Source of the DNA: Oscillospiraceae bacterium
Lineage (GTDB): Bacteria > Bacillota > Clostridia > Oscillospirales > UBA929
DNA length: 64,000 nt
Direction: 5' to 3'
Assembly: GCA_009777475.1 (NCBI GenBank)
Contig: WRLU01000012.1
Location: 1,122-65,121, forward strand
The translations under genes were made by a program, and so were the position numbers. The notes under the pieces are model-generated. The model saw only the letters and a list, made by a program, of their open reading frames with translations. It searched no databases and was not told the DNA's origin. Shown here in pieces: positions 1 to 64,000 of the stretch (position 1 is the first letter of the stretch; each line of letters opens with the position of its first letter).

Positions 1-1
1 A

Positions 2-2323
2 CATATTCAAACGCCTGAAGAACTTGCGGCCATCGGCGGTGCAGCGAGCGAGGGGAAATATTATGTGCTGGACAACGACATAAACCTTGTTGAGGAGTGG
101 ATGCCCATTGATGACTTCCGAGGCACACTGGATGGACAGGGGTATAGCGTTAATAATCTGTGGATGGCGGTGGAGCCGCCTGCAAGTTCGAGTCATATTG
201 GGGCAGGGTTGTTTGGTAAGATAACAAAAAGCGTGACTATTAAAAATCTAGGGGTCAATATTGGGGAACAAGGCATCACTGCTTCGGCAGAGGATAGATT
301 TGGACGTGTAAGCTCCGGGGGTTTGATTGGTCGTTTTGACGGAGGCGATACAAGCGTACTTATTATTGAAAATTGCTTTGTAAGGAGCAATGTTTCTGAA
401 ATTCCTCATGACTTTCTGTTTCCGCAAAGTTCCGGCGGGCTGATTGGGGCTTGCTACGATGGTGACGAGGTGAAAATCAAGAACAGTTTTACCGTTGGAA
501 ACATATACGCCCGTATGGATGCAGGGGGATTGATTGGACTTATTGTCGCCGAAAGGGGCAATATACTTATTGAAAGATGCTATTCTATAAGTGATGTAAC
601 GGCATTTGCCATTTACGGTTCTCATATTATGGATGGAATTACAGGGGGATTGGTTGGTGATTGTTGGGGTTCATCCGATGCGACCCTCAAGATTGAGCGT
701 TCTTTTACAACAGGGTATATAGAGGGAAATATGGCGGGCGGTTTGATCGGACGTATTGACGGCGGTATTGCCGCAGATATATTGAATTGCTATTCAGGTG
801 CCAATATTGATGCAACTGCTGTTGCCGGAGGACTCATTGGTTACTGTTCCAATACAACAGTAAAAAACTGTTATGCCGCTGGAGATTCTGTTTGGGCAAG
901 GGGATACTTCCCGCCAGACCCGGATAATGTCTATTGGGCAGGCGGATTGATTGCGGAGCTTGAAGATACTGTGGTGACAAACAGCTACCGCCTGTCAACG
1001 CAAATTATCAACGGGTCGGTAATTGAAACTGCCGGAGAACCGCTGACTGAATCCCAAATGGGGAGTGCAGAATCATTTGATGGCTGGGATTTTGACTTGG
1101 TTTGGGGATACATTGGCAGCAATGATTTCCCTGTCTTGCGTTCTTTCGGCAGCATCCACATAGCTGTTTCATCCGCAACCATAATGAAGGATGGGGAATC
1201 ACTCACAGACCCTGTGTTTGTTCTTGCTGGCAATACTGAGCAGCTGACAGCAAAAGTTGCGCCATTTATATCCACCAATAAAACTGTATCATGGCAAAGT
1301 GACAATCCCGCCGTCGCAACAGTTGACGAAAACGGGTTAGTAGCAGGAATCGCAGGGGGCGAGGCGACAATTACTGTGACAACAGAAGATGGGGGATTAA
1401 CAGATTCTTGTACCGTTAAAGTAAGTGATGCAGGGATAGATTTTTCCCTGATACCTGACATTATTATCAAAGGCAGGATTGACGATGTTGAAAGTGACGA
1501 ATATTTTATCAACCTGACAGATGAAACAATAACAATCCCAAACACATACACTCCTGCCGCATACAGCATTAACGGCGGAAACAAGTGGAAAGCGATAAAA
1601 GACAGTTCAAAAAGCCCGTTCACCAAGTTAAATTTCCCTAAAATGTTCAATAAAACCATGACATTACATTTGTCTGATATGCCGATTGATAAAGAATCAA
1701 AAGTGGGTGGCGTGAAGAACCCGAATAAAGGCAAGCCGCAAACAGGAGCAACAATTGTAATTTTCCCTGAAATACACAAGCGTATTCCCCTGCCAAAGCT
1801 GATGCTAAATTATGCACTTGGCGCAGATAAATCAAACGAAACAACAGGGACATGGCTGCTTGCGGAGAAAGGTTCGGTTGCATCCACAAAAGAGGGCTTA
1901 GTGATTGCTGAGGCTGATGTATCGGGAAAGCAGCCCAATGAAAACGGATTCGGGAAATTTATCGGCAAAAACGGCACAAATAACGGCATTGTGATAAAAC
2001 CTCTTAACTCGAACAACAAGCAAGCCAAGAGTACATATCTGTACAAAGTAGGGGCGGTTGAAGCTAGGGACGGTCGTTACTGGGCGGCAAGCAAGACAAA
2101 AAGAGCAACTGTCAAAGGGCAAAGAAAAGCACCAAATTACAAAGTCAAGGATGGTGTTATTAAAATTAAATCAGGAACAAGCGTTGTCTTGAGTGGCACA
2201 CAGACAGAATACACTGAGAAAACTGGCATAAACGTGGCTGATCACGCTAGTACAGCAGCAAATCTTTGGCTCTATGCAACGGCGAAAAAACCAGCATCAA
2301 AAAAACAAGAACTGGGCATCTGA
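2..2323 (+). CDS. Secreted GLUG-repeat / Big_2 surface protein, 5' end off-window; carries shared C-terminal module (family member P1)
   Basis: The frame is open back to nt 2. HIQTPEELAAIGGAASEGKYYVLDNDINL precedes the track's GTG at 65 and parallels ISNRAELEAIAGNLSGTYHLTADIDL in ORF 15489. It has at least 7 GGLIG/GGLVG GLUG-type repeats and a Big_2-like segment (VSWQSDNPAVATVDENGLVAGIAGGEATITVTT). The shared module starts at about nt 1427. Confidence 0.8.
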   Translation, partial: HIQTPEELAAIGGAASEGKYYVLDNDINLVEEWMPIDDFRGTLDGQGYSVNNLWMAVEPPASSSHIGAGLFGKITKSVTIKNLGVNIGEQGITASAEDRFGRVSSGGLIGRFDGGDTSVLIIENCFVRSNVSEIPHDFLFPQSSGGLIGACYDGDEVKIKNSFTVGNIYARMDAGGLIGLIVAERGNILIERCYSISDVTAFAIYGSHIMDGITGGLVGDCWGSSDATLKIERSFTTGYIEGNMAGGLIGRIDGGIAADILNCYSGANIDATAVAGGLIGYCSNTTVKNCYAAGDSVWARGYFPPDPDNVYWAGGLIAELEDTVVTNSYRLSTQIINGSVIETAGEPLTESQMGSAESFDGWDFDLVWGYIGSNDFPVLRSFGSIHIAVSSATIMKDGESLTDPVFVLAGNTEQLTAKVAPFISTNKTVSWQSDNPAVATVDENGLVAGIAGGEATITVTTEDGGLTDSCTVKVSDAGIDFSLIPDIIIKGRIDDVESDEYFINLTDETITIPNTYTPAAYSINGGNKWKAIKDSSKSPFTKLNFPKMFNKTMTLHLSDMPIDKESKVGGVKNPNKGKPQTGATIVIFPEIHKRIPLPKLMLNYALGADKSNETTGTWLLAEKGSVASTKEGLVIAEADVSGKQPNENGFGKFIGKNGTNNGIVIKPLNSNNKQAKSTYLYKVGAVEARDGRYWAASKTKRATVKGQRKAPNYKVKDGVIKIKSGTSVVLSGTQTEYTEKTGINVADHASTAANLWLYATAKKPASKKQELGI

Positions 2324-2389
2324 CAAGGGTCTAAACATTTCTCGTGCGGGGAGTGTTGGGATATATTATGACTGAAGGGGCGGATTCTA

Positions 2390-5300
2390 ATGAGAAAGAA
2401 TATGTTTTTACAGAGAGGTATTATCACATTATTGGCATTTTTCGTGCTGTCATCTTGCGTTGCTGTATATGCGGCACCTGTATTAAACGAGAAGCAGATT
2501 GTCAAACAGCCAAATGGAGAGGAATTGACTTGTTTTCTAAGCGGTGACGAATTTTTCCGTCACCTGCATTCTGAAGAAGGTTGGCTCATCACCCAAAATG
2601 AAGATGGATGGTATGTCTATGCAAAATTAGATGAAAACGGGAAGCTTGTTCCCTCAGAAACCGTTGCAACCAATGATGATACGCCCTCTGCATTGTCATT
2701 AGGACTGATAACCGCTGAAGATATTGATTTTGACCTCAATCCGGATTTGGTATGGATGCCGGAGGATGATGACATAGAAATTCCTGCTTGGGATTCTGCA
2801 TATGGTTATGTTGGGGCAAAACGGGATAAGCCTTTTGAGGGCAAAATTGAAAATATCATTATTCCGATAGCTTTTGCAGACCAAAGCGACACACTCAGCG
2901 ACACACTCAAAAACAGAATCAACGGAGCTTTTAACGACAATAATCCGTCTTTGAAGCACTATATGCACACCGTATCGGATGGATTGGTTGATATTCATTC
3001 AACGCTTGTTGGGCTGAATAACGCTGCCGTTTTTATGTATAAGGATAAGCATCCGAGGTCGTATTATATGCGGTCGAGTTATCGGGATGATGCCGTACGC
3101 AAGCAACGCGAACACGCCATGTTGCGCAATGCAATTCAGTCAGTCAACAGAAGCATATTGCTAAGTGGGAAAAAATTAGATACACTTGTTCCTGGCACGG
3201 TAGACAGCATTACCTTCATCGTTAGTGGTGATGAAGTGCGAACCGGAGGAGAAATGCTGTGGCCTCACAAGTGGGCGTTTGATAAAAATTATGTAAAATT
3301 AAATGGTCTGAATGTCCGTGAATACAGTTTTTTAGTCGAAAATCATATGTTTCGAGCAGATGGGACTGATAACGTGTCGGTTATCGCCCATGAGCAACTC
3401 CATGTGGCATCATTTCCAGATAACTACAGATACCGAGTTAGCAGCAGAGCGGTTGGCAGACCTGTTGGCGGCTGGGATGTGATGGCTGAAACAGACGATA
3501 ATAAGCCGCAGCTTCCCAATACACACGCCTTACTTAGATATGGCGGATGGGGCTATGGTCTTGCTGAACTAACAGAAAACGGAAGGTACGCTATCAGCCC
3601 TGTCGGCAGTCAGACAGGGATTACAGCATATGCCATCAAGACAGATGTGGAGAAAGAGTTTATTCTTATAGAATGTAAAAACGGTACAAACGATTCGGGA
3701 TATGACAAATTGTTTGGAACCGCTCCAAATCCGCTAGATTACAATCCAGGATTGACTATTACACGAATAAACTTAGATTTCAGCGGAAATGCGAACCGGG
3801 ACGGCGGCAAAAGAGATGAGTGCTACACCTACCGCCCAAATGAAGAAGAACGAAACGGCGGTTGGGGCGATATTGAGAACGCTTCTTTCTCCGCCGATGC
3901 AGGGAGACTTACCTTTGGCGGCGGCGATGATTTTAAGAATCAGATGTATTTGTTCGGAGTAAACAACACTACAGATTACGAAATTTCCAATGTGTCTGCT
4001 ATAGGCACGGACGGCACTATGACCTTTGATATCAAAATTAAGCCCGATACCCCTAGTATCAATGTGGCATATATTTCCGATGTCAAAGGAAAAATTGATG
4101 CCGATTATAATGGTGAGGTTTTTGAATCCGGCGGTATCGTAACAGATGGAAACGTCAAATTTAAGGCTACACCCCTTCCTGGTTATATGGTTGAGCGCTG
4201 GTTTGTGAATGGTATCGCACAGCCGACAAGCGACCGCGAGTTTATACTTCCGATAGTACCTTTCATGGAACGCAGCACAACTGTTGCCGTTACATACAGA
4301 AAGGCAGATTCTTCTGTTGCGGTTGATGCTCCCGTCATCAAAACAAACCCTTCTGATTTGAGTATGATTTCAGCAGCGGATACGGTTGAAGTTACAATAG
4401 AATCAGACTATCCTGAAATTTACTACACCTTGAACGGCAAAACTCCTACGCCAGATTCAGAAGTATACGATGGAACACCAATTGAAGTCACAGCAGGTAC
4501 GCTGAGGCAGGCAACAAAAATAATTACAGCATATGCAGTACATGAGGATGGTATTGCTTCTGAAATGGTTTCGCAGGATATTGTCTTTCGGGATGCAACG
4601 GGCATAGACTATTTTGGCATTGAAACGGTCTTAGTTCCGCGCATACCGCCTAATCCAGACGACCCAGATTCCCCGGACGATCCAGACAATCCTGCTGCCA
4701 GCGGATTTTACATTGACTTGCAAGACGAAAAACTTGTGGTTCCATATGGCTATGTGCCTACGGCGTACAGCGTTGATGGCGGGAAGAAGTGGAAAAAAGT
4801 AAGTGTGGATATCGACAACGAGAAAAACCCGCTCAATGCGGCAAATTTCCATAAGCTGCTCAATAAAGACTTGAGTCTGTATCTTTATGATAAAGAGTTT
4901 TCGGGCAAGATTCCACCAGAGGATGCGGAGTTGATGAAGTTTGAAAACATAAACAAACGTCCCAAGGTTACTAAACTAAAAATCGACTATGCCATTGCCG
5001 CAGACAAAACAGGATTTACCACAGGCGAATGGGTACTGTCTCCTGACAAAACTAATGCACACAAAGGCGGTCAAATTGGTCGTGCCGTAATTTTAAGCAA
5101 CGGCAAACCCGGCAAAGTAGTTGATGAACAAGGTTGGGGTCAATTCTCACCAAGAGGAGGCGTCCTTGTAGAAAAATTGGGCGAGAGCGAAACCAAAGCG
5201 AAGAAAACAACTTACTTCTATAGGGATGCTCCTAAACGAAATGTTGCTCCTGATGGCACGGTGAGTTTTATGGCAGCCAGCAAGCTCAAAAAGTATTCGG

Positions 5301-5575
5301 CTCTTAGTGAACAGCCGAAACCAAAATACAGCAAAAAGGGCAACGAGATTAAACTTAAAAAGGGTGCTTACATATATGCGGGTTCGCTCGTAGATGCCAG
5401 TCTCCCTGCAACAGATTTTATAGCAACTAAGACCACAAGCACAGAATTTGAGGAGGGGAAATTGTATTACCTCCCTGCAAAGGCAACAATCCCTGCTATA
5501 TCAGGTGTGACCCATACTGTTTGGAACGAGGCTGGAAAAAAGCCTGTGACCCAAAGGTTAGAGATAACAGACTAG
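2390..5575 (+). CDS. Secreted (possibly lipoprotein) M6/immune-inhibitor-A-like metalloprotease with CHB_HEX_C-like domain and shared C-terminal module (P2)
   Basis: Signal peptide with a lipobox-like LSSC. HExxH motif at VIAHEQLHV. N-terminal GDEFFRHLHSEEGWLITQNEDGWYVYA resembles M6-domain proteins. EIYYTLNGKTPTPDSEVYDGTPIEV resembles a chitobiase C-terminal domain. A Pro/Asp linker is followed by the shared module from about nt 4706. Confidence 0.7.
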   Translation: MRKNMFLQRGIITLLAFFVLSSCVAVYAAPVLNEKQIVKQPNGEELTCFLSGDEFFRHLHSEEGWLITQNEDGWYVYAKLDENGKLVPSETVATNDDTPSALSLGLITAEDIDFDLNPDLVWMPEDDDIEIPAWDSAYGYVGAKRDKPFEGKIENIIIPIAFADQSDTLSDTLKNRINGAFNDNNPSLKHYMHTVSDGLVDIHSTLVGLNNAAVFMYKDKHPRSYYMRSSYRDDAVRKQREHAMLRNAIQSVNRSILLSGKKLDTLVPGTVDSITFIVSGDEVRTGGEMLWPHKWAFDKNYVKLNGLNVREYSFLVENHMFRADGTDNVSVIAHEQLHVASFPDNYRYRVSSRAVGRPVGGWDVMAETDDNKPQLPNTHALLRYGGWGYGLAELTENGRYAISPVGSQTGITAYAIKTDVEKEFILIECKNGTNDSGYDKLFGTAPNPLDYNPGLTITRINLDFSGNANRDGGKRDECYTYRPNEEERNGGWGDIENASFSADAGRLTFGGGDDFKNQMYLFGVNNTTDYEISNVSAIGTDGTMTFDIKIKPDTPSINVAYISDVKGKIDADYNGEVFESGGIVTDGNVKFKATPLPGYMVERWFVNGIAQPTSDREFILPIVPFMERSTTVAVTYRKADSSVAVDAPVIKTNPSDLSMISAADTVEVTIESDYPEIYYTLNGKTPTPDSEVYDGTPIEVTAGTLRQATKIITAYAVHEDGIASEMVSQDIVFRDATGIDYFGIETVLVPRIPPNPDDPDSPDDPDNPAASGFYIDLQDEKLVVPYGYVPTAYSVDGGKKWKKVSVDIDNEKNPLNAANFHKLLNKDLSLYLYDKEFSGKIPPEDAELMKFENINKRPKVTKLKIDYAIAADKTGFTTGEWVLSPDKTNAHKGGQIGRAVILSNGKPGKVVDEQGWGQFSPRGGVLVEKLGESETKAKKTTYFYRDAPKRNVAPDGTVSFMAASKLKKYSALSEQPKPKYSKKGNEIKLKKGAYIYAGSLVDASLPATDFIATKTTSTEFEEGKLYYLPAKATIPAISGVTHTVWNEAGKKPVTQRLEITD

Positions 5576-5596
5576 GAAAACTTTCAAAAGACAGCA

Positions 5597-5637
5597 GAAC
5601 CCATGGGCTGCCAGTGATGGCGGCTCATGGGTTCTTT
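5597..5637. terminator. Bidirectional stem-loop between convergent genes
   Basis: gaacccatgggctgcc / ggcggctcatgggttc imperfect inverted repeat followed by ttt, 20 nt after the P2 stop. Confidence 0.5.
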
Positions 5638-5673
5638 GAAGTTCCGGTCTTTGGTGTGGTTGAGATGCCCGGC

Positions 5674-5955
5674 TCAATCGTCAGGCATTACCAATCGCCC
5701 ATCCTCATCAACCGTTCCCTCATAAAACTCATCCAGCGGTTGGAAAGTATGCCCATACTTTTTGTTAAGATATCCCGCATTGAAATTGCATTCAGACGGC
5801 TTGCCCGTTTCGGATTTGAGGGAGTATACTTGTTCTCGGTGAACAAAGTATGTTGCTGTGTGCAATTCATCGCAGTTAGAAACGGGGTAGGTTCTTTGGA
5901 AAAGCTGAAAATCCTTAACTCTATGCCCGCCTTTGAGTTTGTAAAAATTAGTCAT
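5674..5955 (-). CDS. Hypothetical protein (93 aa)
   Basis: The ORF overlaps the upstream gene by 8 nt, suggesting translational coupling. No family recognised. Confidence 0.45.
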   Translation of the reverse strand: MTNFYKLKGGHRVKDFQLFQRTYPVSNCDELHTATYFVHREQVYSLKSETGKPSECNFNAGYLNKKYGHTFQPLDEFYEGTVDEDGRLVMPDD

Positions 5956-6325
5956 CGTCTTGCACCTCCTCGCCGCTCCCGGCAGTTTCGGTACGAAGTT
6001 CCTTCTGCATAGACATTTTAAGTGTTTTCAACCTCTCCGTGACCCCATATTCACTGGTAGGGTTTGGATTGAACCATTTGCCTTCCCATAAATAATAAAC
6101 GGTGATAGTCTGAAGCTGCCCATCGCCAGAGGTGAAGCGGGAGTGTTCACGCTTATATTCCATCGCAATTATGCGGGTGCCGTCCGGAAGCTTGTATTGA
6201 TAATACGTCTGCCCCAATTCCGGCACGGTCAGCCACTCGCCCCACTCCTTGTAATTTTTCAGAAATTCCGTCCTTTTCCCGCCGTTTGCCCACAGCCTGA
6301 TTAGCTCTTCCTTTTTTTGTTGCAT
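5948..6325 (-). CDS. Hypothetical protein (125 aa)
   Basis: Start placed at MQQKKEE (ATG 6325) behind a taggagagggg RBS; the track's longer N-terminus lacks an RBS. No family recognised. Confidence 0.5.
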   Translation of the reverse strand: MQQKKEELIRLWANGGKRTEFLKNYKEWGEWLTVPELGQTYYQYKLPDGTRIIAMEYKREHSRFTSGDGQLQTITVYYLWEGKWFNPNPTSEYGVTERLKTLKMSMQKELRTETAGSGEEVQDDD

Positions 6326-6565
6326 AATAAATGCCCCTCTCCTAAATAATGTGCGGCCGCACAAGCGTGACCGCCACTAACATATATCACTCAGGTTGCT
6401 AAATAAAGCAAGTCAATTCTGAGGCATATAATGCACAAACATTCGAGGCTAATTTTGTGCAGGTTGTATCTGTCTTTTATGGGAAAAGCAGCAAGGGCAA
6501 AACATGGGTTTTACCCTTGCTGTGCCGGCTGAAAAAGCGTATACTAAAACAATAGAAAGGTTTTT

Positions 6566-6952
6566 ATGAGAAACAGGCAAAAAGCACCAGACAAACAGAA
6601 AACACCGGGATTTTGGAATGGGTTTTTCTTGCAGATGGGGATATATGCCGTTATGAATGCCCTGCGGATTGTGGTTGGGGTAAATATTCTGGCAAAGGCC
6701 GGTCCGTACGGAAATGCTGTATTCACCTGCGACACCATCCTCAAACCGACCGATCACAGTTGGCAGATTTTTATGCTTGGACTGATGGTTGTGTATGGAC
6801 TCTTTTCCCTTGTGTTTTTTGGGATTCGCTTCAGAAAATCTGAGATTATCCGAGGATTCTTCGTAGGGACGCTAGTCGCACAGACTGCCGCCGCCGTGCT
6901 GCTTCTTTGGGAAGGGCCAACGCCAATTATGGGGACTTGCTCCGGGGTTTAG
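6566..6952 (+). CDS. Small integral membrane protein (about 4 hydrophobic segments)
   Basis: Hydrophobic helices GFFLQMGIYAVMNALRIVVGV, IFMLGLMVVYGLFSLVFFGI and FFVGTLVAQTAAAVLLLW. Confidence 0.45.
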   Translation: MRNRQKAPDKQKTPGFWNGFFLQMGIYAVMNALRIVVGVNILAKAGPYGNAVFTCDTILKPTDHSWQIFMLGLMVVYGLFSLVFFGIRFRKSEIIRGFFVGTLVAQTAAAVLLLWEGPTPIMGTCSGV

Positions 6953-7073
6953 GTATTAGTGGTTATAAAATAAAGAACCTTGAATGTAGGGGATATATGC
7001 TATCAAGGCGGATGGATATTTTCTTCAAAATGCTATATTATTTGAGGAGATCAAAAAAGGCAGGAGACCATTT

Positions 7074-7293
7074 ATGTCACAATATAAGCCAACAGAAGAT
7101 GGAAAAAAAAGTTAAAGTTGAACTGAATGATGATGGGACATTGAAGCGGCTTGATGAAATTTCACAAATCCAAGAAGACGGCAAACACAGACACGCATGG
7201 CTAAAAAAAACGGAAGAGGGCGATTACAAATATGGGACACATCCTGCCGATAGTAAAACAGATGATTCGCGAAGAGATAAATTTTCAGGATAA
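7074..7293 (+). pseudogene. Small charged protein gene, frame broken at an A8 tract
   Basis: ATG 7074 has a good RBS (aggcaggagaccattt) and reads MSQYKPTEDGKKS-stop. Removing one A from the run 7103-7110 joins it to the long frame VKVELNDDGTLKRLDEISQIQEDGKHRH... that ends at 7293. Confidence 0.4.
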
Positions 7294-7457
7294 TATCCTT
7301 GTGTTAATTGATGTGTAGAATTCTAGCATAAAGATTTAGCTGTGGGGAGAAAACCAACGGCTAGGCGGTTCTTGTTTTCTGCAGATGCAAGCGGGTATCA
7401 GCGTTAAATCCTAAGGAGTTTGGGTCAGATTCCGCCCAGACACATACCCGCCTCATT

Positions 7458-8060
7458 TCAGCCTATCACTCCTGCTATAATCGTAATTACGCCGAGAACA
7501 GCATGGCTGATGCCCACTCCTATCAGGTTCTTGGATTTCTGATAGGAGGCATACCAAATTAGCCCAATGAAGAACGTTAGCAGCAATGTTAGCCAGTCTT
7601 TATAGATGATGTGGGCAAAGCTATACAACAGGGTTGAAATGAGCATTACGCCAATCGGTCTGATGTTTTGGCGTTCGAGGCTAACAGTTAAAGCTCCCCT
7701 GTAAAGAAACTCTTGAATAGGCGAGGATATAAAGATATAAAATATGAAAAAGTTCCAGGTTTCATTAGGGATTATTCTTGAGTACCCGCTAAAATAGATG
7801 GCCGCACCAATAATCAGCAACACTACTGTCACGGGCAAGACGTGAAGGATGGATTTCCCCCACTGCTTTGATGTGATTCCCATATCTTCATTTGAAAAGC
7901 CAAGCAATCTAAAAATCGCATACGTTGCAAAACCACCAACGGTAAGTGCGTAAAATTTATACTCAAAACCAATAACATCAAACAAAATGGATATCGGCAA
8001 GCCTATGTAGACTAGAAATATGATGAGCCATAGACTGTATTTTTTTGTAGCGGGGTTCAT
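7458..8060 (-). CDS. CPBP family intramembrane glutamic endopeptidase (CAAX/Abi-like)
   Basis: Multi-TM protein with the three CPBP motifs: QEFLYRGAL (EExxxR type), LLYSFAHIIY (FxxxH) and ISHAVLG. Confidence 0.75.
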   Translation of the reverse strand: MNPATKKYSLWLIIFLVYIGLPISILFDVIGFEYKFYALTVGGFATYAIFRLLGFSNEDMGITSKQWGKSILHVLPVTVVLLIIGAAIYFSGYSRIIPNETWNFFIFYIFISSPIQEFLYRGALTVSLERQNIRPIGVMLISTLLYSFAHIIYKDWLTLLLTFFIGLIWYASYQKSKNLIGVGISHAVLGVITIIAGVIG

Positions 8061-8220
8061 TGCAACGACACGTCTCTCTAAGAAATCTTCTGCCCCTACG
8101 ATACCACGATTTATGCATGATTACAATCGACAACGCTATTTTCAATGCCTCCGCTTGACTGCACAAGGGTTTTTATGGTATGCTCCATGTCAGTAAGAGC
8201 AAAAAGGGAGGGGGTCTTAC

Positions 8221-8943
8221 ATGGCATACACACGCTGGAATGAGAGCGGATATTATATTTTCGGCGGGGAAGATGATATTGATTTCGATGGGAAATCTAT
8301 CTCCAATGATAAAGTGGATGTTTTTCTGCATGGTCTTTTCGATGAGCAATATGGCGGCGGCAGAGAATTTTGGGAACGCTTCCATCACGGCAGACGAATC
8401 ACTGAAAACTTCCAAAAGGGTTTCCGTATCCAAAAACTTTCTCAATATGAACCCGATATAAAGGGACAAATCGCTGGTATTTCTGCACTGGCTGGAGAAA
8501 TCTGGCGGGAGCATTACACGCCCATTGTCGGCTCTGAGCAGGTGGAGTATATGTTGGAAAAATTCCAGTCCGCCAAACAAATTTACGCCGATATTAAAAA
8601 CGGCCACACCTATTTTACGACAAAAAATATTGACGGAGGCGGCTTAATCGGCTACTGTGCTGCTGTGCCGGAAGATGATGCCTTGCTTCTCAGCAAACTC
8701 TATGTCCATCGTGATTTCCGAGGCAATGGCATTGCCCGCGCTCTGTTGAACGAGGCAGCCGCTCTGTGCAGATCGTATGGGCGTGACAAAATCTGTTTGA
8801 CCGTAAACAAGAATAATACCGATGCGATTGCCGCGTATAAAAAGATGGGATTTTGGATGGACGATTCAATTAAAATAGATATCGGTAACGGGTTCGTTAT
8901 GGACGATTTCGTGATGGAATATATCGTTGGCTGGAGAATATAG
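8221..8943 (+). CDS. GNAT family N-acetyltransferase with extra ~65-aa N-terminal region
   Basis: Acetyl-CoA-binding core LYVHRDFRGNGIARALLNEAAALCRSYG ... AIAAYKKMGF. The start is uncertain. Confidence 0.7.
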   Translation: MAYTRWNESGYYIFGGEDDIDFDGKSISNDKVDVFLHGLFDEQYGGGREFWERFHHGRRITENFQKGFRIQKLSQYEPDIKGQIAGISALAGEIWREHYTPIVGSEQVEYMLEKFQSAKQIYADIKNGHTYFTTKNIDGGGLIGYCAAVPEDDALLLSKLYVHRDFRGNGIARALLNEAAALCRSYGRDKICLTVNKNNTDAIAAYKKMGFWMDDSIKIDIGNGFVMDDFVMEYIVGWRI

Positions 8944-9073
8944 CGTGTTGGATGTGCTATGTTTTGAGACTCGGGTCGGGAGGTTCAACGAGGAATTTTT
9001 CATTGCGTTTACCCTAAGAACATGGTAAGATGAAGCTGTTCATAAATTTACGGTTCAAGGGGAAGCAGACACT

Positions 9074-10123
9074 ATGAAAAAGAAGAAAAACGAAATAACC
9101 ATCCGCTCCAGTGCGGCGGAATATCTGACCTTTGTGGCCGCCACCGGTGACAGCGAACAGAGTGTGGAGATGCGTTATCAGGATGAGAATATTTGGTTGA
9201 CGCAGAAGCTGATGGCTACACTGTATGATGTGAGTGTTCAAAATATTGGGCAACATATCAAGAAAATATTTGATGATGATGAACTCGAACGCAGGGCAAC
9301 TATAAAGAAATACTTTATAGTTCAAAATGAAGGCACCCGAACGGTTTCTCGGGAAGTAGACCACTACAATTTGCAAATGATTATCGCCGTTGGCTTCAAG
9401 ATTAACAACGAACGTGCCGTGCAATTTCGCAAATGGGCAAATCAAATTGTCAAAGACTATACCATTCAAGGCTGGGTAATGGATGTTGAACGCCTCAAGC
9501 ACGGTGGTTCTGTGTTAGACAGCGAATATTTTGACCGGCAACTTGAAAAAATCCGGGAAATTCGTCTGTCTGAGCGAAAATTCTATCAAAAAATCACAGA
9601 TATTTACGCAACCTCCTTGGATTATGATCCCAAAGCCAAGGCTACACAGCGGTTTTTTGCCGCAGTCCAGAACAAACTGCACTGGGCAATCCATGGTCAC
9701 ACGGCTGCCGAGTTGATTGTGGAGCGTGCCAATGCCAAAAAAGAACATATGGGCTTGACATCGTGGGAAGGTTCGCCAAAAGGGAAAATACATAAGTCGG
9801 ACGTGTCTATCGCTAAGAACTACCTGTCTGCATTTGAGATGGAGCAGCTCGAACGTCTCGTTTCGGCCTATCTGGACTTTGGAGAAAATATGGCACGCCG
9901 AAATATCCCGATGACCATGGAAGATTGGGAAAAGAGGCTGAATGGTTTTATTGAGATGTTTGAATATGGCGTATTGAAGGATGCAGGGAAAGTCACAGCT
10001 GAAATCGCAAAGCTCCATGCGGAAACAGAGTTTGAGAAGTACCGCATTGTCCAGGATGCGCTGTTTCAGAGTGATTACGACAAATTTATAAAGCTAGAAG
10101 AGGCTGTGAAGGAGAATGAGTGA
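9074..10123 (+). CDS. rhuM: RhuM family virulence/island protein
   Basis: Full-length match by eye to the RhuM pattern: IRSSAAEYLTF, ENIWLTQKLMATLYDVSVQNIGQHIKKIF, YNLQMIIAVGFKINNERAVQFRKWANQIVKDY, LSERKFYQKITDIYATS. Confidence 0.85.
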   Translation: MKKKKNEITIRSSAAEYLTFVAATGDSEQSVEMRYQDENIWLTQKLMATLYDVSVQNIGQHIKKIFDDDELERRATIKKYFIVQNEGTRTVSREVDHYNLQMIIAVGFKINNERAVQFRKWANQIVKDYTIQGWVMDVERLKHGGSVLDSEYFDRQLEKIREIRLSERKFYQKITDIYATSLDYDPKAKATQRFFAAVQNKLHWAIHGHTAAELIVERANAKKEHMGLTSWEGSPKGKIHKSDVSIAKNYLSAFEMEQLERLVSAYLDFGENMARRNIPMTMEDWEKRLNGFIEMFEYGVLKDAGKVTAEIAKLHAETEFEKYRIVQDALFQSDYDKFIKLEEAVKENE

Positions 10124-10190
10124 TTTACGGAAAAGCCTGTTTTCACGCCGACCTGACACCCTTTGTTGCATATCCCAGCGAGGGGAGCAG

Positions 10191-10865
10191 TTATCGCACA
10201 AAAGTTTGAGTCTCCCTCCCAAACCGTAAAATTGTATGACAGCTGACGTGGTAATACAACCCAGGGCATAAACAAAGATTATCTTGTTTATGCCCTGCTT
10301 CTATTTCGCTCAACAGTAAATCGTTGATTGTAACTGGGTTTTCCCCCGAATTGAAGATGAATGTAATCTTGTCATCATATAGATATATCGCATTGACAAA
10401 TACGGCTATCAACGTCTTTCTGTGCCTCGATTCGGTCATATCACCCTTTCGCAGAGCGTTCAAGAAAAACTTGACCTTCGGTACAGTCAACGAAGGGTAA
10501 TTCTTTTCTTCCAGTGCAATTTCCTTTTCAATCCTTGCGTGTTCCTGCTCCAGTTCTGGTGCTTGCAGATATAAAGACTTTCGGAAACTTTCGTTGTCAC
10601 ATTCCATGACCGCATTCATCAAATTTTTATGCTTCCGCTCATTTTCAGAAAGCTCTTTTTTCAGCCGTCTTAAATTGGTGGTGTCTTTTTCAGCTTCACA
10701 GACCGCAACAACCTCTTTTGCTATTTTTTCAATATTCTTGTCGGTCAAGAGCTTGTGACATTCGGCAACAACAAGGTCTTCGATGTAATCTTTGCCAACC
10801 ATTTTCTTCTTGCAGAGCTTCTTTTTTGTTCCGTTGCAAATTCCTATCGGTGCCGGACGTTTTGA
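10191..10865 (-). pseudogene. 3' remnant of a large serine recombinase (catalytic resolvase domain missing)
   Basis: An in-frame TAA at 10866-10868 is followed by ...ICNGTKKKLCKKKMVGKDYIEDLVV, the second half of a zinc ribbon. Next come a coiled-coil region and the tail LIAVFVNAIYLYDDKITFIFN. No N-terminal resolvase domain lies upstream. Confidence 0.65.
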
Positions 10866-10966
10866 TTAGGCTAAATTGCGCACCTCCGGTTCGTCAATAT
10901 GCACAACTATGCACAGCATAAGCTGTGAACAAAGTGTAAGCAATGCTCACGCCATCGTGGGATGTC

Positions 10967-10995
10967 TTGACAAAAACACAAGGGTATGGTATTGT
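10967..10995 (+). promoter_or_regulatory. Sigma-A-type promoter for the WG-repeat surface protein gene
   Basis: TTGACA (10967-10972), 17-nt spacer, TATTGT (10990-10995). Confidence 0.5.
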
Positions 10996-11066
10996 GCGTT
11001 GTATACGATGTGTACTATGCGGTAATACACGTTCGTAAAATATCTAAAACCAAGGAGGAGTAAATT

Positions 11067-13403
11067 ATGTTAAAGTCAACAAAAAGATTCTGGGGTATTG
11101 CTTTGGCACTGACGATGCTGCTGGGGATGGTGTCTTTCGGCCCGGAGATTTACGCGGAAGAAATAACCGGGTCGCAAGCTAAACTCTTGTTCCCTCCTGG
11201 AATGTATGATTCTGTTGAATATGTTGAAAATTCACGCTTCATAGTGAGGAACGGCGATGAATATGGGCTGACAGATAAAGAAGGGCAGTTTATCATCCCA
11301 ATGGGAATGTATGATGGTGTCTGGCCTGGAGCGTGGGGTTATGTAGATGGGCACTTCACGGTGGAGAAAGACGGCGAAATAGGAATATTAGATAAAGATG
11401 GGCAGCTTGTTTTCCCGATGGGAATGTATGATTGGGTTGAGTACATTGGAAATGGGCGATTTATGGTGAGTGAAATGTCCCCACCCTACAGAGTTGGAAT
11501 GGCAGATAAAGATGGCCAGCTCATTGTACCGCTGGGAATGTATGAGGAGTTCTTCCCCATGAGAAATGGGTTCTTCGTGCATGAAGATGGCGAGTGGGGA
11601 GTAATAGATAAAGATGGGCAGATCGTTTTTCCATTGGGAACATTTGATGATGCTGTGCTGTGGGATGACGGAGCAATCCCTGTGAATGTCGTTGTGGCTA
11701 AAGATGGAAAATGGGGCCTTGTGGGCAACGGCGAGATAATAGTTCCGTTGATACATGAGTATAAATCTGTCTGGCCTGCTGACTGGGCAGGTGAATACTT
11801 CATGGGAGAGACATATGATGGCAGTGTATGGGGTTCTGTATTATTAGACAAGAGCTTTTCTCCGGTTTTCCCTGAGAAAATACATGGTGAGTATGATTAC
11901 GTCTGGCCTGCTGGAGATGGATACTTTGAGATAGATAAAGGTTCAGAATCAATAACCGTAGACAAGGATGGCCAGAAGGTTTTCCCGGGAATGTATATTA
12001 ATGTTTGGTATTTGAATAATGGACGGTTCGTTATATATAATTCCGAAGGGGCGGGGATTGTAGATAAAGATGGTCAGGTGATTTTACCATTGGGAACGAT
12101 TCAGAGGGCATACTCTATGGGCGGAGGAGAAGATAGGTACAGCAAGGATGGGTACATAGGAGTTTACGGTATCAACCTAGACGAGTATGGGAATAACGAG
12201 TCGTGGGTTATAGACAAAAACAACCAGATTGTTTCACCGCTGGGAGGAGATGCCTGGTATTTTGGCGATGGGGTCTTCAGGATAGGAGACTGGAATTCAA
12301 ATACCTATTATGTGCATACAATAGAGTTGGGTCCCGAACCCAGCGAACCCCCCGCAACCCCTTCCCCTGAGGTCAGCCCCACGCCAGACACCGTAACCCC
12401 CTCGCCGGAGATCCCCACTCCCTCGCCGGAGATTCCCTCACCTACGCCTACACCCGAAACAACCGATGACTGCTGCATTGACTACAGCGAAAAAGACCTC
12501 GTTGTTGATGGCTCAGCACAAGATTTCACCATAAATCTCACAACTGAGAGACTCGGCATTCCGGTGAATGCGGATTTCACCGCCGCGGCCTTCAGCACGG
12601 ACGGCGGGGCGAAGTGGAAGAACATCAAGCCGGAAATTCAAGCACCGAGAGACGATAAAAACCCGCTGAACAGCCGTACAAGCAAAGGCAAAAACAACTT
12701 TGCCAAGTTGCTAGGCAAAGGCATGACCCTGCATTTGTCCGACAAGCCATACAACAGCAAAACAAAAAGCCTTGAAGACGGTGCGTTTGAGGTAAAATTC
12801 CCGAAAATTGAACCAGCTAAGCCCCTGCCGAAATTAGCAGTGAATTACCTCTTTGGTGCAAACGAAAAGAGCTGCTATGGGGAATTTGACGGTCAGTGGG
12901 TTTTGATGACCAAGGTTAAAAAGGGGCAAGCCCCCCAAATCGCTAAAGATGACATACAAATAGCCGCCGAGGAGTTGGCTATGGGAGGCCTCGCTGTCCG
13001 CATAATGGGTGCATGGGGTAAGTTTTATTCCGGCGAAACCAATGGGGTTTGTGTAAGACCATTACAAAAAAACGAAAAGGGTAAAGATGTTGTGGTAAAA
13101 AGAAGATACTTTTACCGCGTACCTCCCAGCGGCGACGGCACAACGGCAAACCCCTACACAGCGGCAAGCAAGCCCAAGAAAATCACAGCCACAAGTCAGC
13201 AGAAAACACCCAAATACAAAGTCGACACCAAGAAGAGCATTATCAAATACAAAGCAAATACATACGTCAGCATAAACGGCGGCGTCCCAGAGCTGAAACT
13301 TGGCAAGGGTGAATTGCCGATTGCGGATGGTAATACATATGAATTCTGGATGGCGGCTACAGTTAAGAAATCGGCCAGTGCCAAGCTGAAAATAGGCCAC
13401 TGA
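11067..13403 (+). CDS. Secreted WG-repeat protein with Pro-rich linker and shared C-terminal module (P3)
   Basis: Signal peptide. About 10 WG/KWG-type repeats (GEYGLTDKEGQFIIPMGMYD, GEIGILDKDGQLVFPMGMYD, GEWGVIDKDGQIVFPLGTFD, GKWGLVGNGEIIVPL). Linker PEPSEPPATPSPEVSPTPDTVTPSPEIPTPSPEIPSPTPTPE. Module from about nt 12465. Confidence 0.8.
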   Translation: MLKSTKRFWGIALALTMLLGMVSFGPEIYAEEITGSQAKLLFPPGMYDSVEYVENSRFIVRNGDEYGLTDKEGQFIIPMGMYDGVWPGAWGYVDGHFTVEKDGEIGILDKDGQLVFPMGMYDWVEYIGNGRFMVSEMSPPYRVGMADKDGQLIVPLGMYEEFFPMRNGFFVHEDGEWGVIDKDGQIVFPLGTFDDAVLWDDGAIPVNVVVAKDGKWGLVGNGEIIVPLIHEYKSVWPADWAGEYFMGETYDGSVWGSVLLDKSFSPVFPEKIHGEYDYVWPAGDGYFEIDKGSESITVDKDGQKVFPGMYINVWYLNNGRFVIYNSEGAGIVDKDGQVILPLGTIQRAYSMGGGEDRYSKDGYIGVYGINLDEYGNNESWVIDKNNQIVSPLGGDAWYFGDGVFRIGDWNSNTYYVHTIELGPEPSEPPATPSPEVSPTPDTVTPSPEIPTPSPEIPSPTPTPETTDDCCIDYSEKDLVVDGSAQDFTINLTTERLGIPVNADFTAAAFSTDGGAKWKNIKPEIQAPRDDKNPLNSRTSKGKNNFAKLLGKGMTLHLSDKPYNSKTKSLEDGAFEVKFPKIEPAKPLPKLAVNYLFGANEKSCYGEFDGQWVLMTKVKKGQAPQIAKDDIQIAAEELAMGGLAVRIMGAWGKFYSGETNGVCVRPLQKNEKGKDVVVKRRYFYRVPPSGDGTTANPYTAASKPKKITATSQQKTPKYKVDTKKSIIKYKANTYVSINGGVPELKLGKGELPIADGNTYEFWMAATVKKSASAKLKIGH

Positions 13404-13474
13404 CCTTCCCAAATGACGATATGGTTGCAGGGCCGTAACCCCCACAGAACTAAAAGGTATGCCGCTTGTTTTGC

Positions 13475-14149
13475 CTAGCCGTCAAACCTGTAGCCTAACC
13501 CGCGCAGGGTAACTATAAGCTCGCTGTAGGGGCCTAATGCCTTGCGGAGTGTTTTTATATGCGTATCCAGGGTACGGTCATCGCCGTAAAAATCATAGCC
13601 CCACACATTAGTAATCAGGGTTTCACGGCTCAGAGCTATATTGCGGTTGTTTACTAAATAAAATAAAAGAGCCCTTTCCTTTGGGGAAAGATTTGCCAGA
13701 GTTCCATCAACCATAACTGTCCGTGCCTTAAAGTTTACCGTTAACCCGGCCTTTTCGTATGCCTGCACCGCTGCTGTCCCTGGGCATCCGCCTGTTCTTG
13801 CCACAACCGCACGTACACGCAGCATAAGTTCCTTTGGGGAAAATGGCTTAGTAACGTAATCGTCCGCACCGGACTCAAAGCCATGGATGCGGTCGTACTC
13901 TTCACCCCTTGCGGAAAGGAGAATTATCGGTATCCGGCTCTGTTTTCTAATTTCGCGCACCGCCGAAAATCCATCAAGCTCAGGCATCATAACATCGAGG
14001 ATAACCAAATCAAATTTAATCTGCCGGCAAAGCTCAACAGCCTGCATGCCATTTTCCGCCTCGGTAACGTGGTATCCCTCAAACTCGGCATATTTACGGC
14101 AAAGCTCGCGGATTTTTGCTTCATCGTCACAAATTAGAATTTTAAGCAT
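13475..14149 (-). CDS. OmpR/PhoB-family response regulator, no adjacent kinase
   Basis: Receiver domain (ILICDDE ... DLVILDVMMPELDG ... KPF) plus a winged-helix C-terminus (DRTLDTHIKTLRKAL ... LRGLGYRF). Confidence 0.9.
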   Translation of the reverse strand: MLKILICDDEAKIRELCRKYAEFEGYHVTEAENGMQAVELCRQIKFDLVILDVMMPELDGFSAVREIRKQSRIPIILLSARGEEYDRIHGFESGADDYVTKPFSPKELMLRVRAVVARTGGCPGTAAVQAYEKAGLTVNFKARTVMVDGTLANLSPKERALLFYLVNNRNIALSRETLITNVWGYDFYGDDRTLDTHIKTLRKALGPYSELIVTLRGLGYRFDG

Positions 14150-14345
14150 ATGAATCCCTCTGTATTAAAAAATTACATTGTCTACGACTATTGCACAGCA
14201 CAACCGGCAATTCTGAGGTCAAGTGTAGCATAAAAGAGTGTGATTGGTCAATAAAATGTTTCCGCCCCAGTTTTTAGGAGGCGGATATCCCTGCTTGGGT
14301 TTAGTGTAAAATATTATCAAAAAATTATAAAGGAGATATTTTTTT

Positions 14346-15296
14346 ATGTCGATACGATTACAGATTCAAAACAAAAAACAAATTTTAGAGCCTGTGGCTG
14401 AAGGAGGGATTACTGTCGAATGGGAAGAATCAAGAACTCCGGGGAAAATGTCATTCTCACTTCTGGCTGATAAAAAATTGCGGATAGAACAAGGGAACAG
14501 GGTTAAGCTGTATGTAAACAAGAAGCCGGTGTTTTTAGGATATATCTTTATCGTGGAGCAGGGCCAGGGTGATACGGTGAAGGTTATATGCTATGATCAG
14601 CTGAGATACTTGAAAAACAAGGACACATATATCTTTGAGAACAAAACGGCGGATGAAATTATCGGAATAATTGCAAAGGATTTCCAGTTATCTGTTGGGA
14701 AATTGGCGGGAACGGGTTATAAATTTGAAAGCCTTGTTCAGGATAACAGGAGCCTTTTGGATATAGTTGCCGAGGCTTTGGAGGAAACTGAGCTTCACAA
14801 AAATAAAAAATATGTTTTTTATGATGATTTCGGCAAGCTTTGCCTTGCAAGCCAGGATGATTTGCGGCTTAGGCTCTTGGCGGACAAGGATACGATACAG
14901 GATTTTCATTATTCCTGCTCGATTGATGGGGAAACATATAACAAAATCAAACTAGTCCACCAAGACCAGAGCGCGGGGAGGAGGGCGGTTTACGGTGCGC
15001 AAGACAAGAGCAATATTGATAAATGGGGGATTTTGCAATACTGTGAAAGCATTGACGGCACAGTTAATGGGCCGGATGAAGCTGAAAAGCTGCTTGGGCT
15101 ATATAACCGCCCGGCAAGGTCATTGCAGCTGAGCGGTGTGCTCGGAGATGTGAGGGTAAGACCCGGATGCCGTATTTACGTTAATATAAAAACCTATGCC
15201 GGGAGGATAAATGCCGGGATGACTGTGGAAAGGGTGACACATAATTTTTCAGAAAGCCTCCACACAATGGATTTAACGCTGAAGGTAAACAAATAG
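14346..15296 (+). CDS. XkdQ/YqbQ-family phage-tail baseplate-like protein (orphan)
   Basis: Size (316 aa) and the motif block VICYDQLRYLKNKDTYIFENKTADEIIGIIAKDF recalled from PBSX XkdQ-type proteins. RBS aaaggagat. Confidence 0.6.
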   Translation: MSIRLQIQNKKQILEPVAEGGITVEWEESRTPGKMSFSLLADKKLRIEQGNRVKLYVNKKPVFLGYIFIVEQGQGDTVKVICYDQLRYLKNKDTYIFENKTADEIIGIIAKDFQLSVGKLAGTGYKFESLVQDNRSLLDIVAEALEETELHKNKKYVFYDDFGKLCLASQDDLRLRLLADKDTIQDFHYSCSIDGETYNKIKLVHQDQSAGRRAVYGAQDKSNIDKWGILQYCESIDGTVNGPDEAEKLLGLYNRPARSLQLSGVLGDVRVRPGCRIYVNIKTYAGRINAGMTVERVTHNFSESLHTMDLTLKVNK

Positions 15297-15488
15297 CAGA
15301 AAGGGTAACCGGGCAGTTGTTTTTCGTCAAATTGCACAAAATCCGCACATGAATTTGCACTTTACTTTCAGTCGGTATTATGGTATGCTTGTCACAAGCG
15401 TTGGGATTTGCTTGAAATCCAAGGCTTTTAATTCCTCTATCCGGCATAAAAGCACGGCGGCATAGGGAGACCAGGAGGATTCAGTTTT

Positions 15489-17954
15489 ATGAAATCTGTT
15501 TTAACGACAGGCCGCGCAATGAGGCGGCCCGGGGTGCTGGCTCTTGCGGCGGCACTGCTTCTTGCGCTGCTGCCAGCAGCTCCCACCGTTGCCCCGGCTT
15601 TGGGGGCATCCGGCGCGGGACTGAACGAGCTGGTACCACGGCACGGTCCCAACGGCAGGTTCCTCGCGCCCATTGAGCCGCTTGCTACCGCTACCGATTC
15701 TATCCCAATTTCCAACCGCGCGGAGCTGGAGGCCATCGCCGGTAACCTGTCCGGTACATATCACCTGACAGCAGACATCGATTTAGCAGGCAGGAACTGG
15801 ACCCCGATTGGCACCTATGGCACCTACGGGTCCCATTTTGGTGGCGTATTTGACGGTCAGGGACATGTCATACGCAATATGACCGTCATGGGGGAGCATA
15901 CCTATGCGGGTTTGTTTGGTTATGTTGGTGGCTCGGACATTAAAAATGTCGGGCTGGAGGGTACGGCTATAGCCTCGTCATCCAGCTCTGCCGGAGGAAT
16001 TTACGGTAGTGCCTTTGGTGGTGCCAGCGTGACTAATTGCTACAATACCGGAAATGTCTACGCTTTTTCATCTGGGAGTTCTTGTGCCGGAGGCATTGCA
16101 GGGATTCCTGCGTATTCTACCATCAGCGATTGCTACAATACCGGCAATGTCTACGCTTCCTCATCCAGCACTTACGCCGGGGGCATTGCAGGACACTGGG
16201 CGCACAGCATCGTCAATTGCTTCAATACCGGCAATGTTTCCGCTTCTGCGTCTGGTGATTCCTACGCCGGGGGTATCTTCGGCTCAATCTCAAAGTATGG
16301 CTCAGGCACAGCCAATTGCTACAACGCCGGCTATATTTTCGCGTCCTCTGGTACAGTGTCTTATGCCGGGGGCATCGGCGGTTTATCAGAGGGGCACATC
16401 AGCGATTGCTGGAATACCGGGGATGTCTACGCACGTTATAGTGGCGGCGGCGGTTCTCACGTTGGGGGAATTTCTGGCCATGCCAATGGCACTTTGGATT
16501 CCTACATTACATCTGCCCCTATAATTCGCAGCTACAACACCGGAAATATCCACGGCAACGGTGGTGCTACCGGGGGAATTGCCGGTAGCACTGTACTAGC
16601 CCCCATCCGCAGCTGCTACAATACTGGGGATGTTTCCACTGAGCAAAATTACTCCCGCTCCATAGGAGGTATCTGCGGGGTGGCCAGTGATAACTCCCCC
16701 ATCAACGATTGCTACAACACCGGCAATCTTTCCGTTAATTTTACTTACTCCACTGGCCCGGGAGGTATCATCGGCGGTGCCGATGATACCTCCCCCATAA
16801 TCAATTGCTACAACATCGGCGGTCTCACCGTGGACGCCCCTTCCTACGTAGTGGATATTACGATGGGGGGGATCGCCTCGCAGCAGGGTGCCTCCCTCAG
16901 CAATTGCTACTGGAACACCGACAGCGAGCAGAGCTTCAACGGTGCCCCATGGGAACCCAAAAGGGGAACCGGCGGCGATGTGGATGACGATGCAATCCCG
17001 CTCACCAGTGCCCAGATGAAGCTTCAGGAGAGCTTTGACGGCTTTGATTTTGACGAGACCTGGGATATAGACCCGGATATCAATGATGGTTACCCCATTT
17101 TGCGCGGCTTGCCCAATTATGGCGGTTACCCGCGCCCGGTTCCCCCTCCCGGCATCTGTAACGACGACTGCATTGACCGCTCCGCCACCCCTGACATCAT
17201 CATTCCCGCCGACGGTGATGCAGAGCCGGAAATTAATCTGACAGCGGAAACAATCGACCTTGCCGGATTTGACGTTGCCGAGTTCAGCGTGAATGGCGGT
17301 ACAAAGTGGAAGGCGGCGAAGGATACCTTCACCAATGCCCTGAAATTCTCCAAGCTGTTCAATAAGGGCATGACTCTTCACCTAAAAGACGCAGGGGGCA
17401 ATACCATCTCGTTCCCGGCGATCAACCCCCGCCCAAAGCCCAAGCTGAAGGTCAACTACGCAATAGCAGCTGACAGCGGGGAGTTTGGCGGCCAGTGGGT
17501 GCTAACTGAAAAGAATGGCACAGCGGCGGTTAAAACGGACATACAAATCGGCGTTGCCGGGCCGAATGCCAAGGGTGTTGAAAATAAAGGCAAGGCGGTT
17601 GACCAAGACGGCTGGGGCAGGTTCCTGCCAGGACTGGAAAACGGCGTCTGCGTCAAGCCAATCGGTGAAAAAAACGGCAAGCCTGCCGTGGTGAAAACAG
17701 TGTTTTTCTACAGGGCGGCACCATCGGCTGAAGGCGGTTTTACTCCCGGCTCGGCACAAAAAAAGGTCAGCGTAACAAGCCTGCTGAAGCCGCCTAAATA
17801 TAAGCCAGGCAAAAGCAAGGCCAAGGCTGACAAGACATATGTCAATGGCGTGCTGTACGCCAAAAAGGCGGAGCTTACCTTGGCAAGCGGCGATCAGGTG
17901 TGGCATGGTGCCACGGCTAAGAAAGCGGCTAGTGCGAAGCAGACGGTGGGGTAG
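15489..17954 (+). CDS. Secreted GLUG-repeat protein with shared C-terminal module (P4)
   Basis: Ala-rich signal peptide. More than 10 repeats of NCYNTGNV...AGGIAG/AGGIFG/VGGISG type. Module from about nt 17160 (NDDCIDRS...). The 3' end overlaps convergent apbE by 26 nt. Confidence 0.85.
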   Translation: MKSVLTTGRAMRRPGVLALAAALLLALLPAAPTVAPALGASGAGLNELVPRHGPNGRFLAPIEPLATATDSIPISNRAELEAIAGNLSGTYHLTADIDLAGRNWTPIGTYGTYGSHFGGVFDGQGHVIRNMTVMGEHTYAGLFGYVGGSDIKNVGLEGTAIASSSSSAGGIYGSAFGGASVTNCYNTGNVYAFSSGSSCAGGIAGIPAYSTISDCYNTGNVYASSSSTYAGGIAGHWAHSIVNCFNTGNVSASASGDSYAGGIFGSISKYGSGTANCYNAGYIFASSGTVSYAGGIGGLSEGHISDCWNTGDVYARYSGGGGSHVGGISGHANGTLDSYITSAPIIRSYNTGNIHGNGGATGGIAGSTVLAPIRSCYNTGDVSTEQNYSRSIGGICGVASDNSPINDCYNTGNLSVNFTYSTGPGGIIGGADDTSPIINCYNIGGLTVDAPSYVVDITMGGIASQQGASLSNCYWNTDSEQSFNGAPWEPKRGTGGDVDDDAIPLTSAQMKLQESFDGFDFDETWDIDPDINDGYPILRGLPNYGGYPRPVPPPGICNDDCIDRSATPDIIIPADGDAEPEINLTAETIDLAGFDVAEFSVNGGTKWKAAKDTFTNALKFSKLFNKGMTLHLKDAGGNTISFPAINPRPKPKLKVNYAIAADSGEFGGQWVLTEKNGTAAVKTDIQIGVAGPNAKGVENKGKAVDQDGWGRFLPGLENGVCVKPIGEKNGKPAVVKTVFFYRAAPSAEGGFTPGSAQKKVSVTSLLKPPKYKPGKSKAKADKTYVNGVLYAKKAELTLASGDQVWHGATAKKAASAKQTVG

Positions 17955-18894
17955 CAGGACGGTCCGCCACCTCACCGTTGCGTGATATGGTTATATGGCG
18001 GAGCGTGTCTGAATACTCCCTTGGTAAATCGCCGCCTGTCAAAACGGAAATTGTCGCTAAGGCATCGGCTTGCATCGCGCTTTGGGCAACAACAGTTGCC
18101 GATGCAATATTATTTTCGACAGGCATGCCTGTATATGGGTCTAAAATATGGTGATATATCTTGCCGTTCAGCGTAAATGAGCGTTCATAGATGCCTGAAG
18201 TGGCAAGTGCCTGATCTGAGAGTTCAACGGCAGATGATGTTTCCCCGCGTTCCGCAAAGGGAGTTTGTATGCCTATCCTAAATGGCGTACCGTTGGGTCT
18301 GCTCCCGATTGCTACAATGTCGCCCCCTAAATCCAGCAACGCGGAAACGACCCCGCCCTGGCGCAGGACTTTGGCCATTTCATCGGCAATATAGCCCTTG
18401 GCGAGCCCTCCTAAATCCAGGGCGAAGCCAGGCGGCAGACTGACTGTGCTTCCGTGGATTTTTATCAGGCTGTAATCTATTTTTTGGCGAGCTTTTTCTA
18501 TGTCACCGGCTTTGGGTAAGGCAGGGCTGTCTGCCCCAAATTCCCACAAGGAAAGCGCGGGGCTAATTGTTATGTCAAATAATCCTCCCGACATGGTGCC
18601 GTATGAAATTGCCTCCCGCAGGACTGTCAGGGTATCGCCTGACACTTCAACAGGGTTGCCATTGGCAGTATTTAATCTGTCGATGTCACTTCCGGGATAA
18701 GTTTTAGAAAGAATTTTTTCCAGCTCACCGGCACGGTCAAGGCAGAGTTCTATAAGGGCAGGGTCTCTGGGTTCATACAGGGTTATCGTGCATACGGTAT
18801 CTAAGAGAAAGCTCGTCTCGCTTAATGGGGAAGCCGGCGGCAGGCAGCTGCAAAGCGAAATAACGCACAAAAGCAAGTATAACAAACGGCGCAT
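17929..18894 (-). CDS. apbE: FAD:protein FMN transferase (ApbE family lipoprotein)
   Basis: Lipobox LCSC; LGGLAKGYIADEMAKVL, GTPFRIGIQTPF and HHILDPYTGMP are typical ApbE blocks. Confidence 0.85.
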   Translation of the reverse strand: MRRLLYLLLCVISLCSCLPPASPLSETSFLLDTVCTITLYEPRDPALIELCLDRAGELEKILSKTYPGSDIDRLNTANGNPVEVSGDTLTVLREAISYGTMSGGLFDITISPALSLWEFGADSPALPKAGDIEKARQKIDYSLIKIHGSTVSLPPGFALDLGGLAKGYIADEMAKVLRQGGVVSALLDLGGDIVAIGSRPNGTPFRIGIQTPFAERGETSSAVELSDQALATSGIYERSFTLNGKIYHHILDPYTGMPVENNIASATVVAQSAMQADALATISVLTGGDLPREYSDTLRHITISRNGEVADRPATPPSASH

Positions 18895-18923
18895 GGCACA
18901 GCTCCTATCAAAACTGGTTTTTA

Positions 18924-19754
18924 TTATATGGCAACCGGAATTTTTCCATCCAGCCTATGAGCCTGATAGTTCTCCAGAACAAAATCAGATATTTCAAATG
19001 AGTAAAAATCGGTTTTCTCTGGATTTATGATAAGGGTAGGCGAATCAAACGAAGGGTTCCGCAGAATTTTCTCCACCAGCGGTATATGGCGGTCATAGAT
19101 GTGAGCATCGGCAATAACGTGCAAAAGCTCACCCGGCACCAGGCCTGACACCCGGGCGAGCATATGCACAAGGATAGAGTACTGGCAAACATTCCAGCCA
19201 TTGGCAACTAGCATATCCTGTGAACGCTGGTTTAGTATGGCATTTAGGCGGTTGCCCGAAACATTCAGCGTCATGCTGTAAGCGCAGGGATAGAGACGCA
19301 TTTCATGTAAATCGGCATGATTGTACATATTTACAATCATGCGCCGTGACCGGGGATTATTCTTCAAGTCATACAAAAGCCGGTCGACCTGGTCAAGCTC
19401 CCCCTCGGGATATTTGTGCCGGATAGCCAGCTGGTAGCCATACGCTTTTCCTATGGTGCCATTTTCATCTGCCCATGCATCCCATATACGGCTGGAAAGC
19501 CCGGAAATATTATTTGATTTTTTCTGCCATATCCACAGCATCTCATCAATGCAGTTAGCAAAAGGAACCCGGCGCAAGGTGAGGATAGGAAACTCCTTCT
19601 GCAGATCATACCGGTTCGTCAGCCCAAAGCATTTCACTGTATGCGCCTGAGTGCCATCCTCCCACCTTGGGCGGACACTGGACTCAGTATCCCAAACCCC
19701 TTGGGCAAGGATATTCTTGCAGTTTTTTATAAATAATTCATCGGCACATCCCAT
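18924..19754 (-). CDS. thyA: Thymidylate synthase (ThyA)
   Basis: IDEMLWIWQKKSNNI, IWDAWADENGTIGKAYGYQL, NPRSRRMIVNMYN, LYPCAYS, RSQDMLVANGWNVCQY. Start moved to ATG 19754 behind AAGGAG. Confidence 0.9.
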   Translation of the reverse strand: MGCADELFIKNCKNILAQGVWDTESSVRPRWEDGTQAHTVKCFGLTNRYDLQKEFPILTLRRVPFANCIDEMLWIWQKKSNNISGLSSRIWDAWADENGTIGKAYGYQLAIRHKYPEGELDQVDRLLYDLKNNPRSRRMIVNMYNHADLHEMRLYPCAYSMTLNVSGNRLNAILNQRSQDMLVANGWNVCQYSILVHMLARVSGLVPGELLHVIADAHIYDRHIPLVEKILRNPSFDSPTLIINPEKTDFYSFEISDFVLENYQAHRLDGKIPVAI

Positions 19755-19835
19755 ATTATTACCTGCTCCTTTACTTCTGCGCGGATTTTGTATCATCCGA
19801 CTGCCCGGAATAGTCAAGCACCGCCATCTGTCTGC

Positions 19836-21122
19836 TTATATAGTAAGATAAAACCCATCGTTTTTCATATTTTCATACCCTAACTCCAAATAAATCCTCT
19901 TGCCTCGTAAATCCTCACGGCTTTCCACATACACCGGGATATATTCGGGTGTATATCCATGCCAGACTCCGTTTTTGCTTCCTTCAAATAAAACCTCGTT
20001 TTTTTTACCGGCTTGGGTTGCCAAATAACCTTGCCGCATGGTTTTGCCCAAAGCAATTACTATTTCCGCCCGAGCTGATTTTTCCATTCGTGTAAGCTGA
20101 CCTGGAAAATTGGCGGCAGGTGTACCCTTGCGTTTGGAGTATGGAAAAACGTGCAACCCGGCGGGGGCAAGCTTGTTCAGCGCAGATACCGTCTCATCAA
20201 ACTCCTGATCAGATTCCCCGGGAAATCCAGCTAAAATATCTGCGGTAACCGCCGGATTCGACCAATATCCGCGCAGTAATGCAAAGGCGTTCTCAATATC
20301 CTTTGGAGTGTAATGCCGGTTCATGCGGCGCAAAACCTCACGACAGCAGCTTTGCAGTGACAAATGAAAGTGAGGGCAAAGGTTTTTTAATGCCGATAGA
20401 CGCCTGCAAAAATCTTCGTTTACCGTACGCGGCTCAAGTGAACTGACTCTCACTCGTGAACCGGGCAATATGCGGCATACTCCTTCGACTGCCTCAACAA
20501 GAGAGGGGGTATATGAGGAAATTTCAATTCCGCATAGCACTACCTCAGGAAAATTCGCCGCACCCCTTGCAGACTCCAAAAGCTCAGGCAGGGGCAGTGA
20601 ACGCGGGGTTCCCCGGGCGGCGGGAATTTTACAATAACTGCAATGATTATGGCAACCATCCTGAATTTTGATAAAAACCCGGGTGCGCCCCTCCCCCGGT
20701 GCATTCGGGAGTCTGTCAAAGGTACCGGGAAGCTGCATAAGACCAGAATGCTTTGTTGCCAGGGCTTTTTTGCTTCCGGCTTCATCGGCCAATGCTTCAA
20801 GTGCACTGATAAACTCCGATTTTGTCCCACTTCCGCCAATCAGATCAATACCGGCTATATCTGAAATATCATCAGTCTGGGAAAGGCATCCGCAAACGCA
20901 TAGCAATGCCTGAGGATATTGCCGGCGCAACCGCCGTATGGCAGCCTTGGACTTAGTATCTGCCGAGGCTGTAACGGTACAGGTGTTGACAATCACGGCA
21001 TCCGGCAACACCGTGCTGTCTTTGGAGACGGCAAAATGCCCTTTATCCCTAAGCAACGCCTCCATACCTCCCGATTCGGCCTGATTCACCCTGCACCCTA
21101 GCGTATGGAATAAAATATTCAT
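19836..21122 (-). CDS. mtaB: Radical-SAM methylthiotransferase, MtaB-like
   Basis: N-terminal TLGCRVNQAES, radical-SAM CHNHCSYCKIP, about 428 aa. Confidence 0.75.
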   Translation of the reverse strand: MNILFHTLGCRVNQAESGGMEALLRDKGHFAVSKDSTVLPDAVIVNTCTVTASADTKSKAAIRRLRRQYPQALLCVCGCLSQTDDISDIAGIDLIGGSGTKSEFISALEALADEAGSKKALATKHSGLMQLPGTFDRLPNAPGEGRTRVFIKIQDGCHNHCSYCKIPAARGTPRSLPLPELLESARGAANFPEVVLCGIEISSYTPSLVEAVEGVCRILPGSRVRVSSLEPRTVNEDFCRRLSALKNLCPHFHLSLQSCCREVLRRMNRHYTPKDIENAFALLRGYWSNPAVTADILAGFPGESDQEFDETVSALNKLAPAGLHVFPYSKRKGTPAANFPGQLTRMEKSARAEIVIALGKTMRQGYLATQAGKKNEVLFEGSKNGVWHGYTPEYIPVYVESREDLRGKRIYLELGYENMKNDGFYLTI

Positions 21123-22456
21123 GCTTCTCTGATTGCTTTCCCTATGTACTCGGCCACGGATTGAATGTTTTTCAAGTCCTTGCCCTCCACCATCACCCGG
21201 ATAAGAGCCTCGGTTCCGGAAGGACGGACCAACACCCGGCCTTCATTCCCCAATTCTAACTCTGCTTTAGTTATTGCTTTAGCAATTTCTTCTTTTTCGT
21301 GCCAAAATTCCTTAAGCTCGGGAGTGACTTCAAGGTTAAGCAGTACCTGCGGATAGTAAGGAATATCGTTTACAAGCTCACGTGAAGTGGACCTTGACAA
21401 CGCTAAAATTGATAGAAATTTGAGAGCGGTCAGCTGCCCATCCCCAGTGGTGCTGTGACGCGAAAATATGACGTGACCTGATTGCTCTCCCCCCAATAAA
21501 TATCCTTTATCCCTCATCCTCTCAAGCACATACCTATCCCCTACCGCTGTGCAAGCCATCCTCAGGCCGGCATTTTTAACCCACGTATGCAACCCTAAAT
21601 TGGACATTACTGTAGCAACAAAGGTATCGTCCGGCAGATGCCCCGACAATTGTTCGTTTTTGGCGCAAACAGCCATAATGCGGTCACCATCAATTATCCC
21701 CCCGCTATTGTCCAGTGCCAAACATCTGTCGGCATCACCATCAAAAGCTATCCCGATGTCAAATCCACCCTCCAATACGCGTTTTCTAAGCGATTCCATA
21801 TGTGTAGAGCCGCAACAATCGTTTATGTTGACCCCATTTGGGTCATGGCATAAAATTTCCAATGCAGCGGGGCAGTAACGAGAAAATAGTGCTTTTGCGG
21901 TAGCGGATGCCGCCCCATTGGCACAATCCACGACAATCTTAAGCTTTCCTAAATCAGCCGGGACAGCTTGGTGCAAATGCTCAATATATTCCTCTAGTCC
22001 GCACGAACCCGCGGGAAGAACTCTTCCTATTGCGACACCCTTTTTTAGTGTAATATTTTTGCTCATTTGGGCTTCAATTTTGTCTTCTAATTCATCCGGT
22101 AGCTTATATCCGTCTTGGTCAAAGATTTTAATCCCATTATACTCGAAGGGATTGTGCGAGGCTGAGATAACAATACCCGCGTCAGCATGGCGCAACGTAA
22201 GGTACGCCACCGCGGGCGTAGGTGCGGTGCCGCACAGGATTACGTCCGCCCCCGCAGAGGTAACCCCGGCAATCAATGCAGACTCCAGCATATCTGACGA
22301 TATTCGAGTGTCCTTGCCAATTACTATGCTTGGCCTGTGTTTAGCTTGGCCTGTTAATATAACAGCTGCCGACTGACCGACACGATAGGCTGTCATGGCA
22401 TCCAAGTCATCATTAGCAATGCCGCGTATACCATCTGTTCCGAATAATCTTGCCAT
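21119..22456 (-). CDS. glmM: Phosphoglucosamine mutase
   Basis: MARLFGTDGIRG, active-site SASHNPFEYNGIK, GEQSGH. Confidence 0.92.
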   Translation of the reverse strand: MARLFGTDGIRGIANDDLDAMTAYRVGQSAAVILTGQAKHRPSIVIGKDTRISSDMLESALIAGVTSAGADVILCGTAPTPAVAYLTLRHADAGIVISASHNPFEYNGIKIFDQDGYKLPDELEDKIEAQMSKNITLKKGVAIGRVLPAGSCGLEEYIEHLHQAVPADLGKLKIVVDCANGAASATAKALFSRYCPAALEILCHDPNGVNINDCCGSTHMESLRKRVLEGGFDIGIAFDGDADRCLALDNSGGIIDGDRIMAVCAKNEQLSGHLPDDTFVATVMSNLGLHTWVKNAGLRMACTAVGDRYVLERMRDKGYLLGGEQSGHVIFSRHSTTGDGQLTALKFLSILALSRSTSRELVNDIPYYPQVLLNLEVTPELKEFWHEKEEIAKAITKAELELGNEGRVLVRPSGTEALIRVMVEGKDLKNIQSVAEYIGKAIREA

Positions 22457-22488
22457 ATCTGCCTCCTTCGCCTGTCAGGGCGTTTTAT

Positions 22489-23826
22489 TTATTTCCTTAG
22501 CAAAGGCTCGGGATTAACCCGCTTGCCGCTTTGAAGAATTTCAAAGTGCAGATGATTGCCGGTGGAGACCCCTGTTGTGCCTACATATCCTATGGTGTCA
22601 CCCTGTTTGACCGATTTACCGACCCCAAAGCTCCCAAAGCGGCTGAGGTGGGCGTACAGGCTGGCTTGACCGCCGCCGTGATCTACCACTATGTAATTGC
22701 CGTATCCGCTGTTGTAGCCCCGGGTGAGTATTGTCCCTGCGTTGGCGGCAATCACGCGAGTACCGGAGGGTGCTGGAATATCAATGCCTCCATGGAAGCG
22801 AGTAACGCCATACACAGGGTGCCTGCGGTTACCGAATTGGCTGGATATACGGTAATTGCCCGGAACCGGCCAAGCATACTGTCCACCTACATATTTATGA
22901 CCTTCCGTTGATGATCCCGATGATGACGATGAGCCTGATGACCCTTCGGAACCCTCCCCGCTGCCCGCATTTTTAGCCGCCTTTTTCTCCTCGGCTTCCC
23001 TTCTTCGCCTTTCTGCCTCTGCCTTGCGCAGCTCCTCTGCTATTTGCTTTCGCAATTGTTCTTGCAGGCTCAGTATTTGCTTATAAGCCTCCTGCTCTGC
23101 TTTTTCCTGCTCCGCAGCAAGCTTTTCGTTTTCCGCAATGTCAGACATAGTATCGGCAATCATCCTGTCAGATTCAGCTGACAGAGATGCTAACTCCTTT
23201 TGCGATGCTGTCAAACGCTCACGCGCCTTCAGCTGATCCTCCCGGTTATCCTCCAAGGCCTTTTGCTCCTTTGCGATAGCCTCGCATTTCTCCTTGCGTT
23301 TCTCGGCTAACTGGTTGTCATAGTCTATAATTCTGCTCATTGCATCCCAGCGTGTAAGGAAATCTGAAAAACTTTTGGCCTCCAGCAAAACAGCCAGATA
23401 AGAAGGTTTACCCATCTTCTGCATGGCACTAACCCTCGCCTCAAATTCCTCCCTACCTTCCTCGGCATCTTGAATCGCTTCCTCAAGGGCGGCGTTCCGC
23501 TCGGCAATATCATCCCCCAGCTTTGCCAACAGGACACTGGAGGTATCAATTTCCTTGTTGAGATTTTCGATCTTACGGTCATATATCTGTTTTTTCTCTA
23601 CCGCACCTGCTTTTTTGTCGCGCAGCTTGGCAAGCTCACTGTTCAGGCTTTGCCTTTCCTTTGCAATATTGCTTGCCTGCCCCTTCAGCACATCAATTTC
23701 CTCTTGCCTAACCTTTGCGTAGGCAGGAGGAAAAAAAGAGCTTATAATAGTAGCCAAAAAGGTAAAAAGAATAACACCCGCAACAATCAAGGCAATAACC
23801 TTCATCCGTTTTGTACGTTTATCCAA
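22489..23826 (-). CDS. Coiled-coil M23 peptidoglycan metalloendopeptidase (EnvC/PcsB-like partner of FtsEX)
   Basis: N-terminal TM segment, a long coiled coil, and a C-terminal M23 core HGGIDIPAP ... LYAHL ... GNHLHFEI. It lies directly downstream of ftsEX. Confidence 0.85.
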   Translation of the reverse strand: MDKRTKRMKVIALIVAGVILFTFLATIISSFFPPAYAKVRQEEIDVLKGQASNIAKERQSLNSELAKLRDKKAGAVEKKQIYDRKIENLNKEIDTSSVLLAKLGDDIAERNAALEEAIQDAEEGREEFEARVSAMQKMGKPSYLAVLLEAKSFSDFLTRWDAMSRIIDYDNQLAEKRKEKCEAIAKEQKALEDNREDQLKARERLTASQKELASLSAESDRMIADTMSDIAENEKLAAEQEKAEQEAYKQILSLQEQLRKQIAEELRKAEAERRRREAEEKKAAKNAGSGEGSEGSSGSSSSSGSSTEGHKYVGGQYAWPVPGNYRISSQFGNRRHPVYGVTRFHGGIDIPAPSGTRVIAANAGTILTRGYNSGYGNYIVVDHGGGQASLYAHLSRFGSFGVGKSVKQGDTIGYVGTTGVSTGNHLHFEILQSGKRVNPEPLLRK

Positions 23827-23838
23827 ATCAAACCACTC

Positions 23839-24723
23839 CTATGTTTTCAAAAATTTTCGTATTGCCATTACACTCCCGCCAACTCCGACCAAAAAACCAA
23901 TAAGCACAAATACCGCAAGCATGGGCAACCGTAATTCGTCAAATGAGAGTACGTTCAAAACCCCTGAGTCTGCCAGCTTGCCTATGTCGTTTGAAAACCT
24001 CTCGTATGCCGCCCATTGCAAAAAGTATGCGGCAATACTTGCGAAAATACCGAGAAAAAAACCCTCCACGATGAACGGCCAGCGGATAAAGCTCTTTGTG
24101 GCACCTACCATACGCTGTATGCCAATTTCCTCCCGCCGGTCAAAGGTGGCCAATTTAATAGTATTTGCCATAATAAACAGGCTTACGACCATAAGAAGTG
24201 CTGTCAGGATAATTGAAACAAGCTCGACCACCCGCCGCACCGAAAGCAATGCTGACATCTCCCTGGAAGGACTCCTTACAGTATCAACCCCCTGTATTGC
24301 CTGCAAAATCAATTCTGTTTCTGCGGCAAATGAAATATCCTCCAGGGCAACCCGGTATTGGGGTGAAAAAACATCCGGGGGAATGCCTATCATATACTCC
24401 TCCCCCATCTCTTTTACCAGGGATTCTCTATATTCTTCTGGGGATACATAAATTCTGTCGCGCACATTGGCGATAGCACTGATCTCACTCCCCAGGCTTT
24501 TGGCATCCGCCTCGGATAGGTCTTTATCCAGGGTAACCATAATCTCATTATTTTTCTCCAGCTCTGATATAGCTGTCCGTATATTGACGGCCACTAACGA
24601 AAAGCTACCCATGATAATCAGGCAGGCAACAATAACCCCCACAGCAGCAAAGCTAGAAAACCCATGCAAAAACACCCCTCGGATGCCTTCCGCTATATAA
24701 TACCTAATTACGTGTCGATTCAT
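23839..24723 (-). CDS. ftsX: Cell-division permease FtsX
   Basis: Four-TM FtsX architecture downstream of ftsE. Start placed at MNRHVIRYY; the longer track ORF would overlap ftsE by 89 nt. Confidence 0.8.
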   Translation of the reverse strand: MNRHVIRYYIAEGIRGVFLHGFSSFAAVGVIVACLIIMGSFSLVAVNIRTAISELEKNNEIMVTLDKDLSEADAKSLGSEISAIANVRDRIYVSPEEYRESLVKEMGEEYMIGIPPDVFSPQYRVALEDISFAAETELILQAIQGVDTVRSPSREMSALLSVRRVVELVSIILTALLMVVSLFIMANTIKLATFDRREEIGIQRMVGATKSFIRWPFIVEGFFLGIFASIAAYFLQWAAYERFSNDIGKLADSGVLNVLSFDELRLPMLAVFVLIGFLVGVGGSVMAIRKFLKT

Positions 24724-25399
24724 TTGAATAATACCCACCCTGTTTATCTGACACAATACGTCCGCCGTCAATGGCAATGACTCGTTTGGCAAAGCGGTTA
24801 ACCAGTGCCTTCTCGTGCGTTACCGTCAGCACAGTTGTTCCTAAGCTGTTTATCCTCTCTAAAAGCGTCATTATCTCCAGGCTTCGTTCCGGGTCAAGGT
24901 TCCCGGTAGGCTCGTCCGCAATAATGACCAGCGGATTGTTGACCAAAGCGCGAGCAATTGCCACACGCTGCTGCTCTCCCCCCGAAAGCTCAAATGGACG
25001 CCTCCTGGCTTTGTGAGACAGGCCCACAAGCTCCAGCATATACGGGACCTTCTTTTTTACCTCTTTTGGGGAACACCCCACTGCCCTCATGGCAAAGGCT
25101 ACGTTATCAAATACATTCTTTTTTTCTATTAAGCGAAAATCCTGAAAAACAACACCCAAGGTACGCCTAAGATAGGGAATGGAGCTTTCCTTGATGGTAT
25201 TCACGTTATAGCCGTTTACCATAACCTTGCCATCACTGGGTTTAATCTCACTGGTCAAAAGCTTTATAATTGTGGACTTGCCCGATCCGGAAGGCCCGAT
25301 TAAAAATACAAACTCCCCATCATCAATGCGCATTGTTACCCCGCGAAGGGCTTTTGTACCATTATCATACGCCTTACATACATCTACCAAGCGAACCAA
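24704..25399 (-). CDS. ftsE: Cell-division ATP-binding protein FtsE
   Basis: Walker A GPSGSGKST, signature LSGGEQQRV, Walker B VIIADEPT. Confidence 0.92.
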   Translation of the reverse strand: MVRLVDVCKAYDNGTKALRGVTMRIDDGEFVFLIGPSGSGKSTIIKLLTSEIKPSDGKVMVNGYNVNTIKESSIPYLRRTLGVVFQDFRLIEKKNVFDNVAFAMRAVGCSPKEVKKKVPYMLELVGLSHKARRRPFELSGGEQQRVAIARALVNNPLVIIADEPTGNLDPERSLEIMTLLERINSLGTTVLTVTHEKALVNRFAKRVIAIDGGRIVSDKQGGYYSNESTRN

Positions 25400-25435
25400 A
25401 AGCCAACCACCTCCGTGCGCCTAATTCGGTTCTTA

Positions 25436-26527
25436 TTATTTCTCATCATCACACGATTTAAGGTACTTTTTAACCATAAGTGCAACCTTGAACACAACCG
25501 CATGCTCAAAACAGCGAATATCAAGGCCGATTGAGCGTTTGATTTTTTCAATGCGGTAAACTAAGGTATTTCGGTGTACAAACAGCCTGCGGCTAGTTTC
25601 GCTGACGTTGAGGTTGTTCTCAAAAAAGCCGGAAATAGTATTGAGCGTTTCTATGTCAAGCGTTTCTATGTCGTCTTTCTTGAAAGCTTCGTTCAGGAAC
25701 ATGGAACACATCCTTGTCGGGAGCTGATAAATCAGTCTGCCTATTCCGAGATTTTCATAAGTAACAATGCGTTTTTCGGCATCAAACACCTTGCCGACCT
25801 CAATTGCCGTCTGAGCCTCCCTGTATACAACGGACAATTCACGGATTTGGGTGCAAACCGTCCCTATGCCAATTACACAATCAAGCATAAGCTCGCTCTT
25901 GACGGTTTCCTCTATGGAAACAGCCAGCTTGTTCAGCGCGGTCGAATCGGTGTTTTCATCAACCTCTTTGACTAAAACAATCTCATTTTCACTGAGCAGG
26001 ATGACAAAGTCCCTGCTACGATCCGGAAAGAGGTTTTTAAGAACCTCCAAAACAGAATTATCAAACTGCCCCTTCTGACGTAAAAGCAGCACCACACGAG
26101 ATTGGTGGCCATCTAAGTTCAATTCACGGCTCCGCGCATAAATGTCGCCAGGAAGAATATTTTCCAGTAAAAGATTTTTTATGAATGTAGACCTATTGTG
26201 CTTTTCCTCATAAAAATCTCTGGCACAGTTAAGTGCCACCGCAGCTATTCCGCAGATAGAGAATGCTGTTTGATCCTCGCCTTCCACAAATACGGCATAG
26301 TCATGCCGCAAGGATGATGGTTGCAGGCTTTTAAAGGTATACTCCATCATCTGCACAGAACCGCCTCTCTCGTCCAGTGCCGTTACCGCCCTGTCCCACA
26401 CATGACCAATCAAGGAATAGTCGGTAGAGGCAACAACCTCGCCCCGACCGCTCATAACGCCCAAGACCCGTTCCTGCGCAGAGGCTTTCATCTGTGCCAG
26501 AATAGGCTGAAACATTTTATCCTGCAT
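25436..26527 (-). CDS. PucR/CdaR-family transcriptional regulator
   Basis: C-terminal PucR-type HTH NVSETSRRLFVHRNTLVYRIEKIKRSIG. Start at MQDKMFQ behind AAGGGGGA. Confidence 0.75.
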   Translation of the reverse strand: MQDKMFQPILAQMKASAQERVLGVMSGRGEVVASTDYSLIGHVWDRAVTALDERGGSVQMMEYTFKSLQPSSLRHDYAVFVEGEDQTAFSICGIAAVALNCARDFYEEKHNRSTFIKNLLLENILPGDIYARSRELNLDGHQSRVVLLLRQKGQFDNSVLEVLKNLFPDRSRDFVILLSENEIVLVKEVDENTDSTALNKLAVSIEETVKSELMLDCVIGIGTVCTQIRELSVVYREAQTAIEVGKVFDAEKRIVTYENLGIGRLIYQLPTRMCSMFLNEAFKKDDIETLDIETLNTISGFFENNLNVSETSRRLFVHRNTLVYRIEKIKRSIGLDIRCFEHAVVFKVALMVKKYLKSCDDEK

Positions 26528-26936
26528 AACTTTTCCCCCTTGGAATAATTCATTTGACGTCACCAGGCAACTTCTGATTTCTTATATTACTACATTCCAA
26601 TGCAGATTACAAGCCCCAGTTTACATAAAATTGATACCCTCCCGCCCATTTTGCGGTAAAAACGAAACAAAGGAGCGGCTGTAATCACCGCTCCTGATGG
26701 ATTTACAGGCTCTTTTGCCTGTTAGTTTTTCGACTCAGGCAATGCTTCCCTTCTCCATAGGAGTGATTGCTATTAAGATTTCCTTGCCTAAGCCTTTTGC
26801 AGTATTTTCCTTTCCTAAGGTTAAAAGAGACCGTAAATAATTTTTTTGCCTTTCTCGTAACCCGAGTTCAGTTGATACTGCTCTTGCCTCCTCGTAATCT
26901 CATCAACGAGCCATAGGCAAATCAGCTTAGAGGGCT

Positions 26937-27212
26937 TTACTCCTCTTCTGAGTTACGTTCCTCAAATAACTTAAATATTTTGTCACACAATTTCTCATCG
27001 GCAACCTCTTCAAGAAGCTCCTCGCCGTTTTGCTCGACAACCTTCATAATGACCACGGCAACCTCCTCCTGTCCACCCTCCGGCAGCTCGGCATCGGGTT
27101 CAACCAAGCCGAATGCCATATAGGCTTCATCAAGATACTCCAATGTATCCAGATGCTCCATGATAAACTCGTTGCCATCCTCGTCTGTCATGGTGATATA
27201 ATTGTCATCCAT
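26937..27212 (-). CDS. DUF1292 family protein
   Basis: ITMTDEDGNEFIMEHLDTLEYLDEAYMAF with an acidic tail, typical of DUF1292. Confidence 0.8.
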   Translation of the reverse strand: MDDNYITMTDEDGNEFIMEHLDTLEYLDEAYMAFGLVEPDAELPEGGQEEVAVVIMKVVEQNGEELLEEVADEKLCDKIFKLFEERNSEEE

Positions 27213-27233
27213 GTAATTTTTCCTCCTTCCAGT

Positions 27234-28754
27234 CTATGATGTCCGGCAGGGTCCGGCCTGAATACCCTGAGTATCGCGGGTAAATGAACAGTTTTGGTAC
27301 TTAGACTCTATTTGCATTGACTCCGACCCGATGAAAATACGTACGCCCGGATATACCGTGTCGGTTATGGTGATAACCCCAAAGCCGAAGGACTCTAAAT
27401 TTTGCTTTATTGTTTCAAACTCTTCCTCCAGAGCCACGAGATTTTCAGTAAGAAGATTAAGGGAGGTTACCGCCCTATTGAGCTGTTCTTCCTTTTCCGG
27501 GTTCAGACTGCCCCTGCGTTGATGCTCCTTCAGAAGGGAAACAACCCTGTTTAATGTGGCAATATCTTTTTGATGGGTGATTATTTCGTCAGGAACCTCT
27601 TGATAGCGTTTTTGTGTGTTTTGATCTGTACCCACCTCCAATATGGTGTTTACAAGGGTGTTTCTGCCGCCGGCGTTTGCCGATTCAATCAGCTTAAAAG
27701 CAGATATATGCCCTCCGACCAGCATGCCCTTATTGCCGAGAATACGAACAGTATCTCCGCTTTGAACACGCGAATGTAAGATATAGTTCGCCTCAACGCA
27801 CCCGGTAGCCTGTATATTGGCAGCCTGAACATATTTGCATATGACATCCCCGCCAGCGGTTACCATGCCTTTTTCAAAGCCGTTTAGCCCCTCGCGGATC
27901 ACGATGTTGCCGCCAGCCTCAAGATTGGCACTTTCAACAGAGCCTGATATGGTTATATTTCCGGTCGCTTTAATGCTGAAGCCGGACAAAACATTACCCT
28001 GCACATCAACGTTCCCTACAAAGTCAATATTTCCGGTCGCGTTGCCAACACCGCCCCTTACAGTAAAGGTATTATCAACCGAAACCTTTTTTCCGGCTAC
28101 GTTAACCTGACCATCAATAGAGGCAAAAAGTTCCAGTCTGTCTTCCGAAAGCACGGTGTTTTTTCCGGCTGGCAAGGGTACATCGCGTCCCGGCTTAGCA
28201 GGCACCGGCATACCCCGGATATTGGTGCCAGGGGTACCTAAGGTTGCAGGAATTTTCCGGGCAAGCAAATCCCCCGAGCTTACATTTTGCACGATTCCTA
28301 AATCCTTGTAGTCGGCAGTGCCGTCCTCAAGGATTTTGGGACGGATGTTCCTTTTGAGGTCAATCATATACTCAATGCGAGCGGATTCCCCATGAACCGG
28401 CTCCTGCCCATTGGCAAGGGTGACCGGCCTGTTAATGGGCGGTTTCCTTAGTATCATGTCCATAACACGTTCATCTAAGCCAAAGGTAATCTGGCAACGC
28501 TGGATTTCAGCCTTTAGCTTTGCCTCAACCTCCTCTTGAAGAGGCTCAGGCATGCCAGGGGATATAGGGGTAATCATTACATCGGCCGACATAGCATTGG
28601 TTGGCATCTGTATTGCCAGTTTTATGGTATGCTCAGGCCGTACCGACTGATCGGCCATCATGGCGCTGGCATTAGCTGCCATGGGATTGGCGGCGGGCAC
28701 TGAATTGGCAGGCTGTTGTGTCGGGTTTTTTTTCTCTGTGTCCACTGTCATCAT
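27234..28754 (-). CDS. FapA (DUF342) family protein
   Basis: Beta-helix-like repeats GNIDFVGNVDVQGNVLSGFSIKATGNITISGSVE plus a C-terminal coiled coil. Confidence 0.75.
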   Translation of the reverse strand: MMTVDTEKKNPTQQPANSVPAANPMAANASAMMADQSVRPEHTIKLAIQMPTNAMSADVMITPISPGMPEPLQEEVEAKLKAEIQRCQITFGLDERVMDMILRKPPINRPVTLANGQEPVHGESARIEYMIDLKRNIRPKILEDGTADYKDLGIVQNVSSGDLLARKIPATLGTPGTNIRGMPVPAKPGRDVPLPAGKNTVLSEDRLELFASIDGQVNVAGKKVSVDNTFTVRGGVGNATGNIDFVGNVDVQGNVLSGFSIKATGNITISGSVESANLEAGGNIVIREGLNGFEKGMVTAGGDVICKYVQAANIQATGCVEANYILHSRVQSGDTVRILGNKGMLVGGHISAFKLIESANAGGRNTLVNTILEVGTDQNTQKRYQEVPDEIITHQKDIATLNRVVSLLKEHQRRGSLNPEKEEQLNRAVTSLNLLTENLVALEEEFETIKQNLESFGFGVITITDTVYPGVRIFIGSESMQIESKYQNCSFTRDTQGIQAGPCRTS

Positions 28755-28992
28755 TCCTTTCCGCGTATCTCATCCTTGAATAAATCTATTATAGCAAAGA
28801 TTTTATTCCACGTCAAAGCTTTTTATTAAATTTTAATATTTATTTTTCGAGCTTTTCTATCCTTACCCTGTAGCATCCTTTGGTATCTCCCCCCCGATTA
28901 AATCCTGCCAAATTATTGCGCAGGTTTTTTGTCGCGCCGGCACCGCATTTACCGCACCGCTCTAAAGCTGTTGATGCTTGAAATTTAATACT

Positions 28993-30954
28993 TCACAATG
29001 TTTTAACAGCTATCCCTTTATCCTTCAAGGATAGATGCACATTGCTTTTCTGCCCGGTATTGTCAAAGCACGAATCGGCGAACACAATCCGTCCAGGCGC
29101 GTATGCCGCCATTTCAAGTGCGTCTCCCGGCGTTATGCCGCGTGCCAAGCACAAAAAGAACTTAACTCCGCAGGAGGTACTCCCCTCATCGCCGCTGACC
29201 CTGCCGATGCCGTGGACAACCCTGCCGCTTTTCAGTGTGATGGGAATTATCGGCTGTGTTAGTTCCTGTCCCAGCTTCAGCATGACCTCGCAGACAATGT
29301 CTAACTCGGAACGCCCGGGCTTGATAACGTCAATCATGTCGCGAATCCGCGCTTCCAGTTCCTGCAACGCCCCCTCATCTTTTATGGGCGAATCGTCCCA
29401 AAGCTTCAAATTTGAGCTGTCGAGTTTAAATACTTTAAACCCGGCATCCAAATTTGAAAATGAGGAATTATTCTCACCTTGCAGCTGTCCGCCCTTCAAT
29501 TCCTCACTGCACAATTTGCGTCCCGCACGTCTGATTCTCTCCTTACCTATATCGCAAATTGTACGATAACCCGCTTTGTAAGCCTCCGACTTCTCGCCAG
29601 TTAGCTCCGGCAGCTGCACCATGATGAATTTGCGATTGCCGCCGTCTTCGGCGTTGAGCTGCATAACAGCGTGGGCAGTGGTGGCGGAGCCGGAGAAAAA
29701 GTCGAGGATGATGCCAGAGCTATTGCTCCCCAGTGCAACAGCGCGTTTTATTGTTTCAAGGCTTTTAGGGTAATCAAAGGGTTTTTGTGGGAATAATTTG
29801 CTTAAGGCAAGGCTTCCTGCTTCATTTCTTACTGAAGCTTCATCCCATATTGTACGCTCCCTCCTCATGGAGCTGCGATATTTTTCAACGATCATAAACG
29901 TCCCATCTTGTTTTTTTCTTCCTTTTAGGTTAATGTTCAAATTACTCAACGTTTTGTCCTTCCCCCAGCGCCAAACAGTTTGAACCCCTTGTGAAACCAA
30001 CGGCATAACCTTCACCCAATTATTTTTTGCTTCCAGTGAAAGCTCATATAAACCATTTTCATCTACGCCATTAGGATTAACATAGAAAGGGTAACACAAA
30101 TTTGGACGGTTATTTTCATTGAATTTTATATTCCTGTTACGCAGCTCCCGAACGTCAAACCCGCCAAGCTCATCAAAAAAAATAAATTTCTTCCCCTTAT
30201 CAAAAACGAGGTTTAATTCGGCCCCGAGTTTTCCGTAAGTAAGCAAATATTCGTGTGTTAACGCTAATCCCCCATAATCACGCCCACCCGGATTTGTTTT
30301 CACTATAATTTGAGCTATAAAATTTTCTTCCCCAAAAATCTCATCACACAATTTCCGTAAATTATGAACCTCATTATCATCAATGCTGATAAATATAACC
30401 CCATCGTCCCGCAGCAAGTTCGATGCAAGCTTCAAGCGCGGAAGCATCATATTCAGCCACTTTGTGTGAAACCTCCCCATGTACTCGGGATTACTTTTAG
30501 CGGTCTGCAGTGTAACCTCGCGATACCGCCTGAGCGGGTCAGCAAAGTCGTCTGCGTAGACGAAATCGTTGCCGGTGTTGTACGGCGGATCAATGTAAAT
30601 CATCTTGACTTTGCGGAAATACGCCTGTTGCAGGAGCTTCAAGACCTCGAGGTTGTCTCCCTCTATGTAAAGGTTCTCCGTGCCGTCCCAGTTGACCGAT
30701 TCTTCCGGGCATGGGCGTAACGCACCCGCGCTGCGCTTTCTGGCAAGACGCAGCGACTCTTGCCTGCCCTTCCAGCGAAACTCGTATTTTTCCCGGTCGT
30801 TCTCACCTACTGAGTTGAACACGCCGAGCAGCTGCAGCAGCTTGCGTTCATCCAACTGCCCATCGGTGAAGCACTGCGGGAAGACTGCGCGAAGCTTGTC
30901 CTGTTCGACTTGTTCTATATCCATTGACAGGCCGTCCATTTTTTCGTTAGTCAT
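28993..30954 (-). CDS. Solitary beta-class N6-adenine DNA methyltransferase, type III Mod-like
   Basis: Motif IV IYIDPPYNTGNDFVY comes before motif I ILDFFSGSATTAHAV. Start at MTNEKM (ATG 30954) behind AGGAGG. The track's extension to 31236 runs into rnpB. No res gene on either side. Confidence 0.8.
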   Translation of the reverse strand: MTNEKMDGLSMDIEQVEQDKLRAVFPQCFTDGQLDERKLLQLLGVFNSVGENDREKYEFRWKGRQESLRLARKRSAGALRPCPEESVNWDGTENLYIEGDNLEVLKLLQQAYFRKVKMIYIDPPYNTGNDFVYADDFADPLRRYREVTLQTAKSNPEYMGRFHTKWLNMMLPRLKLASNLLRDDGVIFISIDDNEVHNLRKLCDEIFGEENFIAQIIVKTNPGGRDYGGLALTHEYLLTYGKLGAELNLVFDKGKKFIFFDELGGFDVRELRNRNIKFNENNRPNLCYPFYVNPNGVDENGLYELSLEAKNNWVKVMPLVSQGVQTVWRWGKDKTLSNLNINLKGRKKQDGTFMIVEKYRSSMRRERTIWDEASVRNEAGSLALSKLFPQKPFDYPKSLETIKRAVALGSNSSGIILDFFSGSATTAHAVMQLNAEDGGNRKFIMVQLPELTGEKSEAYKAGYRTICDIGKERIRRAGRKLCSEELKGGQLQGENNSSFSNLDAGFKVFKLDSSNLKLWDDSPIKDEGALQELEARIRDMIDVIKPGRSELDIVCEVMLKLGQELTQPIIPITLKSGRVVHGIGRVSGDEGSTSCGVKFFLCLARGITPGDALEMAAYAPGRIVFADSCFDNTGQKSNVHLSLKDKGIAVKTL

Positions 30955-31134
30955 CGGGGTTTGTCCTCCTAGCCGATCTCTTTGAAGCCCTGCATCTGAA
31001 ATATTCCATAATACCGCCGGATTTAGACTGTTCATTTTTTTGATTTTACCACACTCTTCATAGCTTGTATAGAGACAAATACCACCGTTTGGCGTGATTA
31101 GACCTTCCAGAAAATTAAATGCCAGGAAAGGTTG

Positions 31135-31163
31135 TTGACATTTCCTCGTAAAGCGGATAGAAT
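31135..31163 (+). promoter_or_regulatory. rnpB promoter
   Basis: TTGACA (31135-31140), 17-nt spacer, TAGAAT (31158-31163), 6 nt before the P1 helix. Confidence 0.6.
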
Positions 31164-31169
31164 AATCTC

Positions 31170-31566
31170 GCAAGAAGGTCAGGCAGCCGCCCGCGTAGCT
31201 CCGAAAGGACGCGCGGGAGGAAAGTCCGGGCTCCACAGGGCAGGGATAGCGGGTAACACCCGCCCAAGGTAACTTGAGGACAAGTGCAACAGAAATAAAC
31301 CGCCCGTGCGCAGAATGTGCCCGAAAGCCATTAAGACAGAAATTTTCAGGTATATTCTGCGCATGGGTAAGGGTGGAAAGGCGAGGTAAGAGCTCACCGG
31401 TTCCCCAGGAAACTGGGGAACCCTGTAAACTCTATCCCGGAGCAACACCCAGCAGGAGGCATACCCGGCCCGGCAGTCTCCGATGAGGTGGCACCGAGCC
31501 GTTTGGCAACAAACGGCCCAGATAGATGGCTGTCCGCGACAGAACCCGGCTTACAGACCTTCTTGC
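31170..31566 (+). ncRNA. rnpB: RNase P RNA (bacterial type A)
   Basis: Conserved GGAGGAAAGTCCGGGCTCCACAGGGCAGGG and ACAGAACCCGGCTTA. The P1 helix pairs gcaagaaggtc (31170-31180) with gaccttcttgc (31556-31566). Confidence 0.92.
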
Positions 31567-31623
31567 ATAAAGCCCTAGGTGGGGTTGGTGTATGGCCAAG
31601 ATGGCGGGAGGTGAGGAGGCGGC

Positions 31624-32019
31624 ATGGCACACACGGCACTTGAAAAAACGGCCTGGGGCGACCGGCTCATCATTGCGGCTGTACTTATATCCGCACTATG
31701 TGTTTCTATTTTGTTTTTCCCGCATGGGAAATCTGTTCATGTCGCAAAATTAACTGTTATGGGTCAGGAGACCACTTTATCGCTGAAGGGTTTAGCCGGA
31801 GAGCACTCCTCTAAAACAGTGAAATGCGCCAATGGAATAAGTCTTACATTAGAATTCGAGGCCGGCAGAGTGCGTGTAGCGAACGCAAATTGTCCTGATA
31901 GGCTGTGCGTAAAAACAGGATGGCTTGATGGCCCATGGAAATGCGCCGTATGCATCCCCGGACAGGCAATTTTGCAAATCAACGGCACGTTCTCTCGCTT
32001 GGATGCAATAACAGGGTAG
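31624..32019 (+). CDS. NusG domain II-containing membrane-anchored protein
   Basis: N-terminal TM segment plus NANCPDRLCVKTGWLDGPWKCAVCIPGQAIL, paired with a Gx transporter as is usual. Confidence 0.7.
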   Translation: MAHTALEKTAWGDRLIIAAVLISALCVSILFFPHGKSVHVAKLTVMGQETTLSLKGLAGEHSSKTVKCANGISLTLEFEAGRVRVANANCPDRLCVKTGWLDGPWKCAVCIPGQAILQINGTFSRLDAITG

Positions 32020-32528
32020 GTGGTTATATAAAAACAGTCAGGTTTATCGCCTACGGCGGTCTGCTCACAGCGTTGGCAGCGGGACTTTCGGTTTTAGAGC
32101 GGTTTATTCCGCTTTTTCTTTGGGTTCCATTTCCGGGCATTAAGCTAGGTTTGGCTAATGTTGTTACCATTTGCGTGTTGTATTGGCTAGGCATGCGTCC
32201 GGCAATTGGTATTATTGTAGCGCGGTGCTTTTTAACAGGTTTTTTCTCTGGTGGGCTTACCGGATTTTTATTTTCGCTCACCGGCGGGCTGTTTTCCCTT
32301 TCGGTCATGTACCTCTTGATGGGTCGGCGCGGTGTGTCGATTTGGGGGGTAAGCATAGCCGGAGCCGCCTGTCACAGCATCGGGCAAATTTTTATCGCTG
32401 TGTGCTTGATGAAAAGCACTGCACCAATAACATATTTGCCAATTCTGCTGATCGCGGGCCTGATTACAGGTACCTTAACTGCTGCCGTTGCCCTCGGCGT
32501 TTTCCGGGTATGTAAGCTGAAGCCATAA
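31935..32528 (+). CDS. Gx transporter family protein (Hpre_diP_synt_I-like)
   Basis: LLTALAAGLSVLERFIPL ... PGIKLGLANVVT ... FFSGGLTGFLFSLTGGL. The start is uncertain; the ATGs at 31935 and 31950 overlap the upstream gene. Confidence 0.7.
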   Translation: MEMRRMHPRTGNFANQRHVLSLGCNNRVGGYIKTVRFIAYGGLLTALAAGLSVLERFIPLFLWVPFPGIKLGLANVVTICVLYWLGMRPAIGIIVARCFLTGFFSGGLTGFLFSLTGGLFSLSVMYLLMGRRGVSIWGVSIAGAACHSIGQIFIAVCLMKSTAPITYLPILLIAGLITGTLTAAVALGVFRVCKLKP

Positions 32529-32562
32529 AAAACCACCCGCGCCTTGGGCGCGGGTGGTTTTT
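32527..32562. terminator. Bidirectional rho-independent terminator
   Basis: aaaaaaccacccgcgcc-ttgg-gcgcgggtggttttt lies between convergent genes. Confidence 0.8.
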
Positions 32563-32569
32563 GCATATC

Positions 32570-34393
32570 CTAATACTTTCCGAAATCGGCACTACTTCCG
32601 TCAGGTGAATATGAGGACTTTTCCGGCATGGCAAGCTGTTTTTTCTGGCCTGCGGGGGAGGCGTGCAATGCCATTCCTCCGCCATCTCTGAGATGGAAGC
32701 GTGAAATAAGCTCCTCCAAAATGTTTGCCTGCCCGCTCATCTCTTCAGAGGATGCGGCACTCTGCTCCGCTGTCGCGCTGTTCTGCTGAATAACCTGAGC
32801 AACTTGGTCGATACCGGTGTTGATCTGCTCAATACCCGAGGACTGCTCCTTGGATGACCATGCAATATCTACAATGAGCTGGTTACTCTCGTTGATACCC
32901 TTGACGATATCAGTAAGGCTTGCAGCAGTTTCCCCAGCGATGCGCGCACCAAGCTCTGCTTTTTCCATAGAATTCTGAATCATTGTGCCGGTTTCCTTAG
33001 CGGCATCAGCACTCTTGGCAGCTAGGTTGCGAACCTCCTCGGCAACAACGGCAAAGCCCTTACCATGCTGACCTGCCCGCGCCGCCTCAACAGCGGCGTT
33101 AAGTGCCAGGATATTTGTCTGGAAGGCAATATCATCAATAGTTTTAATAACCTTACTGATGGACTGGCTCGCCGCCGTAATATCTGCCACCGCAGACATC
33201 ATCTCATCCATCTGCTGACTTCCCTTCTCCGCACTCTGCCTGATAGTGTCGGACATTTGGGCGGTCTTATCCGCCATTTCGGCGTTGGTTTTGGTCTTTT
33301 CCGCAATTTCGGAAATAGAAGACGAAAGCTCCTCAACAGCGGCCGCTTGCTGGGTGGATCCCTGCGCCAATGACTGGGCACCATCAGCTATCTGCTTTGA
33401 GCCAGTGGAAACCTGGGCGGTCGAGCTGTTGATCTCCCCAAACATCTCATTCAAGTTGCTTACCATGTGATTCAGGGATCTGCCCATAGTGTCAGCATCA
33501 GAAAGAGTTTCGACCTCAGCTGTAAGGTCGCCCGAGGCAACAACCTCCAAGGCCTTTGATATATCGGTGATTCTCTCCACAAATCCAGCGGCAGACAATA
33601 TGGTCTGACCAACCTCATCCTTGATTTTCGAGTAATTTGCTATAGTCTCGCGGTCAGTTGCGTCAAGGTGGAGATCTCCGGTGGCCGCTGCCCTTTGCAT
33701 AAAGGCGGCAAGGGCACTCATGGGCTTGCTGATAAGCCCTGATATGTATAGTGCTAAGAACACAGAAACGGCAACAGCGGCAACCAAAATTATAATGGTG
33801 ATAAGAAGACTGGAGCTGGCCGATTCCCCTATGCTGTCCGACTTAGCAGAGGCACTCTCAAGCTTCAGATTCATACACTTGTCAAAATCCTCTACAACAA
33901 CGTTTATGTCATTGGTATACTTGGCTATTTCAGCCTGTATGTCAGCACAGCTTTCGCCGCGCTTTGCCATCTGATAGGCATCCTCAGTAATCTTGCCCAT
34001 CCTGTCGGTGTAAAGCGACACCCCATCTTCAAACAGCCTAGAGGCCTCCTGGCCCTGCGAAGTTGATGTATCTATGGTCACGCGGTAAGTGTCAAAGGCT
34101 TTTTTTACTTCGGCATCATATTCCAGTATGGAATTATGTGCCGCCTCGACCATTTCCTGATCCTCCAAGGCTGCCCCCAGGGAGTATTCGCGCAACCCGA
34201 CCCGTGTACGCTGAATGAGTTCAATAATCGTGGACATGTCGAACAGCGGCACTGTCTGGTTCTCGTACATTTCCGTACTCAGCCTGTCCATGGTCTGCAT
34301 GTTGACGATGGCTAACACCCCCAACGTCAGCATGAGTGCGATTGAGATTGCGAAGCTCACTAACAATTTCGCGGTCACTTTCAGATTTTTCAT
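32570..34393 (-). CDS. Methyl-accepting chemotaxis protein
   Basis: TM-sensor-TM-HAMP architecture. Signalling domain with IAFQTNILALNAAVEAARAGQHGKGFAVVAEEVRNLA. Start at MKNLKV (ATG 34393) behind AGGAGG. Confidence 0.9.
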   Translation of the reverse strand: MKNLKVTAKLLVSFAISIALMLTLGVLAIVNMQTMDRLSTEMYENQTVPLFDMSTIIELIQRTRVGLREYSLGAALEDQEMVEAAHNSILEYDAEVKKAFDTYRVTIDTSTSQGQEASRLFEDGVSLYTDRMGKITEDAYQMAKRGESCADIQAEIAKYTNDINVVVEDFDKCMNLKLESASAKSDSIGESASSSLLITIIILVAAVAVSVFLALYISGLISKPMSALAAFMQRAAATGDLHLDATDRETIANYSKIKDEVGQTILSAAGFVERITDISKALEVVASGDLTAEVETLSDADTMGRSLNHMVSNLNEMFGEINSSTAQVSTGSKQIADGAQSLAQGSTQQAAAVEELSSSISEIAEKTKTNAEMADKTAQMSDTIRQSAEKGSQQMDEMMSAVADITAASQSISKVIKTIDDIAFQTNILALNAAVEAARAGQHGKGFAVVAEEVRNLAAKSADAAKETGTMIQNSMEKAELGARIAGETAASLTDIVKGINESNQLIVDIAWSSKEQSSGIEQINTGIDQVAQVIQQNSATAEQSAASSEEMSGQANILEELISRFHLRDGGGMALHASPAGQKKQLAMPEKSSYSPDGSSADFGKY

Positions 34394-34764
34394 GTCAATT
34401 CCTCCTAAATTTCGTCCGGTATTCCGGGCAAATCCCCGAAATCGCCGCAACATACTATAGGGAATATAACACACCTCTTTCTTTTTTGCAATAGTTTTTT
34501 TACGTTAATCGAAATTTTTTTTTGGAGTTAAACCCAATGCCGCCCATTTTAGGGAAAACAGCCTCTTGACAAAGCCTTGGGGGGTATGATAGCATGGCCC
34601 CAATAAGGGGTCCGGCTGACAAATAATTAACCTCGGATGCCCAATTTTAATCGTCAGGAACAATAGGCCCCCTGGAAATTAAAGTGTGAGAGGTTCAACA
34701 ATAACCGTTGCCTGTCCGGGTGACGGCTTTTCTGTTGCCGGCAACAGAGAAAAGAGAGGCTCCT

Positions 34765-35724
34765 ATGAATTTTTGCTTTATCGGTGCCGGGGCAATTGCC
34801 CGCATCATCATGAGGGATATGGAGTCCCTGGAAGGCTGCCGTTTGGTTTCGGTGGTTTCCCGCAATGGAGAAAGTGCCAAGTCGTTGGCAGGGCAATACG
34901 GCGGGAGGGCTTGTGCCTCTGTAAACGAGGCATTGTCTTGCCCGGGAGTTGATGTCGCTTACATATCCAGCACAAACGATTTGCACTATGAACACACCAT
35001 TGCCGCCCTTGGCGAGGGGCTTGCCGTACTGTGCGAAAAACCCTTTGCCATAAACCGAAGCCAAGCTTTGGAGATGGTTGAGCTGGCAAAGGTAAAGGGT
35101 TTATATCTGGCCGAAGGCATGTGGACACGGCATAACCCGGTAATTAAAAAGGCATTGAGTTGGATTTTTGACGGTCGCATTGGTAATATCCGCAATTTTC
35201 GCGTTTCATTTGCCTCTCCATCAGATGCCCCGCCGGAGCACAGGCTGATGAACCCACGATTGGGAGGAGGAAGCCTGCTTGATATAGGGGTATATGGGGT
35301 TGCTTTTGCCCAGATGATCATGGACATTGCGCCGGTATCGGTATGCGCGGCGGCCGAAATGACCGTCTCAGGGGTGGATGGGCAATGCGCCCTGACTCTG
35401 CGCTATCCCGGAGGAGCAATTGGGCGGGTTTTTTCGTCATTGACCGCTCCTGAATCAAACGATGCGGTTATATTCGGGGAAAACGGCGAGATAAGGATTC
35501 CTGCATTTTGGAACCCCTCCAAATCTGAATTGATCACGCCAAACGGCACCGAATGCTTTGAACATCCCGATATGGGGTACCGCCCTCAATTGGAGGCGAT
35601 TTTAAGCGACCTTCAAGCAGGGCGGAGGGAAAACGCACTTGTAACACATAAATTCACGCTGGAGGTTATGGATATTCTAGATAAAGCCCGGGAATGCATC
35701 ACGTCACGGCATTCCGAGCTATAG
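34765..35724 (+). CDS. Gfo/Idh/MocA family oxidoreductase
   Basis: Rossmann N-terminus MNFCFIGAGAIARI plus CEKPFA. Confidence 0.8.
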   Translation: MNFCFIGAGAIARIIMRDMESLEGCRLVSVVSRNGESAKSLAGQYGGRACASVNEALSCPGVDVAYISSTNDLHYEHTIAALGEGLAVLCEKPFAINRSQALEMVELAKVKGLYLAEGMWTRHNPVIKKALSWIFDGRIGNIRNFRVSFASPSDAPPEHRLMNPRLGGGSLLDIGVYGVAFAQMIMDIAPVSVCAAAEMTVSGVDGQCALTLRYPGGAIGRVFSSLTAPESNDAVIFGENGEIRIPAFWNPSKSELITPNGTECFEHPDMGYRPQLEAILSDLQAGRRENALVTHKFTLEVMDILDKARECITSRHSEL

Positions 35725-36400
35725 ACTCACAAAAATCCCGGCACCTTTGGGCAATATCCTGCACACCGAACACTGAACTGCCTGCTATTAAGGCAGAGGC
35801 TCCCGACCGCACGCACATAACGGCATTTTCCATTGTAATGCCACCGTCAACCTGCAGTTCGCAGCCTGGATTGATTTTGTCTATCAGCTCCCTCAGCTGC
35901 GCAATACGCCCTAAGCTGCCCGGCAGAAATTTCTGACCGCCTTTACCTGGATGGACAGACATAAGCAGGGCAATATCCGAATATGGCAAAACCCCGCATA
36001 AATCCTCCACAGGGGTTCCAGGGCAAAGAGATATGCCGGACAGCCTTCCGGCCTTGCGAATATCTTTCAGCAATGCCCTCAGCTCACTACCGGCACCCGC
36101 CTCAGAGTGTATTGTAACGGATCTGGCACCGGCCTGTATGAATGGATAAATGTGACTCGCCGGGTTGGTTACCATCAGATGAGCATCAATAGGCAGAGAG
36201 GTATATTTGCCCAGCCCTTGGCAAACGTGTACCCCATAAGAGAGGTTTTCTACAAAATGCCCATCCATAATATCAAGATGCCAGCGAGCCGCACCTCCCT
36301 GCTCGGCCAATTGCATTTGTTTCGCTATGCACCCTGGGTCACACGCCAACAGCGATGGCACCAGCACAGGAGTACCCCCCGCTCCCCTTTCTGCGTTCAT
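35699..36400 (-). CDS. rpe: Ribulose-phosphate 3-epimerase
   Basis: PSLLACD, HLDIMDGHFV, VDGGI. Confidence 0.88.
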   Translation of the reverse strand: MNAERGAGGTPVLVPSLLACDPGCIAKQMQLAEQGGAARWHLDIMDGHFVENLSYGVHVCQGLGKYTSLPIDAHLMVTNPASHIYPFIQAGARSVTIHSEAGAGSELRALLKDIRKAGRLSGISLCPGTPVEDLCGVLPYSDIALLMSVHPGKGGQKFLPGSLGRIAQLRELIDKINPGCELQVDGGITMENAVMCVRSGASALIAGSSVFGVQDIAQRCRDFCESIARNAVT

Positions 36401-37107
36401 ACGTTTCCCGTGGGCGAAGTAGTTGGCACAAAGGCTGCCGCCGGATCGTTGGGGTCAGGGAGCTGCGGAAATACCGGTCGTGAAGTCGGTTCAAGCGAGG
36501 GTAAAGGCTCTATGCTTGGCTGGGGTGCCGTTTTGCGCGGGTCATGCGGTATAATAATCTGTTTTCCCGCGCTGATGTCGTTCTCATTCTCCATAATACC
36601 GCGATTTCGCAGAAAAATATTGCTTGCAAGGGCGCGGGTTTCATAAAACGCCATGCTTATATCGGCAAGGGTTTCACCCTCTTTGACCTGATAGGATATC
36701 TCACCGGGATTCGGCACAGGCTGTTCCCTAGGGGACTCATCCTGCTTTGGATTGGCAATCGCATACTCCAGCTGTGTCATCGCAAAAGCTATCTTTTTTC
36801 TGTTTGGGTTGTGTTCTAAGGCTTCCCGAAGAAAATATTCAGCTTCCTCAGGGTACCCTGACTCTGTGCAGGCTTCCGCCAAAAGCACATAAGGCTCGGT
36901 TCTCCAGGGGTATAAGTGTATTACCGTACGGAACTTCTCGGCGGCATCGGCAGGATCATCGTTTTCCATTGCCAGGCGCCCTTCCTTCATAAGGATAGAC
37001 ATTTTAACTGGCGGAAACTGCCGATTGAGTAGCGTGGCACACAATGCCCCGACTGAAATACAGATAACTGCCAGGGTGATCAGTGACGCACGTAAAGCTT
37101 TGTTCAT
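36397..37107 (-). CDS. Membrane-anchored TPR + LysM domain protein
   Basis: N-terminal TM segment, TPR-like region, and LysM YQVKEGETLADISMAFY ... ISAGKQIIIP. ATGA overlap with the rpe start. Confidence 0.7.
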   Translation of the reverse strand: MNKALRASLITLAVICISVGALCATLLNRQFPPVKMSILMKEGRLAMENDDPADAAEKFRTVIHLYPWRTEPYVLLAEACTESGYPEEAEYFLREALEHNPNRKKIAFAMTQLEYAIANPKQDESPREQPVPNPGEISYQVKEGETLADISMAFYETRALASNIFLRNRGIMENENDISAGKQIIIPHDPRKTAPQPSIEPLPSLEPTSRPVFPQLPDPNDPAAAFVPTTSPTGNV

Positions 37108-37184
37108 GTATTCTCCCCTCCTGGTTAAACATTATAAATCACTCTTGATTATAAATCAAGGGCTGAGGACTCGCGTTAGAAGCT

Positions 37185-38813
37185 TCAGCGTTTGTTCCCT
37201 CCCGATAATTTTTTCGGGATGTTTTTACGGCGCGGCAGCTGGCTCCGGCCTTTGGGCTTTCCCTGAGGCTTTAATATGACAATTTCACGACAAGCCATAA
37301 CCATAACCGCAATCAGCACTATAAGCACCGCATACGAATGACGGTGGAGGGCAAACGTCTGAATCGGCAAATGCGGCGCGGGCAGATACTGCCCATAAAG
37401 ATAACCGAAATGCCTCAAATAGTTATAATACGCCCCATAAGAGGCAAACACCTGCAACGGCCCTATGTATGCGTACACAGGGAAAAGCACGGCTATTATG
37501 ACACACAGCATGTCGGCAGTGAAAAAGTATCTGCCGTGCATACTTGGCAAAAGCCAAGGTATGCCAAGCACCATGCAGGCGGAAAGAAGCAGCAAGGCTT
37601 TATCAGACATGCTCTTGCGTTTGAACCATGCCAGGGTGACCAGTATCAAGATAAAGCCCGCCGCCAGGCCAATCCCCATGCGGGAAAGCGCGGCGTTTTT
37701 TTTGGCTACTGCCCGGTACTGTTCGTCTGGCATGGTATCCCTGTTTGCCTCCTGCCAGTCAATCAGCTCAAACATGGAAGGGGCACCGGAACTGAGCTTG
37801 CCAGAATACTGCCCCGCCTGGCCTGTGTATATTCCGATAAGCCCACCAATCCTGGTTTTGCCCTCATAGTCCCTGCCTAGTTCAAAAAGAGGCACTCCCG
37901 AAAGCATAGCGGGAAGATTTACAGCCAAATAAACCGCCGGGAGAATGACAAAATGCTTTAATTTAACCTTTTTGGCAATCCAGAAAATCGCCAGCATGGG
38001 CAGAAAGAAAACTGTTTGCAGCTTTATGCAGACAGCCAATCCTGCCATAATTACGCTTAATACAGGACGTTCCTCCAAGGCGTATATAAGGCACATGAGG
38101 CAAAAAAAGGCGTATATCACATCGCACTGCGCCCAATAGGCCCCATTCAGCAAAACCGTTGGGGTAAAAAATACAGCCAGTGCCAAGATCGTTTTCCGCC
38201 ATGGTCCCGCATTAAAACGCCCGGACAGCCGCAATGCCGCCATGACTGCAAGAACGTCAAACACAACGCTCCCGAGCTTGTATAGATATAATGGGTCAAC
38301 CGGCAGCCGGGTAATCAGGAAGACAAAATAGCGGTAGGGCATGGTATAATCGCCGGTATTTTTTATGGCATCCCAGCCCTCATTCCTAAACCTTTCCGCC
38401 CAAGCATAAAGGAAGCCCTTATAGTCATGGGTCACCTCAGGCAACAGGCAATACCTTACAGCCATCCCAAGCATAAGCCCTGCTCCCAAAACCAAAAGCT
38501 GTCTGCGGTGAAGCTTCAGCTCAAAATGCCTAAAGCAACGCCACAGCCCAAGGCCCAGCAAAATGGCAAAGCAACAAGCCATGAATAAACTGGTTTCTGA
38601 AATGTATTCGGGAGGGGGATCTATCCATTCTAAGCCCTCGGGAATGACCGGGTAAGACAGCTGCTTAAATGCCGCCCACGCGGCAAAGCAAAGGGCCGCT
38701 ATAGCCCCCAGCAATAGCCCTGGCTTATTTTCGCCCCACAGCACACGCAGCCTTTCCTTTGAAAGCCTTTCATTTACAATCCCGCTCAAATTAAAACGCT
38801 TCAAGCTATTCAC
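37185..38813 (-). CDS. Polytopic GT-C-type glycosyltransferase-like membrane protein (Gpi18/DUF2029-like)
   Basis: More than 10 predicted TM helices and a loop with an acidic motif, as in mannosyltransferase-like COG5542 proteins. GTGA overlap with the upstream FAD gene stop. Confidence 0.5.
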   Translation of the reverse strand: MNSLKRFNLSGIVNERLSKERLRVLWGENKPGLLLGAIAALCFAAWAAFKQLSYPVIPEGLEWIDPPPEYISETSLFMACCFAILLGLGLWRCFRHFELKLHRRQLLVLGAGLMLGMAVRYCLLPEVTHDYKGFLYAWAERFRNEGWDAIKNTGDYTMPYRYFVFLITRLPVDPLYLYKLGSVVFDVLAVMAALRLSGRFNAGPWRKTILALAVFFTPTVLLNGAYWAQCDVIYAFFCLMCLIYALEERPVLSVIMAGLAVCIKLQTVFFLPMLAIFWIAKKVKLKHFVILPAVYLAVNLPAMLSGVPLFELGRDYEGKTRIGGLIGIYTGQAGQYSGKLSSGAPSMFELIDWQEANRDTMPDEQYRAVAKKNAALSRMGIGLAAGFILILVTLAWFKRKSMSDKALLLLSACMVLGIPWLLPSMHGRYFFTADMLCVIIAVLFPVYAYIGPLQVFASYGAYYNYLRHFGYLYGQYLPAPHLPIQTFALHRHSYAVLIVLIAVMVMACREIVILKPQGKPKGRSQLPRRKNIPKKLSGGNKR

Positions 38814-40183
38814 CCCTTACTCAAAATTTTGTCTGCCACATACAATCCGTTGGCGGCGGCGTGGCTCAGACTCCTGGTGAACCCGGAGCCGTCTCCGGCG
38901 GCGTAAAAACCGGGGCAGGAACATATCTCAAAGTCGTTGCAGCAGGGCCTGGAGGAATAATATTTACACTCGACCCCATACAGCAGGGTATCATGGTTGG
39001 CTGTACCCGGCGCGATGACGTTCAGGGCATCCAAAGTTTCAAGAATATTGTCAAGCTGGCGTTTTGGCAGGCAAAGCGACAAATCTCCCGGCACCGCCCT
39101 CAGCGTCGGCTCGGTTGTGCATGCCCTGACACGCTCCTCGGTGGATCGTCTCCCTGAACGCAAATCCCCAAGCAGCTGTATTAAAACACCTCCGCCCGAC
39201 AGCATATTTGCCAGGCTTGCCACAGATTTGGCAAATCTAATCGGCTCATTAAACGGCTCGGTAAACCTAAGAGTTGTAAGCAGGGCAAAATTAGAGTTGG
39301 CACTTTTTTTCGCCTTGTCCTTATAGGCATGGCCATTGACCGTAAGGATCCCGCTCGTGTTTTCCAGAACCACATGGCCGCGTTCGTTGAAGCAGAACAT
39401 CCGGGTTATATCACCGTAGCGGCGGCTCCGGTAAAGAATTTTCGGTTCGTAAATCCTGCTTGAAAAATGATCCCATGTCAATGCGGGCAATTCAACCCTA
39501 ACGCCTATATCCACGGCGTTGGTCTGGGTTGAGACATCGTTTTTGCGGCACCAGTCCGCAAAAAATTCGCTCCCTGCCCGGCCTGCGGCAAACAAAACAT
39601 TTTCAGCCGACAAGCTGCCGGGCTGCCCATTTTCATCCCAGAACACAGTGTGGGTTTTGGGATCCGCACCGGTAACCCTGACCCCCGTTCTCAAAATACA
39701 GCGGGAGGAAAGCTCCTTCACCAAGGATTTCATGGTGCTGAGGTTGGCATCTGTGCCTAAGTGCTTCAGCTGACCCTGCTGCATATGCAAATCATTTTGC
39801 AGGCAGATGGTTTTCAGCTCATCATCGGGCAAATACCTTTCATCCGGTGCGCCGTGGAGCCGCAGTATGCTGTCTGCCTGCTCAATGTAATCCAAAACAA
39901 CGGATGAGGATAAGACATCGGTAAGCCATCCGCCGTATTCGGAGGTGATTACATACTTGCCGTCTGAAAACGCCCCCGCGCCTCCCAGCCCCTCCATAAT
40001 GGCACAGCTTGCACACCGGCTGCACAGGGCCTGCTTTTTTTCCACCATGGGGCAGTACCGCCGGTCCAGGGCGTTGCCCTGCTCCAAAATGACGACCTTC
40101 AGCCCGGAATTACCATCGGTCAGCCGCCACGCAGCCATCAGCCCGGCAATTCCTCCGCCGATTATAGCAACATCATAACGCAT
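38810..40183 (-). CDS. FAD-dependent oxidoreductase (COG2509-like)
   Basis: YDVAIIGGGIAGLMAAW dinucleotide fold and a C-terminal YAAGDGSGFTRS. Confidence 0.75.
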   Translation of the reverse strand: MRYDVAIIGGGIAGLMAAWRLTDGNSGLKVVILEQGNALDRRYCPMVEKKQALCSRCASCAIMEGLGGAGAFSDGKYVITSEYGGWLTDVLSSSVVLDYIEQADSILRLHGAPDERYLPDDELKTICLQNDLHMQQGQLKHLGTDANLSTMKSLVKELSSRCILRTGVRVTGADPKTHTVFWDENGQPGSLSAENVLFAAGRAGSEFFADWCRKNDVSTQTNAVDIGVRVELPALTWDHFSSRIYEPKILYRSRRYGDITRMFCFNERGHVVLENTSGILTVNGHAYKDKAKKSANSNFALLTTLRFTEPFNEPIRFAKSVASLANMLSGGGVLIQLLGDLRSGRRSTEERVRACTTEPTLRAVPGDLSLCLPKRQLDNILETLDALNVIAPGTANHDTLLYGVECKYYSSRPCCNDFEICSCPGFYAAGDGSGFTRSLSHAAANGLYVADKILSKG

Positions 40184-40215
40184 AAAAAAACCTCCCTCTT
40201 GCAATTATTAAATGG

Positions 40216-40947
40216 TTACAGCTCTTCGTTTGTAACATTGTGCCATACGTTTTGCACATCGTCGCTGTCCTCCAGGGCATCTAGCAATTTCCGCATTTTC
40301 TTAATATCATCCTCTTTGGCCAGGGTTACCCGATTTTGGGGAAGCTGCTCAGCCTGAGCCGATAAAAGAGTATATCCATGCTGTTCTAAGCCTTCTCTCA
40401 CATTCGAGAAATTTTCCGGTTCCGTGATAATTTCAAACACATCTTCAAAAACAGAAAAATCGCCCGCCCCATATTCCAGGGCTGTCATCATAACATCATC
40501 TTCATCCTCCTCGTTTTTCTCAATTATAATAACACCTTTTTTGTCAAACCCCCAAGAGACGCATCCCATCTGCCCTAGGCTGCCGCCAAATTTGTCAAAG
40601 TAATGGCGCAGCTCGCCGGCTGTGCGGTTGCGGTTATCGGTCATTGCCTCGACTATTACCGCCGCTGAGCCGGGCCCGTAGCCCTCATACTGTATGAACT
40701 CGTAATTTTCGCCGCCGCCCTGGCTGCCCGCCCGGTCGATTACTCTCTTGATGTTATCGCCCGGCACATTATTCTGCCTGGCCTTGGCAATACAGTCCTT
40801 CAGGCGGGAATTTGCCGCCGGGTCGGGCCCGCCCTCTCTTACCGCCACAATAATCTCCCGCGAAAGCTTAGTAAAAACCTTTGCCCTCCGGGCATCTGTT
40901 TTTTCCTTTTTATGTGCTATGTTTTTCCATTTTGAATGACCCGCCAC
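40216..40947 (-). CDS. yebC: YebC/PmpR family DNA-binding regulator
   Basis: MAGHSKWKNIAHKKEKTDARRAKVFTKLSREI. Confidence 0.92.
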   Translation of the reverse strand: MAGHSKWKNIAHKKEKTDARRAKVFTKLSREIIVAVREGGPDPAANSRLKDCIAKARQNNVPGDNIKRVIDRAGSQGGGENYEFIQYEGYGPGSAAVIVEAMTDNRNRTAGELRHYFDKFGGSLGQMGCVSWGFDKKGVIIIEKNEEDEDDVMMTALEYGAGDFSVFEDVFEIITEPENFSNVREGLEQHGYTLLSAQAEQLPQNRVTLAKEDDIKKMRKLLDALEDSDDVQNVWHNVTNEEL

Positions 40948-41667
40948 AAAAGCTCCCTCCCCTGTTTATGCCTTCAAATGTATCCTTACATATAATAAGG
41001 TAAAGCCCGGTGCCAGCCGCGCGGCACTAAGCCTATTATAACCCCCCTTGTCCCATTAGGCAAGCTATTTTGTAGCTGGGCATTATGCAGGGCCCCGGCA
41101 GAGCAGGGCCGTGAAAATTTTCTTATTTTCTTAGCATCAGGGGATTGCATTTTAAGAATGGATGTGGTAGAATGAGCGTGGGAAATGGATGGTACTAGTC
41201 AAATCCCTTTCCTCCGAGGAGGGAGGCGCACCATAGCAGGAGTGTGTTCGTCTGTTTTGCGCCATAGCGGACCGTATTCCTGCACAGCTCCCCCCCGGTT
41301 GCTGCTTAGCCCTCACCGTGGCTGTCAGGATTTTTTTAATTTTTTTCATTTCGCGCTAAAGCCCTGCCCCGTAGCATTCGATATACATAACAGAGGGGTA
41401 CCGGGGTTCTTGTTCCCCTTAGGGGGATGGTGCCGTGCCCGCGGGTGCGGCGAGTGTTTTCTCTTTTAGGGCACCTCGAAAAACCTCATTTTCCGGCTTG
41501 CCGGAAAATATTTGTTCAATTTTTCGCCCCCAAAACTCGTCAATACATCAAGTATTAACTCGTTTTTGGAACGAATCTAGAGCAACATTTTTCGCCAATC
41601 CATGAAAAGCAGGTTTATCAAAGTGCCCTTTACTTTTACTTATCTATTAAAAAAGGAGTGGTCCACG

Positions 41668-44085
41668 GTGAAAAAGAAGAGGTTAATTTCCCTTGTGCTG
41701 TCGCTTGCCCTGCTGTCCGGCTTTCTGCCCGGCAGCCTGTCGGAGACAGAGGAGCGGTTTAATGCCGAAACCTTGACTATTGAGAACATAAAAGGCAACG
41801 CCTGGCTTCGTTTTATACCGCTTGGTATCTTCGATCCTATCCGTGTTACCGAATCGTCCTATGAGTTCAGCGATGAAGAATACGATGAAATCACCTGGGA
41901 TGGTATGGGTGATACAGGAGAGGTACGCGTTCAGATAGAATATGACTTTGACTGGCTTTATGACAATACCGAAATTTCAATATACAGGCGGTTCCCCGAC
42001 CCTGATGCCGCCGATGTTATCGGAATGACCATTGTTAATCTGCTTAGAAACACTGCTTATCAGTACAGCATGGAAGAAACTGAATATGATGAACTCCTTG
42101 ATGAATGGATTGAGCCTGAAACCAGAACCTGGTATGACTTTATTTCAGACAATAACGGCACATTTAATGTTGAAGGCCTCCCGGGAATTGATTTCAGCGA
42201 AGATTTCAGCATAACAATCCGGCAGAAAGCTGACCTTGCTTTGGGTAAACCAGCCTCATACCCGGTTGAGTTGTTTTTTGATGCACCCGAGGAGGAATGT
42301 GAATTTTGCGGCGGCGAGGGTTGCCCCGAATGTGCCGACATTGAAGACCCTGACGATCTTGCCTCCTTCGGCTATAATGTTCAAACCTCAACAATCACCG
42401 GACTTCACAGGCTGAGTTTTGTGGTAAATATAGTTGTTCAGCCATTCGGGGTCGGTCAATACCTTAATGAATACACCTACCCGGGTGACAGAACCTTTTT
42501 AATTGAGGAAGATACATATGATGCCTTTTTCACAGACCCGGACGATCTTGCCAGGCTTACTGTAAGGAACGCCGCAACAAACGAAATTATTCTCACCAGA
42601 ATTCTAGCACCCCGCCACGAAACACCAAATGGCGAATTTAACCTTGACGACTGGACATATACAAACTGCACCCCAGGTGCCGGATATGTTTACGCCGATG
42701 AGGATATGCTGAGTGCCGCCAAGTGGGACTGGTATACCGCCGATGAGAACGGCGTTGTTACAATGAAGCCGGGTGCGCGGCACAAGGATCATACCCCAAA
42801 CTTCAGGGCAGCCGGCACCGAGGAGGATATTGTGCTTGGCACCACCGAATTTATCAAGGCCACGGCACCCTCCCACATAGTCCCCCTCCCCGTCTCGCGG
42901 TACCCGCTTGCCAACCATATGCTGACCTATGCCGATGAGAAAAAGGGCGACATGATAGATTTTTCCAATGCATTCAGCCACTTTGAGAATGCCTACACTG
43001 AGGCTAACGGCTCGGCAGGCCTGGCGGATTACCTCAAAAAGCTCAAGTTTGAGTTTGGCGTCTGCTCCAAAGGAGACGGTACTGCTATTGAAAAGTGGAA
43101 AGGTGTATCTGTTAATAAAGATAAAATGGCTAAGCTGGCAAAGTTCACCCCAAAAACCGGCATCCAAACAGTCTACTTCAGGGTAAAGAGCAAAGATCCC
43201 CAGCCGCCGTTTGACTGGCTGAGAGTCACCGAGCAACCAAAAATGGAGGCGGTCAGGACCAAGGATAAAACCAAAAAAATCGGCTTTTCCTATCTGCACA
43301 AGGACCCCTCGCTGGTTCTCCTTAAAAATTGGGAACAGTATATGGAATGGGCTGAAAAGCCCGAGAGAGAGGATGACTTTGACTGGGAGGAAATCGAGTA
43401 CGACATTTACGAGGGCGGCCCCGTGCTTGATCTGCCGGACGAAAAAATGAAGGTTTTTGTAAGGATAGGCCCCGCGGAGCAGCAGACTAACCTGGAGCGC
43501 GGCTTGTACGATGTTATAACCCCATCCTCCAAGCGGGTCGGCCTTACGCTTCAAATACCAAAAAGGGAGCCCAAGCTAAAGCCCAAGTTTGACAGCAAAA
43601 CCCAGATGAGAACCCTCACCCTTAAGGGCGGCATGGAGTACTGGACTGATGAGGACGAAAAGATTGTTAAGGTCCCGCCGAAAAACGACCTTGGCAAGCC
43701 AAATAAGCTATTGCTTGATCTTGACCAGTTCGGCGATGACTATCTGTACATCCGCGTATCCGCCACAGAAAAGAAGCCCGCCTCAGAGGCCCAGGTTCTG
43801 CCCGACACAACAGCCCCAAGACTGCTGACAGTCTCCAAAAGAGTCCAGGTGGTTGAAAACGGCGAAATTATTGAGTACGATGAAATAACTCTGACTGTGA
43901 AAAAGGGCATGGAGTATTTCATCAGTCCCTCAGGCAGCAATCCCGCCAGCACCAGCGAATGGACCCCGGCAACCAAGAACACCTCAATCGCCTTCTCCAA
44001 GCATGGCTCAGGAACAGGAATTTTCGTCAGGTACTCGGCAACAGCCGCAAAGCCTGCTTCTGACTGGCAGAGATTTACGGTATAG
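41668..44085 (+). CDS. Secreted protein with repeated KPAS-type terminal sub-modules (family relative P5)
   Basis: The GTG at 41668 has an aaggag RBS 9 nt upstream and opens a signal peptide, KKKRLISLVLSLALLSGFLPG. It contains CEFCGGEGCPEC. The C-terminal third carries YIRVSATEKKPASEAQ and FVRYSATAAKPASDWQRFTV. Confidence 0.8.
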   Translation: MKKKRLISLVLSLALLSGFLPGSLSETEERFNAETLTIENIKGNAWLRFIPLGIFDPIRVTESSYEFSDEEYDEITWDGMGDTGEVRVQIEYDFDWLYDNTEISIYRRFPDPDAADVIGMTIVNLLRNTAYQYSMEETEYDELLDEWIEPETRTWYDFISDNNGTFNVEGLPGIDFSEDFSITIRQKADLALGKPASYPVELFFDAPEEECEFCGGEGCPECADIEDPDDLASFGYNVQTSTITGLHRLSFVVNIVVQPFGVGQYLNEYTYPGDRTFLIEEDTYDAFFTDPDDLARLTVRNAATNEIILTRILAPRHETPNGEFNLDDWTYTNCTPGAGYVYADEDMLSAAKWDWYTADENGVVTMKPGARHKDHTPNFRAAGTEEDIVLGTTEFIKATAPSHIVPLPVSRYPLANHMLTYADEKKGDMIDFSNAFSHFENAYTEANGSAGLADYLKKLKFEFGVCSKGDGTAIEKWKGVSVNKDKMAKLAKFTPKTGIQTVYFRVKSKDPQPPFDWLRVTEQPKMEAVRTKDKTKKIGFSYLHKDPSLVLLKNWEQYMEWAEKPEREDDFDWEEIEYDIYEGGPVLDLPDEKMKVFVRIGPAEQQTNLERGLYDVITPSSKRVGLTLQIPKREPKLKPKFDSKTQMRTLTLKGGMEYWTDEDEKIVKVPPKNDLGKPNKLLLDLDQFGDDYLYIRVSATEKKPASEAQVLPDTTAPRLLTVSKRVQVVENGEIIEYDEITLTVKKGMEYFISPSGSNPASTSEWTPATKNTSIAFSKHGSGTGIFVRYSATAAKPASDWQRFTV

Positions 44086-44095
44086 CTAATTCCCC

Positions 44096-44136
44096 AGCCC
44101 CCGGTGCTGTTGAACGCAGTACCGGGGGCTTTCTTA
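44096..44136 (+). terminator. Rho-independent terminator
   Basis: agcccccggt ... accgggggct 10-bp stem followed by ttctta. Confidence 0.65.
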
Positions 44137-44252
44137 TAAATGATAATTTGCGGGAATTTTGAAATCAACGCCGAGCATTAATCAGTACGAGTGAGAAATA
44201 GTGAGAAATTTAGAGCTTATGGAAAGGGAATAATAAATTTTTAAAAAACCTC

Positions 44253-44282
44253 TTGACAGCAGGGGCAGGCCTGTGCTTTAAT
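44253..44282 (+). promoter_or_regulatory. rplM-rpsI promoter
   Basis: TTGACA (44253-44258), 18-nt spacer, TTTAAT (44277-44282). Confidence 0.45.
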
Positions 44283-44325
44283 GAGGAGGTAAAATTTTTT
44301 GAATTTGAAATTTGGAGGCTCTACA

Positions 44326-44766
44326 GTGAAAACATTTATGGCAACCCCCCAGGAGGTCACACGCGACTGGTACCTCATTGATGCGGCCGGCGTTCCGCTG
44401 GGCCGTACCGCCGCCGAGGCCGCAAGGCTTCTGCGCGGTAAACATAAGCCCGAGTATACCCCTCATGTGGATTCGGGTGACTTTATTGTCGTTGTAAATG
44501 CAGACAAGGCAATTTTGACCGGCAAAAAGCTAGAGCAGAAGTTCTATCGCCGGCACAGCGGCTATCCCGGCGGTTTAAGAGAAACAAAGTACCGCATTCT
44601 TATGGAAACACGCCCGGAGCTTGCCCTGGAGCTTGCCGTCAAGGGAATGATTCCCCGCACAACGCCCGGGCGCAAGGCAATGACCCGGCTCAAGGTGTAC
44701 TCAGGCAACGAGCATCCCCACAAGGCACAAAACCCCACTGTCTGGAAAATAGGAGGTCTGTCATAA
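44326..44766 (+). CDS. rplM: 50S ribosomal protein L13
   Basis: GTG start after GGAGG; [19 protein letters not shown] ... [12 protein letters not shown]. Confidence 0.93.
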
Positions 44767-45170
44767 TGTATCAGCCAAAAAAAGCTTACCACTATGGAAC
44801 CGGTCGCCGCAAATCCTCTGTGGCACGTATCCACCTTTTCCCTAATGGTACCGGCATGATTAGAATCAACAACCGCGACATTGACACTTATTTCGGACTG
44901 GAAACCCTAAAAACAATCACCCGCCAGCCTCTGATTTCCACCGGGGCTCTCGGCAAGGTAGACATTGAGGCCACTGTCAAGGGCGGCGGCATGACCGGCC
45001 AGGCCGGAGCACTGCGGCATGGCATATCTCGCGCACTGCTTGAAATGAACGGCGAATTCCGCTCTGTTCTGAAGCAGGCAGGATTCCTCACCCGCGACCC
45101 GCGCATGAAGGAGCGCAAAAAGTATGGCCTCAAGGGTGCCCGGCGCGCCCCGCAATTCTCCAAGCGCTGA
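44766..45170 (+). CDS. rpsI: 30S ribosomal protein S9
   Basis: [12 protein letters not shown] ... [19 protein letters not shown] ... RAPQFSKR. Confidence 0.95.
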
Positions 45171-45197
45171 CCTTCGGTTTTACGAGACATTTCAAAA

Positions 45198-45238
45198 AAG
45201 CCACCCGGCCCCTTTTGTGGGAGCCGGGTGGTTTTTTC
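45198..45238. terminator. Rho-independent terminator after rpsI
   Basis: ccacccggc ... gccgggtgg stem followed by tttttt. Confidence 0.75.
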
Positions 45239-45266
45239 GTTTCTGCGAAACCATAGATAGTTCAGC

Positions 45267-46433
45267 CTATTTTTCGATGATGTCCTTCATAAATTTTCTC
45301 ACGAAAAACCGCATAGGACGGTATAGCCCCCGTTCTATGGTCTTTTTCACCCCAGCTAACTCCTTTGCTATGGAAATTCCCTGCGGACAAAGCTTTTCGC
45401 ATTTACCACAGCCGTTGCAGGCAGCTGAATTTCGGTTACCTAAGTAAGTGATATACTTAAAAGTATTTGCCATTTTAGACCGCTCCCCTCCCCTATCATT
45501 AGCTATGGAAAAGCAAAGAGGTATATCAACACGCGCAGGGCAAGGCATACAGTAACCGCAGGCGGTACAAGGGATTTTGTTCAATCCTTGCAAGACTTCC
45601 TTGACTTTACTAATAAGCTCATTATCTTTTTGGGAAAAGCATCCAACGGAAGCTTCCTGGCATGAATTAAGGTTTTCCTGCAAAACATCAAAGCTGTCCA
45701 TCCCCGACAGGACACTGGTCACCCCCGGCTGGTTCCAAAGCCAGCGAAGACTCCATTCCGCCGGTGTACGCTTAGGGTGATACGCCGCGAAAATATCTCT
45801 CGCCTGTTTGGGTATGCCTCCAGCCAGCCAGCCGCCCCGCACCGGCTCCATAATTATAACCGGCAAGCCTTTGACAGCTGCGTGCTCCAGACCGCTCTCC
45901 CCTGCCTGATAGTTTTGATCATAATAATTGTACTGTATCATGCAATGTTCCCATTCATAAGCATCGCATAAGGCCGGAAAAGCATCAGCCGGACCGTGAA
46001 ACGAAAATCCGATCTGGGCAATACGCCCTCTTTCTTTTTCCCTTTGTATCCATTCATCTGCCCCCAGCCGCACCAACCGTTCCCACTCTGGTAGACCGTT
46101 GAGCATATGAATCAGATAGTAGTCAATTCTATCGGTTTTCAGCCGCTGAAGCTGGGCCTCCAGTATTTTGATAAAATCCTCCGTTTTATTAACTAGGAAT
46201 GGAGGGAGCTTGGTTGCGAGCTTAACTCTTTCCCTAAGCCCGCCGGAGAGTAATTTCCCAATTTTAGCCTCGTTGCCGGGATAAATATAGGCTGTGTCAA
46301 AATAGTTAATTCCCTGTTCAACGGCATGACTTATTAGCCTTCCTGCCTCCCTCTCGTCCTTGGGTAATCGCATACAGCCAAATGATAAGGCGGAGATTTC
46401 CTCCCCTGTCTTTGGATTTGTTCTGTATTTCAT
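45267..46433 (-). CDS. Aldo/keto reductase with C-terminal 4Fe-4S ferredoxin-type domain
   Basis: AKR N-terminus (ISALSFGCMRLP, INYFDTAYIY) plus CTACGYCMPCP and CNGCGKCEKLCP. Confidence 0.8.
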   Translation of the reverse strand: MKYRTNPKTGEEISALSFGCMRLPKDEREAGRLISHAVEQGINYFDTAYIYPGNEAKIGKLLSGGLRERVKLATKLPPFLVNKTEDFIKILEAQLQRLKTDRIDYYLIHMLNGLPEWERLVRLGADEWIQREKERGRIAQIGFSFHGPADAFPALCDAYEWEHCMIQYNYYDQNYQAGESGLEHAAVKGLPVIIMEPVRGGWLAGGIPKQARDIFAAYHPKRTPAEWSLRWLWNQPGVTSVLSGMDSFDVLQENLNSCQEASVGCFSQKDNELISKVKEVLQGLNKIPCTACGYCMPCPARVDIPLCFSIANDRGGERSKMANTFKYITYLGNRNSAACNGCGKCEKLCPQGISIAKELAGVKKTIERGLYRPMRFFVRKFMKDIIEK

Positions 46434-47068
46434 AATAACACTCCTTTTTTTATTTTTTGTACCGTTTTTTAATCAAATTCTAATTATTTCTCGTGCTGAT
46501 ATCTTTTATATTTAGTCTGAAAAACTTGAGTGTAGCCGTTTCATGCACCAACCATACATCAAATATCCTCAAATCAAGATTTTTTAATATAGTTTAATTC
46601 ATAAAACCAGTTAAAATTATGATTTTTTGTGATTTGCTTGTGATTTTCAACATCAATATTAAATCTAAAAATTTCTTATTAAAATTCAATTTTAACCTAT
46701 TCTCATTTGTGATAATTATTTGTTTTTTATTTGATTTTTTTCTTTTGTATTGGTTTTTTGTTCAATTACGTGTATACTCCAATGTTATCCATGGGATTTT
46801 ATGTAATCCCTCTGCTATGGCAACTTCCTTCTTAATTAGTAGCTTACTATTAATCTAATCAACCTCTGTTTCCCTATCATTTTTACCAATATTGCCGATT
46901 TGGGACGATTATATCTGGGCAGTCTCTTTACTTTGGTTGCTGTTTACCTTTATGATTGTCGATAATTCTTTTGATATACACTTTATTTCTCATTTTTAAT
47001 ATATATATATTCTCACTATTTTATACTTTACCATCCACCTCATTAACACGTCCTTTTCAAGTATGTGC

Positions 47069-47097
47069 TTGACCTCTGAAATAAATGTGTTTATAAT
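47069..47097 (+). promoter_or_regulatory. Promoter of NYN-LOTUS operon
   Basis: TTGACC (47069-47074), 17-nt spacer, TATAAT (47092-47097). Confidence 0.55.
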
Positions 47098-47154
47098 AGT
47101 TAGGGCTATCATCTGTTTATCATAGACCCTGCAAGTCGTAAGGAGTGATTTTTA

Positions 47155-47988
47155 GTGCAAGGCGAAAAAGAGCTACGCTTAGCCGTTTTGATTGATGCGG
47201 ATAATGTTCCTCGTAAGTCCATCAAGGCCGTAATGGAAGAAATAGCCGTTTATGGCAACCCTACCGTAAAGCGCATTTACGGTGATTGGACTTCCCCAAA
47301 TTTAGGCGGTTGGAAGGCTCGTCTTTTGGAAAACGCACTTACCCCAATTCAGCAATACGGATACACCACCGGCAAAAACTCTACTGACTCCGCCATGATT
47401 ATTGATGCCATGGATATATTGTATTCCGATAATGTAGATGGTTTCTGCCTAGTCTCAAGTGACTCTGATTTCACACGGCTGGCTATCCGCTTGAGGGAGG
47501 CGGGCATGAAGGTTTTCGGATTCGGAGAAAAAAAGACCCCTGGAGCTTTCATCGCCGCCTGCGACCGTTTCATATATATTGAGATAATTTTTAAGAATAA
47601 TGAACACCCCTCCGCAAAAAAAATTCGGCCCTCATCCTCTTCCTGTTCTGCAGACACCCCTGCCCTTCCCGACTCTTCTTCACAGGCACAAGCCAAACCT
47701 GCTCCGCGTGTTAAATTGTCCAAGGATGTGATTGACCTCATTGCCGCCGCCGTTGACGATGTTGGCGATGATGAAGGCTGGGCATATCTAGGTGAGGTCG
47801 GCGGTCTGCTTCAAAAGAAGCGTCCTGATTTTGACTCTAGAAATTACGGTTTCAAAAAGCTAACCAGCCTAATTGAATCATGCGAGCATTTTGAGTTGGA
47901 CTTCCGCCAGAATTTACAACGTGCCAGCGGCAAGCTGATTTATATCCGAAGCAGAAAAATGTCTGAGAGTCAGGAAATCTCATTATGA
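47155..47988 (+). CDS. NYN-domain (LabA-like) predicted RNase with C-terminal OST-HTH/LOTUS domain
   Basis: LAVLIDADNV ... YGDW ... KNSTDSAMIIDAMD ... FCLVSSDSDFTRLAIRLREAG is the NYN part. GWAYLGEVGGLLQKKRPDFDSRNYGFKKLTSLIE is the LOTUS part. Confidence 0.8.
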   Translation: MQGEKELRLAVLIDADNVPRKSIKAVMEEIAVYGNPTVKRIYGDWTSPNLGGWKARLLENALTPIQQYGYTTGKNSTDSAMIIDAMDILYSDNVDGFCLVSSDSDFTRLAIRLREAGMKVFGFGEKKTPGAFIAACDRFIYIEIIFKNNEHPSAKKIRPSSSSCSADTPALPDSSSQAQAKPAPRVKLSKDVIDLIAAAVDDVGDDEGWAYLGEVGGLLQKKRPDFDSRNYGFKKLTSLIESCEHFELDFRQNLQRASGKLIYIRSRKMSESQEISL

Positions 47989-48866
47989 ACAAAACACAAC
48001 CTCGCCGCATACACTCAGGTTATTTGATTCCCCTGATTTTCGTTCTCGTTTTTGTCTGGTTGCTTATAGAACTCTACCTTTCTAATAATGTGATAAAGTC
48101 TCAAAATATCACGTATGCCTCCGAGAAGATACCCGAACGCTTCAATGACTACACTATTGTACACCTTTCTGACCTGCATGAAAAGACCTTTGGTACCGAT
48201 AATCATAAATTACTATCCGCCGTGAGAGAAGCACAGCCTGATATGATCGCAATCACCGGAGATGTCTATGACTCCGCCCAAGGGTTATCCTACGCCCAGA
48301 ATGTCTGCGGTGCTCTTGCAGAGATTGCCCCAGTTTACTATGTAACTGGTAATCACGAATGGGCAGCCGAATGGGAAAACCCGGAGGATGGTTCTCTCAT
48401 TGTTAGAGCTCGTAAGCTGTTTGATGACATTGGTGTTTTTTGGTTGGATTCTCGTGCCATACAATTGCATAAAGGCGATGATTCGGTAATCATCGCCGGT
48501 CTGTGTGACCCAAACGGTCCATTGAACAGGATGGGACTCGGCCAACTCTCTAAAGCCGCCCGAAATGAATTTGGTCAAAATTTCTTTTTTATTTTGTTAA
48601 GCCATCGATATGATATGTTCGACCTCTATCGCCAAGAAAAGGTTGACCTTGTTCTGACAGGCCACTCACACGGCGGCGTAATGCGAATACCATTTACTGA
48701 CGGTTTAGTGGGCCCCGGAGGGGAACTTATGCCCAAACGCACCGCCGGAGTATATACCGAAGGCGATACCACAATGATTGTCAGCCGCGGACTGGGCGAA
48801 ACACACCTCCCGCGGTTCCTAAACCGCCCCGATCTCACTGTTATTACTCTGAAATCTCAAAAATGA
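47985..48866 (+). CDS. Membrane-anchored calcineurin-like metallophosphoesterase
   Basis: N-terminal TM segment, then HLSDLHE, ITGD, GNHE, GHSHGG. ATGA overlap with the upstream gene. Confidence 0.8.
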   Translation: MNKTQPRRIHSGYLIPLIFVLVFVWLLIELYLSNNVIKSQNITYASEKIPERFNDYTIVHLSDLHEKTFGTDNHKLLSAVREAQPDMIAITGDVYDSAQGLSYAQNVCGALAEIAPVYYVTGNHEWAAEWENPEDGSLIVRARKLFDDIGVFWLDSRAIQLHKGDDSVIIAGLCDPNGPLNRMGLGQLSKAARNEFGQNFFFILLSHRYDMFDLYRQEKVDLVLTGHSHGGVMRIPFTDGLVGPGGELMPKRTAGVYTEGDTTMIVSRGLGETHLPRFLNRPDLTVITLKSQK

Positions 48867-49040
48867 TTACATGTTTTTATTAAAAATTTTAATGTAATTT
48901 TAGGGTTGTTTTAATATGGTATTTTATATTCGCAAATGTGATAATTTTTCACGTTTGCGAATATTTTTATCCACCCGATGCATTCTCGTTTTTTAGATCC
49001 AGGTTTATAGAGAATAGCGTGTCTTATTGTTAAGGTTCCC

Positions 49041-49069
49041 TTGAAAAATTCAAGGGACTGTGGTATAAC
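49041..49069 (+). promoter_or_regulatory. Promoter of histidine kinase operon, -35 embedded in a palindrome
   Basis: TTGAAA (49041-49046), 17-nt spacer, TATAAC (49064-49069). The palindrome cccttgaaaaattcaaggg spans the -35. Confidence 0.45.
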
Positions 49070-49101
49070 ATTAGCAGACCATCTGAAAGGAAGAAAACCG
49101 C

Positions 49102-50580
49102 ATGAAGCTGCTGAAAAACTTCAAATTGCCTAAGCTGTCAAAATTTAAGGATTGGAGCTTGTTTAAGCCGGGATTGAGGCGGCGATGGCTCATAAATTCC
49201 TTAGGCATATCTATTGTGGTCGTTCTTATCGCTCTTTCTGCCTTTTCGGTTTTGGTTTCCAATTACTATTACTCTTCTGTTCTCACCTTTTTGCAGGAAC
49301 GCGCAAATACCTACGCCAACTTTATCAGCAACCACTATATGACTGATTATGACTCTTACCAAAACAGTGCGGCACGACTGACCTCAGAATTCCGGGATAG
49401 AAAAATCATGGAGCTGCAATTCATCTCATCTTCGGGACACTTAGAAAGCACAACCGGCACGGTGCAGATGGCGGGCCAGATTATATACACGTCAGACGTA
49501 AAAGCAGCATTGGAAACCGGTGATACTGCCCATTGGTCCGGAAATGACCCGGTAACAAAAGAACATATCATGTCTGTTTCCTCTCCCCTGACATATGCAG
49601 GGGATACAGTTGGAGTATTGCGGTACGTGTCGAGCTTGGAGCGTTTGGATACTCGCATACTATACATTTTAGGCATAGGCACTTTGGTTTGCATCCTCTT
49701 TATCGCGGTTATGGTCGTTACAAATACAATTTTTGTGCGCGGCATTCTGTTACCCTTGCAAGACGTTAACAATGTAACCAAGCGTATTGCCGATGGAAAA
49801 TATGGGACACGCATTGACAGTGTTTATAATGATGAAATAGGGGAATTAGCCGCCGGAATCAATAATATGTCCAACGAACTTCAAGTCGCTGAGCGAATGA
49901 AAAACGATTTTATATCCTCTGTATCCCACGAATTGCGTACGCCGCTCACGGCAATTAGCGGCTGGGGGGAAACACTGCTTCAGGCAGGCATGGATCATCC
50001 TGACGATATGAGAAAAGGCATACGGATTATGCTTAAAGAAACGAGGCGTTTGTCAAAAATGGTAGAAGATTTGCTGAATTTTACTAATATCGAAAGCAGC
50101 CGCATGACCTTAAACATCGAGCCGATTCAGGCTTCCGCAGAGTTGGATGAAATTGTATTTTTGCATATTGATTCCCTAAAACGTGAAGGCATACTGCTGA
50201 ACTACACCCAAATCGGTGAAATACCTGAGATACGAGGGGATAAAAGCCGCCTTAAGCAGGTTTTTGTGAATATTCTTGATAATGCATCAAAGCATGGAAA
50301 ATCCGGTGAAAAAATTGATGTGAAAATCTCTTATGAAAAGCCCTTTGTACTCATTACAGTTCGTGATTACGGTCAAGGCATATCCCCTGAGGAATTGCCT
50401 TATGTCAAATCTAAATTCTACAAGGGTGCAAACATTTCCCGCGGCAGCGGCATAGGCCTGGCAATAAGCGAGGAGATAATCCTTCTGCACGATGGTGAGC
50501 TAATCATAGAAAGCACCCTGCATGAAGGCACAACGGTTACTATCAAGCTCCCCGCCAGGGAGGATGCTAAAATCATATGA
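49102..50580 (+). CDS. Sensor histidine kinase (TM-sensor-TM-HAMP-HisKA-HATPase), no adjacent regulator
   Basis: H-box FISSVSHELRTPLTAISGW; N, G1 and G2 boxes (NILDNASKH, RDYGQGI, GSGIGLAI). Confidence 0.9.
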   Translation: MKLLKNFKLPKLSKFKDWSLFKPGLRRRWLINSLGISIVVVLIALSAFSVLVSNYYYSSVLTFLQERANTYANFISNHYMTDYDSYQNSAARLTSEFRDRKIMELQFISSSGHLESTTGTVQMAGQIIYTSDVKAALETGDTAHWSGNDPVTKEHIMSVSSPLTYAGDTVGVLRYVSSLERLDTRILYILGIGTLVCILFIAVMVVTNTIFVRGILLPLQDVNNVTKRIADGKYGTRIDSVYNDEIGELAAGINNMSNELQVAERMKNDFISSVSHELRTPLTAISGWGETLLQAGMDHPDDMRKGIRIMLKETRRLSKMVEDLLNFTNIESSRMTLNIEPIQASAELDEIVFLHIDSLKREGILLNYTQIGEIPEIRGDKSRLKQVFVNILDNASKHGKSGEKIDVKISYEKPFVLITVRDYGQGISPEELPYVKSKFYKGANISRGSGIGLAISEEIILLHDGELIIESTLHEGTTVTIKLPAREDAKII

Positions 50581-52115
50581 ACGATAACGTTACTACAATT
50601 TTATCTATGATGCCGATTGTTGTTTTGCTTACCTGCCTTATTTTTCTTAAGCTCTCCCCGGCAAAATCGGGACTGGTATCCTTAGCCTCGGCTCTGCTTG
50701 TTGCTTTTGTATTTTTTGGTTTTAAAGCTTTTGGATTGTCGGTGGCAGTTGGAAAGGCATTAGCGTTAGCCCTCTTTGTTTCGCTGATTGTGTGGTTTGC
50801 TCTTTTCATGTATCATTTGGCAGATGAATTCAAAGCACTTGAAGTCATCAATAAAAATATTGTTATATTTATCGAGGACAGGTTTGTCGCTTTTTTACTC
50901 CTTGCCTGGCTTTTTTCGGGACTGCTTCAGGGAATGGCAGGCTTTGGCGTACCTATTGTTATTATAACACCTATTTTAATTTCACTTGGTATAAGCAAAA
51001 TAACAGCCCTATCAGCCGCATTGCTAGGACATTCATGGGCAGTAACATTTGGCTCTATGGGAGCAGCATTCTTTATTATTGAGATGATTACCGGGGTTCC
51101 TGCCGGGGATTTGGCAGTGCCTGCATGGATATTCAACACATCCGCTCATTTTCTGACCGGTCTTGGTGTTTGTTGGCTATACGGCGGTCTCGGCGGAATA
51201 AAGAAAGGACTCCCCTACATCCTTCCGGTATCCGCTGCAATGACCATATCTCAGTATTTTACTCTCCGTTATGGTATGTATTCAATTTCGTCGCTCAGCA
51301 CTGCCCTTACCGGATTAACTGTTATGTGTATACTGTACAAGCTACGGGAAAAACGTGCTGGTCAGTTGACAAAACCCGCATTGTATTCTGATAAACTGAA
51401 CTTTTTTCAGGTGACACTGCCCTACGTCCTGATTTTAACTTTGTCATTAGCCTTTCAATTTTTACCCTCCGAATTCAGAGATATTTCCCTTTCCTTTAAT
51501 TTCCCGGCATCTGAAACAACGTTAGGATATGAGGCTTCGGCTGAAATTGGCTATTCGCGCATACTATTGTTTGGACATCCTTCCCTCATTCTCCTCTGCG
51601 CCTCCGCCGCCGCCATAATTACATATAAATGTGCCGGGGTGTGGGACTCCGCCCTCTTTTGCAATGCCGTAAAAAGCACCGTAAAAAAAGCTATCCCCGC
51701 TACCTTGACACTGTTGGCACTCGGTAATATGTCCCTAGTTATGATGGATTCGGGCATGACCGATCTGCTGGCCTACAGCGCGGCAAATATGAGCGGAAAA
51801 TTTTATCCCATTTTCGCCCCATTTTTCGGAGTTTTGGGTAGTTTTCTAACCGGAAACAACACCAACGCAAATGTGCTGTTTGGGGTTTTTCAACAGACAA
51901 TAGCTCAACAATTGTCTGTTGACGAGGCGATAATGCTTGCGGCACAGTCAATTTCCGGGTCGGTTGGCGTTGCCGTTGGCCCGACATTAATTCTCATGGG
52001 TGCAATTTCATCCAAGCAGATTGGAGTTGAATCCTTAATTTACAAAAAAATAATGCCGATAATTTTGCTTATCGCTTTGATAATGGGCATTATAAACTAT
52101 ATATTACTGAGATAA
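50577..52115 (+). CDS. L-lactate permease (LctP) family transporter
   Basis: About 12-14 TM segments and FFGVLGSFLTGNNTNANVLFG, an LctP-type motif. ATGA overlap with the kinase stop. Confidence 0.6.
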   Translation: MNDNVTTILSMMPIVVLLTCLIFLKLSPAKSGLVSLASALLVAFVFFGFKAFGLSVAVGKALALALFVSLIVWFALFMYHLADEFKALEVINKNIVIFIEDRFVAFLLLAWLFSGLLQGMAGFGVPIVIITPILISLGISKITALSAALLGHSWAVTFGSMGAAFFIIEMITGVPAGDLAVPAWIFNTSAHFLTGLGVCWLYGGLGGIKKGLPYILPVSAAMTISQYFTLRYGMYSISSLSTALTGLTVMCILYKLREKRAGQLTKPALYSDKLNFFQVTLPYVLILTLSLAFQFLPSEFRDISLSFNFPASETTLGYEASAEIGYSRILLFGHPSLILLCASAAAIITYKCAGVWDSALFCNAVKSTVKKAIPATLTLLALGNMSLVMMDSGMTDLLAYSAANMSGKFYPIFAPFFGVLGSFLTGNNTNANVLFGVFQQTIAQQLSVDEAIMLAAQSISGSVGVAVGPTLILMGAISSKQIGVESLIYKKIMPIILLIALIMGIINYILLR

Positions 52116-52125
52116 GCGAGGGTGT

Positions 52126-52782
52126 TTGGGCATGAAGATTTGTCACATTTTTGGGGCGGGAGACTTTTTTGAGCCGCCGGTGATGCCCTGTACAGGTGAT
52201 TTTGTTGTAGCGGCCGATGGGGGATATCACCATGCTCATCAGTATACGACTGACGTAGATTTGCTGATAGGGGATTTTGATTCACTCCCTTACATCCCCC
52301 AAAACGTCAACATTACAACCCTACCCCGGGAAAAAAGCGATACCGACATGGCACACGCCATTGAGGCAGGACTTTCCCGGGGATTTCGGATATTTCACAT
52401 ACACGGCGGTATGGGCGGGCGGATGGATCACACCATGACAAATATTCAGCTCATCTCATCACTTGCCGAAAAAAATGCTCAAGGTTTTTTATTTGACCAA
52501 AGCCGGGCAGTAACAGTCATAAAAAACGGAGCTGCACACTTTCCTGCTGTGTCGGCAGGCATAATTTCAGTGCTGTGCCTGTCGGACAAATCTCAGGGCG
52601 TTACATTGCAGGGTCTGAAATACCCCCTTGAAAACGCTGTGCTGCACAGAACCCGCCCTATTGGCGTGAGCAACGAGTTTACCGGAAAGGCGGCAAGCGT
52701 TTCTGTCGAAACCGGGGTTTTGCTTATTGACTATCCTAAGCAGATCATGGAGCATCCTTGGGAGCTAATTTGCGTATGCTAA
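52126..52782 (+). CDS. thiN: Thiamine diphosphokinase
   Basis: GDFDS, EKSDTDMAHAIE, HGGMGGRMDH. Confidence 0.75.
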   Translation: MGMKICHIFGAGDFFEPPVMPCTGDFVVAADGGYHHAHQYTTDVDLLIGDFDSLPYIPQNVNITTLPREKSDTDMAHAIEAGLSRGFRIFHIHGGMGGRMDHTMTNIQLISSLAEKNAQGFLFDQSRAVTVIKNGAAHFPAVSAGIISVLCLSDKSQGVTLQGLKYPLENAVLHRTRPIGVSNEFTGKAASVSVETGVLLIDYPKQIMEHPWELICVC

Positions 52783-53432
52783 TTGGGGTTTTTTTGGCAC
52801 CCATCTTCGTCGTCATGAATTTTTTGGCCTAATATCAGCTCCTCCTCCGAATCTGCCGTATGTAGAACCGATATTTCATACGCCGTTTTTTCCTCAAGGC
52901 ATTCCTCAACCAGCTTGGTATACTGCCTCGATTGAAAACGCCCCTCCAGGTAAATCATACTGCCAACACCCAATGTCGCGCATTCCCGGGCGGTCTTCCC
53001 CCATGCAATCAATGGGAGATAATCGGTGCGGTTGTAGCTACGTCCTACTGCCAACATAATGTCGCATATTTCCCTGCCTAGCGGCGTCCGACGGTAGATC
53101 GGTTCGCGGCAAATAGTTCCTGAAAGCAACACCCGGTTGACCGGCTCGTTTATGCCGGACAGGACAGTCTTGGCAAGTGCCGACACAACAAGACGGCTCC
53201 CCGAACCGCTCTTGTTGTTAAATGAACGCAATTGCCCTTGTACCTCAATCCACATCCCCGGACTGACATCAAGCTTCTCTACGACATCACTGCCGATAAG
53301 TGTGCGCAAGGTATCAATCCTTCCCGAAAGCCTCGGCACCTCCAGCCATAGGGTATAGAAATCGGTATCATGTGAGGTGTGGGAAAATTCAACAGTCTTT
53401 GCCGCCGTTCCTCTGAGGAGAATCCAGTTCAT
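52779..53432 (-). CDS. Tandem OB-fold single-stranded DNA-binding-like protein
   Basis: Two SSB-like halves. The second reads NRVLLSGTICREPIYRRTPLGREICDIMLAV ... LPLIAWGKTARE ... GSMIYLEGRFQSRQY. Confidence 0.5.
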   Translation of the reverse strand: MNWILLRGTAAKTVEFSHTSHDTDFYTLWLEVPRLSGRIDTLRTLIGSDVVEKLDVSPGMWIEVQGQLRSFNNKSGSGSRLVVSALAKTVLSGINEPVNRVLLSGTICREPIYRRTPLGREICDIMLAVGRSYNRTDYLPLIAWGKTARECATLGVGSMIYLEGRFQSRQYTKLVEECLEEKTAYEISVLHTADSEEELILGQKIHDDEDGCQKNPN

Positions 53433-53753
53433 AAAGTCCACCATCTTTCTTTTGTTTTTGGTTTTATCTGATGTATATGAGGCTCCCTTTTTAATTATTC
53501 CAACATCCCCAAAAACCCGGACAAAATCGTTTTACCCTGACCGGTTAGGTTTTATTTACCCAGTACAGGTCACATTCCTTCCATCTGTGCCAAGCACCTT
53601 GGGCTTGGCAGTTTTCTTGCCCTATATATTTATCGTAAGATTTCGAGCAAACTTTAGTGCTTCTAAAAAAAATAAGTGCCGTTTTATCTCTGCTATAAAA
53701 AAATATTTAGGAAATTTATACAGAAAAAATAAAAAAGTTTCTGATTAAAAAGC

Positions 53754-53782
53754 TTGACAAGCCTTATTTGTTTATGTACAAT
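53754..53782 (+). promoter_or_regulatory. tRNA-Arg promoter
   Basis: TTGACA (53754-53759), 17-nt spacer, TACAAT (53777-53782), in an AT-rich upstream region. Confidence 0.65.
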
Positions 53783-53798
53783 GTTACTCGTTAGATGC

Positions 53799-53875
53799 GC
53801 GCCGTTAGCTCAGCTGGATAGAGCGCATGGCTACGGACCATGAGGTCGAGGGTTCGAATCCTCCACGGCGCGCCA
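53799..53875 (+). tRNA. tRNA-Arg (anticodon ACG), CCA encoded
   Basis: Acceptor stem GCGCCGT/ACGGCGC, D-arm GCTCAGCTGGATAGAGC, anticodon loop CTACGGA, T-loop GGTTCGAATCC, 3' GCCA. Confidence 0.9.
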
Positions 53876-53880
53876 CGAAT

Positions 53881-53946
53881 AAGTCAAGCCCGCGACAAAA
53901 AATTTCTTAAAGAAATTTTTGTGGTTGCGGGCTTGGCTTATTTTTC
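53881..53946. terminator. Long hairpin terminator after tRNA-Arg
   Basis: aagtcaagcccgcgacaaaaaatttctt / aagaaatttttgtggttgcgggcttggctt followed by attttt. Confidence 0.75.
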
Positions 53947-54067
53947 AGCCTTTCACAACCGCATCAAACCCCGGAATCTTCCAGCCCGCCGTCACCTTGC
54001 CGTTGGGATAAATATGCACCCTGTCGATGAATAAGTCAACAAGCGGCTGGGTCAACTTTTCTTTACA
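53945..54067 (-). pseudogene. 40-codon 3' stub of a large serine recombinase
   Basis: The minus frame after an in-frame TAG reads CKEKLTQPLVDLFIDRVHIYPNGKVTAGWKIPGFDAVVKG-stop. It follows the same pattern as the tail LIAVFVNAIYLYDDKITFIFN of the remnant at 10191-10865. Confidence 0.4.
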
Positions 54068-54623
54068 CTAACAGGCAGACTGAGCGGTTTTGCCGTTTTT
54101 CCCTCACAGGTTTGACAGGTTTAGGTGCGGCAGATTTCACTTTGGGTTTCTGTGACCGCTTAGCCTCTCGGAGCCTCTGCCTCAATATGGCGGCTTCATC
54201 TTTGAGTTCCCGCTGTTTTGGCATAGACTGCTTTTGTTTGCTCTGTTTTGGAACAAGCTGAGTACGTATCCTTAATTTTGGCGTTTTGGCATTGGATTTG
54301 GGTTCTTCATGTACATGAAACTGCCTGACGACCCTGCGGTTTTTCAGAAACCTAAAAAAGTTGATGATAAACGAGGAAAGGCTTTCCCCATTCACGCCGA
54401 TCAGTGCCAGCAACGCCGCAGGCAAAGCAGTCAGGCAGAGTGCGATGATTGTGGCTGTCAGCTACAGGGGAAGGTTCAGAATGGGGAATCCGCAGAGCAG
54501 TGCCGCAGCGATGGCCTCAATGGCATTCCTTAGTTTAAACATCCCGCCGAACACCGAGCCGGATTCAATAAAATTCGGAGGGATACCATAGGTGTTTTGA
54601 CGTTCTTCTTTTTCCCGGTTCAT
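54063..54623 (-). pseudogene. TcpE/PrgI-like conjugation membrane protein gene with in-frame TAG
   Basis: MNREKEERQNTYGIPPNFIESGSVFGGMFKLRNAIEAIAAALLCGFPILNLPL, then TAG (54462-54464), then LTATIIALCLTALPAALLALIGVNGESLSSFIINFFRFLKNRR... in the same frame. Confidence 0.55.
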
Positions 54624-54633
54624 AATTGCCTCC
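54591..54633. repeat. 43-bp direct repeat, copy A (5' end of tcpE-like gene)
   Basis: ggtgttttgacgttcttctttttcccggttcataattgcctcc; 40 of 43 identical to copy B. Confidence 0.85.
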
Positions 54634-54686
54634 TTGATGGTTGTTATAGTCATTACAATTTGACAATATATTTTACTGAAAAATCA

Positions 54687-54715
54687 TTGATTTTTTTCTA
54701 GTCGTGGTGTATAAT
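54687..54715 (+). promoter_or_regulatory. Promoter of Phd/RelE cassette
   Basis: TTGATT (54687-54692), 17-nt spacer, TATAAT (54710-54715). Confidence 0.5.
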
Positions 54716-54747
54716 AAGAACAGATTTTATAAAGGGGGGCTATTTGT

Positions 54748-55071
54748 ATGCCGAATACAGCCAATTTCCTGCACAGTCTGGTTCCCATCACCCAGTTCAA
54801 CAAGGGGCAGGCCGCAAGAATATTTGACCGTGTGAAATCCGAGAGCCAACTTGTGGTACTCAAGAATAACGTGCCGTCCGCTATTATCCTCTCTCCCGAT
54901 GAATATGAGAGACTGACAGAAATAGAGGAAAACTATAATCTGCTTTCCCTTGCGGAATCACGTTTGAAAAACGGTTGGACGGCACGTTCTGTTGATGCCG
55001 CTGAAGCAATGCACCGGCTTGGCATAACGCCGGAGGATATTGAAAATGCGGAGGATGTGGAAATTGAATGA
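54748..55071 (+). CDS. Phd/YefM family antitoxin
   Basis: PITQFNKGQAARIFDRVKSESQLVVLKNNVPSAIILSPDEYERL. 4-nt overlap with the toxin gene. Confidence 0.8.
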   Translation: MPNTANFLHSLVPITQFNKGQAARIFDRVKSESQLVVLKNNVPSAIILSPDEYERLTEIEENYNLLSLAESRLKNGWTARSVDAAEAMHRLGITPEDIENAEDVEIE

Positions 55072-55397
55072 ACTGGACATTGAAATATCTTCCGGATGCC
55101 TTGGATGATTTAAAAAAACTTGGCGGCTCTGTCTGCCCGCAAGTTTTCAAAGGGATTGTAAAAGTTCAGCAAAATCCTCTGCCAAGGGCAAGAGGCGGCT
55201 ATGGCGAACCTTTGGGTAATAAACGAGGCAATAACCTCACCGGATTATATAAAATAAAGTTCCGCAGCATTGGAGTTCGTGCCGTTTATGCGTTGGAAGA
55301 GACAAACTCTACTATGACAATTATTGTCATATCCCTGCGTGCAGACAACGAGGTTTACAAAGTTGCGGAACATCGAAGGGAAAAGCATGAGCTATGA
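55068..55397 (+). CDS. RelE/ParE family toxin
   Basis: WTLKYLPDALDDLKKL ... LTGLYKIKFRSIGVRAVYALEETNSTMTIIVISLR. Confidence 0.8.
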   Translation: MNWTLKYLPDALDDLKKLGGSVCPQVFKGIVKVQQNPLPRARGGYGEPLGNKRGNNLTGLYKIKFRSIGVRAVYALEETNSTMTIIVISLRADNEVYKVAEHRREKHEL

Positions 55398-55427
55398 TGC
55401 CAACGGTAAATACCACTGTGGGTTCCG

Positions 55428-55470
55428 GGTGTTTTACCGTTCTTCTTTTTTCCGGTTCATAATTGCCTCC
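55428..55470. repeat. 43-bp direct repeat, copy B (truncated second copy of the tcpE-like 5' end)
   Basis: ggtgttttaccgttcttcttttttccggttcataattgcctcc. On the minus strand it reads MNRKKEER-stop. Confidence 0.85.
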
Positions 55471-55487
55471 ATTTTGGATATTGACTA

Positions 55488-55529
55488 TTCAAGGAATCTT
55501 TGATAAGATGGATTCAAAGATTCCTTGAA
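55488..55529. repeat. Perfect 16-bp inverted repeat
   Basis: ttcaaggaatctttga (55488-55503), 10-nt loop, tcaaagattccttgaa (55514-55529). It sits between the two TA cassettes. Confidence 0.85.
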
Positions 55530-55609
55530 TAATTTATGTTTATTGTATATTACAGAGAGGGGAATTCAGTATGTATCCAGCCGCAAGTCAAGTCAAAGGG
55601 GGCGTTTCT

Positions 55610-55948
55610 ATGCCTAAAAAGAGGATTGCTGTTTCCGGGAAACGGCAGATCACACTCCCGGTCGAATTTTTTAATCAGGTCGGCATTGATACCGAGGTGG
55701 AATGCTATGTACAGTCCGGTGCTATTGTAATACGCCCAGTCAGGGAATCAGGCGGTGAATTTGCCGAGCAAATTTTAGCAGACTTAATTTCTCAGGGATT
55801 TGACGGGCAGAATTTACTAGAAAAATTTAAGGAAGTTTCCCGTAAAATACGCCCTGCCGTTGAAAATCTGCTCGAAGAAGCAGATGCTATTGCAGCCGGA
55901 AAAGCACCTTATGACACAATGGAAGGTGTTTTCGGATCGGAGGATTGA
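55610..55948 (+). CDS. AbrB/MazE/SpoVT family antitoxin
   Basis: MPKKRIAVSGKRQITLPVEFFNQVGIDTEVECYVQSGAIVIRPV. RBS aaaggggg. Confidence 0.75.
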   Translation: MPKKRIAVSGKRQITLPVEFFNQVGIDTEVECYVQSGAIVIRPVRESGGEFAEQILADLISQGFDGQNLLEKFKEVSRKIRPAVENLLEEADAIAAGKAPYDTMEGVFGSED

Positions 55949-56259
55949 AAAGGATGTACGAATTGAGATTTTCCCCGAAAGCATCAAAATTTTTGAAAAA
56001 ACTCAGAGATAAAAGACTAAGGGCTGCTTTTCAGAGTGCTTTGAACGAAATTGCCAATGATCCATCTGCGGGAGGGGCAAAATCGGGAGACCTTGCCGGC
56101 ATTTATGGCTATGATGTGTATCACAACAAAACAAACTATGAAATTGCATATGCCGTCATTGAAAAGGACGGCAGTTATGTCGTTGTGATTTTGGCCGGAA
56201 CCCGGGAAAACTTTTATGACGAATTGAAGCGGTATTGGTCGCCGGGTTTCGATGTGTAA
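55945..56259 (+). CDS. RelE/StbE-type mRNA interferase toxin
   Basis: YELRFSPKASKFLKKLRDKRL ... DPSAGGAKSGDLAGIYGYDV ... YEIAYAVIEKDGSYVVVILAGTRENFY. 4-nt overlap with the antitoxin gene. Confidence 0.75.
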   Translation: MKRMYELRFSPKASKFLKKLRDKRLRAAFQSALNEIANDPSAGGAKSGDLAGIYGYDVYHNKTNYEIAYAVIEKDGSYVVVILAGTRENFYDELKRYWSPGFDV

Positions 56260-56260
56260 C

Positions 56261-57118
56261 TCACGGCAAATACCTGCGGGGGTTTTGCAGCATGCCGCCA
56301 ACCATCACTTCAAGGTGCAGGTGCGGCCCGGTGGATAATCCGGTGGAGCCAACTTTGGCCACAACATCGCCTTTTTTCACAGCCTGACCTCCCGATACCA
56401 GAAGCTCGCTGCAATGGGCATACAATGTTGTCATTTTCCCGCCGTGGCTAATAACAAGATGGTAGCCGTAACCGGTGGTAGACTTTTTGACATACAGCAC
56501 AGTCCCGTCGGCCATAGCGTAGATTGGCGTGCCAATCGGCACACCGATGTCGATGCCAGCGTGGAATTTTCTGTTTTTGGTAATCGGATGAATTCGGTAG
56601 CCAAACTCTGACGTTACAAAACGTTTCCAGTTTGTAATCACAGCCGCATAATCGCCTGTGATATGCACCGAGGATTCCTCCCTGAGCATATCGGTGATGG
56701 ATTGATGTGTGCTATTTCCGGAAACGGTTTCATTGTCACGCTCGTTGAGGAAAATGATCAGGTTTTCAGCGTAATTGCGCGCCAATGTACCCTTTTCCTC
56801 ATCTAGCTTGAAGACCTTGGTTGCAAAGTAGTCTGACCCGGCGAATAACACGGTATAGGTGTGTTTTTGCTTGCCATCAACCTCTTTGACCGATTTGCTC
56901 CATGTAAATAGGTTGCCCTTATGTTTTTTGATGACGGATATGAGGCCGTCTGCCGAGATTTCCTTGTAATTGCTCTTATATGCACAATACATAGAGATTA
57001 GGATGTTGGTGTCTAGCGAGGCATCAGCATCAAAATTGTCAATAATTTCATGCCCATCATCAGCCGGCAGGGCATCAATCTCTTGGCGGAAGATTGCCGT
57101 TTGTGTTGTCGGTTGCAT
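56261..57118 (-). CDS. M23 peptidoglycan metalloendopeptidase (conjugative-element hydrolase type), 5' region decayed
   Basis: HAGIDIGVPIGTPIYA ... LYAHCS ... GPHLHLEV. A different frame just upstream (57119-57220) encodes MYSTKQYMAPEKGGYETVTTADGAKWYKQYAAH, which suggests a lost N-terminal part. Confidence 0.7.
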   Translation of the reverse strand: MQPTTQTAIFRQEIDALPADDGHEIIDNFDADASLDTNILISMYCAYKSNYKEISADGLISVIKKHKGNLFTWSKSVKEVDGKQKHTYTVLFAGSDYFATKVFKLDEEKGTLARNYAENLIIFLNERDNETVSGNSTHQSITDMLREESSVHITGDYAAVITNWKRFVTSEFGYRIHPITKNRKFHAGIDIGVPIGTPIYAMADGTVLYVKKSTTGYGYHLVISHGGKMTTLYAHCSELLVSGGQAVKKGDVVAKVGSTGLSTGPHLHLEVMVGGMLQNPRRYLP

Positions 57119-57264
57119 GGGCGGCGTATTGCTTGTACCATTTTGCGCCGTCGGCAGTGGTTACGGTCTCATAGCCACCTTTTTCGGGGGCCATATATTG
57201 CTTGGTGCTGTACATCCCAAAGGCGGTTCTTGTTTTTTCGTTTCTATATGGGATACTTGGTAGT

Positions 57265-57303
57265 TCTCACCGAAGGATAATACTTGATTATCCTTCGGTG
57301 AGA
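57265..57303. repeat. Perfect 17-bp inverted repeat
   Basis: tctcaccgaaggataat (57265-57281), acttg loop, attatccttcggtgaga (57287-57303). Confidence 0.85.
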
Positions 57304-57431
57304 ATCATATCAGCTTTTTCGACAGATTGCAAGCCTAATTTTAGAGAAATTTACTTTGCTTTGCTTAAAAGCATGATGGCAGGGCGCAATGTCCTTCATT
57401 CCGGGAACTGCACCCTGCAAAAATGCGTCTG

Positions 57432-58295
57432 TCACTGCCCGAACGCAAGTTTGTTCCGCGGATGCTTGGCGGTCAGTATCCGGCGTTGCTTGGCTGCCGT
57501 AACTTGAGTGTAAATCTGTGTTGTCTGAATGGAGCTATGCCCAAGCATCCTCTGGATATAGCGGATGTCCACATCCTCCTCAAGCAGCAGTGTTGCGAAA
57601 GAATGCCTGAACATATGCGGCGTAATATTCGATAAAATACCCGCTTTGAGGCAAAATTTCTGTATCATTCTCCTCACTGACTGTTCGGAAAGGCGCATGG
57701 CAAACCGATTGAGGAAAAAACATCCTGTTTCATTGATTTGAGGCAGATATGCCTTTTTGTACTGCCGTAAAGCACACAAAACTTCACGGTTCCCGATTTG
57801 CAGCACACGCTCTTTCGCCCCCTTTCCCATGATGCGGATGCTGCCATCGTCAAGATTTACATCATTTACATCCAGCGAGCAGAGTTCAGAAACCCTTACG
57901 CCCGTTGCAAACAACAACTCAATCACAGCAACATCCCGCAGTGCCGCACGAGAGGCAAACACTGTCTGCGCCTGTGTAAGCTCGTCATACACAGCAGAAA
58001 ATATTTTTTTAATTGTCCTCAGAGGTATGGTTTGAGGGAGCATTTGCGGTTCTTTGAACTTTGTTTTTATCTTTTGGAGGGGGTTTTCAAGGATCATTTC
58101 CTCGAATTCTAAATAATTGAAAAACGCTTTGATGCTGGCAAGCTTTCGTTTCACGCTTTTGGGCTGATAGTTTTTGTGAAGATATGTAATATAGTTCATA
58201 ATGTTCGCTTTTGTGGTGATGCTTTCTAATTTCCCAGTATATCGCTGAAATTGTGCAAGGTCAATTGAATATGCCTTGATTGTTTTTTCACTCAA
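57432..58295 (-). CDS. Xer-like tyrosine recombinase/integrase
   Basis: SAM-like N-domain (KTIKAYSIDLAQFQRY) and catalytic HMFRHSFATLLLEEDVDIRYIQRMLGHSSIQTTQIYTQV. Confidence 0.88.
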   Translation of the reverse strand: MSEKTIKAYSIDLAQFQRYTGKLESITTKANIMNYITYLHKNYQPKSVKRKLASIKAFFNYLEFEEMILENPLQKIKTKFKEPQMLPQTIPLRTIKKIFSAVYDELTQAQTVFASRAALRDVAVIELLFATGVRVSELCSLDVNDVNLDDGSIRIMGKGAKERVLQIGNREVLCALRQYKKAYLPQINETGCFFLNRFAMRLSEQSVRRMIQKFCLKAGILSNITPHMFRHSFATLLLEEDVDIRYIQRMLGHSSIQTTQIYTQVTAAKQRRILTAKHPRNKLAFGQ

Positions 58296-58411
58296 TTTCT
58301 TTTAATTATGGAGATTAGAGAGGTATATGTCTATATCTTAAATTTTTGCATAGTTGATTGGGGGAATTGGGGAAAGGTAACTGGAAACAGCTGTGGAATA
58401 TGTTAACCCCC

Positions 58412-58440
58412 TTGCTAAACTCAAAAAAACAGAGTATAAT
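58412..58440 (+). promoter_or_regulatory. Promoter of AbrB/PIN cassette
   Basis: TTGCTA (58412-58417), 17-nt spacer, TATAAT (58435-58440). Confidence 0.5.
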
Positions 58441-58480
58441 TAAGTAAGGAATACAATGAAATTATATTAGGAGGATTGTC

Positions 58481-58756
58481 ATGGAATTAGCAAAAATCAC
58501 ATCCAAAGGGCAAATTACCCTACCGATTGAACTGCGGCGCAAGCTGAACCTTAAAGAAGGAGGTAAGGTTGCTTTTATTGAAAATCACAACGGTTACACA
58601 GTGGTAAATCCGCTGTTGATTGCTATTGATGATGCACAAAAGGCTTTTGCAGGAGAAGCCCAGCGGCTTGGTCTGAAAACTGAGGATGATGTTGTTGCGA
58701 TAGTCAAGGAAGTGCGGCAGGAGATGTGGGAGGAGCAAAATGCGGATAGCGATTGA
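58481..58756 (+). CDS. AbrB/MazE/SpoVT family antitoxin
   Basis: MELAKITSKGQITLPIELRRKLNLKEGGKVAF. Confidence 0.8.
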   Translation: MELAKITSKGQITLPIELRRKLNLKEGGKVAFIENHNGYTVVNPLLIAIDDAQKAFAGEAQRLGLKTEDDVVAIVKEVRQEMWEEQNADSD

Positions 58757-59141
58757 TACCAATGTGTTTGTTTCCATTTTAGTGTTCGGGAGCAAGCCGC
58801 TGGGTAATATGCTTGCAAATATTTGTGAAAACCATACGCTTGTGCTGTCATCTTATGTGATAGAAGAGCTTATTCGTGTTGTCCAAACAAAATTCCCAGG
58901 CAAATTGGCGGCAATGGATAATATTCTGCTCAATATGCCGTATGAGTCAGAATATACGCCGCATAAATTGCCAAAACATAATCTTTTTGAAATTCGGGAC
59001 ATTAAAGATGAAAAGGTTTTATATTCAGCAATCACTGCCGATGTGGATATTTTGATCACAGGCGACAAAGATTTTCAAGACCTCGGACTGGAACACCCGG
59101 AAATTCTGACACCATCAGAATTTTTAAAACAGTACGGATAA
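58740..59141 (+). CDS. PIN-domain toxin
   Basis: MRIAIDTNVFVS ... ITADVDILITGDKDFQDL. 17-nt overlap with the antitoxin gene. Confidence 0.8.
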   Translation: MRIAIDTNVFVSILVFGSKPLGNMLANICENHTLVLSSYVIEELIRVVQTKFPGKLAAMDNILLNMPYESEYTPHKLPKHNLFEIRDIKDEKVLYSAITADVDILITGDKDFQDLGLEHPEILTPSEFLKQYG

Positions 59142-59257
59142 TAAAATTCCTTGCGGATGTCCTAACAGCAGACAGAAAATCTCTGAGAAACTCCAATTCA
59201 AATATATTAGCTGGTACATCCTGTTAAGAATCTGTCTCGTTACAGCAATTTAGGGAT

Positions 59258-59293
59258 ACGCCGGATGTTCTGCTGATGCAAGTCATCCGGCGT
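59258..59293. terminator. Bidirectional hairpin between PIN toxin and sigma-like gene
   Basis: acgccggatg ... catccggcgt 10-bp stem. Confidence 0.5.
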
Positions 59294-59317
59294 TATCTTT
59301 CGACCATGTTGTATTGG

Positions 59318-59889
59318 TCATATCCCCCCATCCGGGAAAAACTTCTCCAGCAGTTCCATGCAGTCCTTGGAAGTATATCCCCAAAGAATTGAACTCAGTG
59401 CCTCAATTGCTTCCCTTCGGTGGCGGTAATATGTCCGATAGGAGATATAGCTGATGTGCGGACGCAGTGTTTCGATGATTTCGTTCACGCTTTTCAGTTC
59501 TTGCGGAGAGAGATAGGTGAATACAGCACCCAATAAAATGTTTCGCCGAATTTATGCTTTGACCGGAGCAAATCGACCGCAGATTCAAGCATTTTGACCA
59601 TCTTGTTGCTTTGTTCGATGCACCTGGCATGATGCTCAATGCCTGAGTCTTTGAATTCTACGCCGGCTAGGTAAACAGAGTCCAAAAACTCGTCAACAGA
59701 ACTGCCGAACTCAACTTCAAAGCTTTTCTTGAGGTGCTGAACGGATAATTCCAGACTCCAAAGCACATCCCGGTATTTTCGGAGCAGTTTCCATGTGTCA
59801 TGGAACAGTGGGTTTTCATTTTCCGCCTCTTCACCTTGGCGGGTCTTTTGGTGTTTATGGTATATTATGTTCGTTCCAAGCCCATACAA
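59318..59889 (-). pseudogene. Conjugative-transposon-type sigma-70 region-4-like regulator, frameshifted
   Basis: Two overlapping ORFs (59494-59889 and 59318-59533) together give NPLFHDTWKLLRKYRDVLWSLE ... KFGETFYWVLY / TYLSPQELKSVNEIIETL ... RTYYRHRREAIEALSSILWGY. The 5' end merges into the ATPase gene. Confidence 0.6.
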
Positions 59890-60820
59890 TCAAATATGCT
59901 AAGGTAATAACACGCCGAACGCCCGCAGAAGCATTCGTAATTGGAACTTCACCGTACGGATGCACGATAGTCGGAATTTCGCGTTTATCGTTTAAGGTTC
60001 TTATAGGAGTTCCGGGAGTTAGTTCCCCCATGTCTGGGGGTGACATCTCTTTAAGAACTTTTTTTAGCACCTCAAACGACGACTCGTCAGAGTTAGAGGT
60101 GCGCTGCCAGCTTACCCAATCTCGCAACAACCCTTCAATCGCTTCGGAACCATTCCATACTTCTTCGCGAGTGAAAACATGTTTTGAGGATGTATTAACA
60201 TCATATTGTTGCGCAGGATCCCAGACGGCGTATGAACCGTCAACTCTTGCATAAACAATTAAGCCGGGAATTGAAGGAGCATTTTTGCTTTTGGGCCAAG
60301 TTCCATTCTTTTTATCGTATTTAACGATTTCTTTCATTGGAATACCTTTTTTGTTTGCAAGCGCATAAGAAATGGTTGGTTTGGACGTGACGCTCATTGG
60401 ACGCGCAACATCATCGCACCATTCGCCAGTTAATGCCCACCAAGAGCATTCCATAACGAAAGACTTCCCGAGTCCATTATCGCCAGTAATTATATTAAGC
60501 CTACTATTGGGTTCCATAATAATTGATGATGCCGGTCCCACATTTTTCAATTCTAAGAACGATAGAGTTGCTCCTCTACTTGGCGTTGCATCTGGAGCAG
60601 GTTCAATGCTATTGCATAAATCTTCCCATGCTACAGCATTAGGCCGAAAAGGATTAGATACTGGATAGCCTTCAATATCTTGAGTAAATAAACTGGAAAT
60701 TTCTTTGTCAGTTAGGTGATACATATTAACAAAGGTTTGCATGACCATCTCTTTCGTAGTTTCTTCTGGCCACTTATGGTACTTTAGTACCCAAACGGCA
60801 AAATCAAATAGTGATAACAT
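59855..60820 (-). pseudogene. SMC/RecF-like AAA ATPase, 3'-truncated before Walker B
   Basis: Walker A ITGDNGLGKS and signature-like ITNASAGVRRVITLAYLIVWAWNEH, then a stop. No Walker B or D-loop follows. Confidence 0.6.
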
Positions 60821-60887
60821 TTTACCGCCTAACAGTCTATTTAGCTCACTGACATATTCATTTCTCCATCCCCATGTTTTTGTATCT

Positions 60888-61764
60888 TCAGTGTATAAAG
60901 GCCCCGGAAAAAGTTTGTATATTTATCGCTTGCAAACCAGCTGACGGGTATTTTTTCGTTATCCAATACTTATCCCTCGCATTAGATTTATATGGCTGAA
61001 AATAGTTGCGGGACTCAGGGTTTAGTTTATGGACATCGTTCATAAACCCTGCTGTCTTCCTATCCATCGGGAAATTTTGAGCAGTGCCAATCGGCAGCTC
61101 ATTTTTTTTGCATGTAAGAAATGTAATGCCATAGAAAGGATGTACATCTCTTAGATTCCTAATGGCAGTTAAAATAATAAAACCTATCTTTAGCAAACAT
61201 AAATACATATTCATAGCTTCGCCTTGGGCGATCCTTTACGGATTCGGGCAATGCTTTGTCTCTGTGCCAAATAATAGGTGTCCTGAGAATCCATTTCCGT
61301 GACATCATCTCTGTTGCAACGCGCCAAGGAACGCCAATGATTGATTTGCGTTGAATGCCTATACCAAGTCCTCCGCTTTTATCAACAGGACGCAAGCCAA
61401 ATCGTCTTTTCTTGCTCTTGGGATCATTGCCATGAGACTTGCCTTTTCCCGAATAATAAGTATCTCCCAAATTAAGGAAAAGCAAACCATCCTTGCGTAA
61501 AACGCGGTACGCCTCGTCCATAACCGAACATAGCACTCTAATATAAGCATTTACTGATTCTTCTAAACCTATTTGCCCTTCCATTCCATAATCGCGTAGA
61601 CAGTAGTACGGAGGCGATGTTATAATGCAGCTTATACTTTCGTCCGGGATGTCTTGCATAGCAATACGAGCGTCACCACAGTATAGTGTCCAATTCGCTC
61701 CTCTTGCCAAGTTCCCGCACCATTTATGAACCCCATTTTCCAATATGCGCTCTTCTGTAATCAC
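60888..61764 (-). pseudogene. Beta-class N4/N6 DNA methyltransferase, frameshifted and lacking recognisable AdoMet motif I
   Basis: The GTG at 61764 follows aaggaggtg and overlaps the upstream TAG. Motif IV is IITSPPYY, followed by RSYEYVFMFAKDRFYYFN and then a stop. The expected continuation AIRNLRDVHPF... is in another frame (ORF 60888-61214). Confidence 0.6.
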
Positions 61765-63237
61765 TATGTCACCTCCTTGTTTTTTGAAGAGCAATAGCTA
61801 TCAGAATCTATTACAACCCATCGCCCATTTTTTCTCGCGCCCTCGCGCTTCAACAAGCCTTTTTCTTGTAACGCCGCCATATCTGCCTTGACCGTTCGCA
61901 ACGATTTTCCAACCGCTGCGGCAATTTCCGTTTGTGTAGCGGTAGCATTATCTCTCAAAAATTCTAAAATCGCCTTTTCTGTTAAAGTGCAGTTTGTGGT
62001 GCAACTTAAAGGGCAATCGCTGACCTTTAATTGCACCTTATCCTTTTTAACTTCAAACGAATACTCATCATCAAGCGGCACAATAATCCTAAACACATCA
62101 CCGTCAATCAACTCTGGCGGTTTGCCGGAATAACGCGGGACATAATGGTACAGCTTCCTCACGCCGGAGCCAAGCTCGTCGGCGAGCCATATGTTACGGA
62201 AGAACGCCGCGATGGTCGGGTTCTTTGGGTTCGGCTCAAAGTTTTCGGGCGTTATAACGCCGCCGCTGACGGCGCGGTTAGCGTTTTCGGTGAACATCCT
62301 GTCCTTTTCGATAACGAATTTTGCGATGTATGAGCTTGTATATTCACGATGGATTAAAGTGTTCACCAACATTTCGCGGGTAATTATACTACGCAGACTG
62401 ATTCGCATATCTTTTTCTAAATAGAATTTATCCCATAAATGCTTTTCAGAAAATTTCGTAAGCTGCTCGTAACTTTCTATGAGGTTTGTCTGCACAATCA
62501 AGCGGTCGTCATAACGGTCGGTGTTTATTTTCCGCATAATTGCATCCGTGCGGTACGCCGGACTGACCGAACGAATAACATCGTCCTTACCGAGCAGCAT
62601 GACAGCCGCGAGGTTATAGCCTTTCTCTCCCGTTGCCATATCTTCGCCAATCAACCCCGCGCTTTGCAATAATTCCGCATCGGACATATCTTTCCACGGA
62701 TGCTCCTGATAACGGTTTACCGCCGTTTGACGAACACGCGGAAGAAGGTCGAATCGCAGATGTTCGTCCTTGACATAAGGGTAAATTTTCTTCTCGGTAA
62801 AAATGCTCTGCTTGCGGATATACATGGCGGCAATCTGGCTCGTTGCCGTTACTTTAATGTCAGCATCATTCACGCGGTCAAAGATTACTTTTTTATAACT
62901 GTGTACTTCCGAACTCGGCGGTACATGGATGCGGACAATGGTTTTGCTTTTATATTTGAGAATTTCGGGCGTTAGATAAACGGTAGGCGATATGACATCC
63001 GGGTTGCCAATCATCTTAAATAAAATTCTTGATTATATCCGGCGCCGCCTTTTCAGGAACGCCGCTGCGAACCTCGCCGTTATCCTCAACGCCGAGGAAA
63101 ATATCGCCGCCGTAACGGTTCAGAAACGAGCATACGGTTTCGTATGTGTCCGATTCAATCCCGTTACCGCAACGCTTGAACTCCACCGCTACAGTTTCAC
63201 CGACGGCAAATACATTTTTGAGTTTTTCGTTATTCAT
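61764..63237 (-). pseudogene. AlbA_2 (Schlafen-like) + HATPase_c_4 + wHTH protein (COG2865 type), split by a frameshift
   Basis: The 73-aa ORF (VAVEFKRCGNG ... GGDIFLGVEDNGEV) ends at 63016, inside the AlbA_2 domain. The 416-aa ORF continues from 63014 (NPDVISPTVYL ... VNTLIHREY ... ELGSGVRKL ... wHTH). Confidence 0.65.
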
Positions 63238-63464
63238 TGTTTTTTCGCCGCCTCCTTCGGTTCATCCATTACGATTTCGGATATATCGTCGAGGGTACAA
63301 CCGAGCGCAACACAAATACGGGCGAGTGTGTCGGTGTTCACGGTTTCGCCCCGAGCCATTTTCGCAAGAGATGTCCCGCTGACACCGGACATTCTGCTTA
63401 ATTCACCCTTTTTCAAATCCCTGTCTATTAAGAGCTTCCAAAGTTTTTTGTAACTCACGCCCAT
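63234..63464 (-). CDS. XRE-family HTH transcriptional regulator (76 aa)
   Basis: MGVSYKKLWKLLIDRDLKKGELSRMSGVSGTSLAKMARGETVNTDTLARICVALGCTLDDI. RBS gaggtgg. ATGA overlap with the next gene. Confidence 0.85.
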   Translation of the reverse strand: MGVSYKKLWKLLIDRDLKKGELSRMSGVSGTSLAKMARGETVNTDTLARICVALGCTLDDISEIVMDEPKEAAKKQ

Positions 63465-63645
63465 AGCGCCACCTCGTTCTACAAGCCGCAGCCTGTGGAT
63501 TATAGCAAGTATAACACAGCTAAAAGATAATTGCAAGTAAATATTTACGCGAACGCTAAATAATAAAATATATAGATTGTATTTGTAACGGATACATGAT
63601 ATAATCAAACTCAAAGTGAAATTAAAGCGAAGGCGGCGACCCGTT

Positions 63646-64000
63646 ATGAAAACCCCTAACAAGACATTACTTGACCTCAACCGTAACCCCACGCTTGACG
63701 AACTCCGCACGTTTTTCAAGGAGAACGACTGGTCTGCGGCGGCGTATATGGAGCTTGATTATGATAATCTGCCGGGTGATACTGTTGAGGCTCTCGAATA
63801 CATGAAGGGTATGCTGGACGAGCATTGGGGGCCGTTATCCCGTGAGAAGGGGTTAAAGTCGCATTCGGGATATTACGAGAAAGATAATCCGTTAATCGCC
63901 ATGCGCGATAACTTTGAAAATCTCATTTCCTCCGGCGTTTTCAAGCTGCTCAATGAGCAGCCGGAGAAAGTTGCGGCTATCCTCGAAGATTTTATGGACG
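63646..64000 (+). CDS. Hypothetical protein, 3' end off-window
   Basis: Open frame from ATG 63646 (MKTPNKTLLDLNRNPTLDELRTFFKENDWSAAAYMELDYDNL...) to the window edge with no stop. It is divergent from the HTH gene and absent from the ORF track because it has no stop codon. Confidence 0.45.
   Translation, partial: MKTPNKTLLDLNRNPTLDELRTFFKENDWSAAAYMELDYDNLPGDTVEALEYMKGMLDEHWGPLSREKGLKSHSGYYEKDNPLIAMRDNFENLISSGVFKLLNEQPEKVAAILEDFMD

Follow-up and report, generated by a model that had tools for sequence, protein, structure and literature searches.

The arrangement in which one constant module is borne by many variable heads is an organisational principle that is already well known, and the function of the module described here is one that we infer. 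SLH domains, which are helical, hold diverse extracellular proteins from a terminal position in the same bacterial group as that considered here and have secondary cell-wall polymers as their ligands, while CWB2 domains display an α/β fold with three tandem repeats that trimerise. In Bacteroidota, the T9SS C-terminal sorting domain (CTD), a β-sandwich of about 80–100 residues common to secreted proteins with many heads, is strictly C-terminal, is cleaved and needs the T9SS of these diderm organisms; the Oscillospiraceae lineage is not, to our knowledge, known to possess such a system. In Clostridioides difficile, CWB2 is the constant part of many paralogs with variable heads, which are partly clustered and carry it at either end, and it binds the anionic wall polymer PSII non-covalently (PMC4973711). 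The WxL domain of Lactobacillales and Bacillales, with 120–190 residues, is also a non-covalent wall binder (PMC5817068); it is C-terminal on secreted proteins encoded by clustered genes and is poorly characterised. The GW (SH3-8) modules of Listeria InlB and Ami and the C-terminal regions of Lactobacillus S-layer proteins are strongly basic parts of acidic surface proteins. Both bind lipoteichoic acid (LTA) electrostatically, as described for the S-layer proteins (PMC5993097), and the mechanism that we propose for the module is the same.

The window analysed here, a stretch of 64,000 nucleotides from an Oscillospiraceae bacterium, contains four plus-strand genes, the first of them partial, that end in a colinear module of 264–312 residues (Table 1). 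A sequence-only reading had described these ORFs and eight conserved blocks, (a)–(h), in their C-terminal parts; all four ORFs are present and their translations hold every block. The alignment is significant: the four C-terminal parts are colinear in MAFFT, with 33–42% identity to the first sequence, 41 invariant columns and a mean column identity of 51%, and pairwise BLASTP comparison of the modules gave 33–39% identity with E values of 1e-23 to 3e-44, far above chance. The motif S-x-[DN]-G-G-x-K-W occurs as a single copy per module in the four-module alignment, G-x-W-[VL]-L is conserved, and so is the terminal motif A-T-A-K-K-P-A-S-x-K-Q, beyond which the proteins end within 3–5 residues. 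Copy 2 diverges most: its terminal motif is degenerate and its last subdomain contains an insertion. When the window was translated in all six frames and searched with an HMM of the four modules, exactly these four were matched (E ≤ 1e-111), and a broader HMM added one weak, partial fifth relative; the last ~220 residues of this protein (about 43420–44082) form two units that resemble the last subdomain of the module and end in ...SATEKKPASEAQVL and ...SATAAKPASDWQRFTV-stop, the hmmsearch score of 22.5 bits (model positions 178–274 and 217–275) being weak evidence. The module had been called Lys-rich and undescribed, and both descriptions stand: it contains 12.5–13.8% Lys, has no significant match in Pfam, NCBIfam or PHROGs (best E value 0.18 in the PHROGs scan of the four modules) and gave chance-level matches only (E ≥ 0.1) when PDB sequences were searched with profiles of 4 and of 48 sequences. 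Rfam gave no match on bases 1–20,000. Judged from its sequence, the module is real, previously uncatalogued, basic and about 290 residues long.

Table 1. Module-bearing genes of the window and their parts.
Feature	Position	Strand	Description
Paralog 1	2..2323	+	5' end cut by window edge; head of GLUG-like repeats and Big_2
Module copy 1	1427..2320	+	298 aa, pI 9.61, 12.8% Lys; HMM score 414 bits
Paralog 2	2390..5575	+	Signal peptide, M6-type metalloprotease domain, CHB_HEX_C_1/Fn3_assoc, Pro/Asp-rich linker, module
Module copy 2	4706..5572	+	289 aa, pI 9.35
Paralog 3	11067..13403	+	Signal peptide, WG_beta_rep head, Pro/Thr/Ser/Glu-rich linker, module
Pro/Thr/Ser/Glu-rich linker	12330..12464	+	45 residues, directly upstream of module copy 3; read from translation
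Module copy 3	12465..13400	+	312 aa, pI 9.46; copy modelled by AlphaFold2
D1 of module copy 3	12486-12824	+	Approximate; read off secondary-structure string
D2 of module copy 3	12825-13202	+	Approximate; read off secondary-structure string
D3 of module copy 3	13203-13400	+	Approximate; read off secondary-structure string
Paralog 4	15489..17954	+	Signal peptide, GLUG-repeat head, short Pro-rich linker, module
Module copy 4	17160..17951	+	264 aa, pI 9.40; most compact copy
D1 of module copy 4	17181-17438	+	Modelled separately, pLDDT 91.2
Fifth, distant relative	41602..44085	+	827 aa, secreted-looking; no Pfam match

The head types named in the sequence-only reading (GLUG with Big_2, M6-like protease, WG repeats and GLUG) were recovered with Pfam and NCBIfam, although two of the matches fall below the cut-offs: in paralog 1, Big_2 was matched with an E value of 2e-17 and Glug below cut-off, and the M6 domain of paralog 2 matched TIGR03296 with an E value of 4e-21, under the NCBIfam cut-off. 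The same reading regarded the heads as unrelated, which holds for three head types but not for the GLUG-type heads of the first and fourth proteins, which are akin (28% identity, E 1e-15 to 1e-17). Signal peptides, judged here and in the relatives by eye and with a crude heuristic, are apparent at the N-terminus of all four proteins, including the first, as seen in its full-length copy of 829 residues (MCL2082500.1; P0007). In three of the four, the module is immediately preceded by a Pro-rich linker. The proteins are named at NCBI by their heads only, as 'WG repeat-containing' or 'Ig-like domain-containing'; paralog 3 (MCL2082510.1), for instance, is labelled 'WG repeat-containing protein'. 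The gene of paralog 4 has a G+C content of 52–55%, higher than the 41–47% of its neighbours.

An exhaustive profile search yielded 602 module clusters (50% identity), most of them from MAGs of gut Oscillospiraceae; a word-indexed protein search, which gave five and then 16 relatives, greatly understated the size of the family. The carriers are chiefly termite-gut Oscillospiraceae MAGs, with a few ruminant and other MAGs, and we know of no cultured organism with the module. Position and architecture were counted in the best 152 relatives of the 602 clusters. The module lies at the extreme C-terminus in ~74% of these (about 112), directly after the signal peptide in 23–24 (~15%) and internally in 16 (~10%), so that it is not always C-terminal. 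N-terminal occurrence, which the sequence-only reading had named as a ground for refutation, does refute a sorting signal but not a wall-binding module, since SLH, CWB2 and LysM modules occur at either protein end (PMC5817068). Pairing with a signal peptide was borne out in most cases, a signal-peptide-like N-terminus being present in 110 of the 140 relatives that start with Met, and most of the others being visibly truncated gene calls. The heads of 62 proteins with a C-terminal module include Glug, Big_2, LRR_5, RCC1, MACPF, Flg_new, Peptidase_S8, M26, M64, GH43 and GH28, and GH17 is also found among the heads of relatives; one relative (P0135) combines the module with Cohesin and BACON, the cohesin lying in the head and not in the module. 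Some short proteins, such as P0094, P0103, P0116 and P0129, consist only of a signal peptide and the module, with or without a fourth domain.

In six relatives of 2,470–2,790 residues, hereafter the giants, the signal peptide is followed at once by the module, and three SLH domains occupy the distant C-terminal end; when the SLH region of one of them (P0042) served as the query of an iterative search, these six alone were matched among the 152 relatives. The other 146 of the best 152 have neither an SLH nor a sortase anchor, an LPXTG-like motif followed by a hydrophobic stretch was found by regular expression in none of the 152, and the module is the only candidate retention element in those 146. 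Several copies occur per genome and often in tandem: four, or five with the distant relative, are present in the window and at least six in one MAG, and two or three module genes are adjacent in loci L001, L006, L009, L012, L013, L020 and L021. No conserved neighbour gene was found in 25 related loci beyond antisense shadow ORFs, which argues against a dedicated partner or machine; an OmpR-type regulator recurs in three of the 25.

The four window proteins had been read as free of SLH, LPXTG, CWB2, dockerin and choline-binding domains, and Pfam searches at E ≤ 1 agree, with no match to SLH (PF00395), CWB2 (PF04122), CW_binding_1 (PF01473), LysM, SH3b/GW, WxL (PF13731) or SPOR; dockerin (PF00404) and cohesin (PF00963) were likewise unmatched in the four. 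The wall-binding families other than SLH are also absent from the 25 families listed for 62 + 39 relatives, and none of the tabulated non-covalent wall-binding domains (PMC5817068) was detected in the module. Sortase anchoring through LPXTG (PF00746) was ruled out, the proteins ending shortly after the terminal motif with no hydrophobic tail motif and the four having no Pfam match, and membership of the WxL family, hinted at by G-x-W-[VL]-L, was rejected, there being no profile match and only a superficial W-x-L. The T9SS sorting domain was rejected as well, Por_Secre_tail and TIGR04183 being unmatched in Pfam and NCBIfam and the position not being strictly C-terminal. No Pfam match to BNR/Asp-box (PF02012), whose S-x-D-x-G-x-T-W hairpin is normally repeated in a β-propeller, was found in the four proteins, and the predicted fold is not a propeller; the resemblance of the module to an Asp-box is one of motif only. 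No carbohydrate-binding module (CBM) was matched by Pfam sequence or by fold.

Set against the described systems, the module resembles CWB2 in its organisation, but there is no sequence match between them, the three like repeats of CWB2 contrast with three different all-β subdomains predicted for the module, and binding has been demonstrated for CWB2 and only proposed for the module. SLH domains and the module occur together at opposite ends of the six giants and are therefore not simple alternatives in every protein. WxL has another taxonomic range and is smaller than the three-domain module, and the GW and S-layer regions have an SH3-like or SLAP fold, not an FN3-like one, and no sequence similarity to it. 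Unlike the T9SS CTD, the module has ~290 residues, can be N-terminal or internal and is found in Oscillospiraceae (Firmicutes).

The AlphaFold2 model of module copy 3 (pLDDT 85.6, pTM 0.81) is compact and all-β, as would be expected of a functional unit and not of domains strung like beads. With the whole-module model, Foldseek matched tandem FN3/Ig arrays alone, such as titin A84–A86, LAR FN1–4 and the FN3 tail decorations of phages, and did so weakly (best E values of 6e-3 in the PDB and 7e-4 in BFVD, probability up to 0.94, TM 0.15–0.27). It may be, at low confidence, that part of the module belongs to the known fold class of tandem FN3/Ig-like β-sandwiches. No FN3 profile (PF00041 and relatives) matched within the module, the Fn3_assoc match falling in the head of paralog 2; in our own reading, the tail motifs of blocks (f)–(h), Y-x-Y-R ... 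A-A-S-K and W-x-x-A-T-A-K-K-P-A-S, resemble the signatures of late strands in FN3 domains. D1 alone, modelled from copy 4, had no PDB fold match, its best hits being non-significant ones to expansin domain 2 (E 0.23–1, TM < 0.4). Comparison of D1, D2, D3 and D4 (the optional fourth β domain, appended in 19 of the 152 relatives) with each other by hhalign gave probabilities below 3% throughout, and the module is therefore not a detectable tandem repeat.

The module is also set apart by its charge. The window modules have pI values of 9.35–9.61, as against 4.2–4.65 for their heads, and across the family C-terminal modules have a median pI of 9.67 (net charge +14.5) and those in other positions one of 9.2, the rest of each relative having a median pI of 4.7–5.0. 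An alignment of 48 sequences contains 23 columns with at least 70% Lys/Arg, as against five with at least 70% Asp/Glu, and 13 aromatic columns conserved at 80% or more. This conserved positive charge would fit a wall-polymer binder. The analysis establishes that the family exists, together with its domain architectures, its predicted fold class, its conserved charge and the absence of other anchors.

The reading that we favour, with a probability of about 40%, is that we are dealing with a new module that attaches non-covalently to a polyanion, probably a wall polymer of its producer. That it binds anything, that its ligand is a polyanion and that this ligand lies on the producer's own wall are each steps that we infer. 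The presence of one constant module on many unrelated heads counts in favour of wall retention, as do the conserved positive charge, the secretion of the relatives, the Pro-rich linkers, the compact model and the lack of any other candidate retention element in 146 of the best 152 relatives; multiple and often tandem paralogs are the pattern of wall-protein families such as CWB2 (PMC4973711) and the WxL clusters (PMC5817068), and the binding of anionic wall polymers by basic modules has precedent in CWB2 with PSII (PMC4973711) and in the Lactobacillus S-layer with LTA (PMC5993097). On the other hand, the absence of any known wall-binding domain and of an endolysin or phage carrier argues against a wall anchor, the latter because viral contigs and GenBank phages yielded no relative of the module and so no endolysin or receptor-binding-protein link that could support wall binding. 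One would expect the MACPF pore-formers and the GH28 and GH43 heads to act at a distance from the producer, and proteins made up only of signal peptide and module would be anchors without cargo. In the giants, the module stands at the end opposite a proven SLH anchor, a place more suited to an outward-facing adhesive tip than to a second attachment to the wall, and the module therefore cannot be regarded simply as the anchor of all the proteins. The earlier proposal of a surface-anchoring or sorting module is thus retained in part: the module is undescribed, basic, carried by secreted proteins and the sole candidate retention element in 146 of the best 152 relatives, but it is neither a sorting signal nor the anchor throughout.

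A serious rival, in our judgement somewhat less probable, is that the module targets an external ligand in the manner of a CBM. The ligand would be an anionic polymer that does not belong to the producer, for instance pectin or glucuronoxylan of plant fibre, or would lie on the lining of the host gut or on other microbes; the module would deliver secreted enzyme or toxin heads to their target and, on the tips of the SLH giants, stick the cell there. CBMs and FN3-like modules are typically found at either end of a protein behind Pro/Thr linkers, and a single function of this kind would cover both the distal N-terminal copies in the six giants and the C-terminal copies on proteases, GH28, GH43, GH17 and MACPF proteins. 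The Cohesin and BACON domains beside the module in one relative, the conserved aromatic and basic columns and the origin of the family in the lignocellulose-digesting guts of higher termites (PMC7024585) point the same way. Yet no carbohydrate-binding family was matched by sequence or fold, most of the conserved aromatic residues may belong to β-sandwich cores, and most heads (GLUG, BspA-type LRR, RCC1, WG and Big_2) are typical surface-display domains and not enzymes; if the proteins were simply released, it would also be odd that none of the 146 uses another retention device.

Clearly less probable than either is protein–protein docking, in which modules would pair with one another or with a shared partner and clients would hang on the tip module of the SLH giants or, in a variant, giants of neighbouring cells would join at their tips and so cause the cells to aggregate. 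Its self-recognising form, in which the distal tip copies hold dozens of small secreted proteins or these bind each other, is marginally less probable still. The proven anchor is restricted to the giants, and with roughly one type of anchored giant for many types of client (6 as against about 112 in the 152 best clusters) the ratio recalls that of scaffoldin to enzymes; Ig/FN3-like domains, moreover, often mediate homophilic contacts. Charge complementarity between giant and client modules was nevertheless rejected, since those of the giants are as basic as those of the clients (pI 8.6–9.6) and like charges repel. No giant was found in the 64-kb window or adjoining client genes in 26 loci, the locus of a giant (L026) contains no client gene, and the scheme is speculative.

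At similarly long odds, the module could be a passive Ig/FN3-like stalk or spacer with no specific ligand, conserved for stabilising or spacing the heads and charged incidentally. Tandem FN3 arrays, its only fold matches, are often spacers, and the optional fourth domain is compatible with such a role. A spacer is expected between domains, however, and the module is terminal in ~89% of the relatives; it is always the same fixed three-part unit, its basic columns are conserved, its D1 is strongly conserved with no match to any PDB fold, and the Pro-rich linkers of the window proteins already do the spacing. A C-terminal export or sorting signal of T9SS CTD or sortase type, recognised and possibly removed during secretion, would suit the preponderance of extreme C-terminal copies with a conserved terminal motif and fewer than six residues after it, but is effectively refuted and excluded by the N-terminal and internal copies, and further opposed by the Sec-type signal peptides that the proteins already carry, the lack of a conserved neighbour encoding a dedicated machine, a size far beyond that of known sorting signals and the absence of a transmembrane segment or sortase motif.

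Under the favoured reading of non-covalent wall-polymer binding, the module would be an extracellular binding unit of three tightly packed β subdomains, with an orphan D1 bearing the Asp-box-like S-x-D-G-G-x-K-W hairpin followed by two FN3/Ig-like sandwiches. Its positionally conserved Lys and Arg residues would bind a polyanionic polymer, the likeliest candidate being a teichoic-acid-like or secondary cell-wall polymer of the producer. After Sec export, the acidic heads (proteases, GLUG, BspA-type LRR, RCC1, WG repeats, MACPF and glycosidases) would be held non-covalently on the cell surface via the Pro-rich linker, the module filling the slot that is occupied by SLH, CWB2, WxL or GW in other Firmicutes.

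With 602 clusters at 50% identity and no counterpart in Pfam, NCBIfam or the PDB, the module deserves an entry as a domain family, and D1, for which a confident model has no PDB fold match, is a reasonable target for structural genomics. Were docking to prove true, gut Oscillospiraceae would possess a surface display analogous to the cellulosome that uses a fold other than cohesin–dockerin, with an orphan D1. If wall retention or surface binding is true, a non-homologous all-β architecture would join the short list of non-covalent anchors of Gram-positive bacteria and provide a new display tag for anaerobes; hundreds of unnamed proteins would become recognisable as surface-displayed, and the module would define the principal family of surface proteins in a large, uncultured set of gut Oscillospiraceae.

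The C-terminal parts of four secreted proteins encoded in the window (paralogs 1-4) share a basic module of about 290 residues. Each conserved block quoted by the sequence-only reading is present in the translations of the four ORFs, and the proposed colinearity was borne out by a real alignment, which has 41 invariant columns and in which the others are 33-42% identical to the first sequence; pairwise BLASTP E values between modules are 1e-23 to 3e-44. The heads had been taken as four unrelated domains; they do differ, but those of paralogs 1 and 4 are mutually related (28% identity, E about 1e-15), and there are therefore three unrelated head types. Signal-peptide-like N-terminal sequences were read in paralogs 2-4, as had been claimed, and P0007 (829 aa), the full-length database copy of paralog 1, starts likewise. 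The window modules contain 12.5-13.8% Lys and have a pI of 9.35-9.61, versus 4.2-4.65 for the heads. The G+C content of the paralog 4 gene is 52-55%, versus 41-47% in adjoining genes, and the head that it encodes contains hardly any Lys (0.9%). The gene could have been acquired recently or be expressed under a different regime.

Module genes, the distant relative and other genes of the window
Feature	Position	Strand	Remarks
Paralog 1 ORF	2..2323	+	Open to window edge; head: Big_2 and sub-threshold GLUG
Paralog 2 ORF	2390..5575	+	Head: M6-type metalloprotease domain (under NCBIfam cut-off) and CHB_HEX_C_1
RhuM-family gene	9074-10123		Between paralogs; E 6e-109
Paralog 3 ORF	11067..13403	+	Head: WG repeats
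OmpR-type response regulator	13475-14149	-	Between paralogs 3 and 4; no adjoining histidine kinase
YQBQ-like gene	14346-15296	+	Between paralogs 3 and 4
Paralog 4 ORF	15489..17954	+	Head: GLUG
FapA (flagellar assembly)	27234-28754
Large N6/N4 DNA methylase	28993-31236
Methyl-accepting chemotaxis protein	32570-34474
Fifth relative	41602..44085	+	827 aa, secreted-looking; weak partial match to broader HMM (22.5 bits)

A six-frame translation of the 64-kb window searched with the four-copy HMM returned these four copies only. Two units in the C-terminal ~220 residues of the fifth relative, which has no Pfam match, weakly resemble the module's final subdomain and terminate in ...SATEKKPASEAQVL and ...SATAAKPASDWQRFTV-stop; this protein is probably a distant member of the family.

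The view that the module is undescribed was upheld: nothing matches anywhere within it in Pfam-A or NCBIfam at E <= 1, PHROGs gave no significant match (best E 0.18), and PDB sequence searches with 4-sequence and 48-sequence profiles returned chance-level matches only. Profile comparisons likewise placed it outside the SLH, CWB2, WxL, LysM, SH3b/GW, choline-binding, dockerin, LPXTG, T9SS-CTD, BNR and CBM families. NCBI protein names reflect the heads only ('WG repeat-containing', 'Ig-like domain-containing', 'chitobiase/beta-hexosaminidase C-terminal domain-containing').

An AlphaFold2 model of module copy 3, built on an 18-sequence alignment, is compact, all-beta and confident (mean pLDDT 85.6, pTM 0.81), and its strand pattern suggests three subdomains, D1-D3. 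Foldseek matches to the whole model were weak, every one a tandem FN3/Ig array (best E 6e-3 in the PDB and 7e-4 in BFVD, TM <= 0.27), and the tail motifs of the module may be interpreted as resembling FN3 late-strand signatures. D1 (about 86-115 residues; I-N-L-T-x-E-T, S-x-D-G-G-x-K-W and K-L-L-N-K-x-x-T-L-H-L-S-D) was modelled confidently alone (pLDDT 91.2) and matched no PDB fold (best E 0.23, TM < 0.4); no repeat relation between subdomains was detectable with hhalign (probability <3%). Many copies, among them two in the window (12465-12485 and 17160-17180) and those of the relatives P0003, P0004, P0011, P0012, P0044 and P0078, open directly after the Pro-rich linker with a Cys pair or single Cys in a [GD]-C-C-I-D-Y motif; G-I-D-Y replaces this motif in other copies. 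The relative P0005 has an odd, extremely Cys/Asp/Glu-rich N-terminal region ahead of the module.

When 1.84 billion cluster representatives were searched exhaustively with a profile, 602 relatives emerged at E <= 1e-3 (503 at E <= 1e-10, 199 at E <= 1e-30); word-indexed protein searches found only 5, then 16. A pattern-limited scan in which a single genome represented each species gave 25 loci, of which 24 are from Clostridia, 22 of them in Oscillospiraceae MAGs, mostly named for higher-termite gut samples (Th196, Nt197, Cx337 and others; PMC7024585), and two in Lachnospiraceae MAGs. The remaining locus, L013 (WQXQ01000135.1), is a 4.1-kb contig binned as Treponema sp. with two module-bearing genes, probably a binning error or possibly a horizontal transfer. 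No cultured organism was found among the carriers. MAGs contain several copies, Nt197P3bin72 at least six, and module genes are often direct neighbours, as in loci L001, L006, L009, L012 (three), L013, L020 and L021.

In 112 of the 152 best relatives, no more than 25 residues separate the end of the module from the C-terminus; in 24 the module closely follows the signal peptide, beginning among the first 130 residues, and in 16 it is internal. In ten of these internal cases it is followed towards the C-terminus by one extra beta domain of ~95 residues, D4 (L-D-K-K-Y-E-V ... K-W-G-x-L-P-K ... R-L-K-A-T-A-K ... A-A-S ... Y-G ... A-E-I). D4, which has no Pfam match and accompanies none of the four window copies, follows the module in 19 of the 152 (P0065, P0073, P0087, P0094, P0104, P0106, P0116, P0127, P0129, P0135, P0136, P0147, P0152 and others). 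A signal-peptide-like N-terminus was found in 110 of 140 Met-starting relatives, the others being mostly plainly truncated gene calls. In 62 proteins with a C-terminal module, Pfam identified Glug (13), Big_2 (13), BspA-type LRR_5 (9), RCC1 (5), MACPF (4), Flg_new (3), Peptidase_S8 (2), M26 (2), M64, GH43 and GH28 heads, and no wall-anchor family. SLH was found in six of 39 proteins with an N-terminal or internal module: giants of 2,470-2,790 aa (P0042, P0062, P0068, P0086, P0088 and P0096) composed of signal peptide, module, long Big_2/He_PIG arrays and three C-terminal SLH domains. An iterative SLH-region search added none among the 152, where sortase-type C-termini were also absent; 146 have no other anchor.

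The basic character of the module is family-wide. C-terminal modules have a median pI of 9.67 and a net charge of +14.5, and N-terminal or internal ones about 9.2 and +6 to +7, versus a median pI of 4.7-5.0 for the remainder of each protein. The 48-sequence alignment contains 13 columns at least 80% aromatic, and 23 at least 70% Lys/Arg versus five at least 70% Asp/Glu; charge is therefore conserved by position, beyond composition.

Between the paralogs lie genes for a CAAX/Rce1-like protease, a GNAT acetyltransferase, a RhuM-family protein, the orphan OmpR-type regulator and a YQBQ-like protein, and an ApbE gene comes after paralog 4. No window neighbour is conserved beside the relatives' genes elsewhere; the one type of gene to recur, at three loci, is an OmpR-type regulator, homologues of which lie close to module genes in L010 and in L021. 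Phage relatives were not found, and Rfam gave no match in the first 20 kb. Nothing thus points to dedicated machinery for processing or secretion. The ~1.9 kb that separate paralog 2 from the gene for the CAAX protease (5576-7457) hold only short ORFs, 128-163 aa long, that lack a convincing Pfam match; no module remnant or Rfam element was found there. The RhuM-family and methylase genes may represent mobile or defence-related content, and the FapA and methyl-accepting chemotaxis protein genes of the window suggest that the organism is probably motile.

The module is an uncatalogued, secreted, terminal unit of three apparent subdomains with conserved positive charge, found with many heads and in many paralogs, and we infer that it binds a polyanion. 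In our preferred reading (probability about 0.4), it would hold its protein non-covalently on the producer's own wall polymer. SLH, WxL and GW modules retain proteins in this way, yet by profile the module lies outside all three. CWB2, which it does not match either, binds anionic PSII (PMC4973711), and basic regions of Lactobacillus S-layer proteins bind LTA (PMC5993097), both being cases of the retention proposed here. The main difficulty is that the module lies far from the proven SLH anchor in the six giants. Its position at the opposite end, the MACPF and glycosidase heads and the existence of a few module proteins that have no cargo fit a serious rival, less probable in our view than wall retention, in which the ligand is external and the module would be CBM-like on enzymes and an adhesive tip on giants. 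Small clients might otherwise dock onto the module at the tips of the giants, an appealing idea that lacks support and is improbable given that the modules of both are basic and that no giant is encoded near client genes in the loci examined; there is similarly little likelihood of a passive stalk. A C-terminal sorting signal, one of the two roles raised by the sequence-only reading, is excluded because relatives also carry the module N-terminally and internally; it is not always C-terminal. Retention on the wall polymer would, by analogy, make the module act like known non-covalent Firmicutes surface modules, yet it belongs to none of them. Surface anchoring is plausible, and the module merits a domain-family entry.
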